From positions 1 to 50,366 of the forward strand of contig JBEBWR010000001.1 in NCBI GenBank assembly GCA_040392045.1: a stretch of 50,366 bases of DNA, given 5' to 3'. The translations under genes and the position numbers were made by a program. Of the stretch, positions 1 to 50,366 are shown one piece after another. The notes beneath the pieces are model-generated. The model searched no databases. It saw only the letters and a program-made list of their open reading frames with translations, and was not told where the DNA came from. The number at the start of each line of letters is the position of its first letter. The stretch's first letter is position 1. This DNA is from Chthoniobacter flavus (lineage in GTDB: Bacteria > Verrucomicrobiota > Verrucomicrobiia > Chthoniobacterales > Chthoniobacteraceae).

Positions 1-187
1 AGTCGGCGTAGAAGGAGCTATCGGGGCGGATAATGACCCGCTGGCGGAGATCCTCGCGGATACCGAGGAGCCGGAAGGTGACGTAGCGCGGGGCCTTGCT
101 GTAGGCGATGGACTCGACCTCGAAGTGCCCGGGGTTGATCCAGCGGACGCGGCCATTGCCGCAGGGGAAATCAGTAGTGACGATCAT
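1..187 (-). CDS. hypothetical protein, N-terminal 62 codons only (continues past window start)
   Basis: ATG at 187 on the minus strand, open to position 1. Translation is MIVTTDFPCGNGRVRWINPGHFEVESIAYSKAPRYVTFRLLGIREDLRQRVIIRPDSSFYAD. Third codon positions are strongly G/C-biased, like the neighbours. It starts 13 nt downstream of the stop of the 201-2681 gene on the same strand. Confidence 0.55.
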   Translation of the reverse strand, partial: MIVTTDFPCGNGRVRWINPGHFEVESIAYSKAPRYVTFRLLGIREDLRQRVIIRPDSSFYAD

Positions 188-200
188 GGAAGAGGATGAC

Positions 201-2681
201 TCAAGGTTGGGCTTGCTTGCCGTACTGCTCCAGGATGATGGGCAGGTAGGTGGCTCGGTGGGCGATGCTGGCGGACTCCCGATAGCTGGGGCTGCCCGCC
301 GGGGGGAGCTGCTCCAAGATGATGTGCTGGAGGGTTTCGTAATCGGCGGTGGCCGGAGAGAAATTGTGCGGTGGGATGAAACCCGCGAAGCCCTGCCGGA
401 TCTGGGCTTCGTCCGGCAGATCAGTGACGCCATTCAGGCGCAGATACGCATGGAGATAGGCCACACCTTCGGAGGTGACGTATTTTACCTGACCGAGCGA
501 ATGTGCACGGGCGCTTTCTTCCATAGCCTTCAGATAGGCGGGGTCGTCCGTGGCCTGATGAAAGAGCTCAAGCGTCCACATCCCGTCGGTGATCCGTCGG
601 AAGTTCCCGCTGTAGATGGCGTTGATCCCGGAGAGCGCGGGGTTCTTGTTCCGCTCGGTGAAGTACGCCGCCGAGGCTTCCAGCAGCCGGTGCGCTTCGG
701 TGAGCGCCTTGGGGTCGAGGGTTTCCCGGTAGTGCATGATCCAGGCTTGCGCGGGGAACACGGAGTGATTGGGAGCGTGGCGGGAGGCAAAGCCGCGCAG
801 GCCGACAAGGGCATCGCGCAGGCGCCCGTCACCGGTGAGCCACTGCGTGAGGTAGATTCCGGCGTTGGGCGAGTACTGCCCCTGTACGTCGCCGCTCCAG
901 TGATCGCGGTTCCGGCGATGGAACCCGCCCTGCTTGCCCTGATCTTCGGAGAAGAGGGAGCCGTGGAAAGCATCCACGTCGGCGATGTGCTCGGCGTTAT
1001 CCACGCCGGCGAGGATCAGCGCGCGGTCATTGAGGAGGATGCCCGTCTGGATGAACCCGGTGGAGATGGTCCCGCTGGCATTGCGCCAGCCGTAGCGTCC
1101 GTTTAGCGCCCAGTGACCGGCGTGGAGGCCGCGTTTAGGGGCGTCCCCCTTGGCGAAGTTCGTGCGGATATCCCCGAAATTCGCCCAACCTGTCCAGCGC
1201 CAATGATCGCGCGAGGAGCGGAGGAAGTGGAGATTCGCCTGCATCCCGCTCATCATCTCGGGATTCGCCCTGATGGCGGCGAGGCGGAAGGGGCCAAGCG
1301 CACGGGAGTGGCAAAGCTCCACCGCATTGGCAAACCAGAGGGTATCCCGGGCGGCTTCATGGCGGGCCAGCGCATACGCTTCCCCTGCGTCGTTGCTCAG
1401 GGCGAGGCTGGCGTAGAGCGTGCGCGAGACACCGCGTCCGTTCCATTTGAAATCGACGCCGCTCGTTCCATAATCGTTGCGCGATGTGCTTCGGCGCAGG
1501 TCGAGCGCGCGCCCGGAGCGGTCGCTCCAGCTCGCGATCTCCACGCGGTTGCCCTCGGCGAACAGATGATTCGGCCCCAAGCGGGAGAAGTTGTAAATCC
1601 CTACGGCGAGATTCGGGCCGTCCGGGGAAAGCGCCACAAGGCCGTCGCGCTCTGCGGAAGGTGCGTCGGAAGCCTTGCCGTTGACCGCGCCGGTGCCCCG
1701 GTGGTCATTTTCCACGAGCAGTTGCGGCGATGCTTCGCTTCCGGGCAGCGCAAAGCTGCTCCATGCCTTTTCGCCCTGCACGCTCCACTTCGCGGAAGCA
1801 AGCGCATACTGAGTGACATCCCACTGCGCGATCCAAGTCATCTCCGTGCGGATCAGCGAAAGCTCATGGTAGAGCTTTACGCGCAACTGCCACTCCAGCC
1901 CGTTCCCCGGTGTGGCCATGCCTCCGTCGCCCTGAAAGCAGACGACGCTATAGACCCGGTTCTCCTCCTCTATCTTCTGCTCGCGAACGCGCAGCTTGAG
2001 CGGGATGGGCTTTGGCGCGTCGGCAAGCGACTCCAGCGGCATCGACCATGCGTACTGTCCTTCGCGGTCGAGCCAGTCCGGATCGGTTGGCGGCTCGGAT
2101 TTCTCCTTGCTGATCTTCATTAGCGAAGCTTCGGAGACGAGCGTAAAGCTTTTCCCCGAGGCGGCATCGGTCCAGCGGATCGTGCCGTCCGGTAAAGCGG
2201 TGATGCGGGATTTGGGCGATGCCGTGGGGGCTGTCGCTTTGTCGCTTACGTGGAGCGGCAGGGATGCTCCCGCCTTTACGCCGCCCCGGACCGTTCCCTC
2301 CACGCGGAGCCATTGCACACTTCCGTCCGGCCAATAGCTGGCGGCAGAGCCGACTGCGGAGACTTTTCCGGATTGATCCTCCAACGACACCATTGGCGTT
2401 GGGAGCCGGAGATCGCCGCGTTTCAGCGGAATGCCCTGATAGAACGCCAAGGGGTACTCCATCGTAGTTGCCGGATGGAGGGCAAGCATTTCACCCGGGA
2501 CTTCATCGATGGGCTGGCTTTCGTGGGAAGCGTTATCACCGGAGACGCTTTCGGTGGGAACGCTCTTGCCGGAAGCACGTTCGTCGGGAGCGCTTTCGCT
2601 GGAAGTGTGTTCGCTGGGGACGCGCTGGACATTGCATCCAGCCATAAGAAGGAGAGGGATCAGGTAAAGAGATCGAATCAT
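201..2681 (-). CDS. secreted lipoprotein of unknown function, with a large enzyme-like C-terminal domain (possibly polysaccharide-active)
   Basis: Track ORF 201-2753. The internal ATG at 2681 gives a lipoprotein signal, MIRSLYLIPLLLMAGC. A Ser/Glu/Pro-rich linker is followed by a domain of about 780 aa. It is co-directional and tightly spaced with the upstream CapA-like gene. I do not recognise the family with certainty. Confidence 0.6.
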   Translation of the reverse strand: MIRSLYLIPLLLMAGCNVQRVPSEHTSSESAPDERASGKSVPTESVSGDNASHESQPIDEVPGEMLALHPATTMEYPLAFYQGIPLKRGDLRLPTPMVSLEDQSGKVSAVGSAASYWPDGSVQWLRVEGTVRGGVKAGASLPLHVSDKATAPTASPKSRITALPDGTIRWTDAASGKSFTLVSEASLMKISKEKSEPPTDPDWLDREGQYAWSMPLESLADAPKPIPLKLRVREQKIEEENRVYSVVCFQGDGGMATPGNGLEWQLRVKLYHELSLIRTEMTWIAQWDVTQYALASAKWSVQGEKAWSSFALPGSEASPQLLVENDHRGTGAVNGKASDAPSAERDGLVALSPDGPNLAVGIYNFSRLGPNHLFAEGNRVEIASWSDRSGRALDLRRSTSRNDYGTSGVDFKWNGRGVSRTLYASLALSNDAGEAYALARHEAARDTLWFANAVELCHSRALGPFRLAAIRANPEMMSGMQANLHFLRSSRDHWRWTGWANFGDIRTNFAKGDAPKRGLHAGHWALNGRYGWRNASGTISTGFIQTGILLNDRALILAGVDNAEHIADVDAFHGSLFSEDQGKQGGFHRRNRDHWSGDVQGQYSPNAGIYLTQWLTGDGRLRDALVGLRGFASRHAPNHSVFPAQAWIMHYRETLDPKALTEAHRLLEASAAYFTERNKNPALSGINAIYSGNFRRITDGMWTLELFHQATDDPAYLKAMEESARAHSLGQVKYVTSEGVAYLHAYLRLNGVTDLPDEAQIRQGFAGFIPPHNFSPATADYETLQHIILEQLPPAGSPSYRESASIAHRATYLPIILEQYGKQAQP

Positions 2682-2700
2682 AGAGGGAAGGGGCAGCGGG

Positions 2701-3927
2701 TTATTGCTTCCACCGGCGCACCCGTTCGCGCGCCCATTCCGGAGCGTCGCCAAAAGTGCCCAGTTTCATGCGTTCAAAGGCGGTCAGAAAATAGTGCCAA
2801 TGCGCGGGGGCGAAGAAATAGTGATGCCAACGGGATATCCCTGCGGCGGGATCTTGCCGGTAGACTTCCAGCGCGCCTTGAAGCTGCGCGAAGTACGCCG
2901 CCGCTCCTTCGGCCCGCTCTCCGGTCGGGGAAATCCAGAGCGCGTCGTCGATAAAGGCATTCCAGAGCGATGCCACTTTTTCGGGCGATTGCAGGTCGTC
3001 GGAGAGCTGCCGCAGATCGTAGAGGAATGCCTCGCGCTCTGTCCCCTGCATGGCAAAGACTCCGTGCTCTGTGGCGCGATAAGGCGTAAGGCTCACTTCC
3101 TTCACCGTGCCATCGGCGATGGTCAGATGTGCCAGATAGCCGCTGCTGCGGTAAGTGGGAGGGTCCGGACGACGGAAGACGAAGTTTCCCAGGCTGTAGG
3201 CAATCGGTACGCCCCGATAAATCTCTACAGCTTGAGGGACGTGCGGATGGTGGGCGAGCACGGCGTCCGCTCCGGCATCGGCGATCCGCCGCAATCCCTC
3301 CACGACATAAGGCGGGGGCATGGCGGCGATCTCCCGGCCCCCGTGGAAAATGGCGATCACGAGATGGCCCGCCGCTTTCAGTGCGCGGACCTGCGCCTCC
3401 TGAGTTTCCGGCGTATAGACATTCACTCCGGGACCGCCTTGCAGCGATGCGCAGGCTTCGCCTTCTCCAAAATTGACAATGGCCAGGCTGCCTCCCGCTG
3501 CTTCGCACGGGATGATGAGCGGCTGCGCCGCCGCCGCGCCGTTCATTCCTGCGCCGACCGTCGCGATCCCGGCTTTGCAAAGCACCTCCAGCGTGTACTC
3601 CAGGCTCTCGGGGCCGAAGTCCATCGCGTGATTGTTCGCCAGCGTCGCTACATGGGCCGGCATCGCCTTTAGTGCGGGAATCGCGATTGACTCCGCTCCC
3701 TTGATGCACGGCCCAGGCTTGGAAAGCGGCGCTCCTTTCTCGCCGATCACGCACTCAACATTGACGATATTGAGGTCGCTTGCCTGAAAGAGTGGCAGCA
3801 GATCGCCATAGACCACCGCCGGGTCGCGCCGCATCAACTCTTCGTACGTCCAGACAGGAGCCCAGTCGCCCGTCACGGTGACACGGAAACCGCTGTCGGA
3901 GAAGGCAGGTGAATGGAACCAGTTCAT
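2701..3927 (-). CDS. CapA/PGA_cap-family metallophosphoesterase-like protein
   Basis: 408 aa. Motifs typical of the CapA family are present: LANNHAMDFG, IAIFHGGRE, LAHHPHVPQ, SLGNFVF. There is no signal peptide or TM segment at the N-terminus. Confidence 0.75.
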   Translation of the reverse strand: MNWFHSPAFSDSGFRVTVTGDWAPVWTYEELMRRDPAVVYGDLLPLFQASDLNIVNVECVIGEKGAPLSKPGPCIKGAESIAIPALKAMPAHVATLANNHAMDFGPESLEYTLEVLCKAGIATVGAGMNGAAAAQPLIIPCEAAGGSLAIVNFGEGEACASLQGGPGVNVYTPETQEAQVRALKAAGHLVIAIFHGGREIAAMPPPYVVEGLRRIADAGADAVLAHHPHVPQAVEIYRGVPIAYSLGNFVFRRPDPPTYRSSGYLAHLTIADGTVKEVSLTPYRATEHGVFAMQGTEREAFLYDLRQLSDDLQSPEKVASLWNAFIDDALWISPTGERAEGAAAYFAQLQGALEVYRQDPAAGISRWHHYFFAPAHWHYFLTAFERMKLGTFGDAPEWARERVRRWKQ

Positions 3928-3942
3928 AAAAGAAAACCGACG

Positions 3943-4728
3943 TTATTTTTTCGTGCCCCAGAAAGGACGGGTTCTCGGACTGCTTGCCGCTTGTGATGCC
4001 GAAGGATTGGTGGGACCGACAAGCTCTGCTTCAGCCCGCGCCCGGCTGATGACTTCGCCGTGGCCATCAAGAAAAATGACATTGATGTGGTCATCGTGAA
4101 TAAAGGGCGTTCTCCATCCCGAGTCGCTGTCGTCGCCCTTCGCCGCCGCCAGCCGGTCGGGAGCCTGAAAGGCGCTGTAGCGGTAGCCTTTGGCTCCCAG
4201 CGCCTCGTCGTTGAGCGCGGTGCCGTCCATGAAGAAGGCCTGCTGGGAGGGCTGCTCCATGCCTGAGGTCCGGACGGGAACGCCGCGGTTGAATACCTGC
4301 GTGGTCCAGTTGTCGTCGCCGTGGTCGCCTCCCGTCGCATATTGATTGATCGAGTAAGTGCGGTGCCACTCCGCTTTGTTGGCGGCGAAGCGGCTCTTCT
4401 GGATGGCGGGGCAGGTCAGCACGCTATCCACCTTCTGATTGGGCGTGGAGAGTCCCAAGTACGGCAGGATGCTCTGCGGCGGGTCCGTGGTGTAGGTCCA
4501 GCGCGCGCGATCAGGCAGCCTCCCGCTGTTGTCCGCTGCGAACATGAAGCCTGCGTTGGCGATCTGCCGGAGGTTGTTCTGGCACTTCGCCGCATCCGAA
4601 CGTCCCCGGAGCCTGCCTGCTGCGGGAAAGAGCAGCGCGGCAAGCGCGGCGATCAGCCCGATGGCGATCAGGACCTCAGGCAGGGTGAAGCCGCGCGATC
4701 GCTCTGCATGGAAGCTCCGGGGGGGCAT
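3943..4728 (-). CDS. prepilin-type N-terminal cleavage/methylation domain protein, H-X9-DG (DUF1559-like) pseudopilin-like family
   Basis: The N-terminus is MPPRSFHAERSRG|FTLPEVLIAIGLIAALAALLFP (G-F-x-x-x-E plus a hydrophobic helix). The C-terminus has HDDHINVIFLDGH, which is H-X9-DG. Confidence 0.85.
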   Translation of the reverse strand: MPPRSFHAERSRGFTLPEVLIAIGLIAALAALLFPAAGRLRGRSDAAKCQNNLRQIANAGFMFAADNSGRLPDRARWTYTTDPPQSILPYLGLSTPNQKVDSVLTCPAIQKSRFAANKAEWHRTYSINQYATGGDHGDDNWTTQVFNRGVPVRTSGMEQPSQQAFFMDGTALNDEALGAKGYRYSAFQAPDRLAAAKGDDSDSGWRTPFIHDDHINVIFLDGHGEVISRARAEAELVGPTNPSASQAASSPRTRPFWGTKK

Positions 4729-4732
4729 GGCG

Positions 4733-5635
4733 CTAGGATTTCCGGCCGAGCCGGTTCTTGAACAGCGGGATCATCAGTAATCCGCCGATTCCCAGAAGGG
4801 CAACGCTCGGCTCGGGGATAGCGATCACACCCGCGGCAAGGTTATCGATCTGGGCGTCGCTCCGGAAGTTCGTGTAGCGCCAGTACTGGAAATGGTCACG
4901 AACGTTCCGCTCGTCGGTCAGCCAGCTCATCTCAAACGAGGTTACTGTCCCTCCATTGAACGTCACGAGGGTGAAGTCCGTCTGTCCGTCGGTAAGATTC
5001 CGAACGTAAAGCGAAGCAAGGGACTTGGAAATGTCTGTTTCGTTGATGGTAATCACCAACGAGACTTCCCACCATTTGCTGTGCGTGGCAGACATATCGG
5101 AGCTGATCCATGTACCTGCCACTCCTTCGGTTGGATCATAAAAGGCAAATGCGGCTCCGGCTACATCCATCACGCCGAATCCTGCCATCTTGGAGGTCGT
5201 GCCTCCGCCCGCGTTGGTATTGTCAATGAGGATGCGCGCACCGCTCGTACTGCTATTGGTGCGGTAAATCTGCGCGGAGAAATAGAGCACGTTGTCCGAC
5301 GCGGTGAAGGGATTCACCTGCTGGGAACTAAAGCCGGATTCCCGACCGCTAATGACCTGAAGAGCGATGTCACTGGCATTTCCTTGAGATACAAGCGGCG
5401 CCCGCCCGGCGACATTGGCGCTTCCTGTCCACGCAGCCCAATGTTCCGTGCCAACCGTCGGCGATGCCCCGATGGCGAGATTTTCAAAATCGATCACCGA
5501 GCGCTGTTCGTAGCTCTCCGCAATGGTCGAGGCGTGGGATATCGATACCGCAGCGGTCGCGAAAAGCGCGGAGAGAACCAACTGCTTGAGGGTGGGGGTA
5601 TTTGCTTTTCTCATAAGATGGATTCTTCTGATCAT
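4733..5635 (-). CDS. PEP-CTERM-anchored secreted protein (lectin/LamG-like domain inferred)
   Basis: The C-terminus is IAIPEPSVALLGIGGLLMIPLFKNRLGRKS (PEP motif, TM helix, basic tail). Signal peptide is ...KQLVLSALFATAAVSISHA. The ATG at 5635 overlaps the LacI stop as ATGA; an alternative start is ATG 5614 (MRKANTP). Confidence 0.8.
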   Translation of the reverse strand: MIRRIHLMRKANTPTLKQLVLSALFATAAVSISHASTIAESYEQRSVIDFENLAIGASPTVGTEHWAAWTGSANVAGRAPLVSQGNASDIALQVISGRESGFSSQQVNPFTASDNVLYFSAQIYRTNSSTSGARILIDNTNAGGGTTSKMAGFGVMDVAGAAFAFYDPTEGVAGTWISSDMSATHSKWWEVSLVITINETDISKSLASLYVRNLTDGQTDFTLVTFNGGTVTSFEMSWLTDERNVRDHFQYWRYTNFRSDAQIDNLAAGVIAIPEPSVALLGIGGLLMIPLFKNRLGRKS

Positions 5636-6756
5636 GGTGTGAGTGCGTTCGCGCCCGTCTTTGCCTTCCGGAGATAGCTGCCGCACGACTTGCGAACGAT
5701 CAGTTCGCCGGGGAGGACGTTGAGGATGTCGGGAGTGGGCGTGCCGCTGCGGATCGCCTCCAGAAGCACGCCCAGTCCGTGATCCACGATGGCTTTCACG
5801 GGGTGGGCTACAGTGGTCAGCGGCAGCGAACCGTAGCGGCTGACCGGGTCGTTCTCAAATCCCGTAATGGCCAGCTCCTCCGGCACGCGGACATCCGCGT
5901 CGGTGCAGGCGGCCAAAGCTCCCATGGCCCAGCTGTCATTCGAGCAGAGGACCACTTCGGGGAGAACGGGGCGCTGGAGAATGGCGCGCATCCCATGATA
6001 CCCCGGGGCGTAAGTGGTGCGCTCCGCAGTCTGCTCGGCGTCGGCCTTCGGGGGGATGATTTCGTGGTGGACGATCTCCATGTCGCCATGAATCTTCTCT
6101 TCACCGGAAAACTCCGAGATGGCGCGCTGGAACCCGGCGCGGGCGTTGGCGCTATGCCATGAGAGCTGGTTTTTGCGTACGGTGGAATCCCGGCTCAGCA
6201 TCAGGGTCAGCTTGCGGTAGCCCGCGTTGAGGAGGTGGGTGGTCAGAAGGTGAAAGCCCTTTTCCTTATCCGAGAGGTAGCGCGTGATGCCCGGAAGCCC
6301 GCAGCCGAGGCCGACGACGGGGATCTTCGCATCCAGCAGCATCCGGAGATGGCTGATGGTAAAGGCGGGAGGCGGATGCACCAGCGCGACGCCCTCGACC
6401 TGCATCTGGATCATGCGCGAGCAGACGGCCCGACCGTGATCGGCGAACCAGAGGGCGTTATCCACCACCGGCTGGTAGCCTTCCTTGAGGATGCGGCAGA
6501 CGGCCTGCTCCACTTTCACGTGGGGAAGCTGTTCATAGCCGCCGAAATTGATCACTCCGATCATCCCGGAGCGCCCCTTGGACATGATCTGGGCGAAACG
6601 GTTCGGGACGTAGCCGAGCTCTTCCGCCGCGCCCAGAATGCGCTCCCGCAGCTCGGGCGAAATACGGGAAGAGGGCGAGTTGCTCAACACCGAGGCCACT
6701 GCCGAACGGGAGATGCCGAGGTGTCGGGCGATTTCAGTCTGGGTAATGCGAGCCAT
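5632..6756 (-). CDS. LacI-family transcriptional regulator
   Basis: N-terminal HTH MARITQTEIARHLGISRSAVASVLSN, followed by a periplasmic-binding-protein-like sugar-binding domain. 374 aa. Confidence 0.9.
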   Translation of the reverse strand: MARITQTEIARHLGISRSAVASVLSNSPSSRISPELRERILGAAEELGYVPNRFAQIMSKGRSGMIGVINFGGYEQLPHVKVEQAVCRILKEGYQPVVDNALWFADHGRAVCSRMIQMQVEGVALVHPPPAFTISHLRMLLDAKIPVVGLGCGLPGITRYLSDKEKGFHLLTTHLLNAGYRKLTLMLSRDSTVRKNQLSWHSANARAGFQRAISEFSGEEKIHGDMEIVHHEIIPPKADAEQTAERTTYAPGYHGMRAILQRPVLPEVVLCSNDSWAMGALAACTDADVRVPEELAITGFENDPVSRYGSLPLTTVAHPVKAIVDHGLGVLLEAIRSGTPTPDILNVLPGELIVRKSCGSYLRKAKTGANALTP

Positions 6757-6781
6757 GGGGGAGAAAACCGGGGAGGAGAAG

Positions 6782-6817
6782 TGCTAACACGGGTCATCAT
6801 TGCTAACGCGTGTCATC
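6782..6817. promoter_or_regulatory. tandem 17-nt direct repeat in the divergent LacI / DUF4139 intergenic region (candidate operator)
   Basis: TGCTAACACGGGTCATC (6782-6798) and TGCTAACGCGTGTCATC (6801-6817) match at 15 of 17 positions with a 19-nt register. The second copy contains the perfect palindrome ACGCGT. Confidence 0.3.
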
Positions 6818-6915
6818 TTGTCAACGGGAAAAACTCGTCCGAAGATTCGACCTTTGCGGCGCATTGCGGTACGCTTCTAAGAAACGAAGGTTCCCCCGCG
6901 TTACTCCTTTATACG

Positions 6916-8403
6916 ATGAAAACTTCCTTTTCTCTTTCCGTGACGGTTGCCGGTGCTTTGCTCGGGCTGACGGGATCGCTCTTCGCGCAGCCAGCGCTGA
7001 CGATCTATAATCAGGACTTCGCCGTGGTGCGCGACGAACTCCCGCTGGAGCTGAAGGCGGGCGCGCAGACGGTGGTCTACGATAGCGCGACGGCGACGCT
7101 GGAGCCGGATTCGGTGATTCTGCGCGATCCGGGCGGGAAGGTCTCGCTGCAAATTCTGGAGCAGAGCTACCGGAATGACCCGGTGACGCAGGAGTACCTG
7201 CTTTCGTTCTTTGAGGGGCAGGAACTCGACTTTCTTAATACGAACGCGGACGGGACCTTCCGTGTAGTGAAAGGCAAGGTGATCCGCAGCGGCTTCCAGC
7301 AGCGCGTCCAGAGGCAGCGCACACCGTATGGGACGCAGATGGTGCAGACGGTCGACTCCCCTATCATCGAGGTGGAGGGTAAACTGCGTTTCGCGCTCCC
7401 GGGGCAGCCGCTCTTTCCGTCGCTCGGGAACGACGCGATCCTCCGTCCCCGGCTGGAGTGGAAGCTCAATGCCAGCGTCGCAGGGAAGGTGGGCGCCGAG
7501 GTGGCCTATCTTACGACCGGAATGAGCTGGGAGGCGGACTACAATGTGGTCGCGCCGGAAAAGGGCGATACGGTGGACATCATCGGCTGGGTGACGATGG
7601 AGAACCGCTCGGGGAAGGTCTTTACCGATGCCGCGGTAAAGCTGATGGCGGGAGATGTGAACAAGGTGCAGGAGGGAGCAGCGCCCTATGATGCCAGAAG
7701 GATGATGAGAGCGCCGGGCGCCGTTAGTGCTCCGGTGGTGACGGAAAAGGCCTTTGACGAGTACCACCTCTACACGCTGCAAAACCCCGTGACATTGCGG
7801 GATGGCGAAACGAAACAGGTGGAGTTCGTCCGCGCTACCGGGGTGAAGGCAAAGCGGCTCTATATCTACGACGGTGTGAAGGCGGACTGGAGCGTCTGGC
7901 GGAATCGCCTCGTGGGCGATGACCAGAATTTCGGCTCGGAGTACGACACAAAGGTGGCCGTGGTCCGGGAGTTTGAGAACACCAAGGAGAACGGGCTGGG
8001 CCTGCCGCTGCCGAAGGGGAAGCTGCGCTTTTATCTACAGGACGGTGACCGTCGGCTGGAGTTCACCGGCGAGAATGAGATCGACCACACGCCGCGCAAT
8101 GAAACCATCCGCGTGGTCACCGGCAACGCTTTTGATATCGTAGGCGAGCGACGCCGCGTGGACTGGCAGATCGACACGAGCCGCAAGACAGCGACGGAAA
8201 AGATCGAAGTGAAGGTACGGAACCGGAAGGACGAGCCCGTCGAGGTGACCGTAAAGGAACACGTCGCCCGCTGGATGAACTGGGAGATCACCGAAAAATC
8301 CGCGCCATTCGAGAAAAAGAACGCGCAGGAGGTGGAATTCAAGCTCCCGCTGAAACCGGATGAAGAGGGCGTGGTGACCTACACCGTCCGCTACACCTGG
8401 TAG
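6916..8403 (+). CDS. DUF4139/DUF4140-like secreted protein (MuiA-like family), paralog 1
   Basis: The track ORF 6235-8403 is N-terminally over-extended. The ATG at 6916 gives the signal peptide MKTSFSLSVTVAGALLGLTGSLFAQP. TIYNQDFAVVRDE...LEPDSVILRD matches my recollection of the DUF4140/DUF4139 N-terminus. Confidence 0.7.
   Translation: MKTSFSLSVTVAGALLGLTGSLFAQPALTIYNQDFAVVRDELPLELKAGAQTVVYDSATATLEPDSVILRDPGGKVSLQILEQSYRNDPVTQEYLLSFFEGQELDFLNTNADGTFRVVKGKVIRSGFQQRVQRQRTPYGTQMVQTVDSPIIEVEGKLRFALPGQPLFPSLGNDAILRPRLEWKLNASVAGKVGAEVAYLTTGMSWEADYNVVAPEKGDTVDIIGWVTMENRSGKVFTDAAVKLMAGDVNKVQEGAAPYDARRMMRAPGAVSAPVVTEKAFDEYHLYTLQNPVTLRDGETKQVEFVRATGVKAKRLYIYDGVKADWSVWRNRLVGDDQNFGSEYDTKVAVVREFENTKENGLGLPLPKGKLRFYLQDGDRRLEFTGENEIDHTPRNETIRVVTGNAFDIVGERRRVDWQIDTSRKTATEKIEVKVRNRKDEPVEVTVKEHVARWMNWEITEKSAPFEKKNAQEVEFKLPLKPDEEGVVTYTVRYTW
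8219..8396 (+). repeat. 178-nt tract identical to 9656-9833 (3' ends of the tandem DUF4139 paralogs)
   Basis: Base-by-base comparison at an offset of 1437 nt. The tracts are identical from 8219/9656 to 8396/9833, with mismatches at 8218/9655 and 8397/9834. Confidence 0.9.
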
Positions 8404-8406
8404 CCG

Positions 8407-9840
8407 ATGCGTGCTTTCGCTCCTCTCCTGCTCGGGCTGTCGGGGTCGCTCTTCGCGCAGCCCGCGCTGACGATCTATAACGCCGACTTCGCCGTGGTGC
8501 GTGACGAGATTCCGCTCAATCTGAAGGCGGGAACGCAGACGGTGGTGTACGATCGCGCAACCGCCACGCTGGAACCCGAGTCGGTAATCCTGCGCGATCC
8601 GAGCGGGAAGCGGTCGCTGCAAATTCTGGAGCAGAGCTATCGGAATGATTCCGCGACGGAGGACTACCTGCTGTCGTTCTTTGAGGGGAAGGAGCTGGAG
8701 TTTCTCGTCACGGCTGCGGACGGGACGGCCCGCATCGTAAAAGGAAAAGTCATCCGCGGCGGAGGACAAACGATGGTTGGGACCGAAGCGCCGATCATAG
8801 AGGTGGAGGGGAAGCCGCGCTTTTCATTGCCGGGGCAGCCGCTCTTTCCGTCGCTAGGCAACGACACGATTCTCCGCCCCCGATTGGAGTGGAGGCTGGA
8901 TGCGATTGCCGCAGGGAAGGTGAATGCGGAGGTAGCCTATCTTACCACCGGGATGAACTGGGAGGCAGACTACAACGTGGTCGCGCCGGAGAAAAGCGAT
9001 ACGGTGGATATCATCGGCTGGATAACGATGGAGAACCGCTCGGGGAGGAGCTTTACGGATGCCGCGATAAAGCTGATGGCGGGGGAGGTCAACAAGGTGG
9101 AGGACTCCATGATCACAGCAATCCGCGAGTTCAAGATGCCTTGGGGGGTGGGCGGAGAATCTGCTGCCCCGGTGGTCACAGAAAAAGCCTTTGATGAATA
9201 CCATCTCTATACGCTGCAAAACCCCGTGACGCTGCGGGATGGCGAGACGAAACAGGTGGAGTTTGTCCGAGCGACAGGGGTCAAGGCCAAGCGGCTCTAT
9301 ATCTATGACGGCGTAAAGGCCGACTGGAGCGTCTGGCGGAATCGCTTCATTGGCGCCGACCAGAATTTCGGCTCGGAGTACGATACCAAGGTGGCCGTGG
9401 TCCGCGAGTTTGAAAATACCAAGGAGAACGGCCTTGGTCTGCCGCTGCCGAAGGGGAAGCTGCGCTTTTATCTACAGGACGGTGACCGTCGGCTGGAGTT
9501 CACCGGCGAGAACGAGATTGACCACACGCCGCGCAAGGAGACCGTGCGCGCGGTGACAGGCAATGCCTTCGATATCGTGGGCGAGCGCCGCCGTGTGGAC
9601 TGGCAGATCGACACGAGTCGCAAGACGGCGATGGAGAAAATCGAAGTGAAGGTAAGGAACCGGAAGGACGAGCCCGTCGAGGTGACCGTAAAGGAACACG
9701 TCGCCCGCTGGATGAACTGGGAGATCACCGAAAAATCCGCGCCATTCGAGAAAAAGAACGCGCAGGAGGTGGAATTCAAGCTCCCGCTGAAACCGGATGA
9801 AGAGGGCGTGGTGACCTACACCGTCCGCTACACGTGGTAG
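8407..9840 (+). CDS. DUF4139/DUF4140-like secreted protein, paralog 2 (tandem duplicate)
   Basis: Starts 3 nt after the stop of paralog 1. Signal peptide is MRAFAPLLLGLSGSLFAQP. It is collinear with paralog 1 over its full length except for two short replaced segments. Confidence 0.7.
   Translation: MRAFAPLLLGLSGSLFAQPALTIYNADFAVVRDEIPLNLKAGTQTVVYDRATATLEPESVILRDPSGKRSLQILEQSYRNDSATEDYLLSFFEGKELEFLVTAADGTARIVKGKVIRGGGQTMVGTEAPIIEVEGKPRFSLPGQPLFPSLGNDTILRPRLEWRLDAIAAGKVNAEVAYLTTGMNWEADYNVVAPEKSDTVDIIGWITMENRSGRSFTDAAIKLMAGEVNKVEDSMITAIREFKMPWGVGGESAAPVVTEKAFDEYHLYTLQNPVTLRDGETKQVEFVRATGVKAKRLYIYDGVKADWSVWRNRFIGADQNFGSEYDTKVAVVREFENTKENGLGLPLPKGKLRFYLQDGDRRLEFTGENEIDHTPRKETVRAVTGNAFDIVGERRRVDWQIDTSRKTAMEKIEVKVRNRKDEPVEVTVKEHVARWMNWEITEKSAPFEKKNAQEVEFKLPLKPDEEGVVTYTVRYTW
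9656..9833 (+). repeat. 178-nt tract identical to 8219-8396
   Basis: Same comparison as for 8219-8396. Confidence 0.9.
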
Positions 9841-9843
9841 ACC

Positions 9844-11133
9844 TCAGCGGTTGAGATGCGCCTGAACGGCGTCCTCAAAGGCTTTCACCGCGTCAGGCCC
9901 GACGGTATGCGCCGAGTTCGGCTCCTGAACGATCTGCTTTTCCCCGCCGAGGACGTTGTAAGCCGCGTAAACGCTGGAGGGCGCGCAGACGGTGTCCAAA
10001 AAGCCGACGGAGACAATGCCCGGCGCTTTGACACGCGGAGCGAAGCTGGCCATGTCGTAATACTTTACCACATCGCGTACGATGGTTCGCTGGGCGCTGC
10101 TCTTCGGCAGCAGCCCGCTCGGCCAGCCGGGCGTGCGTCCGGCGAGGTCGGCACTCAGGTCGCACAGCGCGGGGACCCCGGCGGCGTAGAAGGTCACGCG
10201 CGAATCAAGCGCGGCGGCGGCGATGGCCTGCGCGCCGCCCTGACTGTAGCCATAGGCGATGATCGTGCGTCCGTCCCACTCGGGTTGCGCCGTGAGGAAA
10301 TCAATGGCGCGGATCAGGCGGAGAAAGACGCTGTTGAAGTAATAGCTGTCGCGGGAGTCGCTGCCCTGATGGGGGTAACGGTCCAGCTCTCCCTTGGAGA
10401 GTTCCTGATAGAAGGCTTTCGGCTGACCGTTTGGGATGCCGTAGGCGTTGATGTCAAACGCGAGCATGTTCTTGCCTGCCCATGCGGCGGCGCGATCCTT
10501 GCTGGCTTCCCGTACTCCTGCCGATTGCAGCAGCAGAATGGCTGGCAGGCTCTTTTCCGCCGCGCCGTCCGGACGCGCGTAGTAGCCCGTTACCGGCTTG
10601 CCGCCGAAGCAGTCGACCGTGACGTCAAAAAGCGCGATTTTCGCGTCCTTGGACTTCACCGGCGCCAGCTTCGCCTCCATCGGCACGGAGGTCAGGGCCT
10701 CCTTCTGGGCGGTCCAGTAGTCGTCAAAATCGTCCGGTGCGGGGGCCCCCGGCTTGAGCTGCTCCGGGGCGACCGCCGCCACGATGGCCGCTTTCTCTTT
10801 CTGCGGGCGCGAGAGGCGTGTATCCGGATTGGTCTCCGCCGTGAACGTGATAAATCCCGGCTCGTTCGCGGTGATCGTCACCGTCGTCTCGCCGCCTTTA
10901 AGCCGCACGCCCTCTTTTTTGATCTCCGTGGTCCCGTTGAGCACCGCCTTCCACTCCAGCCGCCCGTGGCGCGTGGCGGGTTCCGCCGTGGTAATCGTAA
11001 ACATGATTTCCTCGCCCGGTTCGTAGACCGCGCCTTCGCGGTCGAGCGTGATGGCGGGCGGTTCGGCCCATCCCGGGACAGCGGGGAGAGCCATCAGAGC
11101 GGCACAAAGCGGAGCAAACAAAAGGCGAGACAT
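9844..11133 (-). CDS. acetylxylan esterase / cephalosporin-C deacetylase-like (CE7-type) serine esterase with an N-terminal Ig-like domain
   Basis: Nucleophile motif GYSQGG and C-terminal ...EPNSAHTV. The internal ATG at 11133 gives the signal peptide MSRLLFAPLCAALMALPAVPGWA. The track ORF extends to 11241. Confidence 0.7.
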   Translation of the reverse strand: MSRLLFAPLCAALMALPAVPGWAEPPAITLDREGAVYEPGEEIMFTITTAEPATRHGRLEWKAVLNGTTEIKKEGVRLKGGETTVTITANEPGFITFTAETNPDTRLSRPQKEKAAIVAAVAPEQLKPGAPAPDDFDDYWTAQKEALTSVPMEAKLAPVKSKDAKIALFDVTVDCFGGKPVTGYYARPDGAAEKSLPAILLLQSAGVREASKDRAAAWAGKNMLAFDINAYGIPNGQPKAFYQELSKGELDRYPHQGSDSRDSYYFNSVFLRLIRAIDFLTAQPEWDGRTIIAYGYSQGGAQAIAAAALDSRVTFYAAGVPALCDLSADLAGRTPGWPSGLLPKSSAQRTIVRDVVKYYDMASFAPRVKAPGIVSVGFLDTVCAPSSVYAAYNVLGGEKQIVQEPNSAHTVGPDAVKAFEDAVQAHLNR

Positions 11134-11258
11134 AAGCAAAAATCGGTTGGCCGGGAAACTATGCCTCCTCCCTGCCCTTTTGGGGAATCCCAAAATTCGC
11201 TCCTCGCTTTCAGCATTGCCGTTCCCTTCTGCGCACGGCAATATGTCCGGAAGTACCT

Positions 11259-12173
11259 ATGAGCACCGACGTAATCTGGGGCATCGACCTCGGGGGGACC
11301 AAAATCGAAGCCGCCATCATCGACCGCGCCGACCCGTCGCGCGCCCTTTGGCGCGAACGCATCGCCACCGAGGCCGCGCAGGGGTACTCCCATATCATCG
11401 GCCAGATCGCCCGGCTCATCTCCCTGCTCGAAAGCCAGAGCGGCCTCAAGCGTCCCCCTCGGATCGGCATCGGTACTCCCGGTAATAGCAACCCGGCGGA
11501 TGGTCTGCTCTATCACGCGAACTCCCAGTGCCTCAACGGCCACCCCTTTCAGGCCGACCTCGCCGCCGCGCTCGGGATCGACATTGTCATGGCCAACGAC
11601 GCGAACTGCTTCGCCCTTGCGGAAGCCCGCTACGGCGTGGGGAAAGCCTATCAAACCGTCATGGGCCTCATCATCGGGACCGGTGCCGGCGGCGGTCTCG
11701 TCGTCAACGGAGAGATCGTCAACGGTCGCCACGGCATCGCGGGGGAATGGGGACAGATCGTCCTTGATCCCGGCCCCGAGGCTCCTCTCTCCGCCTACGG
11801 TACGCGCGGTACCATTGAGTCATTCATCGCCGGACCGTCTCTGGAGAACTGCTACGAGCGCCTCACCGGCCAGCGCCGTCCCCTGCGGGAGATTGTCGCT
11901 CTTGCCGAAGCCGGGAGCGATCCCGCGGCCTCCGCCACCATGGAGCAGCTCGTCGAGCGCTTTGCGCAGGGCGTCTCCATCCTCATCAACCTTTTCGATC
12001 CCCACGCCATCGTCATCGGTGGCGGCGTCTCCAACCTCGACATTCTTTATACCCCGCGAGTCCGCGAAAAGCTGCAAACCCACGTCTTCCAGCAGGACTT
12101 CACCACCCCGCTCCTTCGGGCCGAGTTGGGTGATAGCGCCGGAGTCTTCGGCGCAGCGATGCTCGTCGGGTAA
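11259..12173 (+). CDS. ROK-family sugar kinase (NagK-like), zinc-motif-less variant
   Basis: N-terminal DLGGTKIE, ANDANCFALAE, GTGAGGG and GGGVSN motifs are collinear with N-acetylglucosamine kinase-type ROK proteins. 304 aa. Confidence 0.8.
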   Translation: MSTDVIWGIDLGGTKIEAAIIDRADPSRALWRERIATEAAQGYSHIIGQIARLISLLESQSGLKRPPRIGIGTPGNSNPADGLLYHANSQCLNGHPFQADLAAALGIDIVMANDANCFALAEARYGVGKAYQTVMGLIIGTGAGGGLVVNGEIVNGRHGIAGEWGQIVLDPGPEAPLSAYGTRGTIESFIAGPSLENCYERLTGQRRPLREIVALAEAGSDPAASATMEQLVERFAQGVSILINLFDPHAIVIGGGVSNLDILYTPRVREKLQTHVFQQDFTTPLLRAELGDSAGVFGAAMLVG

Positions 12174-12224
12174 AAAAGAAGTGGCAATTTCCTCCGCATG
12201 AGCGAATAGGGGGAGGACAAATTT

Positions 12225-12656
12225 ATGAAAGCACTAAAATGTTTCCTTCAAACCCGGGAAGACTGGGGTCTGCTCGTTCTCCGTTTGGGCGTTGCCACCG
12301 CGATTTTTCCTCACGGTGCCCAAAAAGCGCTCGGCTGGTGGGGAGGCAACGGGTTTGCCAAAACATTGGAAGGCTTTTCCGCGAACATGGGCATCCCGCC
12401 TTTTATCGGAGCCCTCGCCGTCGCTGCTGAATTCCTCGCTCCGATGGGGCTCGTCCTCGGCCTGCTGACGCGGCTTTCCGCCCTCGGGATTGCGATTACC
12501 ATGTGCGTAGCCGTCTCGGTTCACGCTTCCAACGGCTTCTTCGCCGGGAACGGCGGCTTCGAATACCCGCTCACCATCGCCTTCGCGGCGATCGCCCTCG
12601 TCCTGAGCGGCGGCGGAAAATGGGCTGCCGACAACCTGCTGGCCAGGAAGCTCTAA
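12225..12656 (+). CDS. DoxX-family membrane protein
   Basis: 143 aa with 3-4 hydrophobic helices. N-terminal DWGLLVLRLGVATAIFPHGAQK is typical of DoxX. Confidence 0.8.
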   Translation: MKALKCFLQTREDWGLLVLRLGVATAIFPHGAQKALGWWGGNGFAKTLEGFSANMGIPPFIGALAVAAEFLAPMGLVLGLLTRLSALGIAITMCVAVSVHASNGFFAGNGGFEYPLTIAFAAIALVLSGGGKWAADNLLARKL

Positions 12657-12778
12657 GGCGGCGCCCCGCGGCTTCCGCCGGGCTACCCCAAAGGCCAAAC
12701 CGACATCTCCGGGGAAATAGCTTGCGTCCGCCTTTCTCCGGCAGATAGTAGATGCGCTCTTGAAGCGCCTCCCGATAC

Positions 12779-12850
12779 GTCCCTGTAGTTCAACGGATAG
12801 AACAAGGGTTTCCTAAACCTTAAATCCGGGTTCGATTCCCGGCGGGGACA
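12779..12850 (+). tRNA. tRNA-Arg (anticodon CCT)
   Basis: Hand-folded cloverleaf. Acceptor GTCCCTG/CGGGGAC (one G-U pair), D arm GTTC..GAAC, anticodon stem AGGGT/ACCTT with loop TTCCTAA, T arm CCGGG-TTCGATT-CCCGG, discriminator A. No CCA is encoded. Confidence 0.85.
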
Positions 12851-13046
12851 TGGCTCTGAGATTCAAGTAAATCGTTGGATTTCACTGGATCACACGTCTG
12901 AACCGCCCTGGATTTATACGCCAATTATACGCCGGATTTGGGCGTTTCTTAATGGCGAAGGCGCATTTGACTGGCACGAACCGATCACCCCGTTTGTGTC
13001 AGGCCGGGACTTCTACCTCCCCTTCTTCAGACAAAAAAGAGCTTGA

Positions 13047-13060
13047 TTAACACGAATTAA
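13047..13060. promoter_or_regulatory. imperfect CG-centred 14-nt palindrome TTAACACGAATTAA (candidate LacI-type operator)
   Basis: 10 of 14 positions are symmetric. It lies in the AT-rich gap about 110 nt upstream of the 13170 gene and shares TAACACG with the 6782 repeat. Confidence 0.2.
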
Positions 13061-13169
13061 TTGATTGAAATTGCCTCATTGCGCGGGAATAGCGTCGGCC
13101 AGCGTTCTCTTTCGGAGGCTGAGCGGGGCGGATTCCCTCCTGAAACTCTCCCTACCACATCCCCCGCTT

Positions 13170-14753
13170 ATGAAAACATCGCTACTACGTCTTCTGGCAT
13201 TTGCTCCCGTTGCCGCCTTGTGCCTGCCGCTGCACGCGGCGGACTACAATTTCGTCAAAGGAAACGGCAGCAAGTTTCTGTGGGATCAGAATGGCCTATG
13301 GGTGGACAGCAGCGGCACCCCCTACGCGGACGGCATCCATCCCGGCGCTGGCAGTAGCGTGATGGGTAACTATAACGGAGACGGCATCGGCGTCCCTAGT
13401 CTCTATCTGAATGGAGACCGAACGATCCGTACGCTCATCGGCGACAAGATTTCCGCTACCAACCAGACCAGCACCCGAATTTACAGCGGCCACTCCACAG
13501 CGGTAAATAGCGGCGCGGCCAACACTCTGACTCTCACAGAGTCCCTTGATATCCGGGCAGGGATCTACAACTTCTGGAGCGGTATCGGTACCAGCGGCAC
13601 TCCGGTGGTGTCTGCCCTGAAGATCAATACCCCGGTCTTCCGTCTGGGCACTGCGGAGTATACGAATACCACGGATAACATCATGGTTGCCCGTGCGCAG
13701 TTTGGCTCTTCGTCGGCAAACTCCAGCTACGTCAGCTTTACCTCGCAGGAAACGTACTTCTCCGGAGTCGCCTCGCGGATTGAAGTAGGCGCTGGAACTA
13801 CCGCCGCCAATACTTCCATTAGCCTCGGGCATGTCACCTTTGATATAAACCCCGCGAGCGTAAGTACCAGCGGGATCGAGACGAGTACCGGTACGCCCAC
13901 GATCATCGTCGCCAGCCTTCACCGTACGACAGAGGGTGGCGTCGTGCGTATCATTGGAAATGGCACGCTGGTGATTGACCCCGATTCCTCCACATCGGTG
14001 GTAACCGGTGTGCGCGACTATTCCGGCAGAATCGGCGATGGCATGCGCGTAGAGAAGAAAGGCGACTCCCTTCAGGTTCTCTCGGCGGCGAATGATTACA
14101 CAGGCGGTACGGCTATTAATGGCGGCATACTCGCAGTGCAGAACACCACCGGCTCCGGCCTTGGCACCGGTGCGGTTACCATCGCCGATGGCGGCATCCT
14201 TGCTGGCGGCGGCCGGGTGGCGCTGGGCACCGGGAACACCATTGTCGTGGAAAGCGGCGGCGCGATTGCCCCCGGCGAGGCAAACCGGCTTGACGACGAC
14301 GCTCCGCTCGCATACGAGAACCTGACCATCGTTAATACCGGGCTTCAGTTTGAGAACGGTGCGGCGCTCCACCTCCGGGTGGGTCTGGATGGCTCGGCAG
14401 ACCGGATTGACCTGACTAGCTATACATCCGGGCAACTCCTCTTCGGCATTGAGGGGCTTGCAGTCGACATTACTGGAGACCTCGCCGAAGGGCAGACTTA
14501 TACACTGTTTACCTTTACCAACAGCAGCGGCTCGGAGGTCGCCAGCGGTCTGACGGAAGGGCTTTTCGCCAATACCGGCTTTGACGGGTTTAGCGCTACG
14601 TTCCATTACGATGACGCCCTCTACGGCGGGACGGGCGTCATCAGCATGACAGTAGTCGCTATCCCCGAGCCGGGGACAGCGCTCCTGCTGCTCCCCATCC
14701 TGGGTGGATGGGTCTGCTGCCGGTTCCGCTCGAAGCGCCCTCGCGTTCTCTAA
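13170..14753 (+). CDS. autotransporter-associated beta-strand repeat (PATR) protein with PEP-CTERM anchor
   Basis: The ATG at 13170 gives the signal peptide MKTSLLRLLAFAPVAALCLPLHA. The repeat region is LSAANDYTGGTAINGGILAVQNTTGSGLGTGAVTIADGGILAGGG. The C-terminus is VAIPEPGTALLLLPILGGWVCCRFRSKRPR. Confidence 0.85.
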   Translation: MKTSLLRLLAFAPVAALCLPLHAADYNFVKGNGSKFLWDQNGLWVDSSGTPYADGIHPGAGSSVMGNYNGDGIGVPSLYLNGDRTIRTLIGDKISATNQTSTRIYSGHSTAVNSGAANTLTLTESLDIRAGIYNFWSGIGTSGTPVVSALKINTPVFRLGTAEYTNTTDNIMVARAQFGSSSANSSYVSFTSQETYFSGVASRIEVGAGTTAANTSISLGHVTFDINPASVSTSGIETSTGTPTIIVASLHRTTEGGVVRIIGNGTLVIDPDSSTSVVTGVRDYSGRIGDGMRVEKKGDSLQVLSAANDYTGGTAINGGILAVQNTTGSGLGTGAVTIADGGILAGGGRVALGTGNTIVVESGGAIAPGEANRLDDDAPLAYENLTIVNTGLQFENGAALHLRVGLDGSADRIDLTSYTSGQLLFGIEGLAVDITGDLAEGQTYTLFTFTNSSGSEVASGLTEGLFANTGFDGFSATFHYDDALYGGTGVISMTVVAIPEPGTALLLLPILGGWVCCRFRSKRPRVL

Positions 14754-14833
14754 GGCCAATTGAGGTTACAAAGGCTTCCTCTTTGCCTTTTCCCTTCCCC
14801 TCTGCGATCCTCTTCAATCCAAGAAATATCTTA

Positions 14834-16033
14834 ATGTCATTCAAGCCTCCAGCTACGGGTACGACTCAGCGGGATATTGCTCAGGCGCTAGCCCTGTCGC
14901 GTTCGACCGTAGCGTTTGCGCTGAATCCCAAGCATCAACACAAGCTTCCACCGGGAACCGTGCGGCTTGTTCGGGAGAAGGCGGAAGAGCTGAACTACCA
15001 TCCCCGGCGGGAAGCGCAGATTCTTCGGGAAGGGCGCAGCCACTCCATCGGCGTGGTCTTTCGTACCCCGATCTACCATGCCCAGCACGAAGGGGCATCG
15101 CTCCTCGCGCAGGAGGCCCTGGCGAGAGGCTATCAGCCCACGGCGATTGATCTGCAATGGTTTAATCGCGATGTGGACGCGGCCCGCCGACATCTCCTTG
15201 ATAGCTCACCGGATGGTGCGATCCTCAATAACCTTCGCGATGAAGAAGCCAAGGCATGGGAGCAGTTTCTCCGACAGCGGAATATTCCTCTCGTAAGCAT
15301 CGGGGAAGTGATCGAAGGCGAAAGCGACTCCACGATCATCGGAGCAGATCGGACGAGAGCCTTTCGGGAGTTGACCCGACATCACCTCGACTGCGGCAGT
15401 CGGAATGTCGCGCTGATCCTTCCGCATCGGATGGAGTCGGGGGTACGGCTGCTGCCGCCGCGCCCGCTGCTTCTCCAGCGTCTTGCGGGGTTTCGCGAAG
15501 CGATCGAAGCCGCAGGAGGCACGGTGGAAGCCGATAAAGAGGTCAGCCGGATTTTTCAACTGGCCCCACCGCAAAAGCGCACGAATAAGCAGGCGATTCG
15601 CGGCACGGTCCTCTACCTCTGCCTTGACGACAACGAAGCCGGTAATGTTTTCAAGGTCGGCTACGACTACGTGATGAAGGCCCACCGCTCAGGAGAGCTT
15701 CCGGAGTCGCTCATCTGTTCCAATGACGATATCGCGGGTGGAGCGATTACAGCGGCGATTGAGCTGGAGATCCCTATACCGGGTCGTCTGAAGATTTCCG
15801 GAGCGGACGACGCCTCTTTCTCTGCCTACTGCGGCGTGCCGATTACGACCGTGCGTCCGCCCACCCGGCAGATGGTACAGATGGCTATCGACGAGCTTAT
15901 GGCCCGCATGGAACAGCGCCATGCTGCGCCAGCGCCCTGCCAGATCGTGATGCCTTATGAATTGGTCGTGCGAAGGTCCACCTGCCATCCTGCGGCCAAC
16001 CGTGGCAAAAAGGCAGCTCCCGTATCGGCTTAA
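14834..16033 (+). CDS. LacI-family transcriptional regulator
   Basis: The ATG at 14834 gives MSFKPPATGTTQRDIAQALALSRSTVAFALN (HTH), followed by a sugar-binding-domain-like C-terminus. The track ORF is over-extended to 14708. Confidence 0.85.
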   Translation: MSFKPPATGTTQRDIAQALALSRSTVAFALNPKHQHKLPPGTVRLVREKAEELNYHPRREAQILREGRSHSIGVVFRTPIYHAQHEGASLLAQEALARGYQPTAIDLQWFNRDVDAARRHLLDSSPDGAILNNLRDEEAKAWEQFLRQRNIPLVSIGEVIEGESDSTIIGADRTRAFRELTRHHLDCGSRNVALILPHRMESGVRLLPPRPLLLQRLAGFREAIEAAGGTVEADKEVSRIFQLAPPQKRTNKQAIRGTVLYLCLDDNEAGNVFKVGYDYVMKAHRSGELPESLICSNDDIAGGAITAAIELEIPIPGRLKISGADDASFSAYCGVPITTVRPPTRQMVQMAIDELMARMEQRHAAPAPCQIVMPYELVVRRSTCHPAANRGKKAAPVSA

Positions 16034-16076
16034 AAATACCATGCGCCGCACACCCGTTCCGGGAGAGGTGCGTTGC

Positions 16077-16084
16077 AAGCGCTT
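16077..16084. promoter_or_regulatory. perfect palindrome AAGCGCTT (AANCGNTT core; candidate LacI-type operator)
   Basis: Lies between the LacI stop (16033) and the next gene start (16124), in the context TTGCAAGCGCTTCT. Confidence 0.25.
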
Positions 16085-16123
16085 CTCCGCAGGCTACGAA
16101 AGGCGGGTTCTCAATTTTAGATC

Positions 16124-17584
16124 ATGACCATCAAACATATTACCTTTGGACTGGCAGCGCTCGCGCTTGCTTCCATCGCTTCGAGTGCCGCTGATTTCGG
16201 ATTCCAGCTAGGCAATCAGGCAAAGATCACTTGGACGGAGGATGGGTTCTGGCAGAGTCGCGAGGGCGTTACCTATCCCGCCGGGCAGTATCCCGGCCCG
16301 GAAGATACCCTGTTTGCTTTGGACTACGACGAGGGGCAGGGAGAAGGCATTCCGAACTTTTATCTCGATGGTGATCGCGTCATCCGGCGTCTGGAAGGAA
16401 GCCCCCGCAGCCAGACCCGCATCATCTCCGGAAGCTACGAGCGGGGCACTATCGGCGTTCATAACAAGCTGACGATTACCGAGATTTTTCATCTCAAGGC
16501 GGGAACGTACTATTTCTTCAGCGGGAGAGAGGGCGAGTTGAGCGTGGAGGCTCCCGAAGTACTGATCGGATCGGAAGAGAATACCACCGACCGTGCCCGC
16601 ATCCAGATTGGAGCGGAGGGGCAGGGAAGCGTTCAGTTCTCCGCGCAGAAAACGACCCTCTCCGGCTACAACCCCCGTATCTCCTTTTCACCGGGATTTG
16701 ATACGGTGAAGGGCTTCGTCAGCCTCGGCCACGTCATCTTTGAGATGGAACCGCACGGCGTGGATAACTGGAGCGTGGCCGGGATCGAACTCGATACCTC
16801 CGGCGGAACGCTGCGCGTAGCCAGCCTTCATGGCGTGGATTACGAAAAACGCGGACGCATTGAAGGGGCCGGGATGATCCTGATCAACCCCGCCTTTTCA
16901 ACTCTCCCCCTGGAGAAGCCGGCGAATTTCAACCGCCAGATCAAGGGAACGCTGGCGCTACGCAAAGAGGGCAGCTCTTTACAGACCCTCTCCGCGAATA
17001 ACTCATACACCGGAGGCACAGAGATCGCCGAGGGAACTCTTGCCATTTGCAATGAAAAAGGGTCCGGGCTGGGAAGTGGCGCAGTGATCGTGGAAACGCA
17101 CGGCATCCTCTCGGGCGATGGCATTGTGGAGCTGGCGCAAGGGCAGACGCTCACCGTACATGGCGGTGGAGAGATCTCCCCCGGAGCGGAGAGCCGCGAA
17201 CTGGAGAAATCCGGAGCCGAGCCGCTTCCCTTTCGCACGCTGACTATCAGCGGCACCTCCGTACAAATGGACGATGACGCCGTCTTCTCCTTCCGGGTCG
17301 GCGCGGACGGCTCCTGCGACCGCGTAGCCTTTACGAACTACCCGCCCAAGTCGCTCACCCTTGGACGAGGCGGAGTATTCGTCAATATCTCCGGATCGCC
17401 CGCCGCTCATCAGACCTACACCCTGCTTACCTTCTCCGCTGAGCATCAGCCAAGCGCCAGCGGTCTTGTCGAAGGGTTGAAAGCCGGGAAGGGGTTTGAA
17501 GGGTATCACGCTACTTTCCATTATGATCAACCCGCGCAGGGAGGCGTCGGCTCCATTTCCATGACGCTCACCTCTGCCCCATAG
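16124..17584 (+). CDS. autotransporter-associated beta-strand repeat (PATR) protein, paralog of 13170-14753 without a PEP-CTERM tail
   Basis: Signal peptide is MTIKHITFGLAALALASIASSAA. LSANNSYTGGTEIAEGTLAICNEKGSGLGSGAVIV is present. It is collinear with the 13170 protein but ends ...GSISMTLTSAP*. Confidence 0.85.
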   Translation: MTIKHITFGLAALALASIASSAADFGFQLGNQAKITWTEDGFWQSREGVTYPAGQYPGPEDTLFALDYDEGQGEGIPNFYLDGDRVIRRLEGSPRSQTRIISGSYERGTIGVHNKLTITEIFHLKAGTYYFFSGREGELSVEAPEVLIGSEENTTDRARIQIGAEGQGSVQFSAQKTTLSGYNPRISFSPGFDTVKGFVSLGHVIFEMEPHGVDNWSVAGIELDTSGGTLRVASLHGVDYEKRGRIEGAGMILINPAFSTLPLEKPANFNRQIKGTLALRKEGSSLQTLSANNSYTGGTEIAEGTLAICNEKGSGLGSGAVIVETHGILSGDGIVELAQGQTLTVHGGGEISPGAESRELEKSGAEPLPFRTLTISGTSVQMDDDAVFSFRVGADGSCDRVAFTNYPPKSLTLGRGGVFVNISGSPAAHQTYTLLTFSAEHQPSASGLVEGLKAGKGFEGYHATFHYDQPAQGGVGSISMTLTSAP

Positions 17585-17597
17585 ATTCTCTTTTGTT

Positions 17598-18446
17598 ATG
17601 AAACGTTCGTCTCGGCATCCCTCTGCATTCAGCCTTCTGGAGCTGCTGATCGCCGTCGCTATAGTCTCCATCGTCGCGCTGCTGGCCGTCAGCGCTTCCG
17701 GATATATGCGCCAGCGTAGTCAGAGCCTGAAATGCGTTCAGAACCTCCGCCAGATCGGCGTAGCTACCACGCAATACGCAGCGGAGCACCGCAACGAACT
17801 GCCCTACTACTTCTACCTCGTCAATGGCGGCACCGACACCGGAAGCGGCGCGGGACCGGGGACATGGTTTTACAACCTCGCGCCCTATCTCAACATTCCC
17901 CGTACCGAAGTCTCCGGAAACTACCTTAGCGAAGAGCGTACCTATATAGGGCAGGCGGGCCGCCCGTTCTCCGGGCCTTGCGTATTCACCTGCCCCGGCC
18001 ATAAGGAATCCGAGTCGCAGCTCTGGTGGACCCCGCACCCGATGTCATGGCCCACTCGTCGCCCCGTCAGTTATGCTCCGCCGCTCGAAATGAGAGGGGA
18101 CCGCTCGGCGCGTGGTCCTTCCGGCTGGCGGATGCATCGGACGGGAGTGGAAGTTTACCCGGTATTCCTCACCGATATTCAATATCCCTCGCAGAAAATA
18201 TGGATCACCGATTCTCCGGGGCCGAATGTCCTCAACGTGATCCCCTCCCGCTGGACCGAAGGCTCGCGGGAGAACTGGGCGAGACAGGCCTTCTCCCGTC
18301 ATCAGAATGGGGGAAACGCCCTCTTTTATGACGGACACGTGCAGTGGTTCCCCATCACCGCTTTTACGGAGTCCCCCATCGGCCCACTGGAGCAGATGAT
18401 CCGCCTTTACTTTCACCCCTACCGCGCTCCCGAACTTGATTTGTAG
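17598..18446 (+). CDS. prepilin-type N-terminal cleavage/methylation domain protein, H-X9-DG family
   Basis: N-terminus MKRSSRHPSA|FSLLELLIAVAIVSIVALLAV. C-terminus HQNGGNALFYDGH, which is H-X9-DG. Confidence 0.85.
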   Translation: MKRSSRHPSAFSLLELLIAVAIVSIVALLAVSASGYMRQRSQSLKCVQNLRQIGVATTQYAAEHRNELPYYFYLVNGGTDTGSGAGPGTWFYNLAPYLNIPRTEVSGNYLSEERTYIGQAGRPFSGPCVFTCPGHKESESQLWWTPHPMSWPTRRPVSYAPPLEMRGDRSARGPSGWRMHRTGVEVYPVFLTDIQYPSQKIWITDSPGPNVLNVIPSRWTEGSRENWARQAFSRHQNGGNALFYDGHVQWFPITAFTESPIGPLEQMIRLYFHPYRAPELDL

Positions 18447-18462
18447 TCCCCCGTCTCTTGTC

Positions 18463-20577
18463 ATGATATCCTCCCCTTCTCCCCGCATTTTGCTTCAGAG
18501 CGCCGCAGCGCTTTCCCTCCTTTTCCTCGTCTCATGCAAGCGTCCTGTCGGTCCCACCCCTGCGGAATCGACCAGGCAAGCACTTCCAGAGTCAACAAAG
18601 GCGGCATCACAAGCGGATCATGGTCCTGCGACCGTTTTGAAAAATCCGAACTACCCGTTACTCAAAAACGGATCGCTTGCCCTTATTAGCGAAGGTAAAG
18701 CCCATAGCGTAATCGTCCTTTCCGCACAAGCCGATGAACGTATGCGCGACGACGTGGATTACTTCATCCGCCTTGTAGAAAAAGCTACCGGAGCCGCGTT
18801 GCGCATCGTCAGCGAAGAGGAAGAGGCCACACTGGATCAAAATGTGATCCGGATTTTTATCGGTAATACCCCTCAAGCCAACAGCATCGGCCTGCGCGCG
18901 GAGGACCTCCCGGAGGAAGGCTATCGCATCGTTACGTGCGAGAACGCTCTCTTCATTCTCGGCGACATCCGTGAGCCGAGAGTACACCGCAAATCTCCTG
19001 CCACCGTCTCGCACCCTACATTCTGGGCGCTCAAGGATCTGCTGGAGGAGGGGCTTGGCGTTCGCTGGCTGTGGCCCGGAGAGCTGGGGACTTACGTTCC
19101 CAAAAGCCCGCACTTCCTCGTTGAGGCAATGGATCGCTCCTATCAGCCGAATCTGGAGATCCGCATCCTGCGCATGAGTATCCCGAAAGATCTAAGCGGC
19201 CCGATCTCCTCTACCGATCCCGTGATCGACCGGCAACTGGCAGGAGAAGCTGTCCGCTGGGCAAACGCTCATCAGTGCGGATCGCGGGGGAGCGTCGATT
19301 TCGAGCATGCCTTTGAGAAATGGTGGGAGCGGTACTCCGCGACGCACCCCGACTACTTCGCCGAGCTTCCCCCCGGCTACGAGCAGCCCTTCCCGTCTCC
19401 GACGTTTGCAAAGCTGCGGCTCGCCAACCCCAAGGTCATCGACCAGATCGCCGCAGAGTACGAAGCGGCAGGCAGCCCGGACTACTGGAACCTCTCTCCC
19501 AATGACGGCGGCGGCTTTGATGTCAGCGCGGAAACACGCGCGTGGGACGTTCCGCAGGGGCAGGATTCTGAAGACATCATAAGGGCTCGCGCCAATCTTA
19601 CCGCGCGCTACGTCCGGTTCTGGAATCTCATCTACGAGCGCCTCAAAGAGCAGAACCCGAACGTCGTCATCGGCACCTATGCATATTCCTCCTACCGCAC
19701 GCCGCCCGCGGCGGACCGTCCTCTTACCGCCAGAGCCGCCATTCAGTTTGTCGATGGGCTCGACGCCTTTGAAGGCTGGGACGGCTGGGCTGCTCAAGGT
19801 GTTGATCTCTACCTCCGCCCGAACTGGTGGTATCAGGGGGCGGCCGCTCCCTACCTTTCGCTGGATGCCACCAGCCAGTTCCTCAGACACGCGTCTGAAA
19901 GCCGGATGCGGGGAATTGAGATGGACTCCATCCTGGGCTACTGGGCCGCTCAGGGGCCAAATTACTATCTCGTCGCCCGGATGATGACGCGGCCTGATCT
20001 CTCCAAAGAAGCGATACTTAGCGAGTATACCTCCGCCTTTGGGGCTGGGGCATCGAAGATCCGCCAGTACATCGCCTACTGGGAGCGCCTCTCGGCGCGC
20101 TACCTCTATCCGATCAATGCAGGCGGCCCGCCCAAAGGTCCCAGCGAGTTTATGAAGCTGGTAGCAGAAAAGAAGCTCCCCAACAGCATCCTCAACGGAA
20201 GCACCTACGCCCTGCCGTACCTCTACCCCGAGAGCGTACTCGCCCCCGCCGAGAGCTACCTCACCGAGGCCGAGGCGCTCATCGGGAGCGGCGACCCCGA
20301 AGCGCTCCAGCGCGTCGCCTTCCTTCGGCGTGGGCTGGAGAACCTTCGCATCACGCGCAAGCAGGTCGAGGCTGGGCAACGTCTCAAGCGCTCCCGCACG
20401 CAGGAGAATCTGAACGCCTTTCTCAAGGGAGAAGAGGAGATGATGAGCGCGAGGGAAGCCCTTTCCAGAGATCATGCCAACTGGGGGGCGCTGACCACGC
20501 GCTATGAACGGAAGTACGGGATACTCGTGGGAAAATCCGCGCTTGAGCGCCACCGGATCAATCTCGATGGGATGTAA
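18463..20577 (+). CDS. DUF4838-like lipoprotein (putative glycoside hydrolase of uncharacterised family)
   Basis: The ATG at 18463 gives the lipoprotein signal MISSPSPRILLQSAAALSLLFLVSC. The motif GVRWLWPGELGTYVPK is shared with the 23984 protein. The DUF4838 assignment is from memory of the family signature. Confidence 0.6.
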   Translation: MISSPSPRILLQSAAALSLLFLVSCKRPVGPTPAESTRQALPESTKAASQADHGPATVLKNPNYPLLKNGSLALISEGKAHSVIVLSAQADERMRDDVDYFIRLVEKATGAALRIVSEEEEATLDQNVIRIFIGNTPQANSIGLRAEDLPEEGYRIVTCENALFILGDIREPRVHRKSPATVSHPTFWALKDLLEEGLGVRWLWPGELGTYVPKSPHFLVEAMDRSYQPNLEIRILRMSIPKDLSGPISSTDPVIDRQLAGEAVRWANAHQCGSRGSVDFEHAFEKWWERYSATHPDYFAELPPGYEQPFPSPTFAKLRLANPKVIDQIAAEYEAAGSPDYWNLSPNDGGGFDVSAETRAWDVPQGQDSEDIIRARANLTARYVRFWNLIYERLKEQNPNVVIGTYAYSSYRTPPAADRPLTARAAIQFVDGLDAFEGWDGWAAQGVDLYLRPNWWYQGAAAPYLSLDATSQFLRHASESRMRGIEMDSILGYWAAQGPNYYLVARMMTRPDLSKEAILSEYTSAFGAGASKIRQYIAYWERLSARYLYPINAGGPPKGPSEFMKLVAEKKLPNSILNGSTYALPYLYPESVLAPAESYLTEAEALIGSGDPEALQRVAFLRRGLENLRITRKQVEAGQRLKRSRTQENLNAFLKGEEEMMSAREALSRDHANWGALTTRYERKYGILVGKSALERHRINLDGM

Positions 20578-20718
20578 TCCGGGGCTGTGATGCAAAACTC
20601 GGCGGGGGCCTTTTTTCTACAGCCTACGAAGGTCGGACCGGAGGGGGATGAAAGCCATCAATGAGATTCCTGTTGACTCTCGGAACAGATTAGGGCATAC
20701 GTTTGCCTTAATCCGAGC

Positions 20719-21753
20719 ATGCCTACCCTCAAAGACATCGCCAAGCGCGCCCAAGTTGACGTTTCCATCGTTTCCCGTGTCTTGAACAAGCGGGATTACG
20801 CCAGGGCCAGCGCGCCGGTTCGTGAACGCATCGAACAGGCGGCAAAGGATCTGGGCTACGTGCCAAATCTTCTGGCGCGTTCGTTGGTGCGGCAGAAGAC
20901 GGATATGGTCGGGCTGATGATTCCCGATCTCTATGAGCCGGCCTTTGTCCGGTACTTTGAAATGATTGACGAGCTGCTTTTGGCTCACGGGATGCAAGTC
21001 ATCCCCATGTTCTCGCGATGGTCTTCGCAATCGGAAGAGCGATCATTGAGAATGGCGCAGCAGCATCTGGTCGACGGCGTTATTGCCTTCTTTTTTGAAG
21101 GAGTCAATCGGCTCGAAACCTATCTGGAACTGAAGCGGAAGGGGATGCCGGTGGTCTTTCGCTCGCTGGACAGCGCTCCGGACCTTCAAGGGATCGATTC
21201 CGTCGCGCTGGATATTGCAGAGGGCGCTTACGTGCTCACGAAGCATCTTTTTGAGAATGGATTTGAACGGGTGGCTCTTCTCGGCGGGTTTGATGCCACC
21301 GGGATCGCCCTTGGACAATCGCCCTGCGGCTTGGGCGCAGGATACCTGAGGGCGCATCAGGAGGCAGGCAAAGAGGTGGACCTCAGTCTGGCCATTGGCT
21401 GCAACCATGATGGGACGGATGCCTTTGAGCAACTGCTCAAGCGTCTCCAGCAGAAGCCGAGAAATATCGATAGCATTCTGGTGCAATCCAGCTCAAAGCT
21501 TCCGGGTGTCTATCGGGCTCTCAACCGATGCGGCCTGAAGATCGGCAAAGATATTGGGCTGGTGACGATCACGGATTCCGAGATGTGTCATCTCACCGAG
21601 GTTCCCATTACGGTATGGGAGCAGCCGGTCCGGCAGATCTGCGAAGCGCTCGTCCGCCTGTTCCTGCAAAGGAGCCGTCATCCGCATCATCCACCGGAAC
21701 GGGTTTTGTTTCGCAGTTCTCTGCTGAAAAGAGCCAGTTCCCGACGAAGATGA
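20719..21753 (+). CDS. LacI-family transcriptional regulator
   Basis: MPTLKDIAKRAQVDVSIVSRVLN HTH and YVPNLLARSL. 344 aa. Confidence 0.9.
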   Translation: MPTLKDIAKRAQVDVSIVSRVLNKRDYARASAPVRERIEQAAKDLGYVPNLLARSLVRQKTDMVGLMIPDLYEPAFVRYFEMIDELLLAHGMQVIPMFSRWSSQSEERSLRMAQQHLVDGVIAFFFEGVNRLETYLELKRKGMPVVFRSLDSAPDLQGIDSVALDIAEGAYVLTKHLFENGFERVALLGGFDATGIALGQSPCGLGAGYLRAHQEAGKEVDLSLAIGCNHDGTDAFEQLLKRLQQKPRNIDSILVQSSSKLPGVYRALNRCGLKIGKDIGLVTITDSEMCHLTEVPITVWEQPVRQICEALVRLFLQRSRHPHHPPERVLFRSSLLKRASSRRR

Positions 21754-21790
21754 TATTGCCGGACTTTAGGTGTCCCTATTTTTTCTTCAA

Positions 21791-21808
21791 AAGGCAAACG
21801 ATTGCCTT
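21791..21808. promoter_or_regulatory. 18-nt CG-centred palindrome AAGGCAAACGATTGCCTT (candidate operator of the adjacent LacI regulator)
   Basis: 16 of 18 positions are symmetric and the core AAACGATT fits AANCGNTT. It lies 38 nt after the LacI stop and 39 nt before the ATG at 21847. Confidence 0.45.
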
Positions 21809-21846
21809 GTGATTATTCTCCATTTCAACCTGATCCATCAAAACCT

Positions 21847-22632
21847 ATGAAAATCCCCTCACTCTACAGCAGAAGTTCCACGCGAGCCTGTTTCGGAAGC
21901 ATTGCGGGAGGAGTCATCGCGCTTTCCGTAATGGCTGCTCCTTTGGAAGCGGCGATCATTAATGATGTGGACTTTGAAGTTGCTTACTCCGGCAATGCTC
22001 TTCCGACTGCCTCAGACCCAACCTGGACGCAGGGAGGCTCCGCCGGATCGGCATCGGCAAGCAGCGAAACCGGTATTCTCACGCTCCAGACCAATGCGAC
22101 AGGAAGCTACCGATACATTCTCAATGAGAGTTCCGGGTACTGGGATGGTGCCGATGCAGAGGGGATCACCGTCGAATTTTCCCTAAGCGTTATCTCTCAA
22201 ACGGGGAGCCGATCCGCGACGCATCTGTCTCTTTCTGATGGATCGAAGAACTATAATTTTCAGATTGCGGAAGATGAAATTTTCCTTGGCGCGACTTCGA
22301 CCAGCGGGGCCCGGTATGCGATGGATACCACTGTGGTAAATACTTTCCGTCTGACGCTCTCCGAAGGCGTGATGTCGGTTTACGTCAATCAGAACGTGAC
22401 GCCGGTGATCGTCGGCTATGAAGGAGTCGCATCCACGGGGAATGAAATTTATTGGGGAGATAACTCAAACTTCACGGGGGGGACGACCCATTGGGATTAC
22501 CTCGCTTTTACCACCAGCGGTGCCTTTGCTCCGGTTCCCGAGCCCTCGCTGCTAAGTCTGGGTGGACTTGGAGCTCTGCTGATGCTGTTTGTCTCTCGCC
22601 GTTACCGGAAACAGAATACGGTGCTATCCTGA
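21847..22632 (+). CDS. PEP-CTERM-anchored secreted protein with a jelly-roll/lectin-like domain
   Basis: The ATG at 21847 gives a signal peptide ...GGVIALSVMAAPLEA. The C-terminus is APVPEPSLLSLGGLGALLMLFVSRRYRK. It is a paralog of 37798-38571. Confidence 0.8.
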   Translation: MKIPSLYSRSSTRACFGSIAGGVIALSVMAAPLEAAIINDVDFEVAYSGNALPTASDPTWTQGGSAGSASASSETGILTLQTNATGSYRYILNESSGYWDGADAEGITVEFSLSVISQTGSRSATHLSLSDGSKNYNFQIAEDEIFLGATSTSGARYAMDTTVVNTFRLTLSEGVMSVYVNQNVTPVIVGYEGVASTGNEIYWGDNSNFTGGTTHWDYLAFTTSGAFAPVPEPSLLSLGGLGALLMLFVSRRYRKQNTVLS

Positions 22633-22642
22633 CCTTGCTGAA

Positions 22643-23266
22643 ATGAATCGACTCCTTCTTCTCTGTGGTCTCGTACTGGGGCTTTCCGCAACGGTTCTGA
22701 GAGCTGAAAACGCGCCGGATGAGGCGCAATCCATTCCCTGGTCTCAAGAGTTCAGCTTCTCCCGATTGCCTTCGGAGTTGTCCAAGCAATGGAAGAGTCC
22801 CCGACCAACGGCCTCGACTGTTGACGAGCAGGGGCTGACGATTGATCCCGGTCAGTTTGACTATGCTTACTGGTATATGAATGGCAGAGACGCCCGTTCC
22901 GAATGGGATGGAAGTCTGCCGGTGACCATCGAGTTCCGGATGCGGGTCCGTGATGTATTGAACGACTCTACGGTCCTTCTCGTGGCCGACGGGCAAAGAA
23001 CCTATCAGATCGTCCTCAACAATGGCGAAATGAAGACCTACCGCCTGATTCTAAAAGATGGAATGGCGACCCTTTATGCCGCCGATTCCTCCAAAGTGAT
23101 CACGAGAACAAAGGGGAACGGGAACTTCGGCGAAAATCATGGCGCTTCTGCTATCGGACCCAACGCCATCGCTTTTGGCGCGATCCGGAAGGCCAATCGG
23201 GGAGCCAGCGAATGGGAGTTTATCCGGTGGGTAAAGGATGGCATTTTTCCTCCACTCTCTCCCTGA
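22643..23266 (+). CDS. secreted protein with the same jelly-roll-like domain, no PEP-CTERM
   Basis: Signal peptide is MNRLLLLCGLVLGLSATVLRA. It shares the motif order WDG...TIEF...TYRLIL..G.ATLY...FG...W(E)F(I) with the 21847 and 37798 proteins. Confidence 0.7.
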   Translation: MNRLLLLCGLVLGLSATVLRAENAPDEAQSIPWSQEFSFSRLPSELSKQWKSPRPTASTVDEQGLTIDPGQFDYAYWYMNGRDARSEWDGSLPVTIEFRMRVRDVLNDSTVLLVADGQRTYQIVLNNGEMKTYRLILKDGMATLYAADSSKVITRTKGNGNFGENHGASAIGPNAIAFGAIRKANRGASEWEFIRWVKDGIFPPLSP

Positions 23267-23288
23267 AGCCATTTCTCCTCCCAGAGCC

Positions 23289-23993
23289 ATGAATGACAGA
23301 TCCAAAAAACCGTTGGAGGGTTTTACCGTCCTGGAAATCCTGATTGTCTCCGCATTGATAGCTGTCTTGCTGCTGTTGGCGCTGGCGGCAGTGGGACGGG
23401 TCCGCAGGCATTCCCTTCAGGTAGCGGATGCCAATCATCTCCGACAGATTTGGGTAGCCAGTGAGCAGTTCGCCTTGGAGCACAGAAATTTCCTTCTGAT
23501 AGGGTCTGATGGAAAGAATTTTTACGGCTACAACCAAGGCGCGCAAAAGGCCGAGTGGTTTAAGCTATTGCGGCCTTATCTGGGATATGCGCTCAACTCC
23601 AATACCACCGTCCCTCTGTTCATCTCTCCGGCTGATCCGCTCAAGGGAGGGATCGTACCGAAGCCAGGCAGTTCAGCCCGCAATTTCCGCAGCTACAGCG
23701 TCAATTACAAAACGCAGGACGCGCATTATCGCCCCCTCCACAAGCTGGCCGTCAGAGCCCCTTCGCAATTTCTTTATATGTGCAATCATGATGCTTACTC
23801 CAGGAGCAATACGGCATGGGTCAATCCTGCACAAAGCGCGAACCTTGATCTGATTCCAAGGGATTGGTTTGGAGGTAAAGCCAACTTCCTATTCCTTGAC
23901 GGCCATGTGGAGGCGATTGTGGCCGGTGAAGTCTATCCCGGCGGTTCCCGTGCAGAAATCTTCACCGGGGGGCAAACCGATTTATGGAACTAA
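23289..23993 (+). CDS. prepilin-type N-terminal cleavage/methylation domain protein, H-X9-DG-family variant (F-X9-DG)
   Basis: N-terminus MNDRSKKPLEG|FTVLEILIVSALIAVLLLLALA. C-terminus WFGGKANFLFLDGH, where Phe occupies the position of the family His. Confidence 0.8.
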   Translation: MNDRSKKPLEGFTVLEILIVSALIAVLLLLALAAVGRVRRHSLQVADANHLRQIWVASEQFALEHRNFLLIGSDGKNFYGYNQGAQKAEWFKLLRPYLGYALNSNTTVPLFISPADPLKGGIVPKPGSSARNFRSYSVNYKTQDAHYRPLHKLAVRAPSQFLYMCNHDAYSRSNTAWVNPAQSANLDLIPRDWFGGKANFLFLDGHVEAIVAGEVYPGGSRAEIFTGGQTDLWN

Positions 23994-26965
23994 CCGTTCT
24001 GAAGACGCTCTTCTGTGGTGCGGCGTTTTTGATGTCGGGGCTTCAGGTGTCGTCCTTTGCTTCATCCATGAATGTAGTCACTGAACATCAAAGCGCCTAT
24101 ACCATTCTGATTCCGGCGACGCCTCCCGAAAGTGTCTCCGAAGCGGCTCGCGAACTCCAGCGCTGCGTCTTGGAAGCGACCGGGGTCCGATTGCCGATTC
24201 TTGAGGATCGCGACCATCGCGATGGCGCATTCATCAGTCTTGGAAATACGATTCAGGCGAAGGCGGCCAAAATCCTTCCGGATCGCCTTGCCGATGAAGG
24301 GTTCAGAATGCGAACCCAAGAGGGCAATCTCTATATCGTAGGTCCGGACACCCGCAAGAACGTGCTTCCGCTTTGGAGGCGCGGCTACTCGGGCTTTCTC
24401 AAAACCGGAGAGTCGCCAGGCGACGGCGATTGGACTTCGCAGGGGGGCACCAGCAATGGGACGGCCAATGGAGTCTATACTTTTCTGGAAGACTACCTTA
24501 ACGTCCGCTGGCTGATGCCGGGAGAATTGGGCCGTGACGTTCCCTCGACGGAGAAGATCAGCCTGCCTGAGATTGACCGTACGGAAAGCCCGCTTTTCGT
24601 CTTCCGGCAGCTTCCTTATCTGGCGGAGTCCAAGGGCTCCGGCCCGACCTATCCGGCCGTGGTTGAGTGGCTGAATCGGCAAAGGCTGGGGCAATCCATT
24701 GACCTCAGTTACAATCATAATTGGGGCCGCACTGTTCCTTCGGAGCTTTTTCAGGATCACCCCGACTGGTTTGCATGGGTCGATGGAGCGCGATCCGCTC
24801 CGCAAGGCCATGATTATAAACTGGAGACTACCAATCCGGAACTGATCAGATATTTCGCGGAGCAGGCGATCAAGGCGCTCCGGGACAACCCCAACCTTCA
24901 GGCCTATTCCCTTTCCCCCAGTGATAATCTGGGCTGGAGCGAAAGTCCGGAAAGCCGGGCTCTCTATGACCCTCCGCTTCCCAACGGCAGGCCCGGGATG
25001 TCCTCCCTGATTTTGAAGTTTTATCACGACGTCTCCGAAATCGTGCAGCGGGACTACCCCGAAGGCAGGCTCAGCGGGTTTATTTACTCGGATTACCTCT
25101 ATCCACCTACGCGGTTCGCCATGAAGCTGCCGGAGAATTTCCTCCCGATGATCGCTCCCAATACGGTGACCTATGGCTATAAACTTTACGAAGAGGAACG
25201 CCGGAAAGAGTGGGAGAAGGTGATGGGGGCGTGGGCGGATATTGCCCCGGAAACGTGGTTCTACTATGACCTCTGCAACACCTTTTGGGTCAACGCCCTG
25301 AGTAGTACGAATGATCGCTTTGCCGGAAGTACCGGCATCATCACTCCGCCCACGCCGAATATTCTTAACTTCGTATTTCCCCGCCTCGCTGACTATGGAA
25401 TCAAGGGAGCGCGCATTTATGGCAATCCTTCATGGAGCAACGCTGCGGTTGGAAACTATCTGCTGGCAAAGATGATGTGGAACCCGAAGGGGGATGCCGT
25501 CGCTCTTCAGCAGGAGTGGCTCCGGCGCGCGTACGGTCCGGAGGCCGGGCAAATTATGGAGCGTTTCTATCAGGAGCTTGATAGCGCTTTTGACCGCTAC
25601 GCGCGGGAAGCCCCGATTGGCCTCCTGCTAACGCCCGAGATTCTTTCCGGCATCTACGGACGTTGCTACCCGGGGTTGGAGCGCCTTTATCTGGAGGCGG
25701 CCTCTCAGCCGATGACGCCACGTCAGAAGCAGCGGCTGAAGATGATTGAAGCGAACCTGACGGTGCTCCAGTGGCGGTTGCGCAATGCCGGGATGCTGGC
25801 GGGAGACGACTCACCGCTTCGGGTCGGAGATGAGGAAATTGCCCGGCTGCTCAGGCAGGAAGAGGCGTTTCCTTATTTTCCGGAAGCGGTGATCGGCTGG
25901 CGTGCCAGGGATCTGAAATCAAAAATTCCACAGTGGGAATTCAAGCCGGGCGAAGTCTCCCACGGGGATAAGTCGGCCTTACATGATGAAAACCTCGTTC
26001 CCCTCTATGCAGCGAAAGATGGGGAGCTTTCAATCACTCCCCTGCGGGTTGATCACGCCTCTTTGTTTGCCACCTACCTGCTGCTGGATCGTCACGGCAA
26101 GCGGCTGTCCGACGGGCTTCTTGTTCAGGGTACTCCCATTCTGGTGCCGGTTCGGGCGGGAGAAGCATTCTTTCTTTACTTCCCTCCCCGGCCTCCCGTG
26201 ACCTTTGAGCTTGCGATCGCAAATGCCTCATTCGTGGAAGAGACGCCTTCCGGGAAGCGGGCAAACAATAACAGAAGCGATGCCGTCATCGATGTCTACT
26301 ATACCCCCGCGCGCAGCCGGAGCCACGGGCGCTTGAATCAGCACGCTCCGAAGTATGCCCCCGCCATGCCCATGAGCGTTTTCAATGAACCGGGGCAAAA
26401 GGAGAGTCGTGTGATCATTTCAAAGGGGGGGACCGGGTTGAGCCGAAACCTTCTTCAGTCGGGGCATTACTCACGGGTCGTGGAGCTGGCTAATCTTGAT
26501 GAACAATGGCGATTCCAACCGGCATCGAAGGACGTGTCAGACGAGCAAAAGGTCGTGTCGGCAGACTTCAACGACGCCTCGTGGAATCTGATCGGCGCCA
26601 CCCAGCCGTGGGAGCGGTTTGAAGTCGATCAGCAAGGCATTACGATTCGGCCGTTTGAACACCATCACGGCCCTTCCTGGTACCGCCGCAAACTGCCACG
26701 GGTTGAGCGAACCGACCACCAACGCCTGCTTCTCTGCTTTGGCGGGGTGAAGGGAGACGCGGAGGTGTGGCTGAACGGGAAGCTCGTCGGGCGCTCTCCG
26801 ACGACGGCGGCAACCGCAGAGGCTCCCTTCTGTTTCGACGTGACCTCTGCGATGGAAGCCGTGGAGGAGGGCGTCATTGCTGTCCGGGTGACGGGTCGGC
26901 AGGAAGAGCCGTCCAACGGCCTGATTGGAGGCGTGCGCTTGTTCGGAGCCACTCCAAACCGGTGA
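23984..26965 (+). CDS. DUF4838-like protein fused to a C-terminal GH2-type sugar-binding (galactose-binding-like) domain
   Basis: Signal peptide is MELTVLKTLFCGAAFLMSGLQVSSFA. NVRWLMPGELGRDVPS is present. The C-terminal segment WYRRKLPRVERTDHQRLLLCFGGVKGDAEVWLNGKLVGRS...FDVTSAM...IAVRV resembles the GH2 N-terminal jelly-roll. It overlaps the upstream gene by 10 nt. Confidence 0.65.
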   Translation: MELTVLKTLFCGAAFLMSGLQVSSFASSMNVVTEHQSAYTILIPATPPESVSEAARELQRCVLEATGVRLPILEDRDHRDGAFISLGNTIQAKAAKILPDRLADEGFRMRTQEGNLYIVGPDTRKNVLPLWRRGYSGFLKTGESPGDGDWTSQGGTSNGTANGVYTFLEDYLNVRWLMPGELGRDVPSTEKISLPEIDRTESPLFVFRQLPYLAESKGSGPTYPAVVEWLNRQRLGQSIDLSYNHNWGRTVPSELFQDHPDWFAWVDGARSAPQGHDYKLETTNPELIRYFAEQAIKALRDNPNLQAYSLSPSDNLGWSESPESRALYDPPLPNGRPGMSSLILKFYHDVSEIVQRDYPEGRLSGFIYSDYLYPPTRFAMKLPENFLPMIAPNTVTYGYKLYEEERRKEWEKVMGAWADIAPETWFYYDLCNTFWVNALSSTNDRFAGSTGIITPPTPNILNFVFPRLADYGIKGARIYGNPSWSNAAVGNYLLAKMMWNPKGDAVALQQEWLRRAYGPEAGQIMERFYQELDSAFDRYAREAPIGLLLTPEILSGIYGRCYPGLERLYLEAASQPMTPRQKQRLKMIEANLTVLQWRLRNAGMLAGDDSPLRVGDEEIARLLRQEEAFPYFPEAVIGWRARDLKSKIPQWEFKPGEVSHGDKSALHDENLVPLYAAKDGELSITPLRVDHASLFATYLLLDRHGKRLSDGLLVQGTPILVPVRAGEAFFLYFPPRPPVTFELAIANASFVEETPSGKRANNNRSDAVIDVYYTPARSRSHGRLNQHAPKYAPAMPMSVFNEPGQKESRVIISKGGTGLSRNLLQSGHYSRVVELANLDEQWRFQPASKDVSDEQKVVSADFNDASWNLIGATQPWERFEVDQQGITIRPFEHHHGPSWYRRKLPRVERTDHQRLLLCFGGVKGDAEVWLNGKLVGRSPTTAATAEAPFCFDVTSAMEAVEEGVIAVRVTGRQEEPSNGLIGGVRLFGATPNR

Positions 26966-26997
26966 GTCGTCCTCCCGGGTTTTCAGATTCTTTCTTT

Positions 26998-28260
26998 ATG
27001 CCTGTAACCTTACAATTAACTTCTCCAACGCGTCTTTTTGACGGGAGCTATTCATGGGCTCACCCCCGCGCGGGAGCCATTCCTGCCCATTCTTGCGGAA
27101 GCGCAATGGATGGACCGGTTGTCGTCATGACGCTTCAGAAAGTCGATCTGAAAGGCTCCGATTGTTTTGAAGACTTGCATCAAATGCGCACCGATAACCT
27201 CGGCCAAAGCTGGGACGGCCCGAGCGCGATCCCCAGCTTCTATAGAAGACCATTTCAGGAGGATCTGGTCATTACGGTCTGCGACTTTACGCCCAAGTGG
27301 CATGCAGCGAGCCGGACGCTACTTGGCACGGGGCATACGGTGATCTATCGTCCGGACGGTCAGCGGGTCAGTCTCGTCCGCAAAACCGCCTATGCCGGCT
27401 ACCGGATGGAGACCGGACAGTGGTCGGAGTGGAAGTGCCTGGAGATGCCGGATGAGCCGCATTTTCGCAATGCGGGAGCGGGCTCCACCCAGCGAGTGGA
27501 CTTGCCGGACGGTAATATTCTGTTGCCCATCTATTTCAACGCCAACCCGTCCGGAAGCCGCCTCGGCGCCTCCACGGTGCTTCGCTGTCGCTTTGACGGT
27601 GAGACGCTTGAATATCTGGAGCATGGCAGCGAATTGATTCCCGAAGGGGAGACCATGTCCGGGGAACCTTCGCTCGTCAGCTACGAGGGCCGCTATTATC
27701 TCACCGTGCGGGGGCGGCAAGCCGGCTATGTAGCGGAGTCCACCGACGGACTGCATTTCCCCGGGCTGAAACCGTGGCGATGGGATGATGGAGAGATTCT
27801 GGAGAGCCTTAATACACAGCAGCACTGGATTGTCGGAGGAGGCCGACTCTATCTGGCCTATACCCGAAAGAGCGGGGACAACGCTCACGTTTATTGCCAC
27901 CGGGCGCCCCTTTTCATGGCAGAGGTTGATCCTCGACGGCTCTGTCTTCTGCGTTCCAGCGAGCGGATTCTGATGCCCGATCGCGGCGCCCGTTATGGAA
28001 ATTTTGCAGTGACAGAGATCGATAACAACGAGGCGTGGGTGACAGATTGCGAGTGGATGCAGAATGACTATCCCTACGTGCAGGCTGCGATTGACCGCTT
28101 GCAGGGAAAGGTCGCGCCGGAGGTGCTTCAGGAAGCGCTCCGGTCCCCCCGGTATAGCGAACTTTGCCATTTGATGGGAGCTGACGGCTCGGTGTGGGTC
28201 ACAAAGCTGCGGTGGCAACGGGATACTTTGTCGGAGATCGGAGAAGGGGGGACGCGATGA
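26998..28260 (+). CDS. BNR/Asp-box beta-propeller protein (sialidase-fold glycosidase-like), no signal peptide
   Basis: The ATG at 26998 gives MPVTLQL. There is a degenerate Asp-box, TDNLGQSW. It is a paralog of 43773-45023, which carries a canonical SNDGGESW. The track ORF is over-extended to 26767. Confidence 0.6.
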   Translation: MPVTLQLTSPTRLFDGSYSWAHPRAGAIPAHSCGSAMDGPVVVMTLQKVDLKGSDCFEDLHQMRTDNLGQSWDGPSAIPSFYRRPFQEDLVITVCDFTPKWHAASRTLLGTGHTVIYRPDGQRVSLVRKTAYAGYRMETGQWSEWKCLEMPDEPHFRNAGAGSTQRVDLPDGNILLPIYFNANPSGSRLGASTVLRCRFDGETLEYLEHGSELIPEGETMSGEPSLVSYEGRYYLTVRGRQAGYVAESTDGLHFPGLKPWRWDDGEILESLNTQQHWIVGGGRLYLAYTRKSGDNAHVYCHRAPLFMAEVDPRRLCLLRSSERILMPDRGARYGNFAVTEIDNNEAWVTDCEWMQNDYPYVQAAIDRLQGKVAPEVLQEALRSPRYSELCHLMGADGSVWVTKLRWQRDTLSEIGEGGTR

Positions 28261-29414
28261 CGGTTCTCAGCGCATCCGCATCGGTCCGCGCCTTGACGAA
28301 GGGGCCTCGTCATCATTTCTTTGGATATTACGACAAGTCTCCGTGGGACGCCTCAGGCCGCCGGCTGCTCGCGATGGAAGCCAGCTTCATGGATCGCGCG
28401 CCGTGCGCCAGCGACCCGCTGATCATCGGCATCATCGACACCGCCAATGATCAGTGGAACCCGATTGCCGAAACCCGCGCATGGAACTGGCAGCAGGGCT
28501 GTATGCTTCAATGGCTGGGCAACGGCAGCACCGGGGATCTTATCTTCAACGATCTCAGGGAAGGTCGCTTCGTCTCCCGCATCGTCAATATCCATACGGG
28601 GCGGGAACGGCTTCTGGATCGCCCCATCTACGCCGTGAACCCGGCGGGGACAGAAGCGGTATCGCTGAGCTTCAGCCGCCTCCACCATCAGCGCAGAGGA
28701 TACGGCTACGATGGCGTTGCTGATGCGAATCGCTCCATCGCGGTGCCGGAGGATGACGGGCTCTATCGCGTGGATTTATCGACGGGGGAAAGCCGCATGA
28801 TTCTTAGCATTGCGGAGGCTGTGGAGTTCGAGCGTCAACCGGCGTTTGAAGGAAAATTTCACCGCTTCAATCATGCGCAATTTAGCCGCGATGGGAACCG
28901 CTTCGCCTTTCTACATCGTTATCAGACCGCTCCGGAAAGAGGACATCTGACCCGCCTCCTGACCATTGGGATCGACGGCAGCGCTCTCTGGACCGTCTCG
29001 GATGACGAGATGGTATCGCATTACGATTGGGGGGTAAATGGGCGCATTATCGCCTGGGCCCGTCGGCGGGAGATCGGAGATCGCTATTTTCTTTTTCGCG
29101 ACCAGACCGATCAGATCCGGATCGTCGGGGAGGAATGCTTCGACTCCGATGGTCACTGCTCGTTCTCGCCGGATGGCGAGTGGATATTGACGGATACCTA
29201 CCCCGACGATGACAACCACCGCGTCGTCGCTCTTTATCATCCGGAACGGCGACAGAGGATCAATATCGGTCGTTTCCATTCCATGCCGCTACCCGACGAG
29301 ATCCGATGCGATCTTCATCCACGCTGGGGGCGGTGCGGACGGAAAGTCTGCATCGATTCCACGCACGAGGGAACCCGTCAGATGTACATCATTGATCTGG
29401 AGGAAGTACTATGA
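28257..29414 (+). CDS. TolB-like beta-propeller protein (function unknown), no signal peptide
   Basis: The ATG at 28257 overlaps the upstream stop as ATGA. HHFFGYYDKSPWD is at the N-terminus. Repeated FSRDG/FSPDG-type blade motifs are present, and the C-terminus has CDLHPRW...IDSTHEGTRQMYIIDL. Confidence 0.5.
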   Translation: MTVLSASASVRALTKGPRHHFFGYYDKSPWDASGRRLLAMEASFMDRAPCASDPLIIGIIDTANDQWNPIAETRAWNWQQGCMLQWLGNGSTGDLIFNDLREGRFVSRIVNIHTGRERLLDRPIYAVNPAGTEAVSLSFSRLHHQRRGYGYDGVADANRSIAVPEDDGLYRVDLSTGESRMILSIAEAVEFERQPAFEGKFHRFNHAQFSRDGNRFAFLHRYQTAPERGHLTRLLTIGIDGSALWTVSDDEMVSHYDWGVNGRIIAWARRREIGDRYFLFRDQTDQIRIVGEECFDSDGHCSFSPDGEWILTDTYPDDDNHRVVALYHPERRQRINIGRFHSMPLPDEIRCDLHPRWGRCGRKVCIDSTHEGTRQMYIIDLEEVL

Positions 29415-30856
29415 ATCCTTGCCCGCGTTTTCCCATCCGTGGCGCGAACTTGTGTGAATCGCTCCTTCGCCATACACCGGATCAACTGGAGGCGTTTCTG
29501 GATCGCATGGTGGAGAATCGGATGAACACCCTCATTGTTCACGTCGCCTATGGATTTAAGGCCTTTGGCGAGCCTCTGGAAATGGCCTGCCGGGAGCGCG
29601 ACATCGGGATCGTCTATTACCTTCAAACGTCGCTGCTCTTTCTGAAGGGGATCTCTCCGGATCTGTTTGCCAAAGATCGTGGGGGACGGGTGCGAACTCC
29701 GCTACTGGGGAATGAAACCCGTCTTTGCGTTTCCGATCCCCGGGCTCAGGGAGCCTTTCGTCACGGGGTGCGCCGCTATTTTGAGACGCTAAAGGTTTCA
29801 GCGCGCAAGCGACTCGCCTTTATCGACTCTGATGGCTACCTGTTCTGCCAATGTCCGAGCTGCGACTCCCTTGGTCCTGTTGAGCAGTGGATGGTGCTTT
29901 ACCGGATTCTTCTGGAGGAAGGCCAACGAAGCGGCAAGGATCTGGCTTTCTGGTATCTGAGTTATGTCTGGAGGTATCAGCTACCGCGGGACATGACGGT
30001 TTTTGAGCAAGTGGAGGCGGTTCTGTTCGATACCCACCAGCGGTGTCGCTGGGCGGCTCTTGGAGAGGAGCACGCGCTTACGGCATACAACGATCTGGAA
30101 GCGCTGGGCGACTCGCGGGCGGCATCTATCCCTCTGAATTGCTACCTTGTGGAGCGGCTGGCCGAATGGAGAAGGCGCTTCGGAGGGAAGCTGATTGTCT
30201 TTGAAAATCTGATGCTCCAAGGCTCGATCAGTTGTCCCCAGCCTTATACGCCACAACTGCTCCGCGATTTGGATTACTACGAAAGTTGCGGGCTTGACGG
30301 TGTGATCTACGAAGCATTTGAGCCGGGCATTGAAAGCTTTTCCGGGCAGCTACGCGTTCTTTGCCGCGAGTTGGTTTCCCGATCCGAAACCGTACCTCCT
30401 CCGACCGCTCTGGAGGCGGCCTGTCACCAGTACCTTCGCTGTGAAGTGCCGGAACGTTTCAATTACAAAAATCAGTTCAACGTTCTCTCCTACCTTACCA
30501 CCTCCCGTTTCGATGGCTTAGCGCTTCTGGAGGCGCACCGTCAGGACCCCGTACTGACACGCTACGCGACACTCCTGCGGGCATTTCTGCTTGAGCGCAC
30601 ATCTGCCGCCTGCGTCGCAGTCGTTGAATACGTCCTGCTTCACAAGCAGCGGTTTGATTGGATCATGATCGGGTTTAATCTGCTACGGGCCGTGGAACCT
30701 CCCATTCAGCAGTCCCAAAGCCCGGCGGCAGCGTTTCTCGCAGCGGACAAACTTTGGGATTGGATGGAGGAACAGCCCGATCCGCTGAGTGCGGCGGACG
30801 AGATGATTCGCTCGCTTGTGGCGGTGCTCAGAGCTACTACATGCAAACCATCATAG
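29411..30856 (+). CDS. hypothetical protein (possible TIM-barrel glycosidase-like), no signal peptide
   Basis: The ATG at 29411 overlaps the upstream stop as ATGA. 481 aa. ...NRMNTLIVHVAYGF... suggests a beta/alpha barrel. I do not recognise the family. Confidence 0.45.
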   Translation: MNPCPRFPIRGANLCESLLRHTPDQLEAFLDRMVENRMNTLIVHVAYGFKAFGEPLEMACRERDIGIVYYLQTSLLFLKGISPDLFAKDRGGRVRTPLLGNETRLCVSDPRAQGAFRHGVRRYFETLKVSARKRLAFIDSDGYLFCQCPSCDSLGPVEQWMVLYRILLEEGQRSGKDLAFWYLSYVWRYQLPRDMTVFEQVEAVLFDTHQRCRWAALGEEHALTAYNDLEALGDSRAASIPLNCYLVERLAEWRRRFGGKLIVFENLMLQGSISCPQPYTPQLLRDLDYYESCGLDGVIYEAFEPGIESFSGQLRVLCRELVSRSETVPPPTALEAACHQYLRCEVPERFNYKNQFNVLSYLTTSRFDGLALLEAHRQDPVLTRYATLLRAFLLERTSAACVAVVEYVLLHKQRFDWIMIGFNLLRAVEPPIQQSQSPAAAFLAADKLWDWMEEQPDPLSAADEMIRSLVAVLRATTCKPS

Positions 30857-30928
30857 AAGTTTACCGGAACGGGAGACGCATCGAACGCCCCGGAAAGTGG
30901 ATGAAGGTGAACAAAAGAATAAGCCAGA

Positions 30929-31663
30929 GTGAAACTTCCTTTCCTTATGATTTCTCAGTCATCAGCAGCTTCCAGCGTTGACACCCACACGGCCGGAACT
31001 CCCATCCGTCTCCATACCGAGCTTTGGGAAACCCGGTACAATCTTCATCTCCAAAAAGCCCGAGCGGGTGGGATTGATGTTTTATTTATCGGCGACTCGA
31101 TCACGCAATACTGGACCGATGAACGTCGTGGACTCAAAGTATGGGAGGAGGAATTTCAACCTCTTAATGCGGCAAACTTCGGCATTGCCGGAAATCGGAC
31201 TCAGCATATCCTCTGGCGTTTGCAGAACGGAGAAGCGGAGGGCTTCACGCCGAAAGTCGTCGTGCTGCTGGTCGGGACGAATAATGCCGCTTTCGAAGAT
31301 GATGAAACGACACCTCGTAATCGGATTGAGGATATCGTTGAAGCAATTGGCATGATTGTCGCCGAAGCGCGGGCCCGCTTCCCGGAAGCGAAAATTTTGT
31401 TACAAGCGCTTCTGCCTCGCGGCAAGGCGGGCAGCGCTATCCGTGAACGGGTGAAACAGATCAATCACTGCATTCAAAAGTTGCAGGACCACGATCAGGT
31501 TCATTACCTCGATATCGGTGCGGCCTTTCTGGACGAGGCCGGTGAGATTCCGGAGGATGTTATGCCCGACGCGCTACATCCGAATGAGAAGGGCTACCGG
31601 ATTTACGCGGAGGCAGTCAAACCAATGGTCCTGAAGCTCCTCAAGCAAGAGTCTCTTCCATAG
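30929..31663 (+). CDS. SGNH/GDSL-family esterase (PAF-acetylhydrolase / sugar O-acetylesterase-like)
   Basis: Block I VLFIGDSITQYW, block III LVGTNN, block V DALHPNEKGY. The start is either GTG 30929 or ATG 30948, and neither has a clear RBS. Confidence 0.8.
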   Translation: MKLPFLMISQSSAASSVDTHTAGTPIRLHTELWETRYNLHLQKARAGGIDVLFIGDSITQYWTDERRGLKVWEEEFQPLNAANFGIAGNRTQHILWRLQNGEAEGFTPKVVVLLVGTNNAAFEDDETTPRNRIEDIVEAIGMIVAEARARFPEAKILLQALLPRGKAGSAIRERVKQINHCIQKLQDHDQVHYLDIGAAFLDEAGEIPEDVMPDALHPNEKGYRIYAEAVKPMVLKLLKQESLP

Positions 31664-31916
31664 CGCCGCCTGAACTCTGGGGAGCTACTTTTGGACGGCT
31701 GGCAGTAGACGCTCCGTCTATGGAAAGTCCGATCGGAAGGTGCACCTTGAGATTATACGCCCGATCCGCGACGCTCGTCAATCGGTGGCTCTCGTTGCGA
31801 AGCTGTATCGGAAAAAAGTGCAGATCGAAAGAGTTGATCCGTCCGCGGCTTGCCGGTCATTCTCTGGACGAACGATCCCTCACCTCCCAGGAAATGCTCA
31901 GACGGGCAGTTGCGAA

Positions 31917-34900
31917 ATGTTAGCCGAAGAATTTAGTTCCATCGTAAAATTTGCGTTTCGTTGCGCATTGCTCGTCATGATATCAACCCACCTGTACGCC
32001 GCTGGCGGGAGTGCTCCGGTCGTGAACCCGAAGCTGACATTTAATGGGTGCGAAAGCTTTGAACGGGCGACCTTTCGGAGCGGTGTCTTCGAAGGAACGA
32101 TGGCCCGAGGTTATGCGATGCTTCGCCCGATGAACGCCAATGTCCCCGCGTCGGGCTTTCCCTATCTCATGGTGCAGTACCGGATCGACCATGACCGCTC
32201 GGGGACGATCGGCGCCTATTTTACCACGGACGCGGAGAAAGAACTCTCCGACAGCAAAAGAGCTACCGTTCGTTTTTCCGCAAAGTCGAATGAATGGAAC
32301 GTGGCCGTGATCCCGCTGAAGCAATCACCGAAGTATTCCGGTATCATTCGCTCCATCCGGGTCGATATCAGGGGGGAGAAAGGAGATGGTGTAAAAGTCG
32401 GGGGCTGCTTTCTGAGCGGAGATGTCGCCGATGCCGAAGCAATCCTTCAGCAGGCCAAAACGCTCGCTTCCGGGGCCGCCCCGGCCGCGCCTTCCTATAC
32501 CGTGAAGACCTATGATGGCGGTGAGGGAGAAGCCCGATCCATCGCTGACACGGTCGAAGTTGCCAAAAGGAACGCTGTCGGTATGGTGAACGTTCAGTTC
32601 AAGGTGCCGTATACCGTACGCGCCGATGCGAACTATGTGATCCGGTGTGAGTATCAGTCTTCGAATGCTTTTCAAAATTCGATCCTGATGATCCGGGCGA
32701 CGCAGCAGGCCGACGCGACGCCGACCGCCGGGTTTGGAAAGATCCTCGGCGGCGACCATTGGATCTGGGCGAACTACTCCTCCATCCGCAACACCCCCGC
32801 CGGGCGCTGGGATCACCGCTACTCCACATTTCGGGCCCGGCACGACTCCGACGCGCTCTATGTCAACGTCCTCGTCTGGGGCAATCCGCTCACGGCGAGG
32901 ATTCGTAACGTCGAGGTTTTTGAATATCCTGAGCCGACCATCCCGATCCCTCCGTTGGAAGCGTTCAAGGATGCCGCGACTCAGGAGCAGATGTTGGAAA
33001 TCCTGGAGAAGCGGGAACCTTCGGAAGCGAGCGTGGGCGAATATAAAGGACGCAAGGTGATTCTGGTCAACGACTCCGTCGCTCAGGGGATCGGGATTTA
33101 CAAAGGGTACCGGAAGGCCGGAACCTACCGGGGGTTGGATGTAGCCCATTTCGGAGAGCTCGGAGTCAATCTGGTGACTTCAAAGGTGCTGACGGGTAAG
33201 CCAACCTCAGACGCTCCCGAGGGCTTCTGGACCGGTCCGCAGCAGTACGACTTCAAGCGGATCGATGACATCGTCTACGAAACCCTTCGCCTGAACCCCT
33301 CCGCCAATATCATTCTTGAGCTGGTGGTCAGCCCGTACCAGATGTGGTATAAGCATCATCCCGAGAGCGAATTGGCCCGGAACGGGAAAGGGGAGCTGGC
33401 TTACGGCCCGGGACTCTACAAAGGCTTTACCAGCGACCGGAGCGTTGTGGAGCGGGAGGGCAGCGGCAGGCATTGGATTCCCTCATGGTCCTCCGGCGCG
33501 TACCTGCGTGATGTGGAGGCGATGATTGCCGATACGGTCGCTCATCTCAAAAAGCAGCCGTATGCCAAAGCAATCGTGGGCGCGCATTTTTCGGGCGGCG
33601 ACGATGGGCAGTTCGGTAACGCTTTCTATGATCACTCGGACGTTTCGCGGCAGAAGTTTCAAGAATTTCTCGCGGCCAAGTACCCTTCGATTGAGAAGCT
33701 CAACGCCATTTGGGGGAGCACGTTCGGGAGTTTTCAGGATATCGGCATTCCCGACATGTTCAAAGAGAACTGGAAGGTCTCTCATCAAACCGTCGAGCTT
33801 GCCACGGACTACCGCGATTTCAGCATCACCCAGACGCATGTCTTTCGCGACCGCATGGCCAAGGCGTTCAAGGAGAGCTTTGACAAGCCGGTCATCGCTA
33901 TCAGCTATGGATTTCCCTCCGGGGATTACTTCGCTAACCTGAAGTGGATCGACGCCTTTTGTTTCCAGCCCGGGTACTTCCAGCGCAAGGCGGGCGTGGC
34001 GACGAACAACTTTCCCCGGACGCTGTTTCACCGTCCCGACAAACTTTTCATCACCGAGTTTGACACACGCGGGAACGGCGATCTCAATGTCGGAAGCGCT
34101 GGCGCGCTCTTCTACAACGAGGGCGTCGGCTGGGAGGCGTCGATGGAGGATTGGCGGAATTCCTACCGGAAGCTGATCGGGCAGTTGATCACCAGGGGCT
34201 ACTATTATTGGTACTATGATATGTATCAGTATTACAATTCCCCGGAGTTTAGACAGGAGATCGGGAAGGTCCAGAATACGGTGGAGAAAATCTTCGAGCG
34301 GGGAAAAACGCCGTTCAAGCCGGACGTCTGCGTGGTGATGTCACACCGGCAGGTTCAGTTCTCCACGAACTGGCTGCTGATGACGGAGCATATCAACTAT
34401 AATCCGCAGTATCAGGAGTTTGAGCTGAGCGGCGTGCCGATGGACAAGGTCTATCTCTCCGAGATGCGCAAAGATCCCCGGCTGAAGGACTATAAAGTAT
34501 TCATCTTTTTCCAGAATGGCTATATCAGCGATGCGGACCGGCTGTTTATCGAGGAGGAGTTGAAGAGAGACGGACGCACGCTGATCTGGATCTACGACTC
34601 CGGGTTTATCGGCGAAGCCGGAATCTCCCTCGACCGCATGAAGGAGCTGGTTGGTATGGAGATTACCCACGAGTCGCGCACCACCCGGCTGACGCCGCTG
34701 ATGGAGCGGACCGATCCGCTATTACAGAATGTCCCCGAGCTGTTCTCCGGTACGCTATGGCTCTGCACCATCCGGCCGAACCTGTCGGGATGGGAGCCGT
34801 TTCGTATTAGCGATCCGGGAGTGAAGGTGCTGGGCCGCTATCAGGAGGATGGCACGGTGGCCGCCGCGATGAAGGAGTTTCCGGAGTGGACCTCCATCTA

Positions 34901-35177
34901 TCTGGCTTCGCCGCAGTCACTGCACGGGCAGCTCCTGCACAATATCGCGAAGGCGGCGGGATGCTATGTCGCGGGGGACTACGGCGAGCAGCTTGATATC
35001 GACAGCGGATTCGCCTCGATTCATGGAGTGATTGACAATCCGAAGTATCGCCTGACTCTCCCGCCCGGAAAGTCAACCATCCGCGACGCCTTCACCGGCG
35101 AAGTTCTGGGGGAACAGATCCGCCAGTACGAATTCCCCGTCGAGGCGTGGAAGACTTACTGGTTCCTCTTCGAGTAG
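31917..35177 (+). CDS. large secreted glycoside-hydrolase-like protein with a GH42-like central region
   Basis: The ATG at 31917 gives MLAEEFSSIVKFAFRCALLVMISTHLYAAG (signal peptide). QKFQEFLAAKYPSIEKLNAIWGSTFGSF resembles the conserved GH42 beta-galactosidase segment. The N-terminal region of about 400 aa is unassigned. The track ORF is over-extended to 31740. Confidence 0.55.
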   Translation: MLAEEFSSIVKFAFRCALLVMISTHLYAAGGSAPVVNPKLTFNGCESFERATFRSGVFEGTMARGYAMLRPMNANVPASGFPYLMVQYRIDHDRSGTIGAYFTTDAEKELSDSKRATVRFSAKSNEWNVAVIPLKQSPKYSGIIRSIRVDIRGEKGDGVKVGGCFLSGDVADAEAILQQAKTLASGAAPAAPSYTVKTYDGGEGEARSIADTVEVAKRNAVGMVNVQFKVPYTVRADANYVIRCEYQSSNAFQNSILMIRATQQADATPTAGFGKILGGDHWIWANYSSIRNTPAGRWDHRYSTFRARHDSDALYVNVLVWGNPLTARIRNVEVFEYPEPTIPIPPLEAFKDAATQEQMLEILEKREPSEASVGEYKGRKVILVNDSVAQGIGIYKGYRKAGTYRGLDVAHFGELGVNLVTSKVLTGKPTSDAPEGFWTGPQQYDFKRIDDIVYETLRLNPSANIILELVVSPYQMWYKHHPESELARNGKGELAYGPGLYKGFTSDRSVVEREGSGRHWIPSWSSGAYLRDVEAMIADTVAHLKKQPYAKAIVGAHFSGGDDGQFGNAFYDHSDVSRQKFQEFLAAKYPSIEKLNAIWGSTFGSFQDIGIPDMFKENWKVSHQTVELATDYRDFSITQTHVFRDRMAKAFKESFDKPVIAISYGFPSGDYFANLKWIDAFCFQPGYFQRKAGVATNNFPRTLFHRPDKLFITEFDTRGNGDLNVGSAGALFYNEGVGWEASMEDWRNSYRKLIGQLITRGYYYWYYDMYQYYNSPEFRQEIGKVQNTVEKIFERGKTPFKPDVCVVMSHRQVQFSTNWLLMTEHINYNPQYQEFELSGVPMDKVYLSEMRKDPRLKDYKVFIFFQNGYISDADRLFIEEELKRDGRTLIWIYDSGFIGEAGISLDRMKELVGMEITHESRTTRLTPLMERTDPLLQNVPELFSGTLWLCTIRPNLSGWEPFRISDPGVKVLGRYQEDGTVAAAMKEFPEWTSIYLASPQSLHGQLLHNIAKAAGCYVAGDYGEQLDIDSGFASIHGVIDNPKYRLTLPPGKSTIRDAFTGEVLGEQIRQYEFPVEAWKTYWFLFE

Positions 35178-35181
35178 AGGC

Positions 35182-35892
35182 CTACCCTTCTACGGCGGCT
35201 CCGGAGGAGAGAAACTCCCGGATTCTCCCGATATGGGTCTGCATCAGTTCATCCGCGCCCTTGGCATCGCGCTTTTTCAGCGCTTCGACAATATCCGCAT
35301 GCCGTACTCCGGCGAGAATCCCCGGAGTCTGGCTGGGAGTGACCTGCAAGGAGCAGACAAAACAGAGATGCATGAGATGTTGACGGTCGAGAACTTCCGT
35401 CAAAAAGCGGTTTCCGCTGGCCCGGGCGATCCCCATATGAAAGTCCATGTCCTTGCGGATAGCCTTCAATCGCTGCGCGACATCGCTATTGATCTCTCTC
35501 ATGCTCCAGAAATCCGTTTCCTGGGCCATCTTCTCAAGGCGCCTGATCTCGGCGGCGGAGATCCGTGAGGCCGCTTGAAAGGCCGCCAGCCCCTCCAGTC
35601 GGACCCGAATCTCCAGAAGATTCATATACTCTTCCACAGAAACGCTTCTCACATAAGTGCCGGACCGGTTGCGACGCTCCAGCACGCCCCCCTCCGCAAG
35701 GCGGTTGAGCGCCATCTTCACGGGGCTGAGCCCATAGCCGAGTCGTTCCGCCAGCAGATACTCGCTAAGCTTTGCCCCCGGCAGGTATTCGCCATTGCGA
35801 ATCAGCGTCGCGATCTCCACGGCGCAGGCATCGCTCAGGGTTAGCGACGACTGCGTACCGTTCGGGGCTTTCGGTTTGATGGTGCGCTTCAT
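35182..35892 (-). CDS. GntR-family transcriptional regulator (FadR/FCD subfamily)
   Basis: wHTH ...LPGAKLSEYLLAERLGYGLSPVKMALNRLAEGGVLERRNRSGTYV followed by an all-helical C-terminal domain. 236 aa. Confidence 0.85.
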   Translation of the reverse strand: MKRTIKPKAPNGTQSSLTLSDACAVEIATLIRNGEYLPGAKLSEYLLAERLGYGLSPVKMALNRLAEGGVLERRNRSGTYVRSVSVEEYMNLLEIRVRLEGLAAFQAASRISAAEIRRLEKMAQETDFWSMREINSDVAQRLKAIRKDMDFHMGIARASGNRFLTEVLDRQHLMHLCFVCSLQVTPSQTPGILAGVRHADIVEALKKRDAKGADELMQTHIGRIREFLSSGAAVEG

Positions 35893-35979
35893 TAAAGACT
35901 CAAGCTCTTTCGGAATCTAGCAGTCACCTCCGGCCAACGTCAAATCATTCGCCCTCGGGCGGCGGTTTCAAAAGAAAGG

Positions 35980-35999
35980 TTGACAACTGATACATTAGT
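35980..35999 (+). promoter_or_regulatory. TTGACA -35-like hexamer fused to the imperfect inverted repeat ACTGATACATTAGT (candidate GntR operator/promoter)
   Basis: TTGACAACTGATACATTAGT lies in the divergent GntR / 36016 intergenic region. ATTTAT sits 17 nt downstream of TTGACA and ends 7 nt before the ATG at 36016. The element is near-identical to the one at 37754. Confidence 0.45.
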
Positions 36000-36015
36000 T
36001 TGATTTATTTGGAGC

Positions 36016-37704
36016 ATGCCCACGCCGTCCCCTCAGGAAACCTGCCGCCCGTTCGGTTCTCTCTTTAAGGGCTTGTTGCCGCTGACGATGCTGGGGGCGA
36101 TGCTGGCGATCCCGGCCTGTGGCAAACCGCCCGTGGAAGCCGATTTGGCGGACGCTCCAAAGAAGAGTGCCATATTGGAATCCGCGGGGATGGATCGCAA
36201 AGCCGCCCGGTTTCGCAGTCGTCGGCTGCTATTCAATAACGACGGCAACGATATCATCGTGGATAACACCGGCCCGGTGCGTCGTCCGCAGATGGTGATT
36301 ACCGAGCCGGATGTCCTGCTTGCGCGGAGGATGACGCCTTTGAAAGGAAGTCAGGTGGAAAGCGTTTCCTACTGTACGACGGTAGGGACGTTCGGCGCGT
36401 TTACGCATAAAACCGCCGTCGGGGAAACCTTTACCAAACAAGAGCAGGGCTATCGGTTTAATCCGCTCTCGGAAATGATCAAGCGGGGGACTGACCCCCT
36501 GCGGATCGTTACCGGGTATTGCCGGGAGAATGGGCTGGAAGTTTTCTGGAGCCTCCGGATGAATGATACGCACGATGCGTCGAAGCTTTATCGATCCCTC
36601 TTCTTTTCCCAATTCAAGAAGGATCATCCCGAAGTGCTTTTCGGTACTCCGGAAAATCCCCCGAAGTTCGGATTATGGAGTGCGGTGGATTTTGGCGCTG
36701 CGCCCGTACGGGAGTTTGTGGAGAACGTCATTGCCGAGGTTCTGGAAAACTATGAGGTGGATGGAGTGGAGCTGGATTTCTGGCGGCATCCGATCTTTTT
36801 CAAGCGATCCGGAGAGGGGCTGCCCCTGCGGCAGGAGGAACTGGACGCGATGAGCGATCTGATCCATCGCATTCGCCAAAGACTCGACGAGGCAGGGGCC
36901 CGCAGGGGGAAGGCTCTGCTGCTGGCCATCAAGGTGCCGGATTCCGTCGATTACTGTCGTGCCATCGGGTTGGATATTGAGCATTGGATGAGCCGGGGTT
37001 GGGTGGATCTCCTGATTCCGGGCGGTTACTTCCAGTTGACTCACTGGACGGAAAGCGTCGCACTAGGCAAGCGCTATGGTGTCCCCGTCTACGCCTGCCT
37101 TCCCGAGAGCCGGATTCGGGAGGATCAGGGGCAGAAGGAGCGCTCCACTTTGAACGCTCTCCGGGCGCGGGCACTGGCCGCCTGGGAGGCCGGGGTACAT
37201 GGAATTGCCATGTTCAACCGCTTTGATGTCACTTCTCCCCTCTGGAGGGAGCTTGGCTCTCCCGAGCAGCTGCGCAAGCTTCCGAAAACCTATTTCCTGA
37301 ATGCGCAGGGAGTGCCACGGTTCAACGGTGACTTTCAGCCCTATGTACTGAGCGATGGCTACCGGAAACTCCCGGATCTCTCGCCCAACCATCCGGAGAT
37401 TCTCGCCACCGGAGAATCGCAAACCTATGAAATTTACATCGGCGACGACCTCCGCAACGAGCTGACACTGGAAGCCACATTGCACCTGAGGCTTAAAACC
37501 GGCGCGGATAAGCTTGAGGCAAAATGGGATGGCGCCTCTCTTCCGCTGGTCCCCGCATCGTCTTCATCGGCTCATGCGAAGGTCGATTCTCAACGGGTTA
37601 CACCCGGCCTTCACCGCATAACGCTTTCCCATGCCTCCTCCCCGGCTGGCTCAACCGTGGAGATCAGGGACGTATCGCTTGAGATCACCAAAAGCGATCA
37701 CTAA
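36016..37704 (+). CDS. putative glycoside-hydrolase-like lipoprotein (TIM-barrel, GH-like family)
   Basis: Lipobox ...MLAIPAC. LLFNNDGNDII and YEVDGVELDFWRHP are reminiscent of GH-like (GHL-type) barrels. 562 aa. Confidence 0.5.
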   Translation: MPTPSPQETCRPFGSLFKGLLPLTMLGAMLAIPACGKPPVEADLADAPKKSAILESAGMDRKAARFRSRRLLFNNDGNDIIVDNTGPVRRPQMVITEPDVLLARRMTPLKGSQVESVSYCTTVGTFGAFTHKTAVGETFTKQEQGYRFNPLSEMIKRGTDPLRIVTGYCRENGLEVFWSLRMNDTHDASKLYRSLFFSQFKKDHPEVLFGTPENPPKFGLWSAVDFGAAPVREFVENVIAEVLENYEVDGVELDFWRHPIFFKRSGEGLPLRQEELDAMSDLIHRIRQRLDEAGARRGKALLLAIKVPDSVDYCRAIGLDIEHWMSRGWVDLLIPGGYFQLTHWTESVALGKRYGVPVYACLPESRIREDQGQKERSTLNALRARALAAWEAGVHGIAMFNRFDVTSPLWRELGSPEQLRKLPKTYFLNAQGVPRFNGDFQPYVLSDGYRKLPDLSPNHPEILATGESQTYEIYIGDDLRNELTLEATLHLRLKTGADKLEAKWDGASLPLVPASSSSAHAKVDSQRVTPGLHRITLSHASSPAGSTVEIRDVSLEITKSDH

Positions 37705-37753
37705 CCCCTGACGCCAACCCATGAAATCTGACAGGGATCTTTCCTTTTCTCAA

Positions 37754-37773
37754 TTGACATCTGATATATCAGA
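37754..37773 (+). promoter_or_regulatory. TTGACA -35-like hexamer fused to the perfect 14-nt palindrome TCTGATATATCAGA (candidate GntR operator/promoter)
   Basis: TTGACATCTGATATATCAGA lies 25 nt upstream of the ATG at 37798. It matches the 35980 element at 16 of 20 positions. Confidence 0.5.
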
Positions 37774-37797
37774 ATCCACTATTGCTGCCATTGCTTT

Positions 37798-38571
37798 ATG
37801 AACTGCCTCCCCTCCCTCCACAGCGCATTCACTTTCCCGGGTCTTCGTTCCCGCTCCATTGCATGGGTGTCGGGTCTTTGCTGTGCCGCTCTTTCTTCAA
37901 CGGCGATGGGCGCGCTCATCAGTACCGATGTTGACTTTACGACGGTTTATACCGCTACCGTCGTCCCCAATTCCGCGACTCCGAAGTGGACGCTGAACCT
38001 TAGCCAAGGCAGCGCGTCGGTGGCCGGCGGTGTGCTGGTCATGAATACCCCTCAGTCGAGCGGACGCTATTATTCACTTTCCGAAGAGACCTGGGATGGA
38101 GGAACAGCTACCGGCTCCACGATTGAATTTTCCTTAAAAGTGATTTCGACAGCGGAGGGAGCCACAGCGGGGGCGACGCAGTTCATGTTTTCCACGGGAA
38201 GCAAACTCTATACCTTCAACTTTTCGGAGACCGGGGTGGCCACACAGACGGGAGGCTACAGTGTATCCTATGACACAACTTCGGATTTCACCGTCTACCG
38301 CATCACCTTATCCGAAGGTGGGATTGCCTCCCTTTATGCCAATCACTCTTCCACGCCTTTGATCGCTGATTATTCCGGTTCCGATAACAGCAACAACAAG
38401 ATCTCTTTTGGGGATAGCAGCAACAGCATCGGAGGCATTTCCCATTGGGAATATGTCGCGTTTACCAATCAGGGCAGCTTCGCCCCGATCCCGGAGCCAA
38501 CCTCGGTGAGTCTGCTCGGGGTGACACTCCTTCTGGGCGCGCGGCTTTGTCGGAGGCAGTCGAAGCGCTGA
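37798..38571 (+). CDS. PEP-CTERM-anchored secreted protein with a jelly-roll/lectin-like domain
   Basis: The C-terminus is APIPEPTSVSLLGVTLLLGARLCRRQSKR. It is collinear with the 21847 protein (TWDGG...TIEFSLKVIS...YRITLSEGGIASLY...FGDSSN...HWEYVAF). Confidence 0.8.
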   Translation: MNCLPSLHSAFTFPGLRSRSIAWVSGLCCAALSSTAMGALISTDVDFTTVYTATVVPNSATPKWTLNLSQGSASVAGGVLVMNTPQSSGRYYSLSEETWDGGTATGSTIEFSLKVISTAEGATAGATQFMFSTGSKLYTFNFSETGVATQTGGYSVSYDTTSDFTVYRITLSEGGIASLYANHSSTPLIADYSGSDNSNNKISFGDSSNSIGGISHWEYVAFTNQGSFAPIPEPTSVSLLGVTLLLGARLCRRQSKR

Positions 38572-38657
38572 CGGGGATGTATTCCGTCGCCGGACGTGCT
38601 TAAAGTCGGGCATCCAACCCTTTTCCTGCTCATCTTTACCAGACCCGCCAGAAGCCT

Positions 38658-39383
38658 ATGCGCGCTCTCGTCCCCCAGTGCAGAAAAACCGCGCGCGGAG
38701 CGGCGGCGGCAAGCTTTGTAGAGCTTCTCGTAGCGGTGGCGGTTCTCTCCGTCCTCTTCGCGCTGCTCTATCCGACGTTTCAACGCGCGGCGGCGGCTTC
38801 GAAATCGGTCGCCTGCATGAATCAGCTCCGCCAGATCGGAGCCGCAGCCCATCGCTACATGGCGGAGAACAATCAGATGATCCCGCACCGGGCCAATAGC
38901 GAAGCCAAAGGGTGGATGCATCTCATAGCTCCCTACCTCCATCTCGATCCCGAGACCGACACCCAAGCCGATATTTTTCGCTGTCCCGCAGATCCCTCCA
39001 AAGCCCCGCGTCAACCCAGAACCTATAAATGGAACCTCTCACGCAACAAGCCCGGCGGTTCAGTCTCGGTCGGCAGCTACACGCTTTTGCAACTGCCGAC
39101 GCCCGCCCGGCTTTCCCTGATTTCCAATCCGGCCACTCACGCGATGATCTTCGACATCGCCTACACCGGGTCTTCCCGGTTTGAACTCTGGAAGAATAAT
39201 AACAATGCCTGGGGAGATACTTATGATCTATCAAGCTTTCCCCCCGGAAAGGAGGGCTCTCCCTTTGTCCGTCCGCATCATCACGACCGGGCGGTGAACA
39301 TTCTCTACTACGACGGCCATGTCGGGGTCGGAACCTATCCGCTTCCTCCTGCCTCCTATTACTGGGAGGCGGCTTCCCAATAG
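38658..39383 (+). CDS. prepilin-like H-X9-DG family protein with an atypical N-terminal motif
   Basis: The N-terminus MRALVPQCRKTARGAAAAS|FVELLVAVAVLSVLFALL has Glu at +3 instead of +5. The C-terminus HDRAVNILYYDGH is H-X9-DG. Confidence 0.75.
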   Translation: MRALVPQCRKTARGAAAASFVELLVAVAVLSVLFALLYPTFQRAAAASKSVACMNQLRQIGAAAHRYMAENNQMIPHRANSEAKGWMHLIAPYLHLDPETDTQADIFRCPADPSKAPRQPRTYKWNLSRNKPGGSVSVGSYTLLQLPTPARLSLISNPATHAMIFDIAYTGSSRFELWKNNNNAWGDTYDLSSFPPGKEGSPFVRPHHHDRAVNILYYDGHVGVGTYPLPPASYYWEAASQ

Positions 39384-39411
39384 GGGCCGCCACTGTTTTC
39401 TGCTGATTCTT

Positions 39412-40671
39412 ATGTCTACTGATTCACCTCTCAACGTAGCCGTCATCGGTACCGGCATGCGTGCCACTTCCTATTTCCGCAACGTCCCGGAGTCGCTGCG
39501 CGGGCGCATCCGGCTTTCCGCCGTCTGCGATCCTTCGGAAGCGAACCGTCGTTTCTTTGTGGAGCGATTCGGCGATAGCGCTACGCTTCACTATGCGGAT
39601 GCCCGCGAGTTGTTCGCGGGGGAACCCGCCGGTGCGTTGATCATCGCCAGCCCCAACGATTGCCATCGGGATCACCTCATCGCGGGGCTGGAGTGGAACG
39701 TCCCAATCCTGCTGGAGAAGCCGGTCTGCATCACGCTGGAGGAGTGTCAGTCCATCTGGCGGGCATGGGAGACGTCCCGCAAGCCGGTCGTCGCGGTCGG
39801 GTTTGTGCTGCGTTATACCCCCTTTTACCGGAAGGTTCAGGAAATCGTGCGCTCGGGAGCTTTGGGGCAGATCCTTCAGGTGGACGGAGATGAAATCATC
39901 AGCACCGCATTGACTTCGCTCTTCTTCCGTGACGGGTGGCGGCTGAAGGATGCCTGTACCGGCGGGTTTCTGGTGGAAAAATGCTGTCACGATTTTGACG
40001 TGCTCGGCTGTCTGGCGGACTCGCCGGTCAAGCGGATCAGCTCGTTTGCCGCTCGTACGCACTTTGTCCCCCGGCCCCGCGCGGAACAGAATCCGCGCTT
40101 CGATCCCGAGATCACCCGCAGCCTCGCGCTCGACTATGGAGATGTCGCCATCAAGCGGCATTTCGAATCGGTTACCGATGCTTCCGTCTATAGCGGAAAA
40201 AGCGATGTGCCGGATCATCAGTCGGCCATCGTCGAGTATGAGAACGGCGTGCTGAGCACTCTCACCGTCACGTTCGGCCAGCCGCGACAGACCCGTCTCA
40301 TTCGGATCATGGGGAGCAACGGCCTGCTGACCGGAGACTTTCAGGCCTCCACCATTACTTACGAAGTGGGCCGCGCTTCCTCCTCCTTATGGGATCGGAA
40401 AGAGATCACGGTTCCCCACGACGAAAGCGGACACCAGGGGGGCGACACGCATATCAACCATGCCTTCTGGAACGCCGCTTTCGGTAAGGAGGAAATCATT
40501 CACGCCGGACTCCGCGAAGGGCTGGAGGCGGTGATCACCGCGATCTGCGTGGAGAAAGGCAAGCGTACCGGCAACCCCGTCGATGTCGCGCAAGCGCGCC
40601 GGTTCGTCTTTGACGCTCCGGCTCCCCTCCAGCCGGTATCCGCAAGCCCGGCTTGCGGAGTGACGGGATAG
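39412..40671 (+). CDS. Gfo/Idh/MocA-family NAD(P)-dependent oxidoreductase
   Basis: The ATG at 39412 places the Rossmann motif NVAVIGTGMRATSY at the N-terminus. The conserved EKP motif is present (PILLEKPVC). The track ORF is over-extended to 39319. Confidence 0.85.
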   Translation: MSTDSPLNVAVIGTGMRATSYFRNVPESLRGRIRLSAVCDPSEANRRFFVERFGDSATLHYADARELFAGEPAGALIIASPNDCHRDHLIAGLEWNVPILLEKPVCITLEECQSIWRAWETSRKPVVAVGFVLRYTPFYRKVQEIVRSGALGQILQVDGDEIISTALTSLFFRDGWRLKDACTGGFLVEKCCHDFDVLGCLADSPVKRISSFAARTHFVPRPRAEQNPRFDPEITRSLALDYGDVAIKRHFESVTDASVYSGKSDVPDHQSAIVEYENGVLSTLTVTFGQPRQTRLIRIMGSNGLLTGDFQASTITYEVGRASSSLWDRKEITVPHDESGHQGGDTHINHAFWNAAFGKEEIIHAGLREGLEAVITAICVEKGKRTGNPVDVAQARRFVFDAPAPLQPVSASPACGVTG

Positions 40672-40683
40672 GATCATAGCGTC

Positions 40684-41940
40684 ATGGTTCTCACGATGTT
40701 CCGGCAAGGGCTGCTTTGCCTCCTGCTCCTGTTGCTTCTGCCTGCCTGCCGAAAGGCCAGCCCGCCCCATCTTGTCGTGCTCAGTCCCGGCGGAGCGGCG
40801 GGCAAGGCGGTCGAGCAGATTGTCGAGGAGTTCCGGAGGGAAAACCCCGGCGTGGAGGTTCAGATTGTCAGTACTCCAGGGCGCGACTATTACGTCAAGT
40901 CGCTCACCATGCTGGCAGGCAAAGCCCATGTGGATATCCTGTGGCTCGGGCAGGGCTTCGGTATGTTCGCAGGGCGTCAGGCGCTGCTGGACCTCTCTCC
41001 CCTGATTCAGGATGATCCTGCCTTTTCCTTCCGTCACTACCATCCCGCAGTTGTGGACTGGTATCGATACCGGAATGCCCTCTACAGCCTGCCATACGGG
41101 ATTGACGTTCAGGTCATCGCCTATAACAAAGACCTCTTCGATGCCGCTGGCGTTGCCTACCCCACCCCCGATTGGACGCTTGATGAAATGTTGGAGAAAG
41201 CAAAAGCGCTCACCCGGTATCAGCGGGGAAGAGGTCGTACCGAAGTGGCGGGCCTCGGATTTCTGGATCTCGACTACCGGTACGACGGCCTCTCCCTCCT
41301 GAGCGAAGATCATACCCGATTTGGACTGAACAATGAGGCAGGCAAGGCGTGGATGAATCGGAATCTCGCGCTGATCCATCGGGAGCGGATTCTCCAGCGG
41401 GGATCGGATATGGCCTCCATGGATCGGCTCTCGGCCTTTCTCAACCAGCAGGTCGCCATGATCGAGTTTACCCCGTGGGACGTTCAGGAAACCTATCATC
41501 GCGCCCCCTTCCGGTGGGATATCGTAGCAGTTCCGACCGGGCGGGAAGGGAAACGCAAAGGCTGGGCCTCCAGCGCCGGGTTTGGCATCGCGCGAAACTG
41601 CCGACAGCCCCGGTTGGCGTGGGCTCTGCTCAAAGAGTTGACCGGCCCGGCCTTCCAGCGAGCCATGCTTAAAACCACCATCCCCGCCTCCAGCGCGTTG
41701 CATGGGGAATACCTTGCAGCCAACGCGGCCCCTCCGGAGCACCTCTCCGAATTTCTCAGAATGCTCGACTTCATGGACCCGAATCCCCGCATCACGGCTT
41801 TTACCGAAGTGGAAGCCGAGTGGGTTTACTGGAAAGACCTCGCCCTGCTGCGCAAAGTCTCTGTCGAGGAAGCGCTTTCAGGAGCGGAGTCCGGCATCAA
41901 CCGTATTCTGGAGCTGCATCGAAAGGAGGAGGCGCAGTGA
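40684..41940 (+). CDS. ABC transporter extracellular solute-binding lipoprotein (carbohydrate, CUT1-type)
   Basis: Lipoprotein signal is MVLTMFRQGLLCLLLLLLLPAC. 418 aa. It is followed by two MalF/MalG-type permease genes. Confidence 0.85.
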   Translation: MVLTMFRQGLLCLLLLLLLPACRKASPPHLVVLSPGGAAGKAVEQIVEEFRRENPGVEVQIVSTPGRDYYVKSLTMLAGKAHVDILWLGQGFGMFAGRQALLDLSPLIQDDPAFSFRHYHPAVVDWYRYRNALYSLPYGIDVQVIAYNKDLFDAAGVAYPTPDWTLDEMLEKAKALTRYQRGRGRTEVAGLGFLDLDYRYDGLSLLSEDHTRFGLNNEAGKAWMNRNLALIHRERILQRGSDMASMDRLSAFLNQQVAMIEFTPWDVQETYHRAPFRWDIVAVPTGREGKRKGWASSAGFGIARNCRQPRLAWALLKELTGPAFQRAMLKTTIPASSALHGEYLAANAAPPEHLSEFLRMLDFMDPNPRITAFTEVEAEWVYWKDLALLRKVSVEEALSGAESGINRILELHRKEEAQ

Positions 41941-42836
41941 GAGTCCCGGCATGGATTACCGCCCTCTTTCTCGGGCCCAATGTCCTCGGATTCCTGACCT
42001 TCACGCTGGCGCCTATTGTCGCCTCGCTCGTGTTGGCGTTCTATTCCTGGGATCTCTTCAATGAGCCCCGGTTTGTGGGGCTCGATAATTTTCATAACCT
42101 TGTCGGATTCCAGGCCGGTCCGCAGGGGTGGCAAGCGACCAATCCGCGGTTTTGGCACTACGCGTTCAATACCCTCTTTCTGATGCTCGGGCTGCCCTTC
42201 TCCATTCTGGGCTCCCTGCTGCTCGCCTGCCTGCTGAACCGAAAGCTTTATGGGCGAAACTTCTTCCGGCTCATCTTCTTCCTCCCCTCCATTGTCAGCG
42301 GCGTCGGGGTCTACCTGTTATGGAAGTGGATTTTCCAGCCGGACTTCGGATTGATCAACTCCGCCCTGATGCACTTCGGGGTCGTCGGGCCACGCTGGCT
42401 GGAAGCGACCTCGTGGGCCAAGCCGGCGCTCATGATCATGAGCTTCTGGGGAAGCGTCGGCGGAATGAATGTCGTGCTCTATCTGGCCGCTCTTCAGAAT
42501 ATCAGCCCCGAGCTTTATGAGGCCGCGGAAGTCGATGGAGCAAAGCCGTGGCGGAAGTTCTGGCATATCACGTGGCCGATGGTCTCCCCGACGACGTTTT
42601 TCATCCTCATCATGGGCATCATCCACGGCTTTCAAGGCGGATTCGACGCTGCCTATGTCATGACTCGGGGCGGCCCGGCGGGGGCTACCACGACCCTGAG
42701 CTACTTTATTTATGAGACCGGCTTTCAGTTTTTCTACATGGGCCGCGCCTCCGCCGCGAGCTGGCTCCTCTTTCTGATGGTCATGGTTTTTACCTGGCTG
42801 AACTGGAGGTTTGCCAGCCGACAGGTCCATTACTAA
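41937..42836 (+). CDS. carbohydrate ABC transporter permease (MalF/UgpA-like)
   Basis: The GTG at 41937 overlaps the upstream stop as GTGA, with AAGGAGGAGG 5-14 nt upstream. EAA loop is YEAAEVDGAKPWRKFWHITWPMVSP. The track ORF is over-extended to 41820. Confidence 0.8.
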   Translation: MRVPAWITALFLGPNVLGFLTFTLAPIVASLVLAFYSWDLFNEPRFVGLDNFHNLVGFQAGPQGWQATNPRFWHYAFNTLFLMLGLPFSILGSLLLACLLNRKLYGRNFFRLIFFLPSIVSGVGVYLLWKWIFQPDFGLINSALMHFGVVGPRWLEATSWAKPALMIMSFWGSVGGMNVVLYLAALQNISPELYEAAEVDGAKPWRKFWHITWPMVSPTTFFILIMGIIHGFQGGFDAAYVMTRGGPAGATTTLSYFIYETGFQFFYMGRASAASWLLFLMVMVFTWLNWRFASRQVHY

Positions 42837-42849
42837 TTACCTCCCTGAC

Positions 42850-43764
42850 ATGCCACTGGAACGCCGCCTCCGCGACATCAAAGATCCCCTGACCCGTAGC
42901 CGCGAGGCCGGAAAGCGCACGCTGCTCTGGCTCTTCCTGCTGCTCGTCGGGATCACCATGACTTACCCCCTGCTCTGGATGCTGGGTACCTCGGTGAAGA
43001 CCACCGATCCCGCCCTCCTGCTCGCGGAGGGGAGCCGCTCAAGCATCTTCCCGGTCGGAGGGAGCATCCTGCAAGACCTCTTTCCCGCCGTATGGCATTG
43101 GGAAAACTATCGGCTCGTTTTTCAGGAGATTCCCTACGCCCGGTATTTCTTCAATAGCGTATTCATCGCGTTGTCTGTAACGGTCGGCCAGATCGTCGCC
43201 TGCTCCATGGCGGCCTATGCTTTCAGCCGGTTTGAGTTCCGCTGGAGAGACAAGCTCTTCTTCTGCTACCTCGCTACCCTCATGGTGCCATCCACCGTGA
43301 CGCTGATTCCCACCTTCATCCTGTTAAGCCGGTTCGGCCTGATCGACACCTATTTCGCCCTCATTGCCCCCGCGATCTTCAGCGCCTACGGCACGTTCAT
43401 GCTGCGGCAGTTCTTCATGGGCATCCCCCGCGAGCTCGAAGAGGCCGCCGTCATTGACGGCTGCGGGCCGATCGCCATCTTTCGCCACGTCATCCTCCCG
43501 CTCTCCGGTCCGGCGTTGGCAACGCTCGGGATCTTCTGCTTCCTCGCGAACTGGCAGAATCTCCTGGGTCCGCTGGTGAAGATCAATAGCGACAACCTTA
43601 AACCCCTGCCGCTGGGGTTGCTCAATTTCGTGGACCTCAATACCGCCAACTGGCCGCTGCTCATGGCCGCGAGCCTTATCTCCATCGCTCCTGTGATCGT
43701 CATCTTCCTCCTCGGCCAGCGATTCTTCGTCTCCGGCGTCCGGCTCGGCGGCGTGAAAGGATAA
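42850..43764 (+). CDS. carbohydrate ABC transporter permease (MalG/UgpE-like)
   Basis: The start is the ATG at 42850 (MPLERRL...). EAA loop is LEEAAVIDGCGPIAIFRHVILPLSGPAL. It has six hydrophobic segments. Confidence 0.85.
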   Translation: MPLERRLRDIKDPLTRSREAGKRTLLWLFLLLVGITMTYPLLWMLGTSVKTTDPALLLAEGSRSSIFPVGGSILQDLFPAVWHWENYRLVFQEIPYARYFFNSVFIALSVTVGQIVACSMAAYAFSRFEFRWRDKLFFCYLATLMVPSTVTLIPTFILLSRFGLIDTYFALIAPAIFSAYGTFMLRQFFMGIPRELEEAAVIDGCGPIAIFRHVILPLSGPALATLGIFCFLANWQNLLGPLVKINSDNLKPLPLGLLNFVDLNTANWPLLMAASLISIAPVIVIFLLGQRFFVSGVRLGGVKG

Positions 43765-43772
43765 GAGGAAAG

Positions 43773-45023
43773 CTACAGATGCACCTTGGCGAGAAAGATA
43801 CTGTTGTCGCTGCCTGATAGTTCGCAAAGCCCGCAGCGCCCTGGCAAGGCTGCCAGCGCGCGAAGATCGGCGGTTGGAAAGCGCTCTTCCAGCGCGGACC
43901 AGACCTCCGCGTTCCATTCGCCCGCATTTTCCATCCATTCAGAGACGCAGATGAGCGCCGCGTCATCAGAGTACGGTGTCACGCCGAAGTTCCCGAGCTG
44001 CGCTCCCCGCTCGGGGATCACCTCCTGCTCGCTGGCCTTGATCAGAACGCCCCGCTGCTGGTCGACCTCCGCCATCCAGAGCGGCGCCCGGTAGCGTACC
44101 ACGTGGGCATTCTGCCCGCTCCGCCGCGTATAGACCAGAAAGAGACGATCCGCGAGCCGCATCCAGTGCGCCTGCGTGTCGTACGACTCCAGCATCGTAC
44201 CGTCATCAAAACGCCAGAGCGTCGGCGCGTCGAAATGGAGTCCGTCCGAAGACGTGGCATAGTAAGCGCCGCCCCCATTGCGCAGGGTCATCCAGTAGCG
44301 GTCGGCTCCCCGGATCAGCGACGGTTCTCCCAATCCACGATGACTGGCCATGCTCAGCGTATTGCCCAGTTCCTTCAGCCGCAACTGCTCTCCGTCAAAT
44401 CCGCAGGCCATCACGAGCACTTCCGTCCGCAACTGGTCCGGCGTCCCATGCCGGTCAGACCGGAAATAGATCGGCACGAGCAGATCTCCATCCTCCTTTT
44501 CCTCCCACTGGATGCTTCCCGTCCCCGAGGAGAAGAAGCGCTTCGGGTCCGGCATCTCCAGCGCCTGCGCATCGCTCCAGTGATCGCGGCCCGGCTTCAG
44601 GACCGACCAGACCGTCTCCCGTCGGCGGGGTACCGGTGCGAGCGCCTCCCCGCGATAGCGGCAGGTATGCCCCAGTCCGAGGATGCGGCCCGTGGCGGAG
44701 TGCCACTGGGGCGTAAAGTCCGAGATGACCACGCGCAACTCCCCTTCGCTCCACGGAGCCAACCCGCGCTGAGGTTCGGGAGCCGTCCAGCTCTCGCCAC
44801 CGTCATTGCTGATCATCATGTGCAGTCCGCCGAAGACGTCCCATGTCGACTCGTCGCGCCCCATCTTATTTCCCTGAAGCGTGATCAGCTGACGTGCGCA
44901 TTCGGGGATCGAGTGATCGATCACTGCTCTCGCATGCACCCAACATGATCTCCGGTCATACCCCTTTTGAACCACCCTGCGCTCCACGCTCGGAGCGCAC
45001 TCAGTAACCTCGATTGGCGTCAT
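43773..45023 (-). CDS. BNR/Asp-box beta-propeller protein (sialidase-fold glycosidase-like), no signal peptide
   Basis: A canonical Asp-box SNDGGESW is present. It is collinear with the 26998 protein (for example YTRRSGQNAHVVRYRAPLWMAEVD versus YTRKSGDNAHVYCHRAPLFMAEVD). The ATG at 45023 overlaps the upstream gene by 23 nt. The track ORF extends to 45134. Confidence 0.6.
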   Translation of the reverse strand: MTPIEVTECAPSVERRVVQKGYDRRSCWVHARAVIDHSIPECARQLITLQGNKMGRDESTWDVFGGLHMMISNDGGESWTAPEPQRGLAPWSEGELRVVISDFTPQWHSATGRILGLGHTCRYRGEALAPVPRRRETVWSVLKPGRDHWSDAQALEMPDPKRFFSSGTGSIQWEEKEDGDLLVPIYFRSDRHGTPDQLRTEVLVMACGFDGEQLRLKELGNTLSMASHRGLGEPSLIRGADRYWMTLRNGGGAYYATSSDGLHFDAPTLWRFDDGTMLESYDTQAHWMRLADRLFLVYTRRSGQNAHVVRYRAPLWMAEVDQQRGVLIKASEQEVIPERGAQLGNFGVTPYSDDAALICVSEWMENAGEWNAEVWSALEERFPTADLRALAALPGRCGLCELSGSDNSIFLAKVHL

Positions 45024-45699
45024 AGATATACTCGGGATTGAAATACTCCTCGGCCTCCTCCCGCGAGAGCGCCTCGGCATGACCATCCATGAAAAGAATA
45101 TTTGCCTTCCCCCGATGGCGCAGCTGGACGCCATCGGATACCTTCGCGATATTCACGCGAAAGGTTTCCGAGCGGATGCCCGGGCCGATCTCCGCCTTCG
45201 TCGCGCTGTCCACCAGCATCGGCCGACGCGCCAGATCCGGAATCGCGGCCAGACGAAGTGTATAGGTCTGTGCATTCCCGTTGGGCGGGGTCGGCTGGCC
45301 ATCCGGGGCGGCCATATTGAAGCCGTACGTATTCCAGGCCCACGAGGCGCTGGTGATCTCGTATTGGCTCCGCCCCTCGGGGCAACGCAGGCTGGAGGGA
45401 TCGGTGAGATAGCCCCGGACCTGTAGCGTCAGGCCCCAAATCGCCGTACCCGTATTTCCTCCCCGGGCGAAACTGCGAAACTCCCCGTTGTTATCCGCGA
45501 TCAGCCGATGGAGCAATACCCCCGTTGACCGTTGATTGGCGGCACATCGGAAAGCGCGGCTGGAAGCGCGCGCGGAAGAGATCGCAGGGAGGATCAGCGC
45601 CGTCAGGACCGCGATCACCCCGATGCCCAGCAGCAGCTCGGTCAGAGTGAAGCCATTGGGCCTTTTCATCGTTTCGGAATGAGCGCCGGACATACGCAT
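45001..45699 (-). CDS. prepilin-type N-terminal cleavage/methylation domain protein, H-X9-DG family
   Basis: The N-terminus is ...MKRPNG|FTLTELLLGIGVIAVLTALILP. The C-terminus HRGKANILFMDGH is H-X9-DG. The start is either ATG 45699 or ATG 45669 (MKRPNG). Confidence 0.85.
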   Translation of the reverse strand: MRMSGAHSETMKRPNGFTLTELLLGIGVIAVLTALILPAISSARASSRAFRCAANQRSTGVLLHRLIADNNGEFRSFARGGNTGTAIWGLTLQVRGYLTDPSSLRCPEGRSQYEITSASWAWNTYGFNMAAPDGQPTPPNGNAQTYTLRLAAIPDLARRPMLVDSATKAEIGPGIRSETFRVNIAKVSDGVQLRHRGKANILFMDGHAEALSREEAEEYFNPEYIYDANRGY

Positions 45700-45715
45700 G
45701 GGAGGAGGGGAGGAA

Positions 45716-46561
45716 TTATCGTTTTCTGGCGATCCTTATCCCTCCCGCGATCAGCAATCCTCCGGCAGCCAGCGAAATCGCCGTGCCCGGCTCGGGAATG
45801 GAGGTGACGGCGCGGACGTCGTCGAGGTACCAGTTCATGGCAGTGTTCGCCGTCGTCGCGTCGACGGGATGGATATGAATCTGATCGAGCGAGCGCATAT
45901 CGCGATAGAAGAAGAGATCCCCTGTGCTCCAGGTTTTGCTGGGGTTGGCGATATCCACAATGGTCACGCTATAGGTCTGCGCCTGAAGGTTCGCATCGAT
46001 GGTGAATTCGTACCAGCGATCCTCAATCAGACGGTTATTGCTCGGGTTGGTCGCATTGGTGGCGCTACCGGTACCGGGACCGGTAGTCCGTGTGAGAACG
46101 CTGACGGTCCCGGAGGAGTAAACCCGGAGACTGGCAAACGAATTATTCGCTTCCAATGTCGAGTCCTGAAGATTGATGCGGTAATCGCTATTTGAGAAGG
46201 AGTCGATCATCAGCTTGAACGAAATGGAGAACGTATCCGCGCTTTCGGCGCTGCCGACCAGACGGTCGAAATTCCGGCTGAACGCGCCGCGGTCCTCCAT
46301 ATTGGCCTCGCCCTGTAGATGGAGCACCTTGTTGTTCGGAGCCATCCCGCCGGTGGAACTGCCATCCTCCACCGTCGGCGTCAGGTCTCCGGAAGCGGTC
46401 CACGGGTTGTCATTCCCATCGTCGGGCGTCGTCGGCGCGGTCCCGGTGGCATAGGTTTCAAACGTATCATCCAGCAGGAGCGTGGTTGCCTCCGCCCGGG
46501 CAGAGAGCAGGGCGGTGCCGAGGGCTGCGGTGGAGACCAGAAGGAGCAGGGGCTTATTCAT
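45716..46561 (-). CDS. PEP-CTERM-anchored secreted protein (LamG/lectin-like domain inferred)
   Basis: Signal peptide is MNKPLLLLVSTAALGTALLSARA. The C-terminus is TSIPEPGTAISLAAGGLLIAGGIRIARKR. The start overlaps the upstream stop as ATGA. Confidence 0.8.
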   Translation of the reverse strand: MNKPLLLLVSTAALGTALLSARAEATTLLLDDTFETYATGTAPTTPDDGNDNPWTASGDLTPTVEDGSSTGGMAPNNKVLHLQGEANMEDRGAFSRNFDRLVGSAESADTFSISFKLMIDSFSNSDYRINLQDSTLEANNSFASLRVYSSGTVSVLTRTTGPGTGSATNATNPSNNRLIEDRWYEFTIDANLQAQTYSVTIVDIANPSKTWSTGDLFFYRDMRSLDQIHIHPVDATTANTAMNWYLDDVRAVTSIPEPGTAISLAAGGLLIAGGIRIARKR

Positions 46562-49056
46562 AGACGGTATGGGGAGGTTTCAATGAGGTCGGCGATCCGC
46601 TCGCGCCATTGTTGCAGCAGGGCGGGGTCGAGCGAAAATTCATGACTGCTTTTGACCAGTTCGTCGGGAACACGTAGCGCTTCGTCAGCTTTGCGAAGCC
46701 ATTCGGTTTGTCGGGGAGAACGCGAAGCGGACTGTCGGGCCTGTTCCGCCTGTTTCCGCAAAAGCTTCCAGTACCAGAGATCCTCCAGCCCATCGCGGAA
46801 GTTCTCCAGTCGGATGGAAGCGAGCGGCGTGCCTTTTGGCCCGGGGTAGACCAGGTAGCCTTCTCCGTTGTATCGCTCGTCTTTGGAGAAAGCCAGTGCG
46901 CACGGGTCCCAGTCAGTAAAGGGTCCCGAGGCGATCAGTTGGCGAGGGGGGCGGTCCGGCAGCGACCACGTTCGCAGCAGCGAGTAGTAGAGGAATCCGT
47001 CGGGCCGATATTTGGCCGACATTGCCCCGTGCATGATCCGGAGATCCATCGCGGGATATTCGATAAACTGATTCGGGTAGGGATGCGCGGGCGTCTTGCA
47101 GTTGTACCACCAGACCTTCTTCCCCTGTTGGCGCGCCTCGACCGCCTTCGCCGGGTTAAAGTCGTGAATGAGCGGAATCCAGCTATCGATAGCTCCGGTT
47201 TGCCCGTCCGTTCCGTAGCTGCGATCAGTCGCCGTGGTAGCGATCTCCACTCCGGGGAACCTCGTCTTCACCGTTTGCGCGATCGTCTCCACCGCCGGGA
47301 GGTAAGCCGTGGGCACCTCGTCCATCCCGTAGAAGTAGGCGTGCTCAAGCAGATTCCGTCGCTTGGCCTCTTCATAGATCGGGGCGATCTTGTCCATTAC
47401 CTTGTCAAGCATTGCGCGGTATTCCCCGCTCTCCAACCGCTTCCGCTGGAGGCCGCCGCCGAACCCGAGCGGATAGAGATTAAACGTCGCGAGGCGGCCT
47501 TGGCTGCGGAGATGCTCCAGCACTTCCCAGTCCGGAGCCTGAGGAACGTAGAGATTATCCCACCCCAGAAAATAGTCCGCCTGAAAGTCCGCCCATTGGT
47601 ATTTGAGCCGCTCCCATGGTTCACCGCTCAGCCGGGTCAGAATCCGTGCCGTCGGCGCCGGGATCGCGATCGGGATCGGCGGTCGCGCGGGGAGCGTGAA
47701 ATCGCGCACGCGCACCGTCAGCTTCCGGCGGACCTCCGGCGTATCCTTCGCCTTTACCGTCAGTTCGCCCTCATAGACCCCCGCTGCCTGACCCGCGTCC
47801 GGGCGAACGCGTATCCAGAAGCTCTGCGCATCGCCGTCCGCGATCGCTAGTGATTGCACAAACGGCAGTAATGGGTCCGGCCACCACCCCGCATAGGCAA
47901 AGTCATACGCGGGAGCCTCCGTCCTGACGAATCCCACCGGCGACACCGTCACGACGCCTTCAGGAAGCGCTTCCCCCTTTTCATTGACAAAGCTTCCGGC
48001 CTTCACTTCCACCTCCTCCAGCCCTTTCCCGAACGGAATGACGACCAACTGAACGCCCTCTGCTTCCCTTCGGGCCACGCTCAGCGCGGCATGGCTGCCG
48101 GTGCTTAGCGCATCCAGCGGCATTTCCCGGGGGATCACCTTTTCCGTGGAAGCCGCCCACGCTACCGCGTAGCCCTCCGCCTCGGCCCGGGCGCGTAGCG
48201 GCACCAGCGACTCCGAGCGCCGGATCTTCCGGATCAGCGCCGCTGCGTCGGACGCCGTGGCATCCAGCTGCTCCGCGTCGCCGATGCTTTCAAATCGGGC
48301 CAGCATCGCGTGCCATGCCGTCTTGAGATCGTCCGCCTCCGGGTTCTTGCGCTTCAAGGTTTCCAGCGCCGCTTTTCCTTCGCTCCGCAGAGGAGCAAGT
48401 CGCAGCTCCCTGAGCGCGACCTGATACGGCTCCGGCAGCTCGGGGAGAGGGTCGCCCTTCTTTAGCAGGAAGAGCGAGGAGATATGGAGATGAAAGTCCG
48501 CGTGAGGCCGCGTGGCATAAAGCAGTAGCGCGCCGATCCGGCTCTGATCCATGCGGTCAACCAGAATGCCCCGCATCATCGTGGACATCGGCTGAACAAT
48601 CCGGAAATGCGAATACGCAGGGATCGCCGCCTTGATGCCGCGCCAGTTTCCCGTAGCCAGTTGGCTAGTGGCCTCATCCGCCACTTTCAGCCCGATCAAC
48701 TGAACGCTGGCCGTAGGGTTTACCACATCCATCACCACCCGGTCGTAGTCCGACCAGTCCGTCGGAAAGCCTCGCTCCAAGCGCCACGTGGGCCACTCGT
48801 TTTTCCCCGGCTCCCATTTCGGCGTATAGAGCTTGAACGAGTACGGTTGGTTCAACCCGAAGCGCTCCGTGTACTCCATACCCGGTACGCCGCCCGGCGC
48901 TTTGACATAGTCCCAGCGATGCAACTCTCTGGCATTTGCGAACGTCAGCACCTCCAGCGGCTCGGCGATCGCGGGGAACGAAGCGGCCAGTGCAAACGTC
49001 AGCGAGAGGCAGCCCCGCGCGGACCAGCGGGAGTTTGGGGGAGACAGACGAGTCAT
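46558..49056 (-). CDS. DUF4091-containing, GH123-like secreted glycosidase-like protein
   Basis: The ATG at 49056 gives a signal peptide ...LSLTFALAASFPAIA. The C-terminal GEGYLVYPGPKGTPLASIRLENFRDGLEDLWYWKLL matches my recollection of the DUF4091/GH123 signature. The track ORF extends to 49122. Confidence 0.6.
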   Translation of the reverse strand: MTRLSPPNSRWSARGCLSLTFALAASFPAIAEPLEVLTFANARELHRWDYVKAPGGVPGMEYTERFGLNQPYSFKLYTPKWEPGKNEWPTWRLERGFPTDWSDYDRVVMDVVNPTASVQLIGLKVADEATSQLATGNWRGIKAAIPAYSHFRIVQPMSTMMRGILVDRMDQSRIGALLLYATRPHADFHLHISSLFLLKKGDPLPELPEPYQVALRELRLAPLRSEGKAALETLKRKNPEADDLKTAWHAMLARFESIGDAEQLDATASDAAALIRKIRRSESLVPLRARAEAEGYAVAWAASTEKVIPREMPLDALSTGSHAALSVARREAEGVQLVVIPFGKGLEEVEVKAGSFVNEKGEALPEGVVTVSPVGFVRTEAPAYDFAYAGWWPDPLLPFVQSLAIADGDAQSFWIRVRPDAGQAAGVYEGELTVKAKDTPEVRRKLTVRVRDFTLPARPPIPIAIPAPTARILTRLSGEPWERLKYQWADFQADYFLGWDNLYVPQAPDWEVLEHLRSQGRLATFNLYPLGFGGGLQRKRLESGEYRAMLDKVMDKIAPIYEEAKRRNLLEHAYFYGMDEVPTAYLPAVETIAQTVKTRFPGVEIATTATDRSYGTDGQTGAIDSWIPLIHDFNPAKAVEARQQGKKVWWYNCKTPAHPYPNQFIEYPAMDLRIMHGAMSAKYRPDGFLYYSLLRTWSLPDRPPRQLIASGPFTDWDPCALAFSKDERYNGEGYLVYPGPKGTPLASIRLENFRDGLEDLWYWKLLRKQAEQARQSASRSPRQTEWLRKADEALRVPDELVKSSHEFSLDPALLQQWRERIADLIETSPYRL

Positions 49057-49120
49057 GCCATCAACGATAACGCGCCGAAAAACTTGCCAAAGGAAAAACC
49101 AGTGGCCATAAAAAAGAACC

Positions 49121-50227
49121 ATGCCGAAACCCGACCCGATTTCCCGATCGGTCTACCAAAGCCGTACCGAGCAGGTTCTTGCCCACCTTCGCCAATGCCT
49201 CGAGGAAGGGCTTTGGACCGGCTCGCTTCCGGCGGAGCGACAGCTTGCCGCCCAGTTGGGAGTAGGGCGAAACACCGTGCGCGCCGCGATCCAGAAGCTC
49301 CGGCAGGAAGGGCTGGTCCGCGAGCGGAGTCCACGCGGCACCCTGCTGGCTACCGAAGCGCCAGCGCCGAAGAGACGAGCGTCCTCCGTAGGGATCATTT
49401 TCAACTCCCCGGCGCAGCATCTCATCGGAAAGGAATTGATCTACTTCGGAGAAATTCAATCGTTCCTTGCCGACAAAGGGATCGAGCTTACCGCTTACCA
49501 CACCACGTACCCGCCCCGTAGCGTCTCCCCGGGATTCCGGAAGATCATCGCCTCCGGCGCCTCCCATGCCCTCTGGATTCTGCTATCGCCTTCCGAAGCC
49601 ACGGAGCGCTGGTGTATCGAGAACCGGGTACCCGCCATGCTGGTAGGCGCGGGAATGAAAGGCGGCCTGCCGGGAATTGCGATTGATATCTACGCGTGCT
49701 GCCGTCACGCCGTTGGCCAACTTCTGGCAAAGGGCCATCGGCGCGTCGCCATGCTCCTCCCTGTCAACGAAAAAGGCGAAGACTACCATGCCCGCCGCGG
49801 TTTCCTTGACGCCGTAGAAGAGTCCCCCCATCGGAGCGAAATCACGGCCCGCATCGAAGTGCACCAGACCACGAAAGCGAGCGTCTGCCAATCCATTGCC
49901 CGCCTGCTGGCGCTGAAGGAGCGCCCCACCGCTCTTCTGATCTGCCGGACGGGACATTATATCACCGCACACTCCTACCTGCTCAAGCGCGGCATCGACG
50001 TTCCGGGAGATATCTCCCTGATCAGCCGGGACCACGACCTTTTCCTCGGCGACCTCGTCCCGGAGCCCTCGCGCTACGAAATCGACCGTCCCCGGCTCGC
50101 GCGAGCCGCCGCGAGGCTGGCCTACCGGCTGGTGGAATTCCGAATTTCCCCACACTCCCCAAAAAGCATGATCCGAATCCCTCCGGATTTCGTGAAAGGC
50201 GAGACCTTGGCAGCGGTTGCCCGGTAG
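49121..50227 (+). CDS. hybrid transcriptional regulator: GntR-type wHTH plus a LacI/periplasmic-binding-protein-like sugar-binding domain
   Basis: The N-terminus has LPAERQLAAQLGVGRNTVRAAIQKLRQEGLV. The C-terminus has GHRRVAMLLP...LLICRTGHYITAHSYLLKRGIDVPGDISLISRDH. It is divergent from the 49056 operon with a 64-nt gap. Confidence 0.8.
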   Translation: MPKPDPISRSVYQSRTEQVLAHLRQCLEEGLWTGSLPAERQLAAQLGVGRNTVRAAIQKLRQEGLVRERSPRGTLLATEAPAPKRRASSVGIIFNSPAQHLIGKELIYFGEIQSFLADKGIELTAYHTTYPPRSVSPGFRKIIASGASHALWILLSPSEATERWCIENRVPAMLVGAGMKGGLPGIAIDIYACCRHAVGQLLAKGHRRVAMLLPVNEKGEDYHARRGFLDAVEESPHRSEITARIEVHQTTKASVCQSIARLLALKERPTALLICRTGHYITAHSYLLKRGIDVPGDISLISRDHDLFLGDLVPEPSRYEIDRPRLARAAARLAYRLVEFRISPHSPKSMIRIPPDFVKGETLAAVAR

Positions 50228-50314
50228 GGAAGAGCCAAGGGCTCACGTAATTGGAAAGTCGGAAACACCCGCGCGGCGGCGCGAAGAAACGGGCGAAGTC
50301 CGGAATGATGGAGA

Positions 50315-50366
50315 TGGGTTGGGTGGGACTCGAACCCACAACCAACGCCTTAAAAGGGCGCTGCTC
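50315..50366 (-). tRNA. tRNA-Lys (anticodon TTT), 3' portion only (5' part lies beyond the window end)
   Basis: The reverse complement reads ...GCGCC-CTTTTAA-GGCGT (anticodon arm), variable TGGTT, T arm GTGGG-TTCGAGT-CCCAC, acceptor 3' strand CCAACCC, discriminator A. No CCA is encoded. Confidence 0.75.

Follow-up and report, generated by a model that had tools for sequence, protein, structure and literature searches.

Do the pilin-like proteins with an H-X9-DG motif in Verrucomicrobia act together with the secreted proteins encoded beside them, and in what process? The question is raised by a 50,366-nt stretch of the Chthoniobacter flavus contig JBEBWR010000001.1 (hereafter the window), for which a first-pass annotation had proposed a five-fold repeated cassette of a regulator, a secreted lectin-like protein, a pilin-like protein and glycosidase-like enzymes.

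Gene organization of the five operons

Every ORF named in the five cassettes, A to E, was recovered at the same coordinates throughout the window. A six-frame motif scan returned exactly five PEP-x-TM-basic tails, those of A_pep, B_patr1, C_pep, D_pep and E_pep, and five prepilin-like N-termini, four with the canonical G-F-[ST]-L-x-E and one, in the cassette D protein D_pp, degenerate ('AAAASFVELL'). Four H-X9-DG motifs were seen by inspection: A, B, D and E have a His at -10 relative to the DG, and C does not. Each operon contains exactly one pilin-like gene. Contrary to the repeat first described, none of the cassettes is a copy of another, and the partners of the pilin-like proteins come from four or more unrelated families.

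Cassette A
201-2753, minus strand, PcRGLX-like lipoprotein of 850 aa, downstream (Pfam PcRGLX_1st, 4.4e-6)
2701-3927, minus strand, PGA_cap (CapA-like) protein, downstream (Pfam PGA_cap, 2.4e-54)
3943-4728, minus strand, H-X9-DG prepilin-like protein, motif 'HDDHINVIFLDGH' by inspection (TIGR02532 24.3 bits, PF07963 24.7 bits, both over cut-off)
4733-5635, minus strand, A_pep, secreted PEP-CTERM protein with signal peptide and tail 'IPEPSVALLGIGGLLMIPLFKNRLGRKS', separated from the pilin-like gene by 4 nt
5632-6756, minus strand, LacI-family regulator, first gene of the operon (Pfam LacI and Peripla_BP_3; 4-nt overlap with A_pep)

Cassette B
13170-14753, plus strand, B_patr1, PATR beta-helix protein with PEP-CTERM tail 'IPEPGTALLLLPILGGWVCCRFRSKRPRVL' (Pfam PATR, 30.6 bits)
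14834-16033, plus strand, LacI-type regulator (Peripla_BP_3, 3e-20; 28% identity to the LacI of A)
16124-17584, plus strand, anchorless PATR paralog directly 5' of the pilin-like gene, with a 13-nt gap (40% identity to B_patr1)
17598-18446, plus strand, H-X9-DG/DUF1559 prepilin-like protein (TIGR04294 29.1, TIGR02532 23.4, PF07596 38.9 bits, all over cut-off)
18463-20577, plus strand, DUF4838 glycosidase-like lipoprotein (Pfam DUF4838, 4.6e-19; lipobox 'LFLVSC')

Cassette C
20719-21753, plus strand, LacI regulator (Pfam LacI, Peripla_BP_1, Peripla_BP_3)
21847-22632, plus strand, C_pep, predicted ConA-like lectin with PEP-CTERM tail, of the same family as the modelled D_pep (40% identity; PF07589 18.3 bits)
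22643-23266, plus strand, anchorless lectin paralog directly 5' of the pilin-like gene (distant homolog of C_pep and D_pep, E 2e-5 and 3e-7)
23289-23993, plus strand, prepilin-like protein with H-X9-DG domain, Phe replacing the His at -10 from DG (TIGR04294 21.4 bits, over cut-off; TIGR02532 15.5 bits, just under)
23984-26965, plus strand, DUF4838 and GH2_N protein (Pfam)
26767-28260, plus strand, C_unk1, BNR-like paralog (37% identical to E_bnr)
28194-30856, plus strand, two unknown proteins
30929-31663, plus strand, GDSL esterase (Pfam)
31740-35177, plus strand, GH42-like protein (Pfam)

Cassette D
35182-35892, minus strand, putative divergent GntR-family regulator (ORF present; 31% identity to its positional counterpart, also divergent, in metagenome locus L137)
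36016-37704, plus strand, TIM-barrel glycosidase-like lipoprotein (weak GH18 match, 5.5e-5, under threshold; lipobox 'AIPAC')
37798-38571, plus strand, D_pep, predicted ConA-like lectin with PEP-CTERM tail (TIGR02595 18.1 bits, over cut-off)
38658-39383, plus strand, D_pp, H-X9-DG prepilin-like protein with degenerate cleavage site 'HHHDRAVNILYYDGH' (PF07596 22.2, TIGR02532 13.8 bits, both just under cut-off)
39368-39391, plus strand, terminator-like hairpin at the 3' end of D_pp (9-bp stem, 7 GC pairs, plus T-run)
39319-43764, plus strand, GFO/IDH/MocA oxidoreductase, ABC solute-binding lipoprotein and two permeases (Pfam)

Cassette E
43773-45023, minus strand, E_bnr, BNR/sialidase-fold protein without signal peptide (Pfam BNR_2, 9e-8)
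45001-45699, minus strand, E_pp, H-X9-DG prepilin-like protein (TIGR04294 22.9, TIGR02532 20.6 bits, over cut-off)
45716-46561, minus strand, E_pep, secreted PEP-CTERM protein, possibly of ConA-like fold
46558-49056, minus strand, GH123-like (DUF4091) secreted glycosidase (Pfam GH123_cat, 6.8e-24)
49121-50227, plus strand, divergent regulator with GntR HTH and periplasmic-binding domain (Pfam GntR and Peripla_BP_3)

Pfam confirmed three LacI regulators, the GntR regulator with a periplasmic-binding domain, two DUF4838 proteins, and the GH123/DUF4091, GH42-like and BNR-like proteins. The glycan context suggested earlier is borne out by the sugar-type regulators, the exported glycosidases, the ABC importer and the ConA-like lectin fold predicted for the C/D partner. 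As first reported, no exosortase, prepilin peptidase, secretin or assembly ATPase is encoded among the scanned window ORFs; neither a TonB-dependent transporter nor SusD was found among them. The window probably comprises five independent sugar-regulated glycan-utilisation operons.

Sequence and fold of the pilin-like proteins

HMM searches largely upheld the family assignments of the pilin-like proteins. A, B and E exceed the cut-offs of the N-methyl models TIGR02532/PF07963, which C and D narrowly miss, the H-X9-DG model TIGR04294 is over cut-off in B, C and E, and B alone passes the Pfam threshold for DUF1559 (PF07596). The PEP-CTERM assignments came out weak, with only D_pep passing TIGR02595, although visual inspection shows the tails plainly.

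E+5 is invariant in the window set and F+1 nearly invariant in the H-X9-DG family (100/103 members), which fits real filament subunits. At -1, the prepilin cleavage position, 36% of family members have Ala; because of these members and the degenerate site of D_pp, prepilin processing is not assured. The orthologs of D_pp (48-56% identity) possess clearer cleavage sites than D_pp itself. The AF2 model of E_pp is a lollipop, with a long alpha-1 helix and a small beta sheet, and, with a moderate pLDDT of 72, it matches a single PDB fold, that of a type IV pilin; no solved relative was found for the globular domain. The five window proteins share a mutual identity of 23-30%, as old paralogs do, versus 53-65% between E_pp and its orthologs, a pattern expected of specificity modules.

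The secreted partner proteins

A secreted non-enzymatic protein is encoded 5' of each pilin-like gene, in agreement with the first-pass annotation, and this immediate neighbour carries a PEP-CTERM tail only in A, D and E. In B and C an anchorless paralog takes the position. The anchorless PATR protein of B stops ('...MTLTSAP*') exactly at the position of 'VVAIPEP' in B_patr1, which is encoded two genes farther upstream; that of C ends with 'GIFPPLSP*' where the PEP motif would stand, and C_pep is one gene farther upstream. The partner is probably a secreted, non-enzymatic, beta-rich protein that is co-transcribed with the pilin-like gene.

The description of the partners as lectin-like holds for the C/D family, with a hint for E; A has no fold assigned and B is a PATR beta-helix. 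The AF2 model of D_pep (pLDDT 75) has its best Foldseek match in the Vibrio cholerae sialidase lectin domain (2w68, E 1e-7, TM 0.70). The C/D partner is thus modelled as a ConA-like lectin, whose closest fold is this sialic-acid-binding domain. The family of E_pep is small (34 representatives), and weak ConA-like-type matches occur in single members only. No family match was obtained for A_pep in HMM searches, and hhalign gave only a weak match to the C-terminus of the C/D lectin.

Conservation and frequency of the pairing

The proposal of a functional unit made up of pilin-like gene and secreted partner gains support from cassette E, whose pair is kept in three other genomes although the flanking genes there are unrelated. 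The complete cassette, with the GntR-type regulator, GH123, PEP-CTERM, pilin-like and BNR-like genes, is intact there (L003, L005/L006 and L007). The E_pep orthologs, 42-53% identical, are PEP-CTERM-tailed and encoded immediately upstream of the E_pp orthologs at a spacing of -4 to +21 nt, and the 20-23 nt overlap between E_bnr and E_pp is also kept in orthologous loci. Locus L137 combines a D_pp ortholog with a GntR-like gene and with genes for a lectin-domain protein and a D-type lectin that is anchored; in L074 a homolog of E_pep occurs with a pilin-like and a GH123-like gene.

Label permutation over 38 window genes gave P = 0.0057 for at least three strict PEP-to-pilin adjacencies. Adjacency was also counted in 120 random PVC loci, a pair being defined as a PEP-CTERM gene ending at most 300 nt upstream of an H-X9-DG gene; 7/85 H-X9-DG genes were paired versus 0.46 expected, about 15-fold (P = 6e-7, with a conservative background). 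Paired genes amount to 3/7 in Chthoniobacterales versus 3/78 elsewhere; across PVC as a whole they make up no more than about 4-8% of the H-X9-DG genes. Upstream of H-X9-DG genes, LacI/GntR-type sugar regulators lead PVC-wide, and downstream, ConA-like (Laminin_G_3), GH123, CBM_4_9 and GH2 proteins; 10/70 H-X9-DG genes are solitary, with no adjoining cargo gene. The fixed gene order that had been described breaks down beyond the window, since L001, L128 and L040 show the pilin-like gene followed by enzyme(s) and then the PEP-CTERM protein. Because pairing is a minority arrangement and gene order varies, no family-wide rule can be drawn. In the literature searched, no description of a pairing between pilin-like and PEP-CTERM proteins was found.

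PVC genomes contain many PEP-CTERM and H-X9-DG genes. Planctopirus alone has 68 DUF1559 paralogs (PMC10632474). Adjacency without functional meaning between two hugely expanded families, which these numbers and the heterogeneous H-X9-DG contexts PVC-wide would favour, is nevertheless very improbable and already disfavoured by both P values and by orthologous pairs that stay joined across genomes although their flanks change completely.

Possible functions of the pairs

We tentatively favour a reading in which the pilin-like protein is a substrate-specific, sugar-induced subunit of a shared type II/IV filament machine and acts with a cognate surface lectin and exo-glycosidases. Its incorporation into a filament, the physical pairing and the direction, capture and import rather than export, are what we infer. 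A sugar inducer would turn on the operon's pilin-like subunit, which would be processed at its class III signal peptide and inserted into a shared type II-secretion/type IV-filament machine encoded outside the window. As the filament's substrate-specific module it would pair physically with the cognate lectin, and the two together may capture a given glycan at the surface of the cell and deliver it, whole or as fragments, to the glycosidases of the same operon. Import across the inner membrane, for instance by the ABC system of cassette D, would follow, and the BNR-like enzymes would then process the imported sugar in the cytoplasm.

A somewhat less likely alternative, which sequence alone does not separate from import, is export, in which an operon-specific pseudopilin in a shared type II pseudopilus acts as a cargo-specific secretion or display adaptor: it would recognise the PEP-CTERM lectin and the lipoprotein or secreted glycosidases of its own operon and push them through the outer membrane onto the cell surface. 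The same is proposed here for the window operons as is known from the Klebsiella pullulanase secreton, which is sugar-regulated and exports a surface lipoprotein. All partners and most enzymes have a signal peptide or lipobox, and PEP-CTERM proteins need some route across the outer membrane, which is unknown. The tight coupling of the two genes suggests stoichiometric complexes, and both proteins start out periplasmic and anchored in the inner membrane, one by an N-terminal and the other by a C-terminal helix. The weak N-terminal HMM matches of the pilin-like proteins are to GspG/H/I pseudopilins; however, scores against the Gsp equivalog models are all far under cut-offs. Known type II systems use a single pseudopilin set for many unrelated cargos; cargo-specific subunits by the dozen would have no precedent. 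In some loci only a regulator and a pilin-like gene stand together and no cargo gene is close by, and the solitary genes are more in keeping with a subunit for binding or capture than with a cargo adaptor.

Two further readings are improbable to a similar degree. The pairs could be surface or biofilm parts that serve attachment to glycan-rich particles or the formation of flocs, regulated jointly with the degradative enzymes and with no role in substrate transport. The classic association of PEP-CTERM/exosortase systems is with exopolysaccharide and flocs, cassette B has adhesin-like PATR beta-helices as partners, and MUL2 of Akkermansia has been discussed as an attachment system (PMC13174399). 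Against this, the genes lie within catabolic operons with LacI/GntR sugar sensors, importers and cytoplasmic glycosidases, and the one-to-one pairing of old, specific paralogs points to substrate specificity over generic adhesion. Alternatively, the pilin-like protein might stay anchored in the inner membrane as a periplasmic glycan-binding protein or sensor that feeds transporters or signals to regulators. DUF1559 is named 'SBP_bac_10' in Pfam and cited as a solute-binding family (PMC2754498), LacI-type regulators often adjoin H-X9-DG genes, and both Ala at -1 and the degenerate D_pp site may impair cleavage. However, the retained E+5 and F+1 matter for pilin processing and assembly but would not in a simple membrane anchor, the model has the pilin-type shape instead of a periplasmic-binding-protein fold, and cassette D already encodes a canonical solute-binding protein.

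Glycan capture or uptake by pilus-type fibres has a phylum-level precedent: dextran binds to pili-like fibres in Planctomycetes (PMC5394234), and in Akkermansia the MUL genes, pilus genes among them, are required for mucin uptake (PMC12418764, PMC13174399). By analogy only, the pairs may have an uptake role like that of SusC/D. The pairing of a pilin-like protein with a secreted partner may reveal how these Verrucomicrobia deal with large carbohydrates.

Pilin-like genes in the five operons

The window (50.4 kb, about 60% G+C, about 38 genes) contains five sugar-regulated catabolic operons, cassettes A to E, each with one old and specific pilin-like paralog. Each paralog adjoins a secreted binding-type protein and exported glycosidases, and the pilin-like/partner pairs are conserved and statistically enriched. 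All ORFs named in the first-pass annotation were found in place by an ORF check. The five H-X9-DG prepilin-like proteins (suffix _pp; the secreted PEP-CTERM partners have the suffix _pep) range in length from 232 to 282 aa and are encoded as follows.

3943-4728, minus strand, A_pp, prepilin-like
17598-18446, plus strand, B_pp, prepilin-like
23289-23993, plus strand, C_pp, prepilin-like
38658-39383, plus strand, D_pp, prepilin-like
45001-45699, minus strand, E_pp, prepilin-like

The families assigned at first were confirmed by searches with PEP-CTERM, N-terminal methylation and H-X9-DG/DUF1559 models, with thin support for PEP-CTERM. The N-terminal cleavage/methylation model TIGR02532 (cut-off 16.3 bits) matched A_pp, B_pp and E_pp at 24.3, 23.4 and 20.6 bits, and C_pp and D_pp slightly under the cut-off at 15.5 and 13.8 bits. 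The H-X9-DG model TIGR04294 (cut-off 19 bits) was passed by B_pp (29.1 bits), E_pp (22.9) and C_pp (21.4). Four His-X9-Asp-Gly motifs, the number annotated before, were recognized by inspection in A_pp, B_pp, D_pp and E_pp; C_pp has Phe replacing His. Glu+5 is invariant across the set. PF07596 (DUF1559/SBP_bac_10) scored 38.9 in B_pp against a gathering score of 23.3, with D_pp (22.2) and A_pp (13.3) below it and no match in C_pp and E_pp by Pfam scan; these matches span only profile positions 4-62 of 268.

A six-frame motif scan returned exactly five PEP-x-hydrophobic-basic C-terminal tails, in agreement with the earlier count, and four canonical G-F-[ST]-L-x-E sites, all in genes already named. 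Four of the five N-termini annotated as prepilin-like are these canonical sites, whereas the site of D_pp, within 38658-38770, is degenerate ('AAAASFVELL'), with Ala-Ala at -1/+1 and without G-1/F+1. The PEP-CTERM tails are unmistakable by eye; by HMM, D_pep alone passes TIGR02595 (18.1 vs a cut-off of 16), PF07589 matches C_pep, D_pep and E_pep under its gathering score, and A_pep has no match to either model.

The regulators recognized by Pfam are three LacI proteins and one GntR-HTH + PBP protein; for the cassette D regulator, GntR is the assignment of the first-pass annotation only. The enzymes comprise two DUF4838 proteins, a GH123/DUF4091 protein, a GH42-like protein and a weak GH18-like TIM barrel, accompanied by BNR-like proteins, a GDSL esterase, a GFO/IDH/MocA oxidoreductase and an ABC importer. 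The NCBIfam search gave no names for the unclassified enzymes of the window. Three ORFs (406, 481 and 465 aa) at 28194-30856 (plus strand) and 9844-11241 (minus strand) have no meaningful Pfam or NCBIfam match, the sole match being a lactonase match of the 9844-11241 ORF far under the cut-off. The two that sit among the cassette C enzymes may be glycoside hydrolases not yet classified. A tandem DUF4139 gene pair (6235-9840, plus strand), 83% identical over 477 aa and thus recently duplicated, is placed between cassette A and a ROK gene with no obvious link to the cassettes. As previously stated, no exosortase, prepilin peptidase, secretin or assembly ATPase is present among the scanned ORFs of the window.

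Partner families and gene layout

The cassettes had been described as a five-fold repeat; we regard them instead as a recurring architecture. The pilin-like proteins A to E are mutual homologs with 23-30% identity in all-against-all BLAST, and hence old paralogs. C_pep and D_pep are 40% identical, and C_sec, the anchorless lectin paralog of cassette C, is distantly related to both. A_pep and E_pep match other partners through the tail only, by BLAST and by profile-profile comparison, with no convincing profile match of A_pep to the E_pep and C/D families. The cassette B partners are two PATR beta-helix paralogs (PF12951, 30.6 and 34.4 bits vs a gathering score of 27) without a match to an autotransporter C-terminal beta-barrel; one terminates in PEP-CTERM and the other has no anchor. 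Because these comparisons show no kinship across the A, B, C/D and E partners, the single pilin-like family occurs with at least four apparently unrelated partner families.

In A, D and E, the PEP-CTERM anchor is on the protein immediately upstream of the pilin-like gene. In B and C, the immediate upstream neighbor is an anchorless paralog of the anchored protein encoded farther upstream, and it stops where the PEP motif of its paralog starts ('...TSAP*' vs 'VAIPEP' in B; 'PPLSP*' vs 'APVPEP' in C). Across the anchored/anchorless pairs (window 13170-17584 in B and 21847-23266 in C; L137:2417-5976 in a metagenome), the copy adjoining the pilin-like gene is always the anchorless one.

Gaps between partner and pilin-like gene are 4, 13, 22, 86 and 16 nt in A to E, and no terminator-like site was found within any of the five pairs. 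Promoter and terminator scans of the window gave counts equal to the shuffled expectation, save one hairpin after D_pp. This strong hairpin (39368-39391, plus strand; 9-bp stem with 7 GC pairs, followed by a T-run) lies at the D_pp stop codon and precedes the oxidoreductase and ABC importer genes. The BNR-like protein C_unk1 of cassette C (26767-28260, plus strand) is a paralog of that of cassette E (43773-45023, minus strand), with 37% identity (E 2e-78). The family has a sialidase fold and no signal peptide, and occurs in cassettes C and E and in the comparison loci L001, L003, L005 and L007.

Conservation and enrichment of the pairs

Label permutation over the 38 window genes gave P = 0.0057 for at least three strict PEP-CTERM-to-pilin adjacencies. 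The cassette E unit, consisting of a divergent GntR-PBP regulator, GH123, a PEP-CTERM protein, the pilin-like gene and a BNR-like gene, is intact in three other assemblies (L003, L005/L006, L007/L008), and the genes flanking E-type loci are completely different from genome to genome. Orthologs of E_pp show 53-65% identity; those of E_pep in the kept units are PEP-CTERM proteins of 272-284 aa with 42-53% identity to E_pep, and the partner-to-pilin spacing of E-type loci ranges from -4 to +21 nt. In the window (45001-45023) and in the three orthologous loci (L003:10668-10690, L005:10671-10690, L007:10683-10702), the last 20-23 nt of the pilin-like gene are shared with the BNR-like gene, a conserved arrangement which suggests translational coupling.

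The metagenome locus L137 encodes a GntR-like protein, a D_pep ortholog (41% identical, with a PEP-CTERM tail), a 919-aa secreted protein and a D_pp ortholog (48% identical, 3-nt gap). The N-terminus of the 919-aa protein is a D_pep-type lectin domain (E 1e-12), and the layout repeats the cassette C order, anchored and anchorless proteins and then the pilin. A reading of L137:3220-5976 as a fusion of this lectin with the barrel of D_GH, the TIM-barrel glycosidase-like protein of cassette D, was set aside at E 0.013 in one comparison; if real, it would be a domain fusion joining lectin and enzyme. On the downstream side, another locus, L136, shares synteny with the window. D_pp relatives at 33-36% identity have no lectin neighbor.

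A total of 120 stretches of 8 kb were collected with a degenerate H-X9-DG-x-E DNA pattern, one genome per species; this arbitrary sample is almost entirely from Verrucomicrobiota, Planctomycetota, Lentisphaerota, Kiritimatiellia and Omnitrophota. Seven stretches retrieved with the degenerate H-X9-DG pattern from viral contigs were all irrelevant. A same-strand PEP-CTERM ORF stops no more than 300 nt before seven of the 85 H-X9-DG genes with enough upstream sequence, whereas 0.46 such cases would be expected at the PEP-CTERM density of the sampled loci, which is a conservative background (Poisson P = 6e-7). For three further genes, a PEP-CTERM ORF begins no more than 300 nt downstream. Chthoniobacterales MAGs contribute the tightest pairs (-4, 4 and 10 nt), and the pairing rate is 3/7 in Chthoniobacterales vs 3/78 elsewhere (Fisher P = 0.006). 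In L074, a Chthoniobacterales MAG, the partner of an E_pep homolog is another pilin paralog, and a GH123-like gene comes next. Chance adjacency of two expanded families is very improbable and can be largely excluded. The functional coupling of pilin-like gene and partner proposed at first is upheld both by this enrichment and by the E unit kept among changed flanks.

The enrichment expected for the upstream neighbor was thus recovered in the PVC sample, but it concerns a minority of the family, and the pairing does not generalize family-wide. Immediately upstream of 88 evaluable H-X9-DG genes, 34 have no same-strand neighbor and 44 have some other gene, while five follow another prepilin-like gene and five a PEP-CTERM gene. 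Solitary genes account for 10/70. The gene order, previously taken as fixed, is not: pilin, enzyme(s) and then the PEP-CTERM protein is the order in L001, L128 and the second operon of L040. The commonest upstream families are LacI/GntR-type regulators with periplasmic-binding sensor domains, and the commonest downstream are ConA-like Laminin_G_3, GH123, CBM_4_9, GH2, 3-keto-disaccharide hydrolase and PQQ_2. Divergent upstream neighbors are mostly unrelated housekeeping genes, and therefore a regulator of its own for each H-X9-DG gene was ruled out as a family-wide rule. HMMs built for two partner families detected further members in the 120 PVC loci only in close lineages.

Structural features of partners and pilin-like proteins

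Few relatives were retrieved by the word-index homolog search (D_pep 4, E_pp 11, E_pep 3), so the alignments for structure prediction were shallow; an exact-sequence look-up of D_pep returned no record. The AlphaFold2 model of D_pep, built from a six-sequence alignment (pLDDT 75 overall, about 85-92 in the core), is a beta-sandwich followed by a C-terminal helix. Its best Foldseek match is the sialic-acid-binding lectin domain of V. cholerae sialidase (2w68, E 1e-7, TM 0.70), followed by Emp46/47 CRDs, legume lectins and neurotoxin receptor-binding domains, and a weak Pfam Sial-lect-inser match agrees with this fold. The model supports a ConA-like beta-sandwich jelly-roll fold for D_pep and, by homology, for C_pep and C_sec. 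Compared with CBM40/ConA-like sialidase domains, on which the model superposes at about 15% identity, D_pep is a stand-alone, predicted membrane-anchored protein and not a domain of an enzyme. The lectin-like label given to the partners is supported for the C/D family by the Foldseek and Sial-lect-inser matches, but for E there are only single weak matches.

The E_pep ectodomain family has 34 representatives among 1.84 billion, and 10/31 members have a Pfam PEP-CTERM match at E <= 0.01. Weak matches of single members to Laminin_G_3, Sialidase-like_CBM and SO2946-like_C hint that E_pep may be in the same fold class as the C/D lectins. Profiles of the family, shallow or from 31 sequences, align with the C/D lectin profiles only over the last strand and the PEP-CTERM tail, and the PDB sequence search with E_pep profiles gave nothing meaningful.

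The AlphaFold2 model of E_pp (pLDDT 72) combines an alpha-1 helix of 50 residues with a small sheet, and the sole PDB fold match by Foldseek was a weak one to a type IVa pilin, with no significant match beyond it. In the PDB profile search, solved pilins and GspG align only over the N-terminal helix, residues 1-67. Invariant or near-invariant positions in an alignment of 13 sequences are Glu+5, Phe+1, a Cys pair, Trp88, Pro107, Asp164, His195, Asn200 and Asp-Gly-His 205-207. The near-invariant Cys pair of E_pp (45001-45699; residues 52 and 106) and the invariant or nearly invariant His/Asp cluster (D164, H195, D205-G206-H207) could be a disulfide and a metal site.

PVC-wide, Phe+1 is present in 100/103 H-X9-DG proteins, with Gly at -1 in 52 and Ala in 37. 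Ala at -1, with Phe+1 and Glu+5 kept, is also found in the three E_pp orthologs of L003, L005 and L007; such members may be uncleaved, or may be processed by a variant prepilin peptidase. In a related MAG (L001:698-3433), PilM and three small genes, possibly PilN/O/P-like, precede a paralogous cassette (pilin-like, GH123, BNR-like, D-type lectin) by 2 kb, so the L001 lineage does possess type IV filament machinery.

Comparison with known systems

Like the SusC/SusD PULs of Bacteroidota, these are many paralogous substrate-specific loci, each with its own sugar-sensing regulator, a surface glycan-binding protein, surface/periplasmic glycosidases and a recurring adjacent marker pair. They differ in the marker pair, which here is a pilin-like protein and a PEP-CTERM/secreted beta-sandwich or beta-helix protein; the window ORFs that were scanned gave no Pfam match to a TonB-dependent transporter (TonB_dep_Rec, Plug) or to SusD, and a Sus-type PUL was rejected on the missing pair of transporter and SusD-like lipoprotein.

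With type II secretion pseudopilins (GspG-K), the window proteins share the class III signal peptide, Phe+1 and Glu+5, and with the maltose-regulated Klebsiella pullulanase secreton they share sugar-regulated expression beside a surface-anchored glycan-degrading enzyme. However, each operon has one orphan subunit instead of a GspG-K set, the proteins are larger (about 230-280 aa) with a distinctive C-terminal H-X9-DG domain, and GspD/E/F are not nearby; scanning of the window ORFs turned up no T2SS/T4P machinery family (secretin, ATPase, platform) in those scanned. Canonical Gsp pseudopilins were rejected at best equivalog scores of 13-23 bits vs cut-offs of 44-89, the alignments being limited to the N-terminal helix. 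Verru_Chthon cassette proteins (TIGR02596-02600) were likewise rejected (TIGR02596 13.5-16.5 bits vs a cut-off of 70, N-terminal helix only).

PEP-CTERM/exosortase systems are classically linked to exopolysaccharide or floc loci. Five window proteins and their orthologs share the PEP motif, hydrophobic helix and basic tail of this sorting signal, but they are encoded in catabolic operons beside pilin-like genes, in a window with no exosortase. Pilus-based glycan capture or uptake has been proposed for the same superphylum (PMC5394234, PMC12078418, PMC13174399, PMC12418764), again with complex glycans bound by a type IV-like filament ahead of their degradation in the periplasm. In Planctomycetes, dextran binds pili-like fibres of no known subunit (PMC5394234), and the players in macromolecule uptake are still unknown according to a 2025 review (PMC12673574). 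Mucin uptake by Akkermansia requires MUL genes, pilus genes included (PMC12418764, PMC13174399). MUL2, however, has the archaeal-type pilin Amuc_1102 and PilM, not H-X9-DG proteins and PEP-CTERM lectins, and a MUL2-type locus was rejected since no PilM is present among the scanned ORFs of the window.

The component families (H-X9-DG/DUF1559 prepilin-like proteins, PEP-CTERM proteins, ConA-like lectins) are already known. The literature presents DUF1559 as a large family whose function is unknown (PMC10632474, PMC2754498), and Planctopirus has 68 H-X9-DG/DUF1559 copies, two of them essential (PMC10632474). Full-text searches found no paper on the pilin-like/PEP-CTERM pairing. What is new, judged from sequence, is a PUL-like locus type marked by the pilin-like/PEP-CTERM-lectin pair, with a putative function.

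Proposed role

The glycan context claimed at first is well founded in the LacI/GntR regulators, glycosidases and ABC importer recognized by Pfam and in the ConA-like fold of the C/D partners. We propose that the pilin-like protein would be a substrate-specific subunit plugged into a type II/IV filament machine that the operons share and that is encoded outside the window, and would work physically with its cognate surface protein. Our tentative preference is glycan capture and hand-over toward the periplasm, because the family scale and regulation mirror SusC/D-type specificity modules, because some members stand alone or with a regulator only, with no cargo gene nearby, and because the dextran fibres of Planctomycetes and the Akkermansia MUL are experimental precedents in the phylum. 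The main rival runs in the reverse direction, with an operon-specific pseudopilin that exports or displays its cognate PEP-CTERM lectin and lipoprotein enzymes; it has the pullulanase secreton as precedent and would also give PEP-CTERM proteins an outer-membrane route, and we consider it somewhat less likely than capture. A generic adhesion or matrix role is improbable, and equally so a membrane-anchored binding or sensor protein that forms no filament.

PVC bacteria play a major part in the degradation of complex and sulfated polysaccharides in soil, oceans and gut. To our knowledge, most of these bacteria have no SusC/D, and H-X9-DG/DUF1559 proteins, with dozens to hundreds of copies per genome, have no assigned function; as far as we know, no other paralog family of unknown function in Planctomycetes, Verrucomicrobia and Lentisphaerae is as large. 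The operon link of H-X9-DG and PEP-CTERM proteins with sugar-regulated glycosidases offers a handle on PVC uptake, on H-X9-DG function and on a PEP-CTERM role outside floc formation. The pilin-like/PEP-CTERM pair could mark glycan-utilisation operons in Chthoniobacterales, and the window offers a testable 5 x 5 matrix of cognate vs non-cognate specificity. If the link is co-regulation only, the gain would be a modest improvement of annotation. A broader form of the favored glycan capture is attractive and somewhat doubtful: H-X9-DG proteins would be interchangeable, sugar-induced specificity subunits of type IV-like filaments, forming with cognate exosortase-sorted lectins a pilus-based glycan capture and import system. 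If true, this would be the PVC counterpart of SusC/D, and would identify, at the molecular level, what underlies the polysaccharide-binding fibres and 'selfish' uptake in these phyla.
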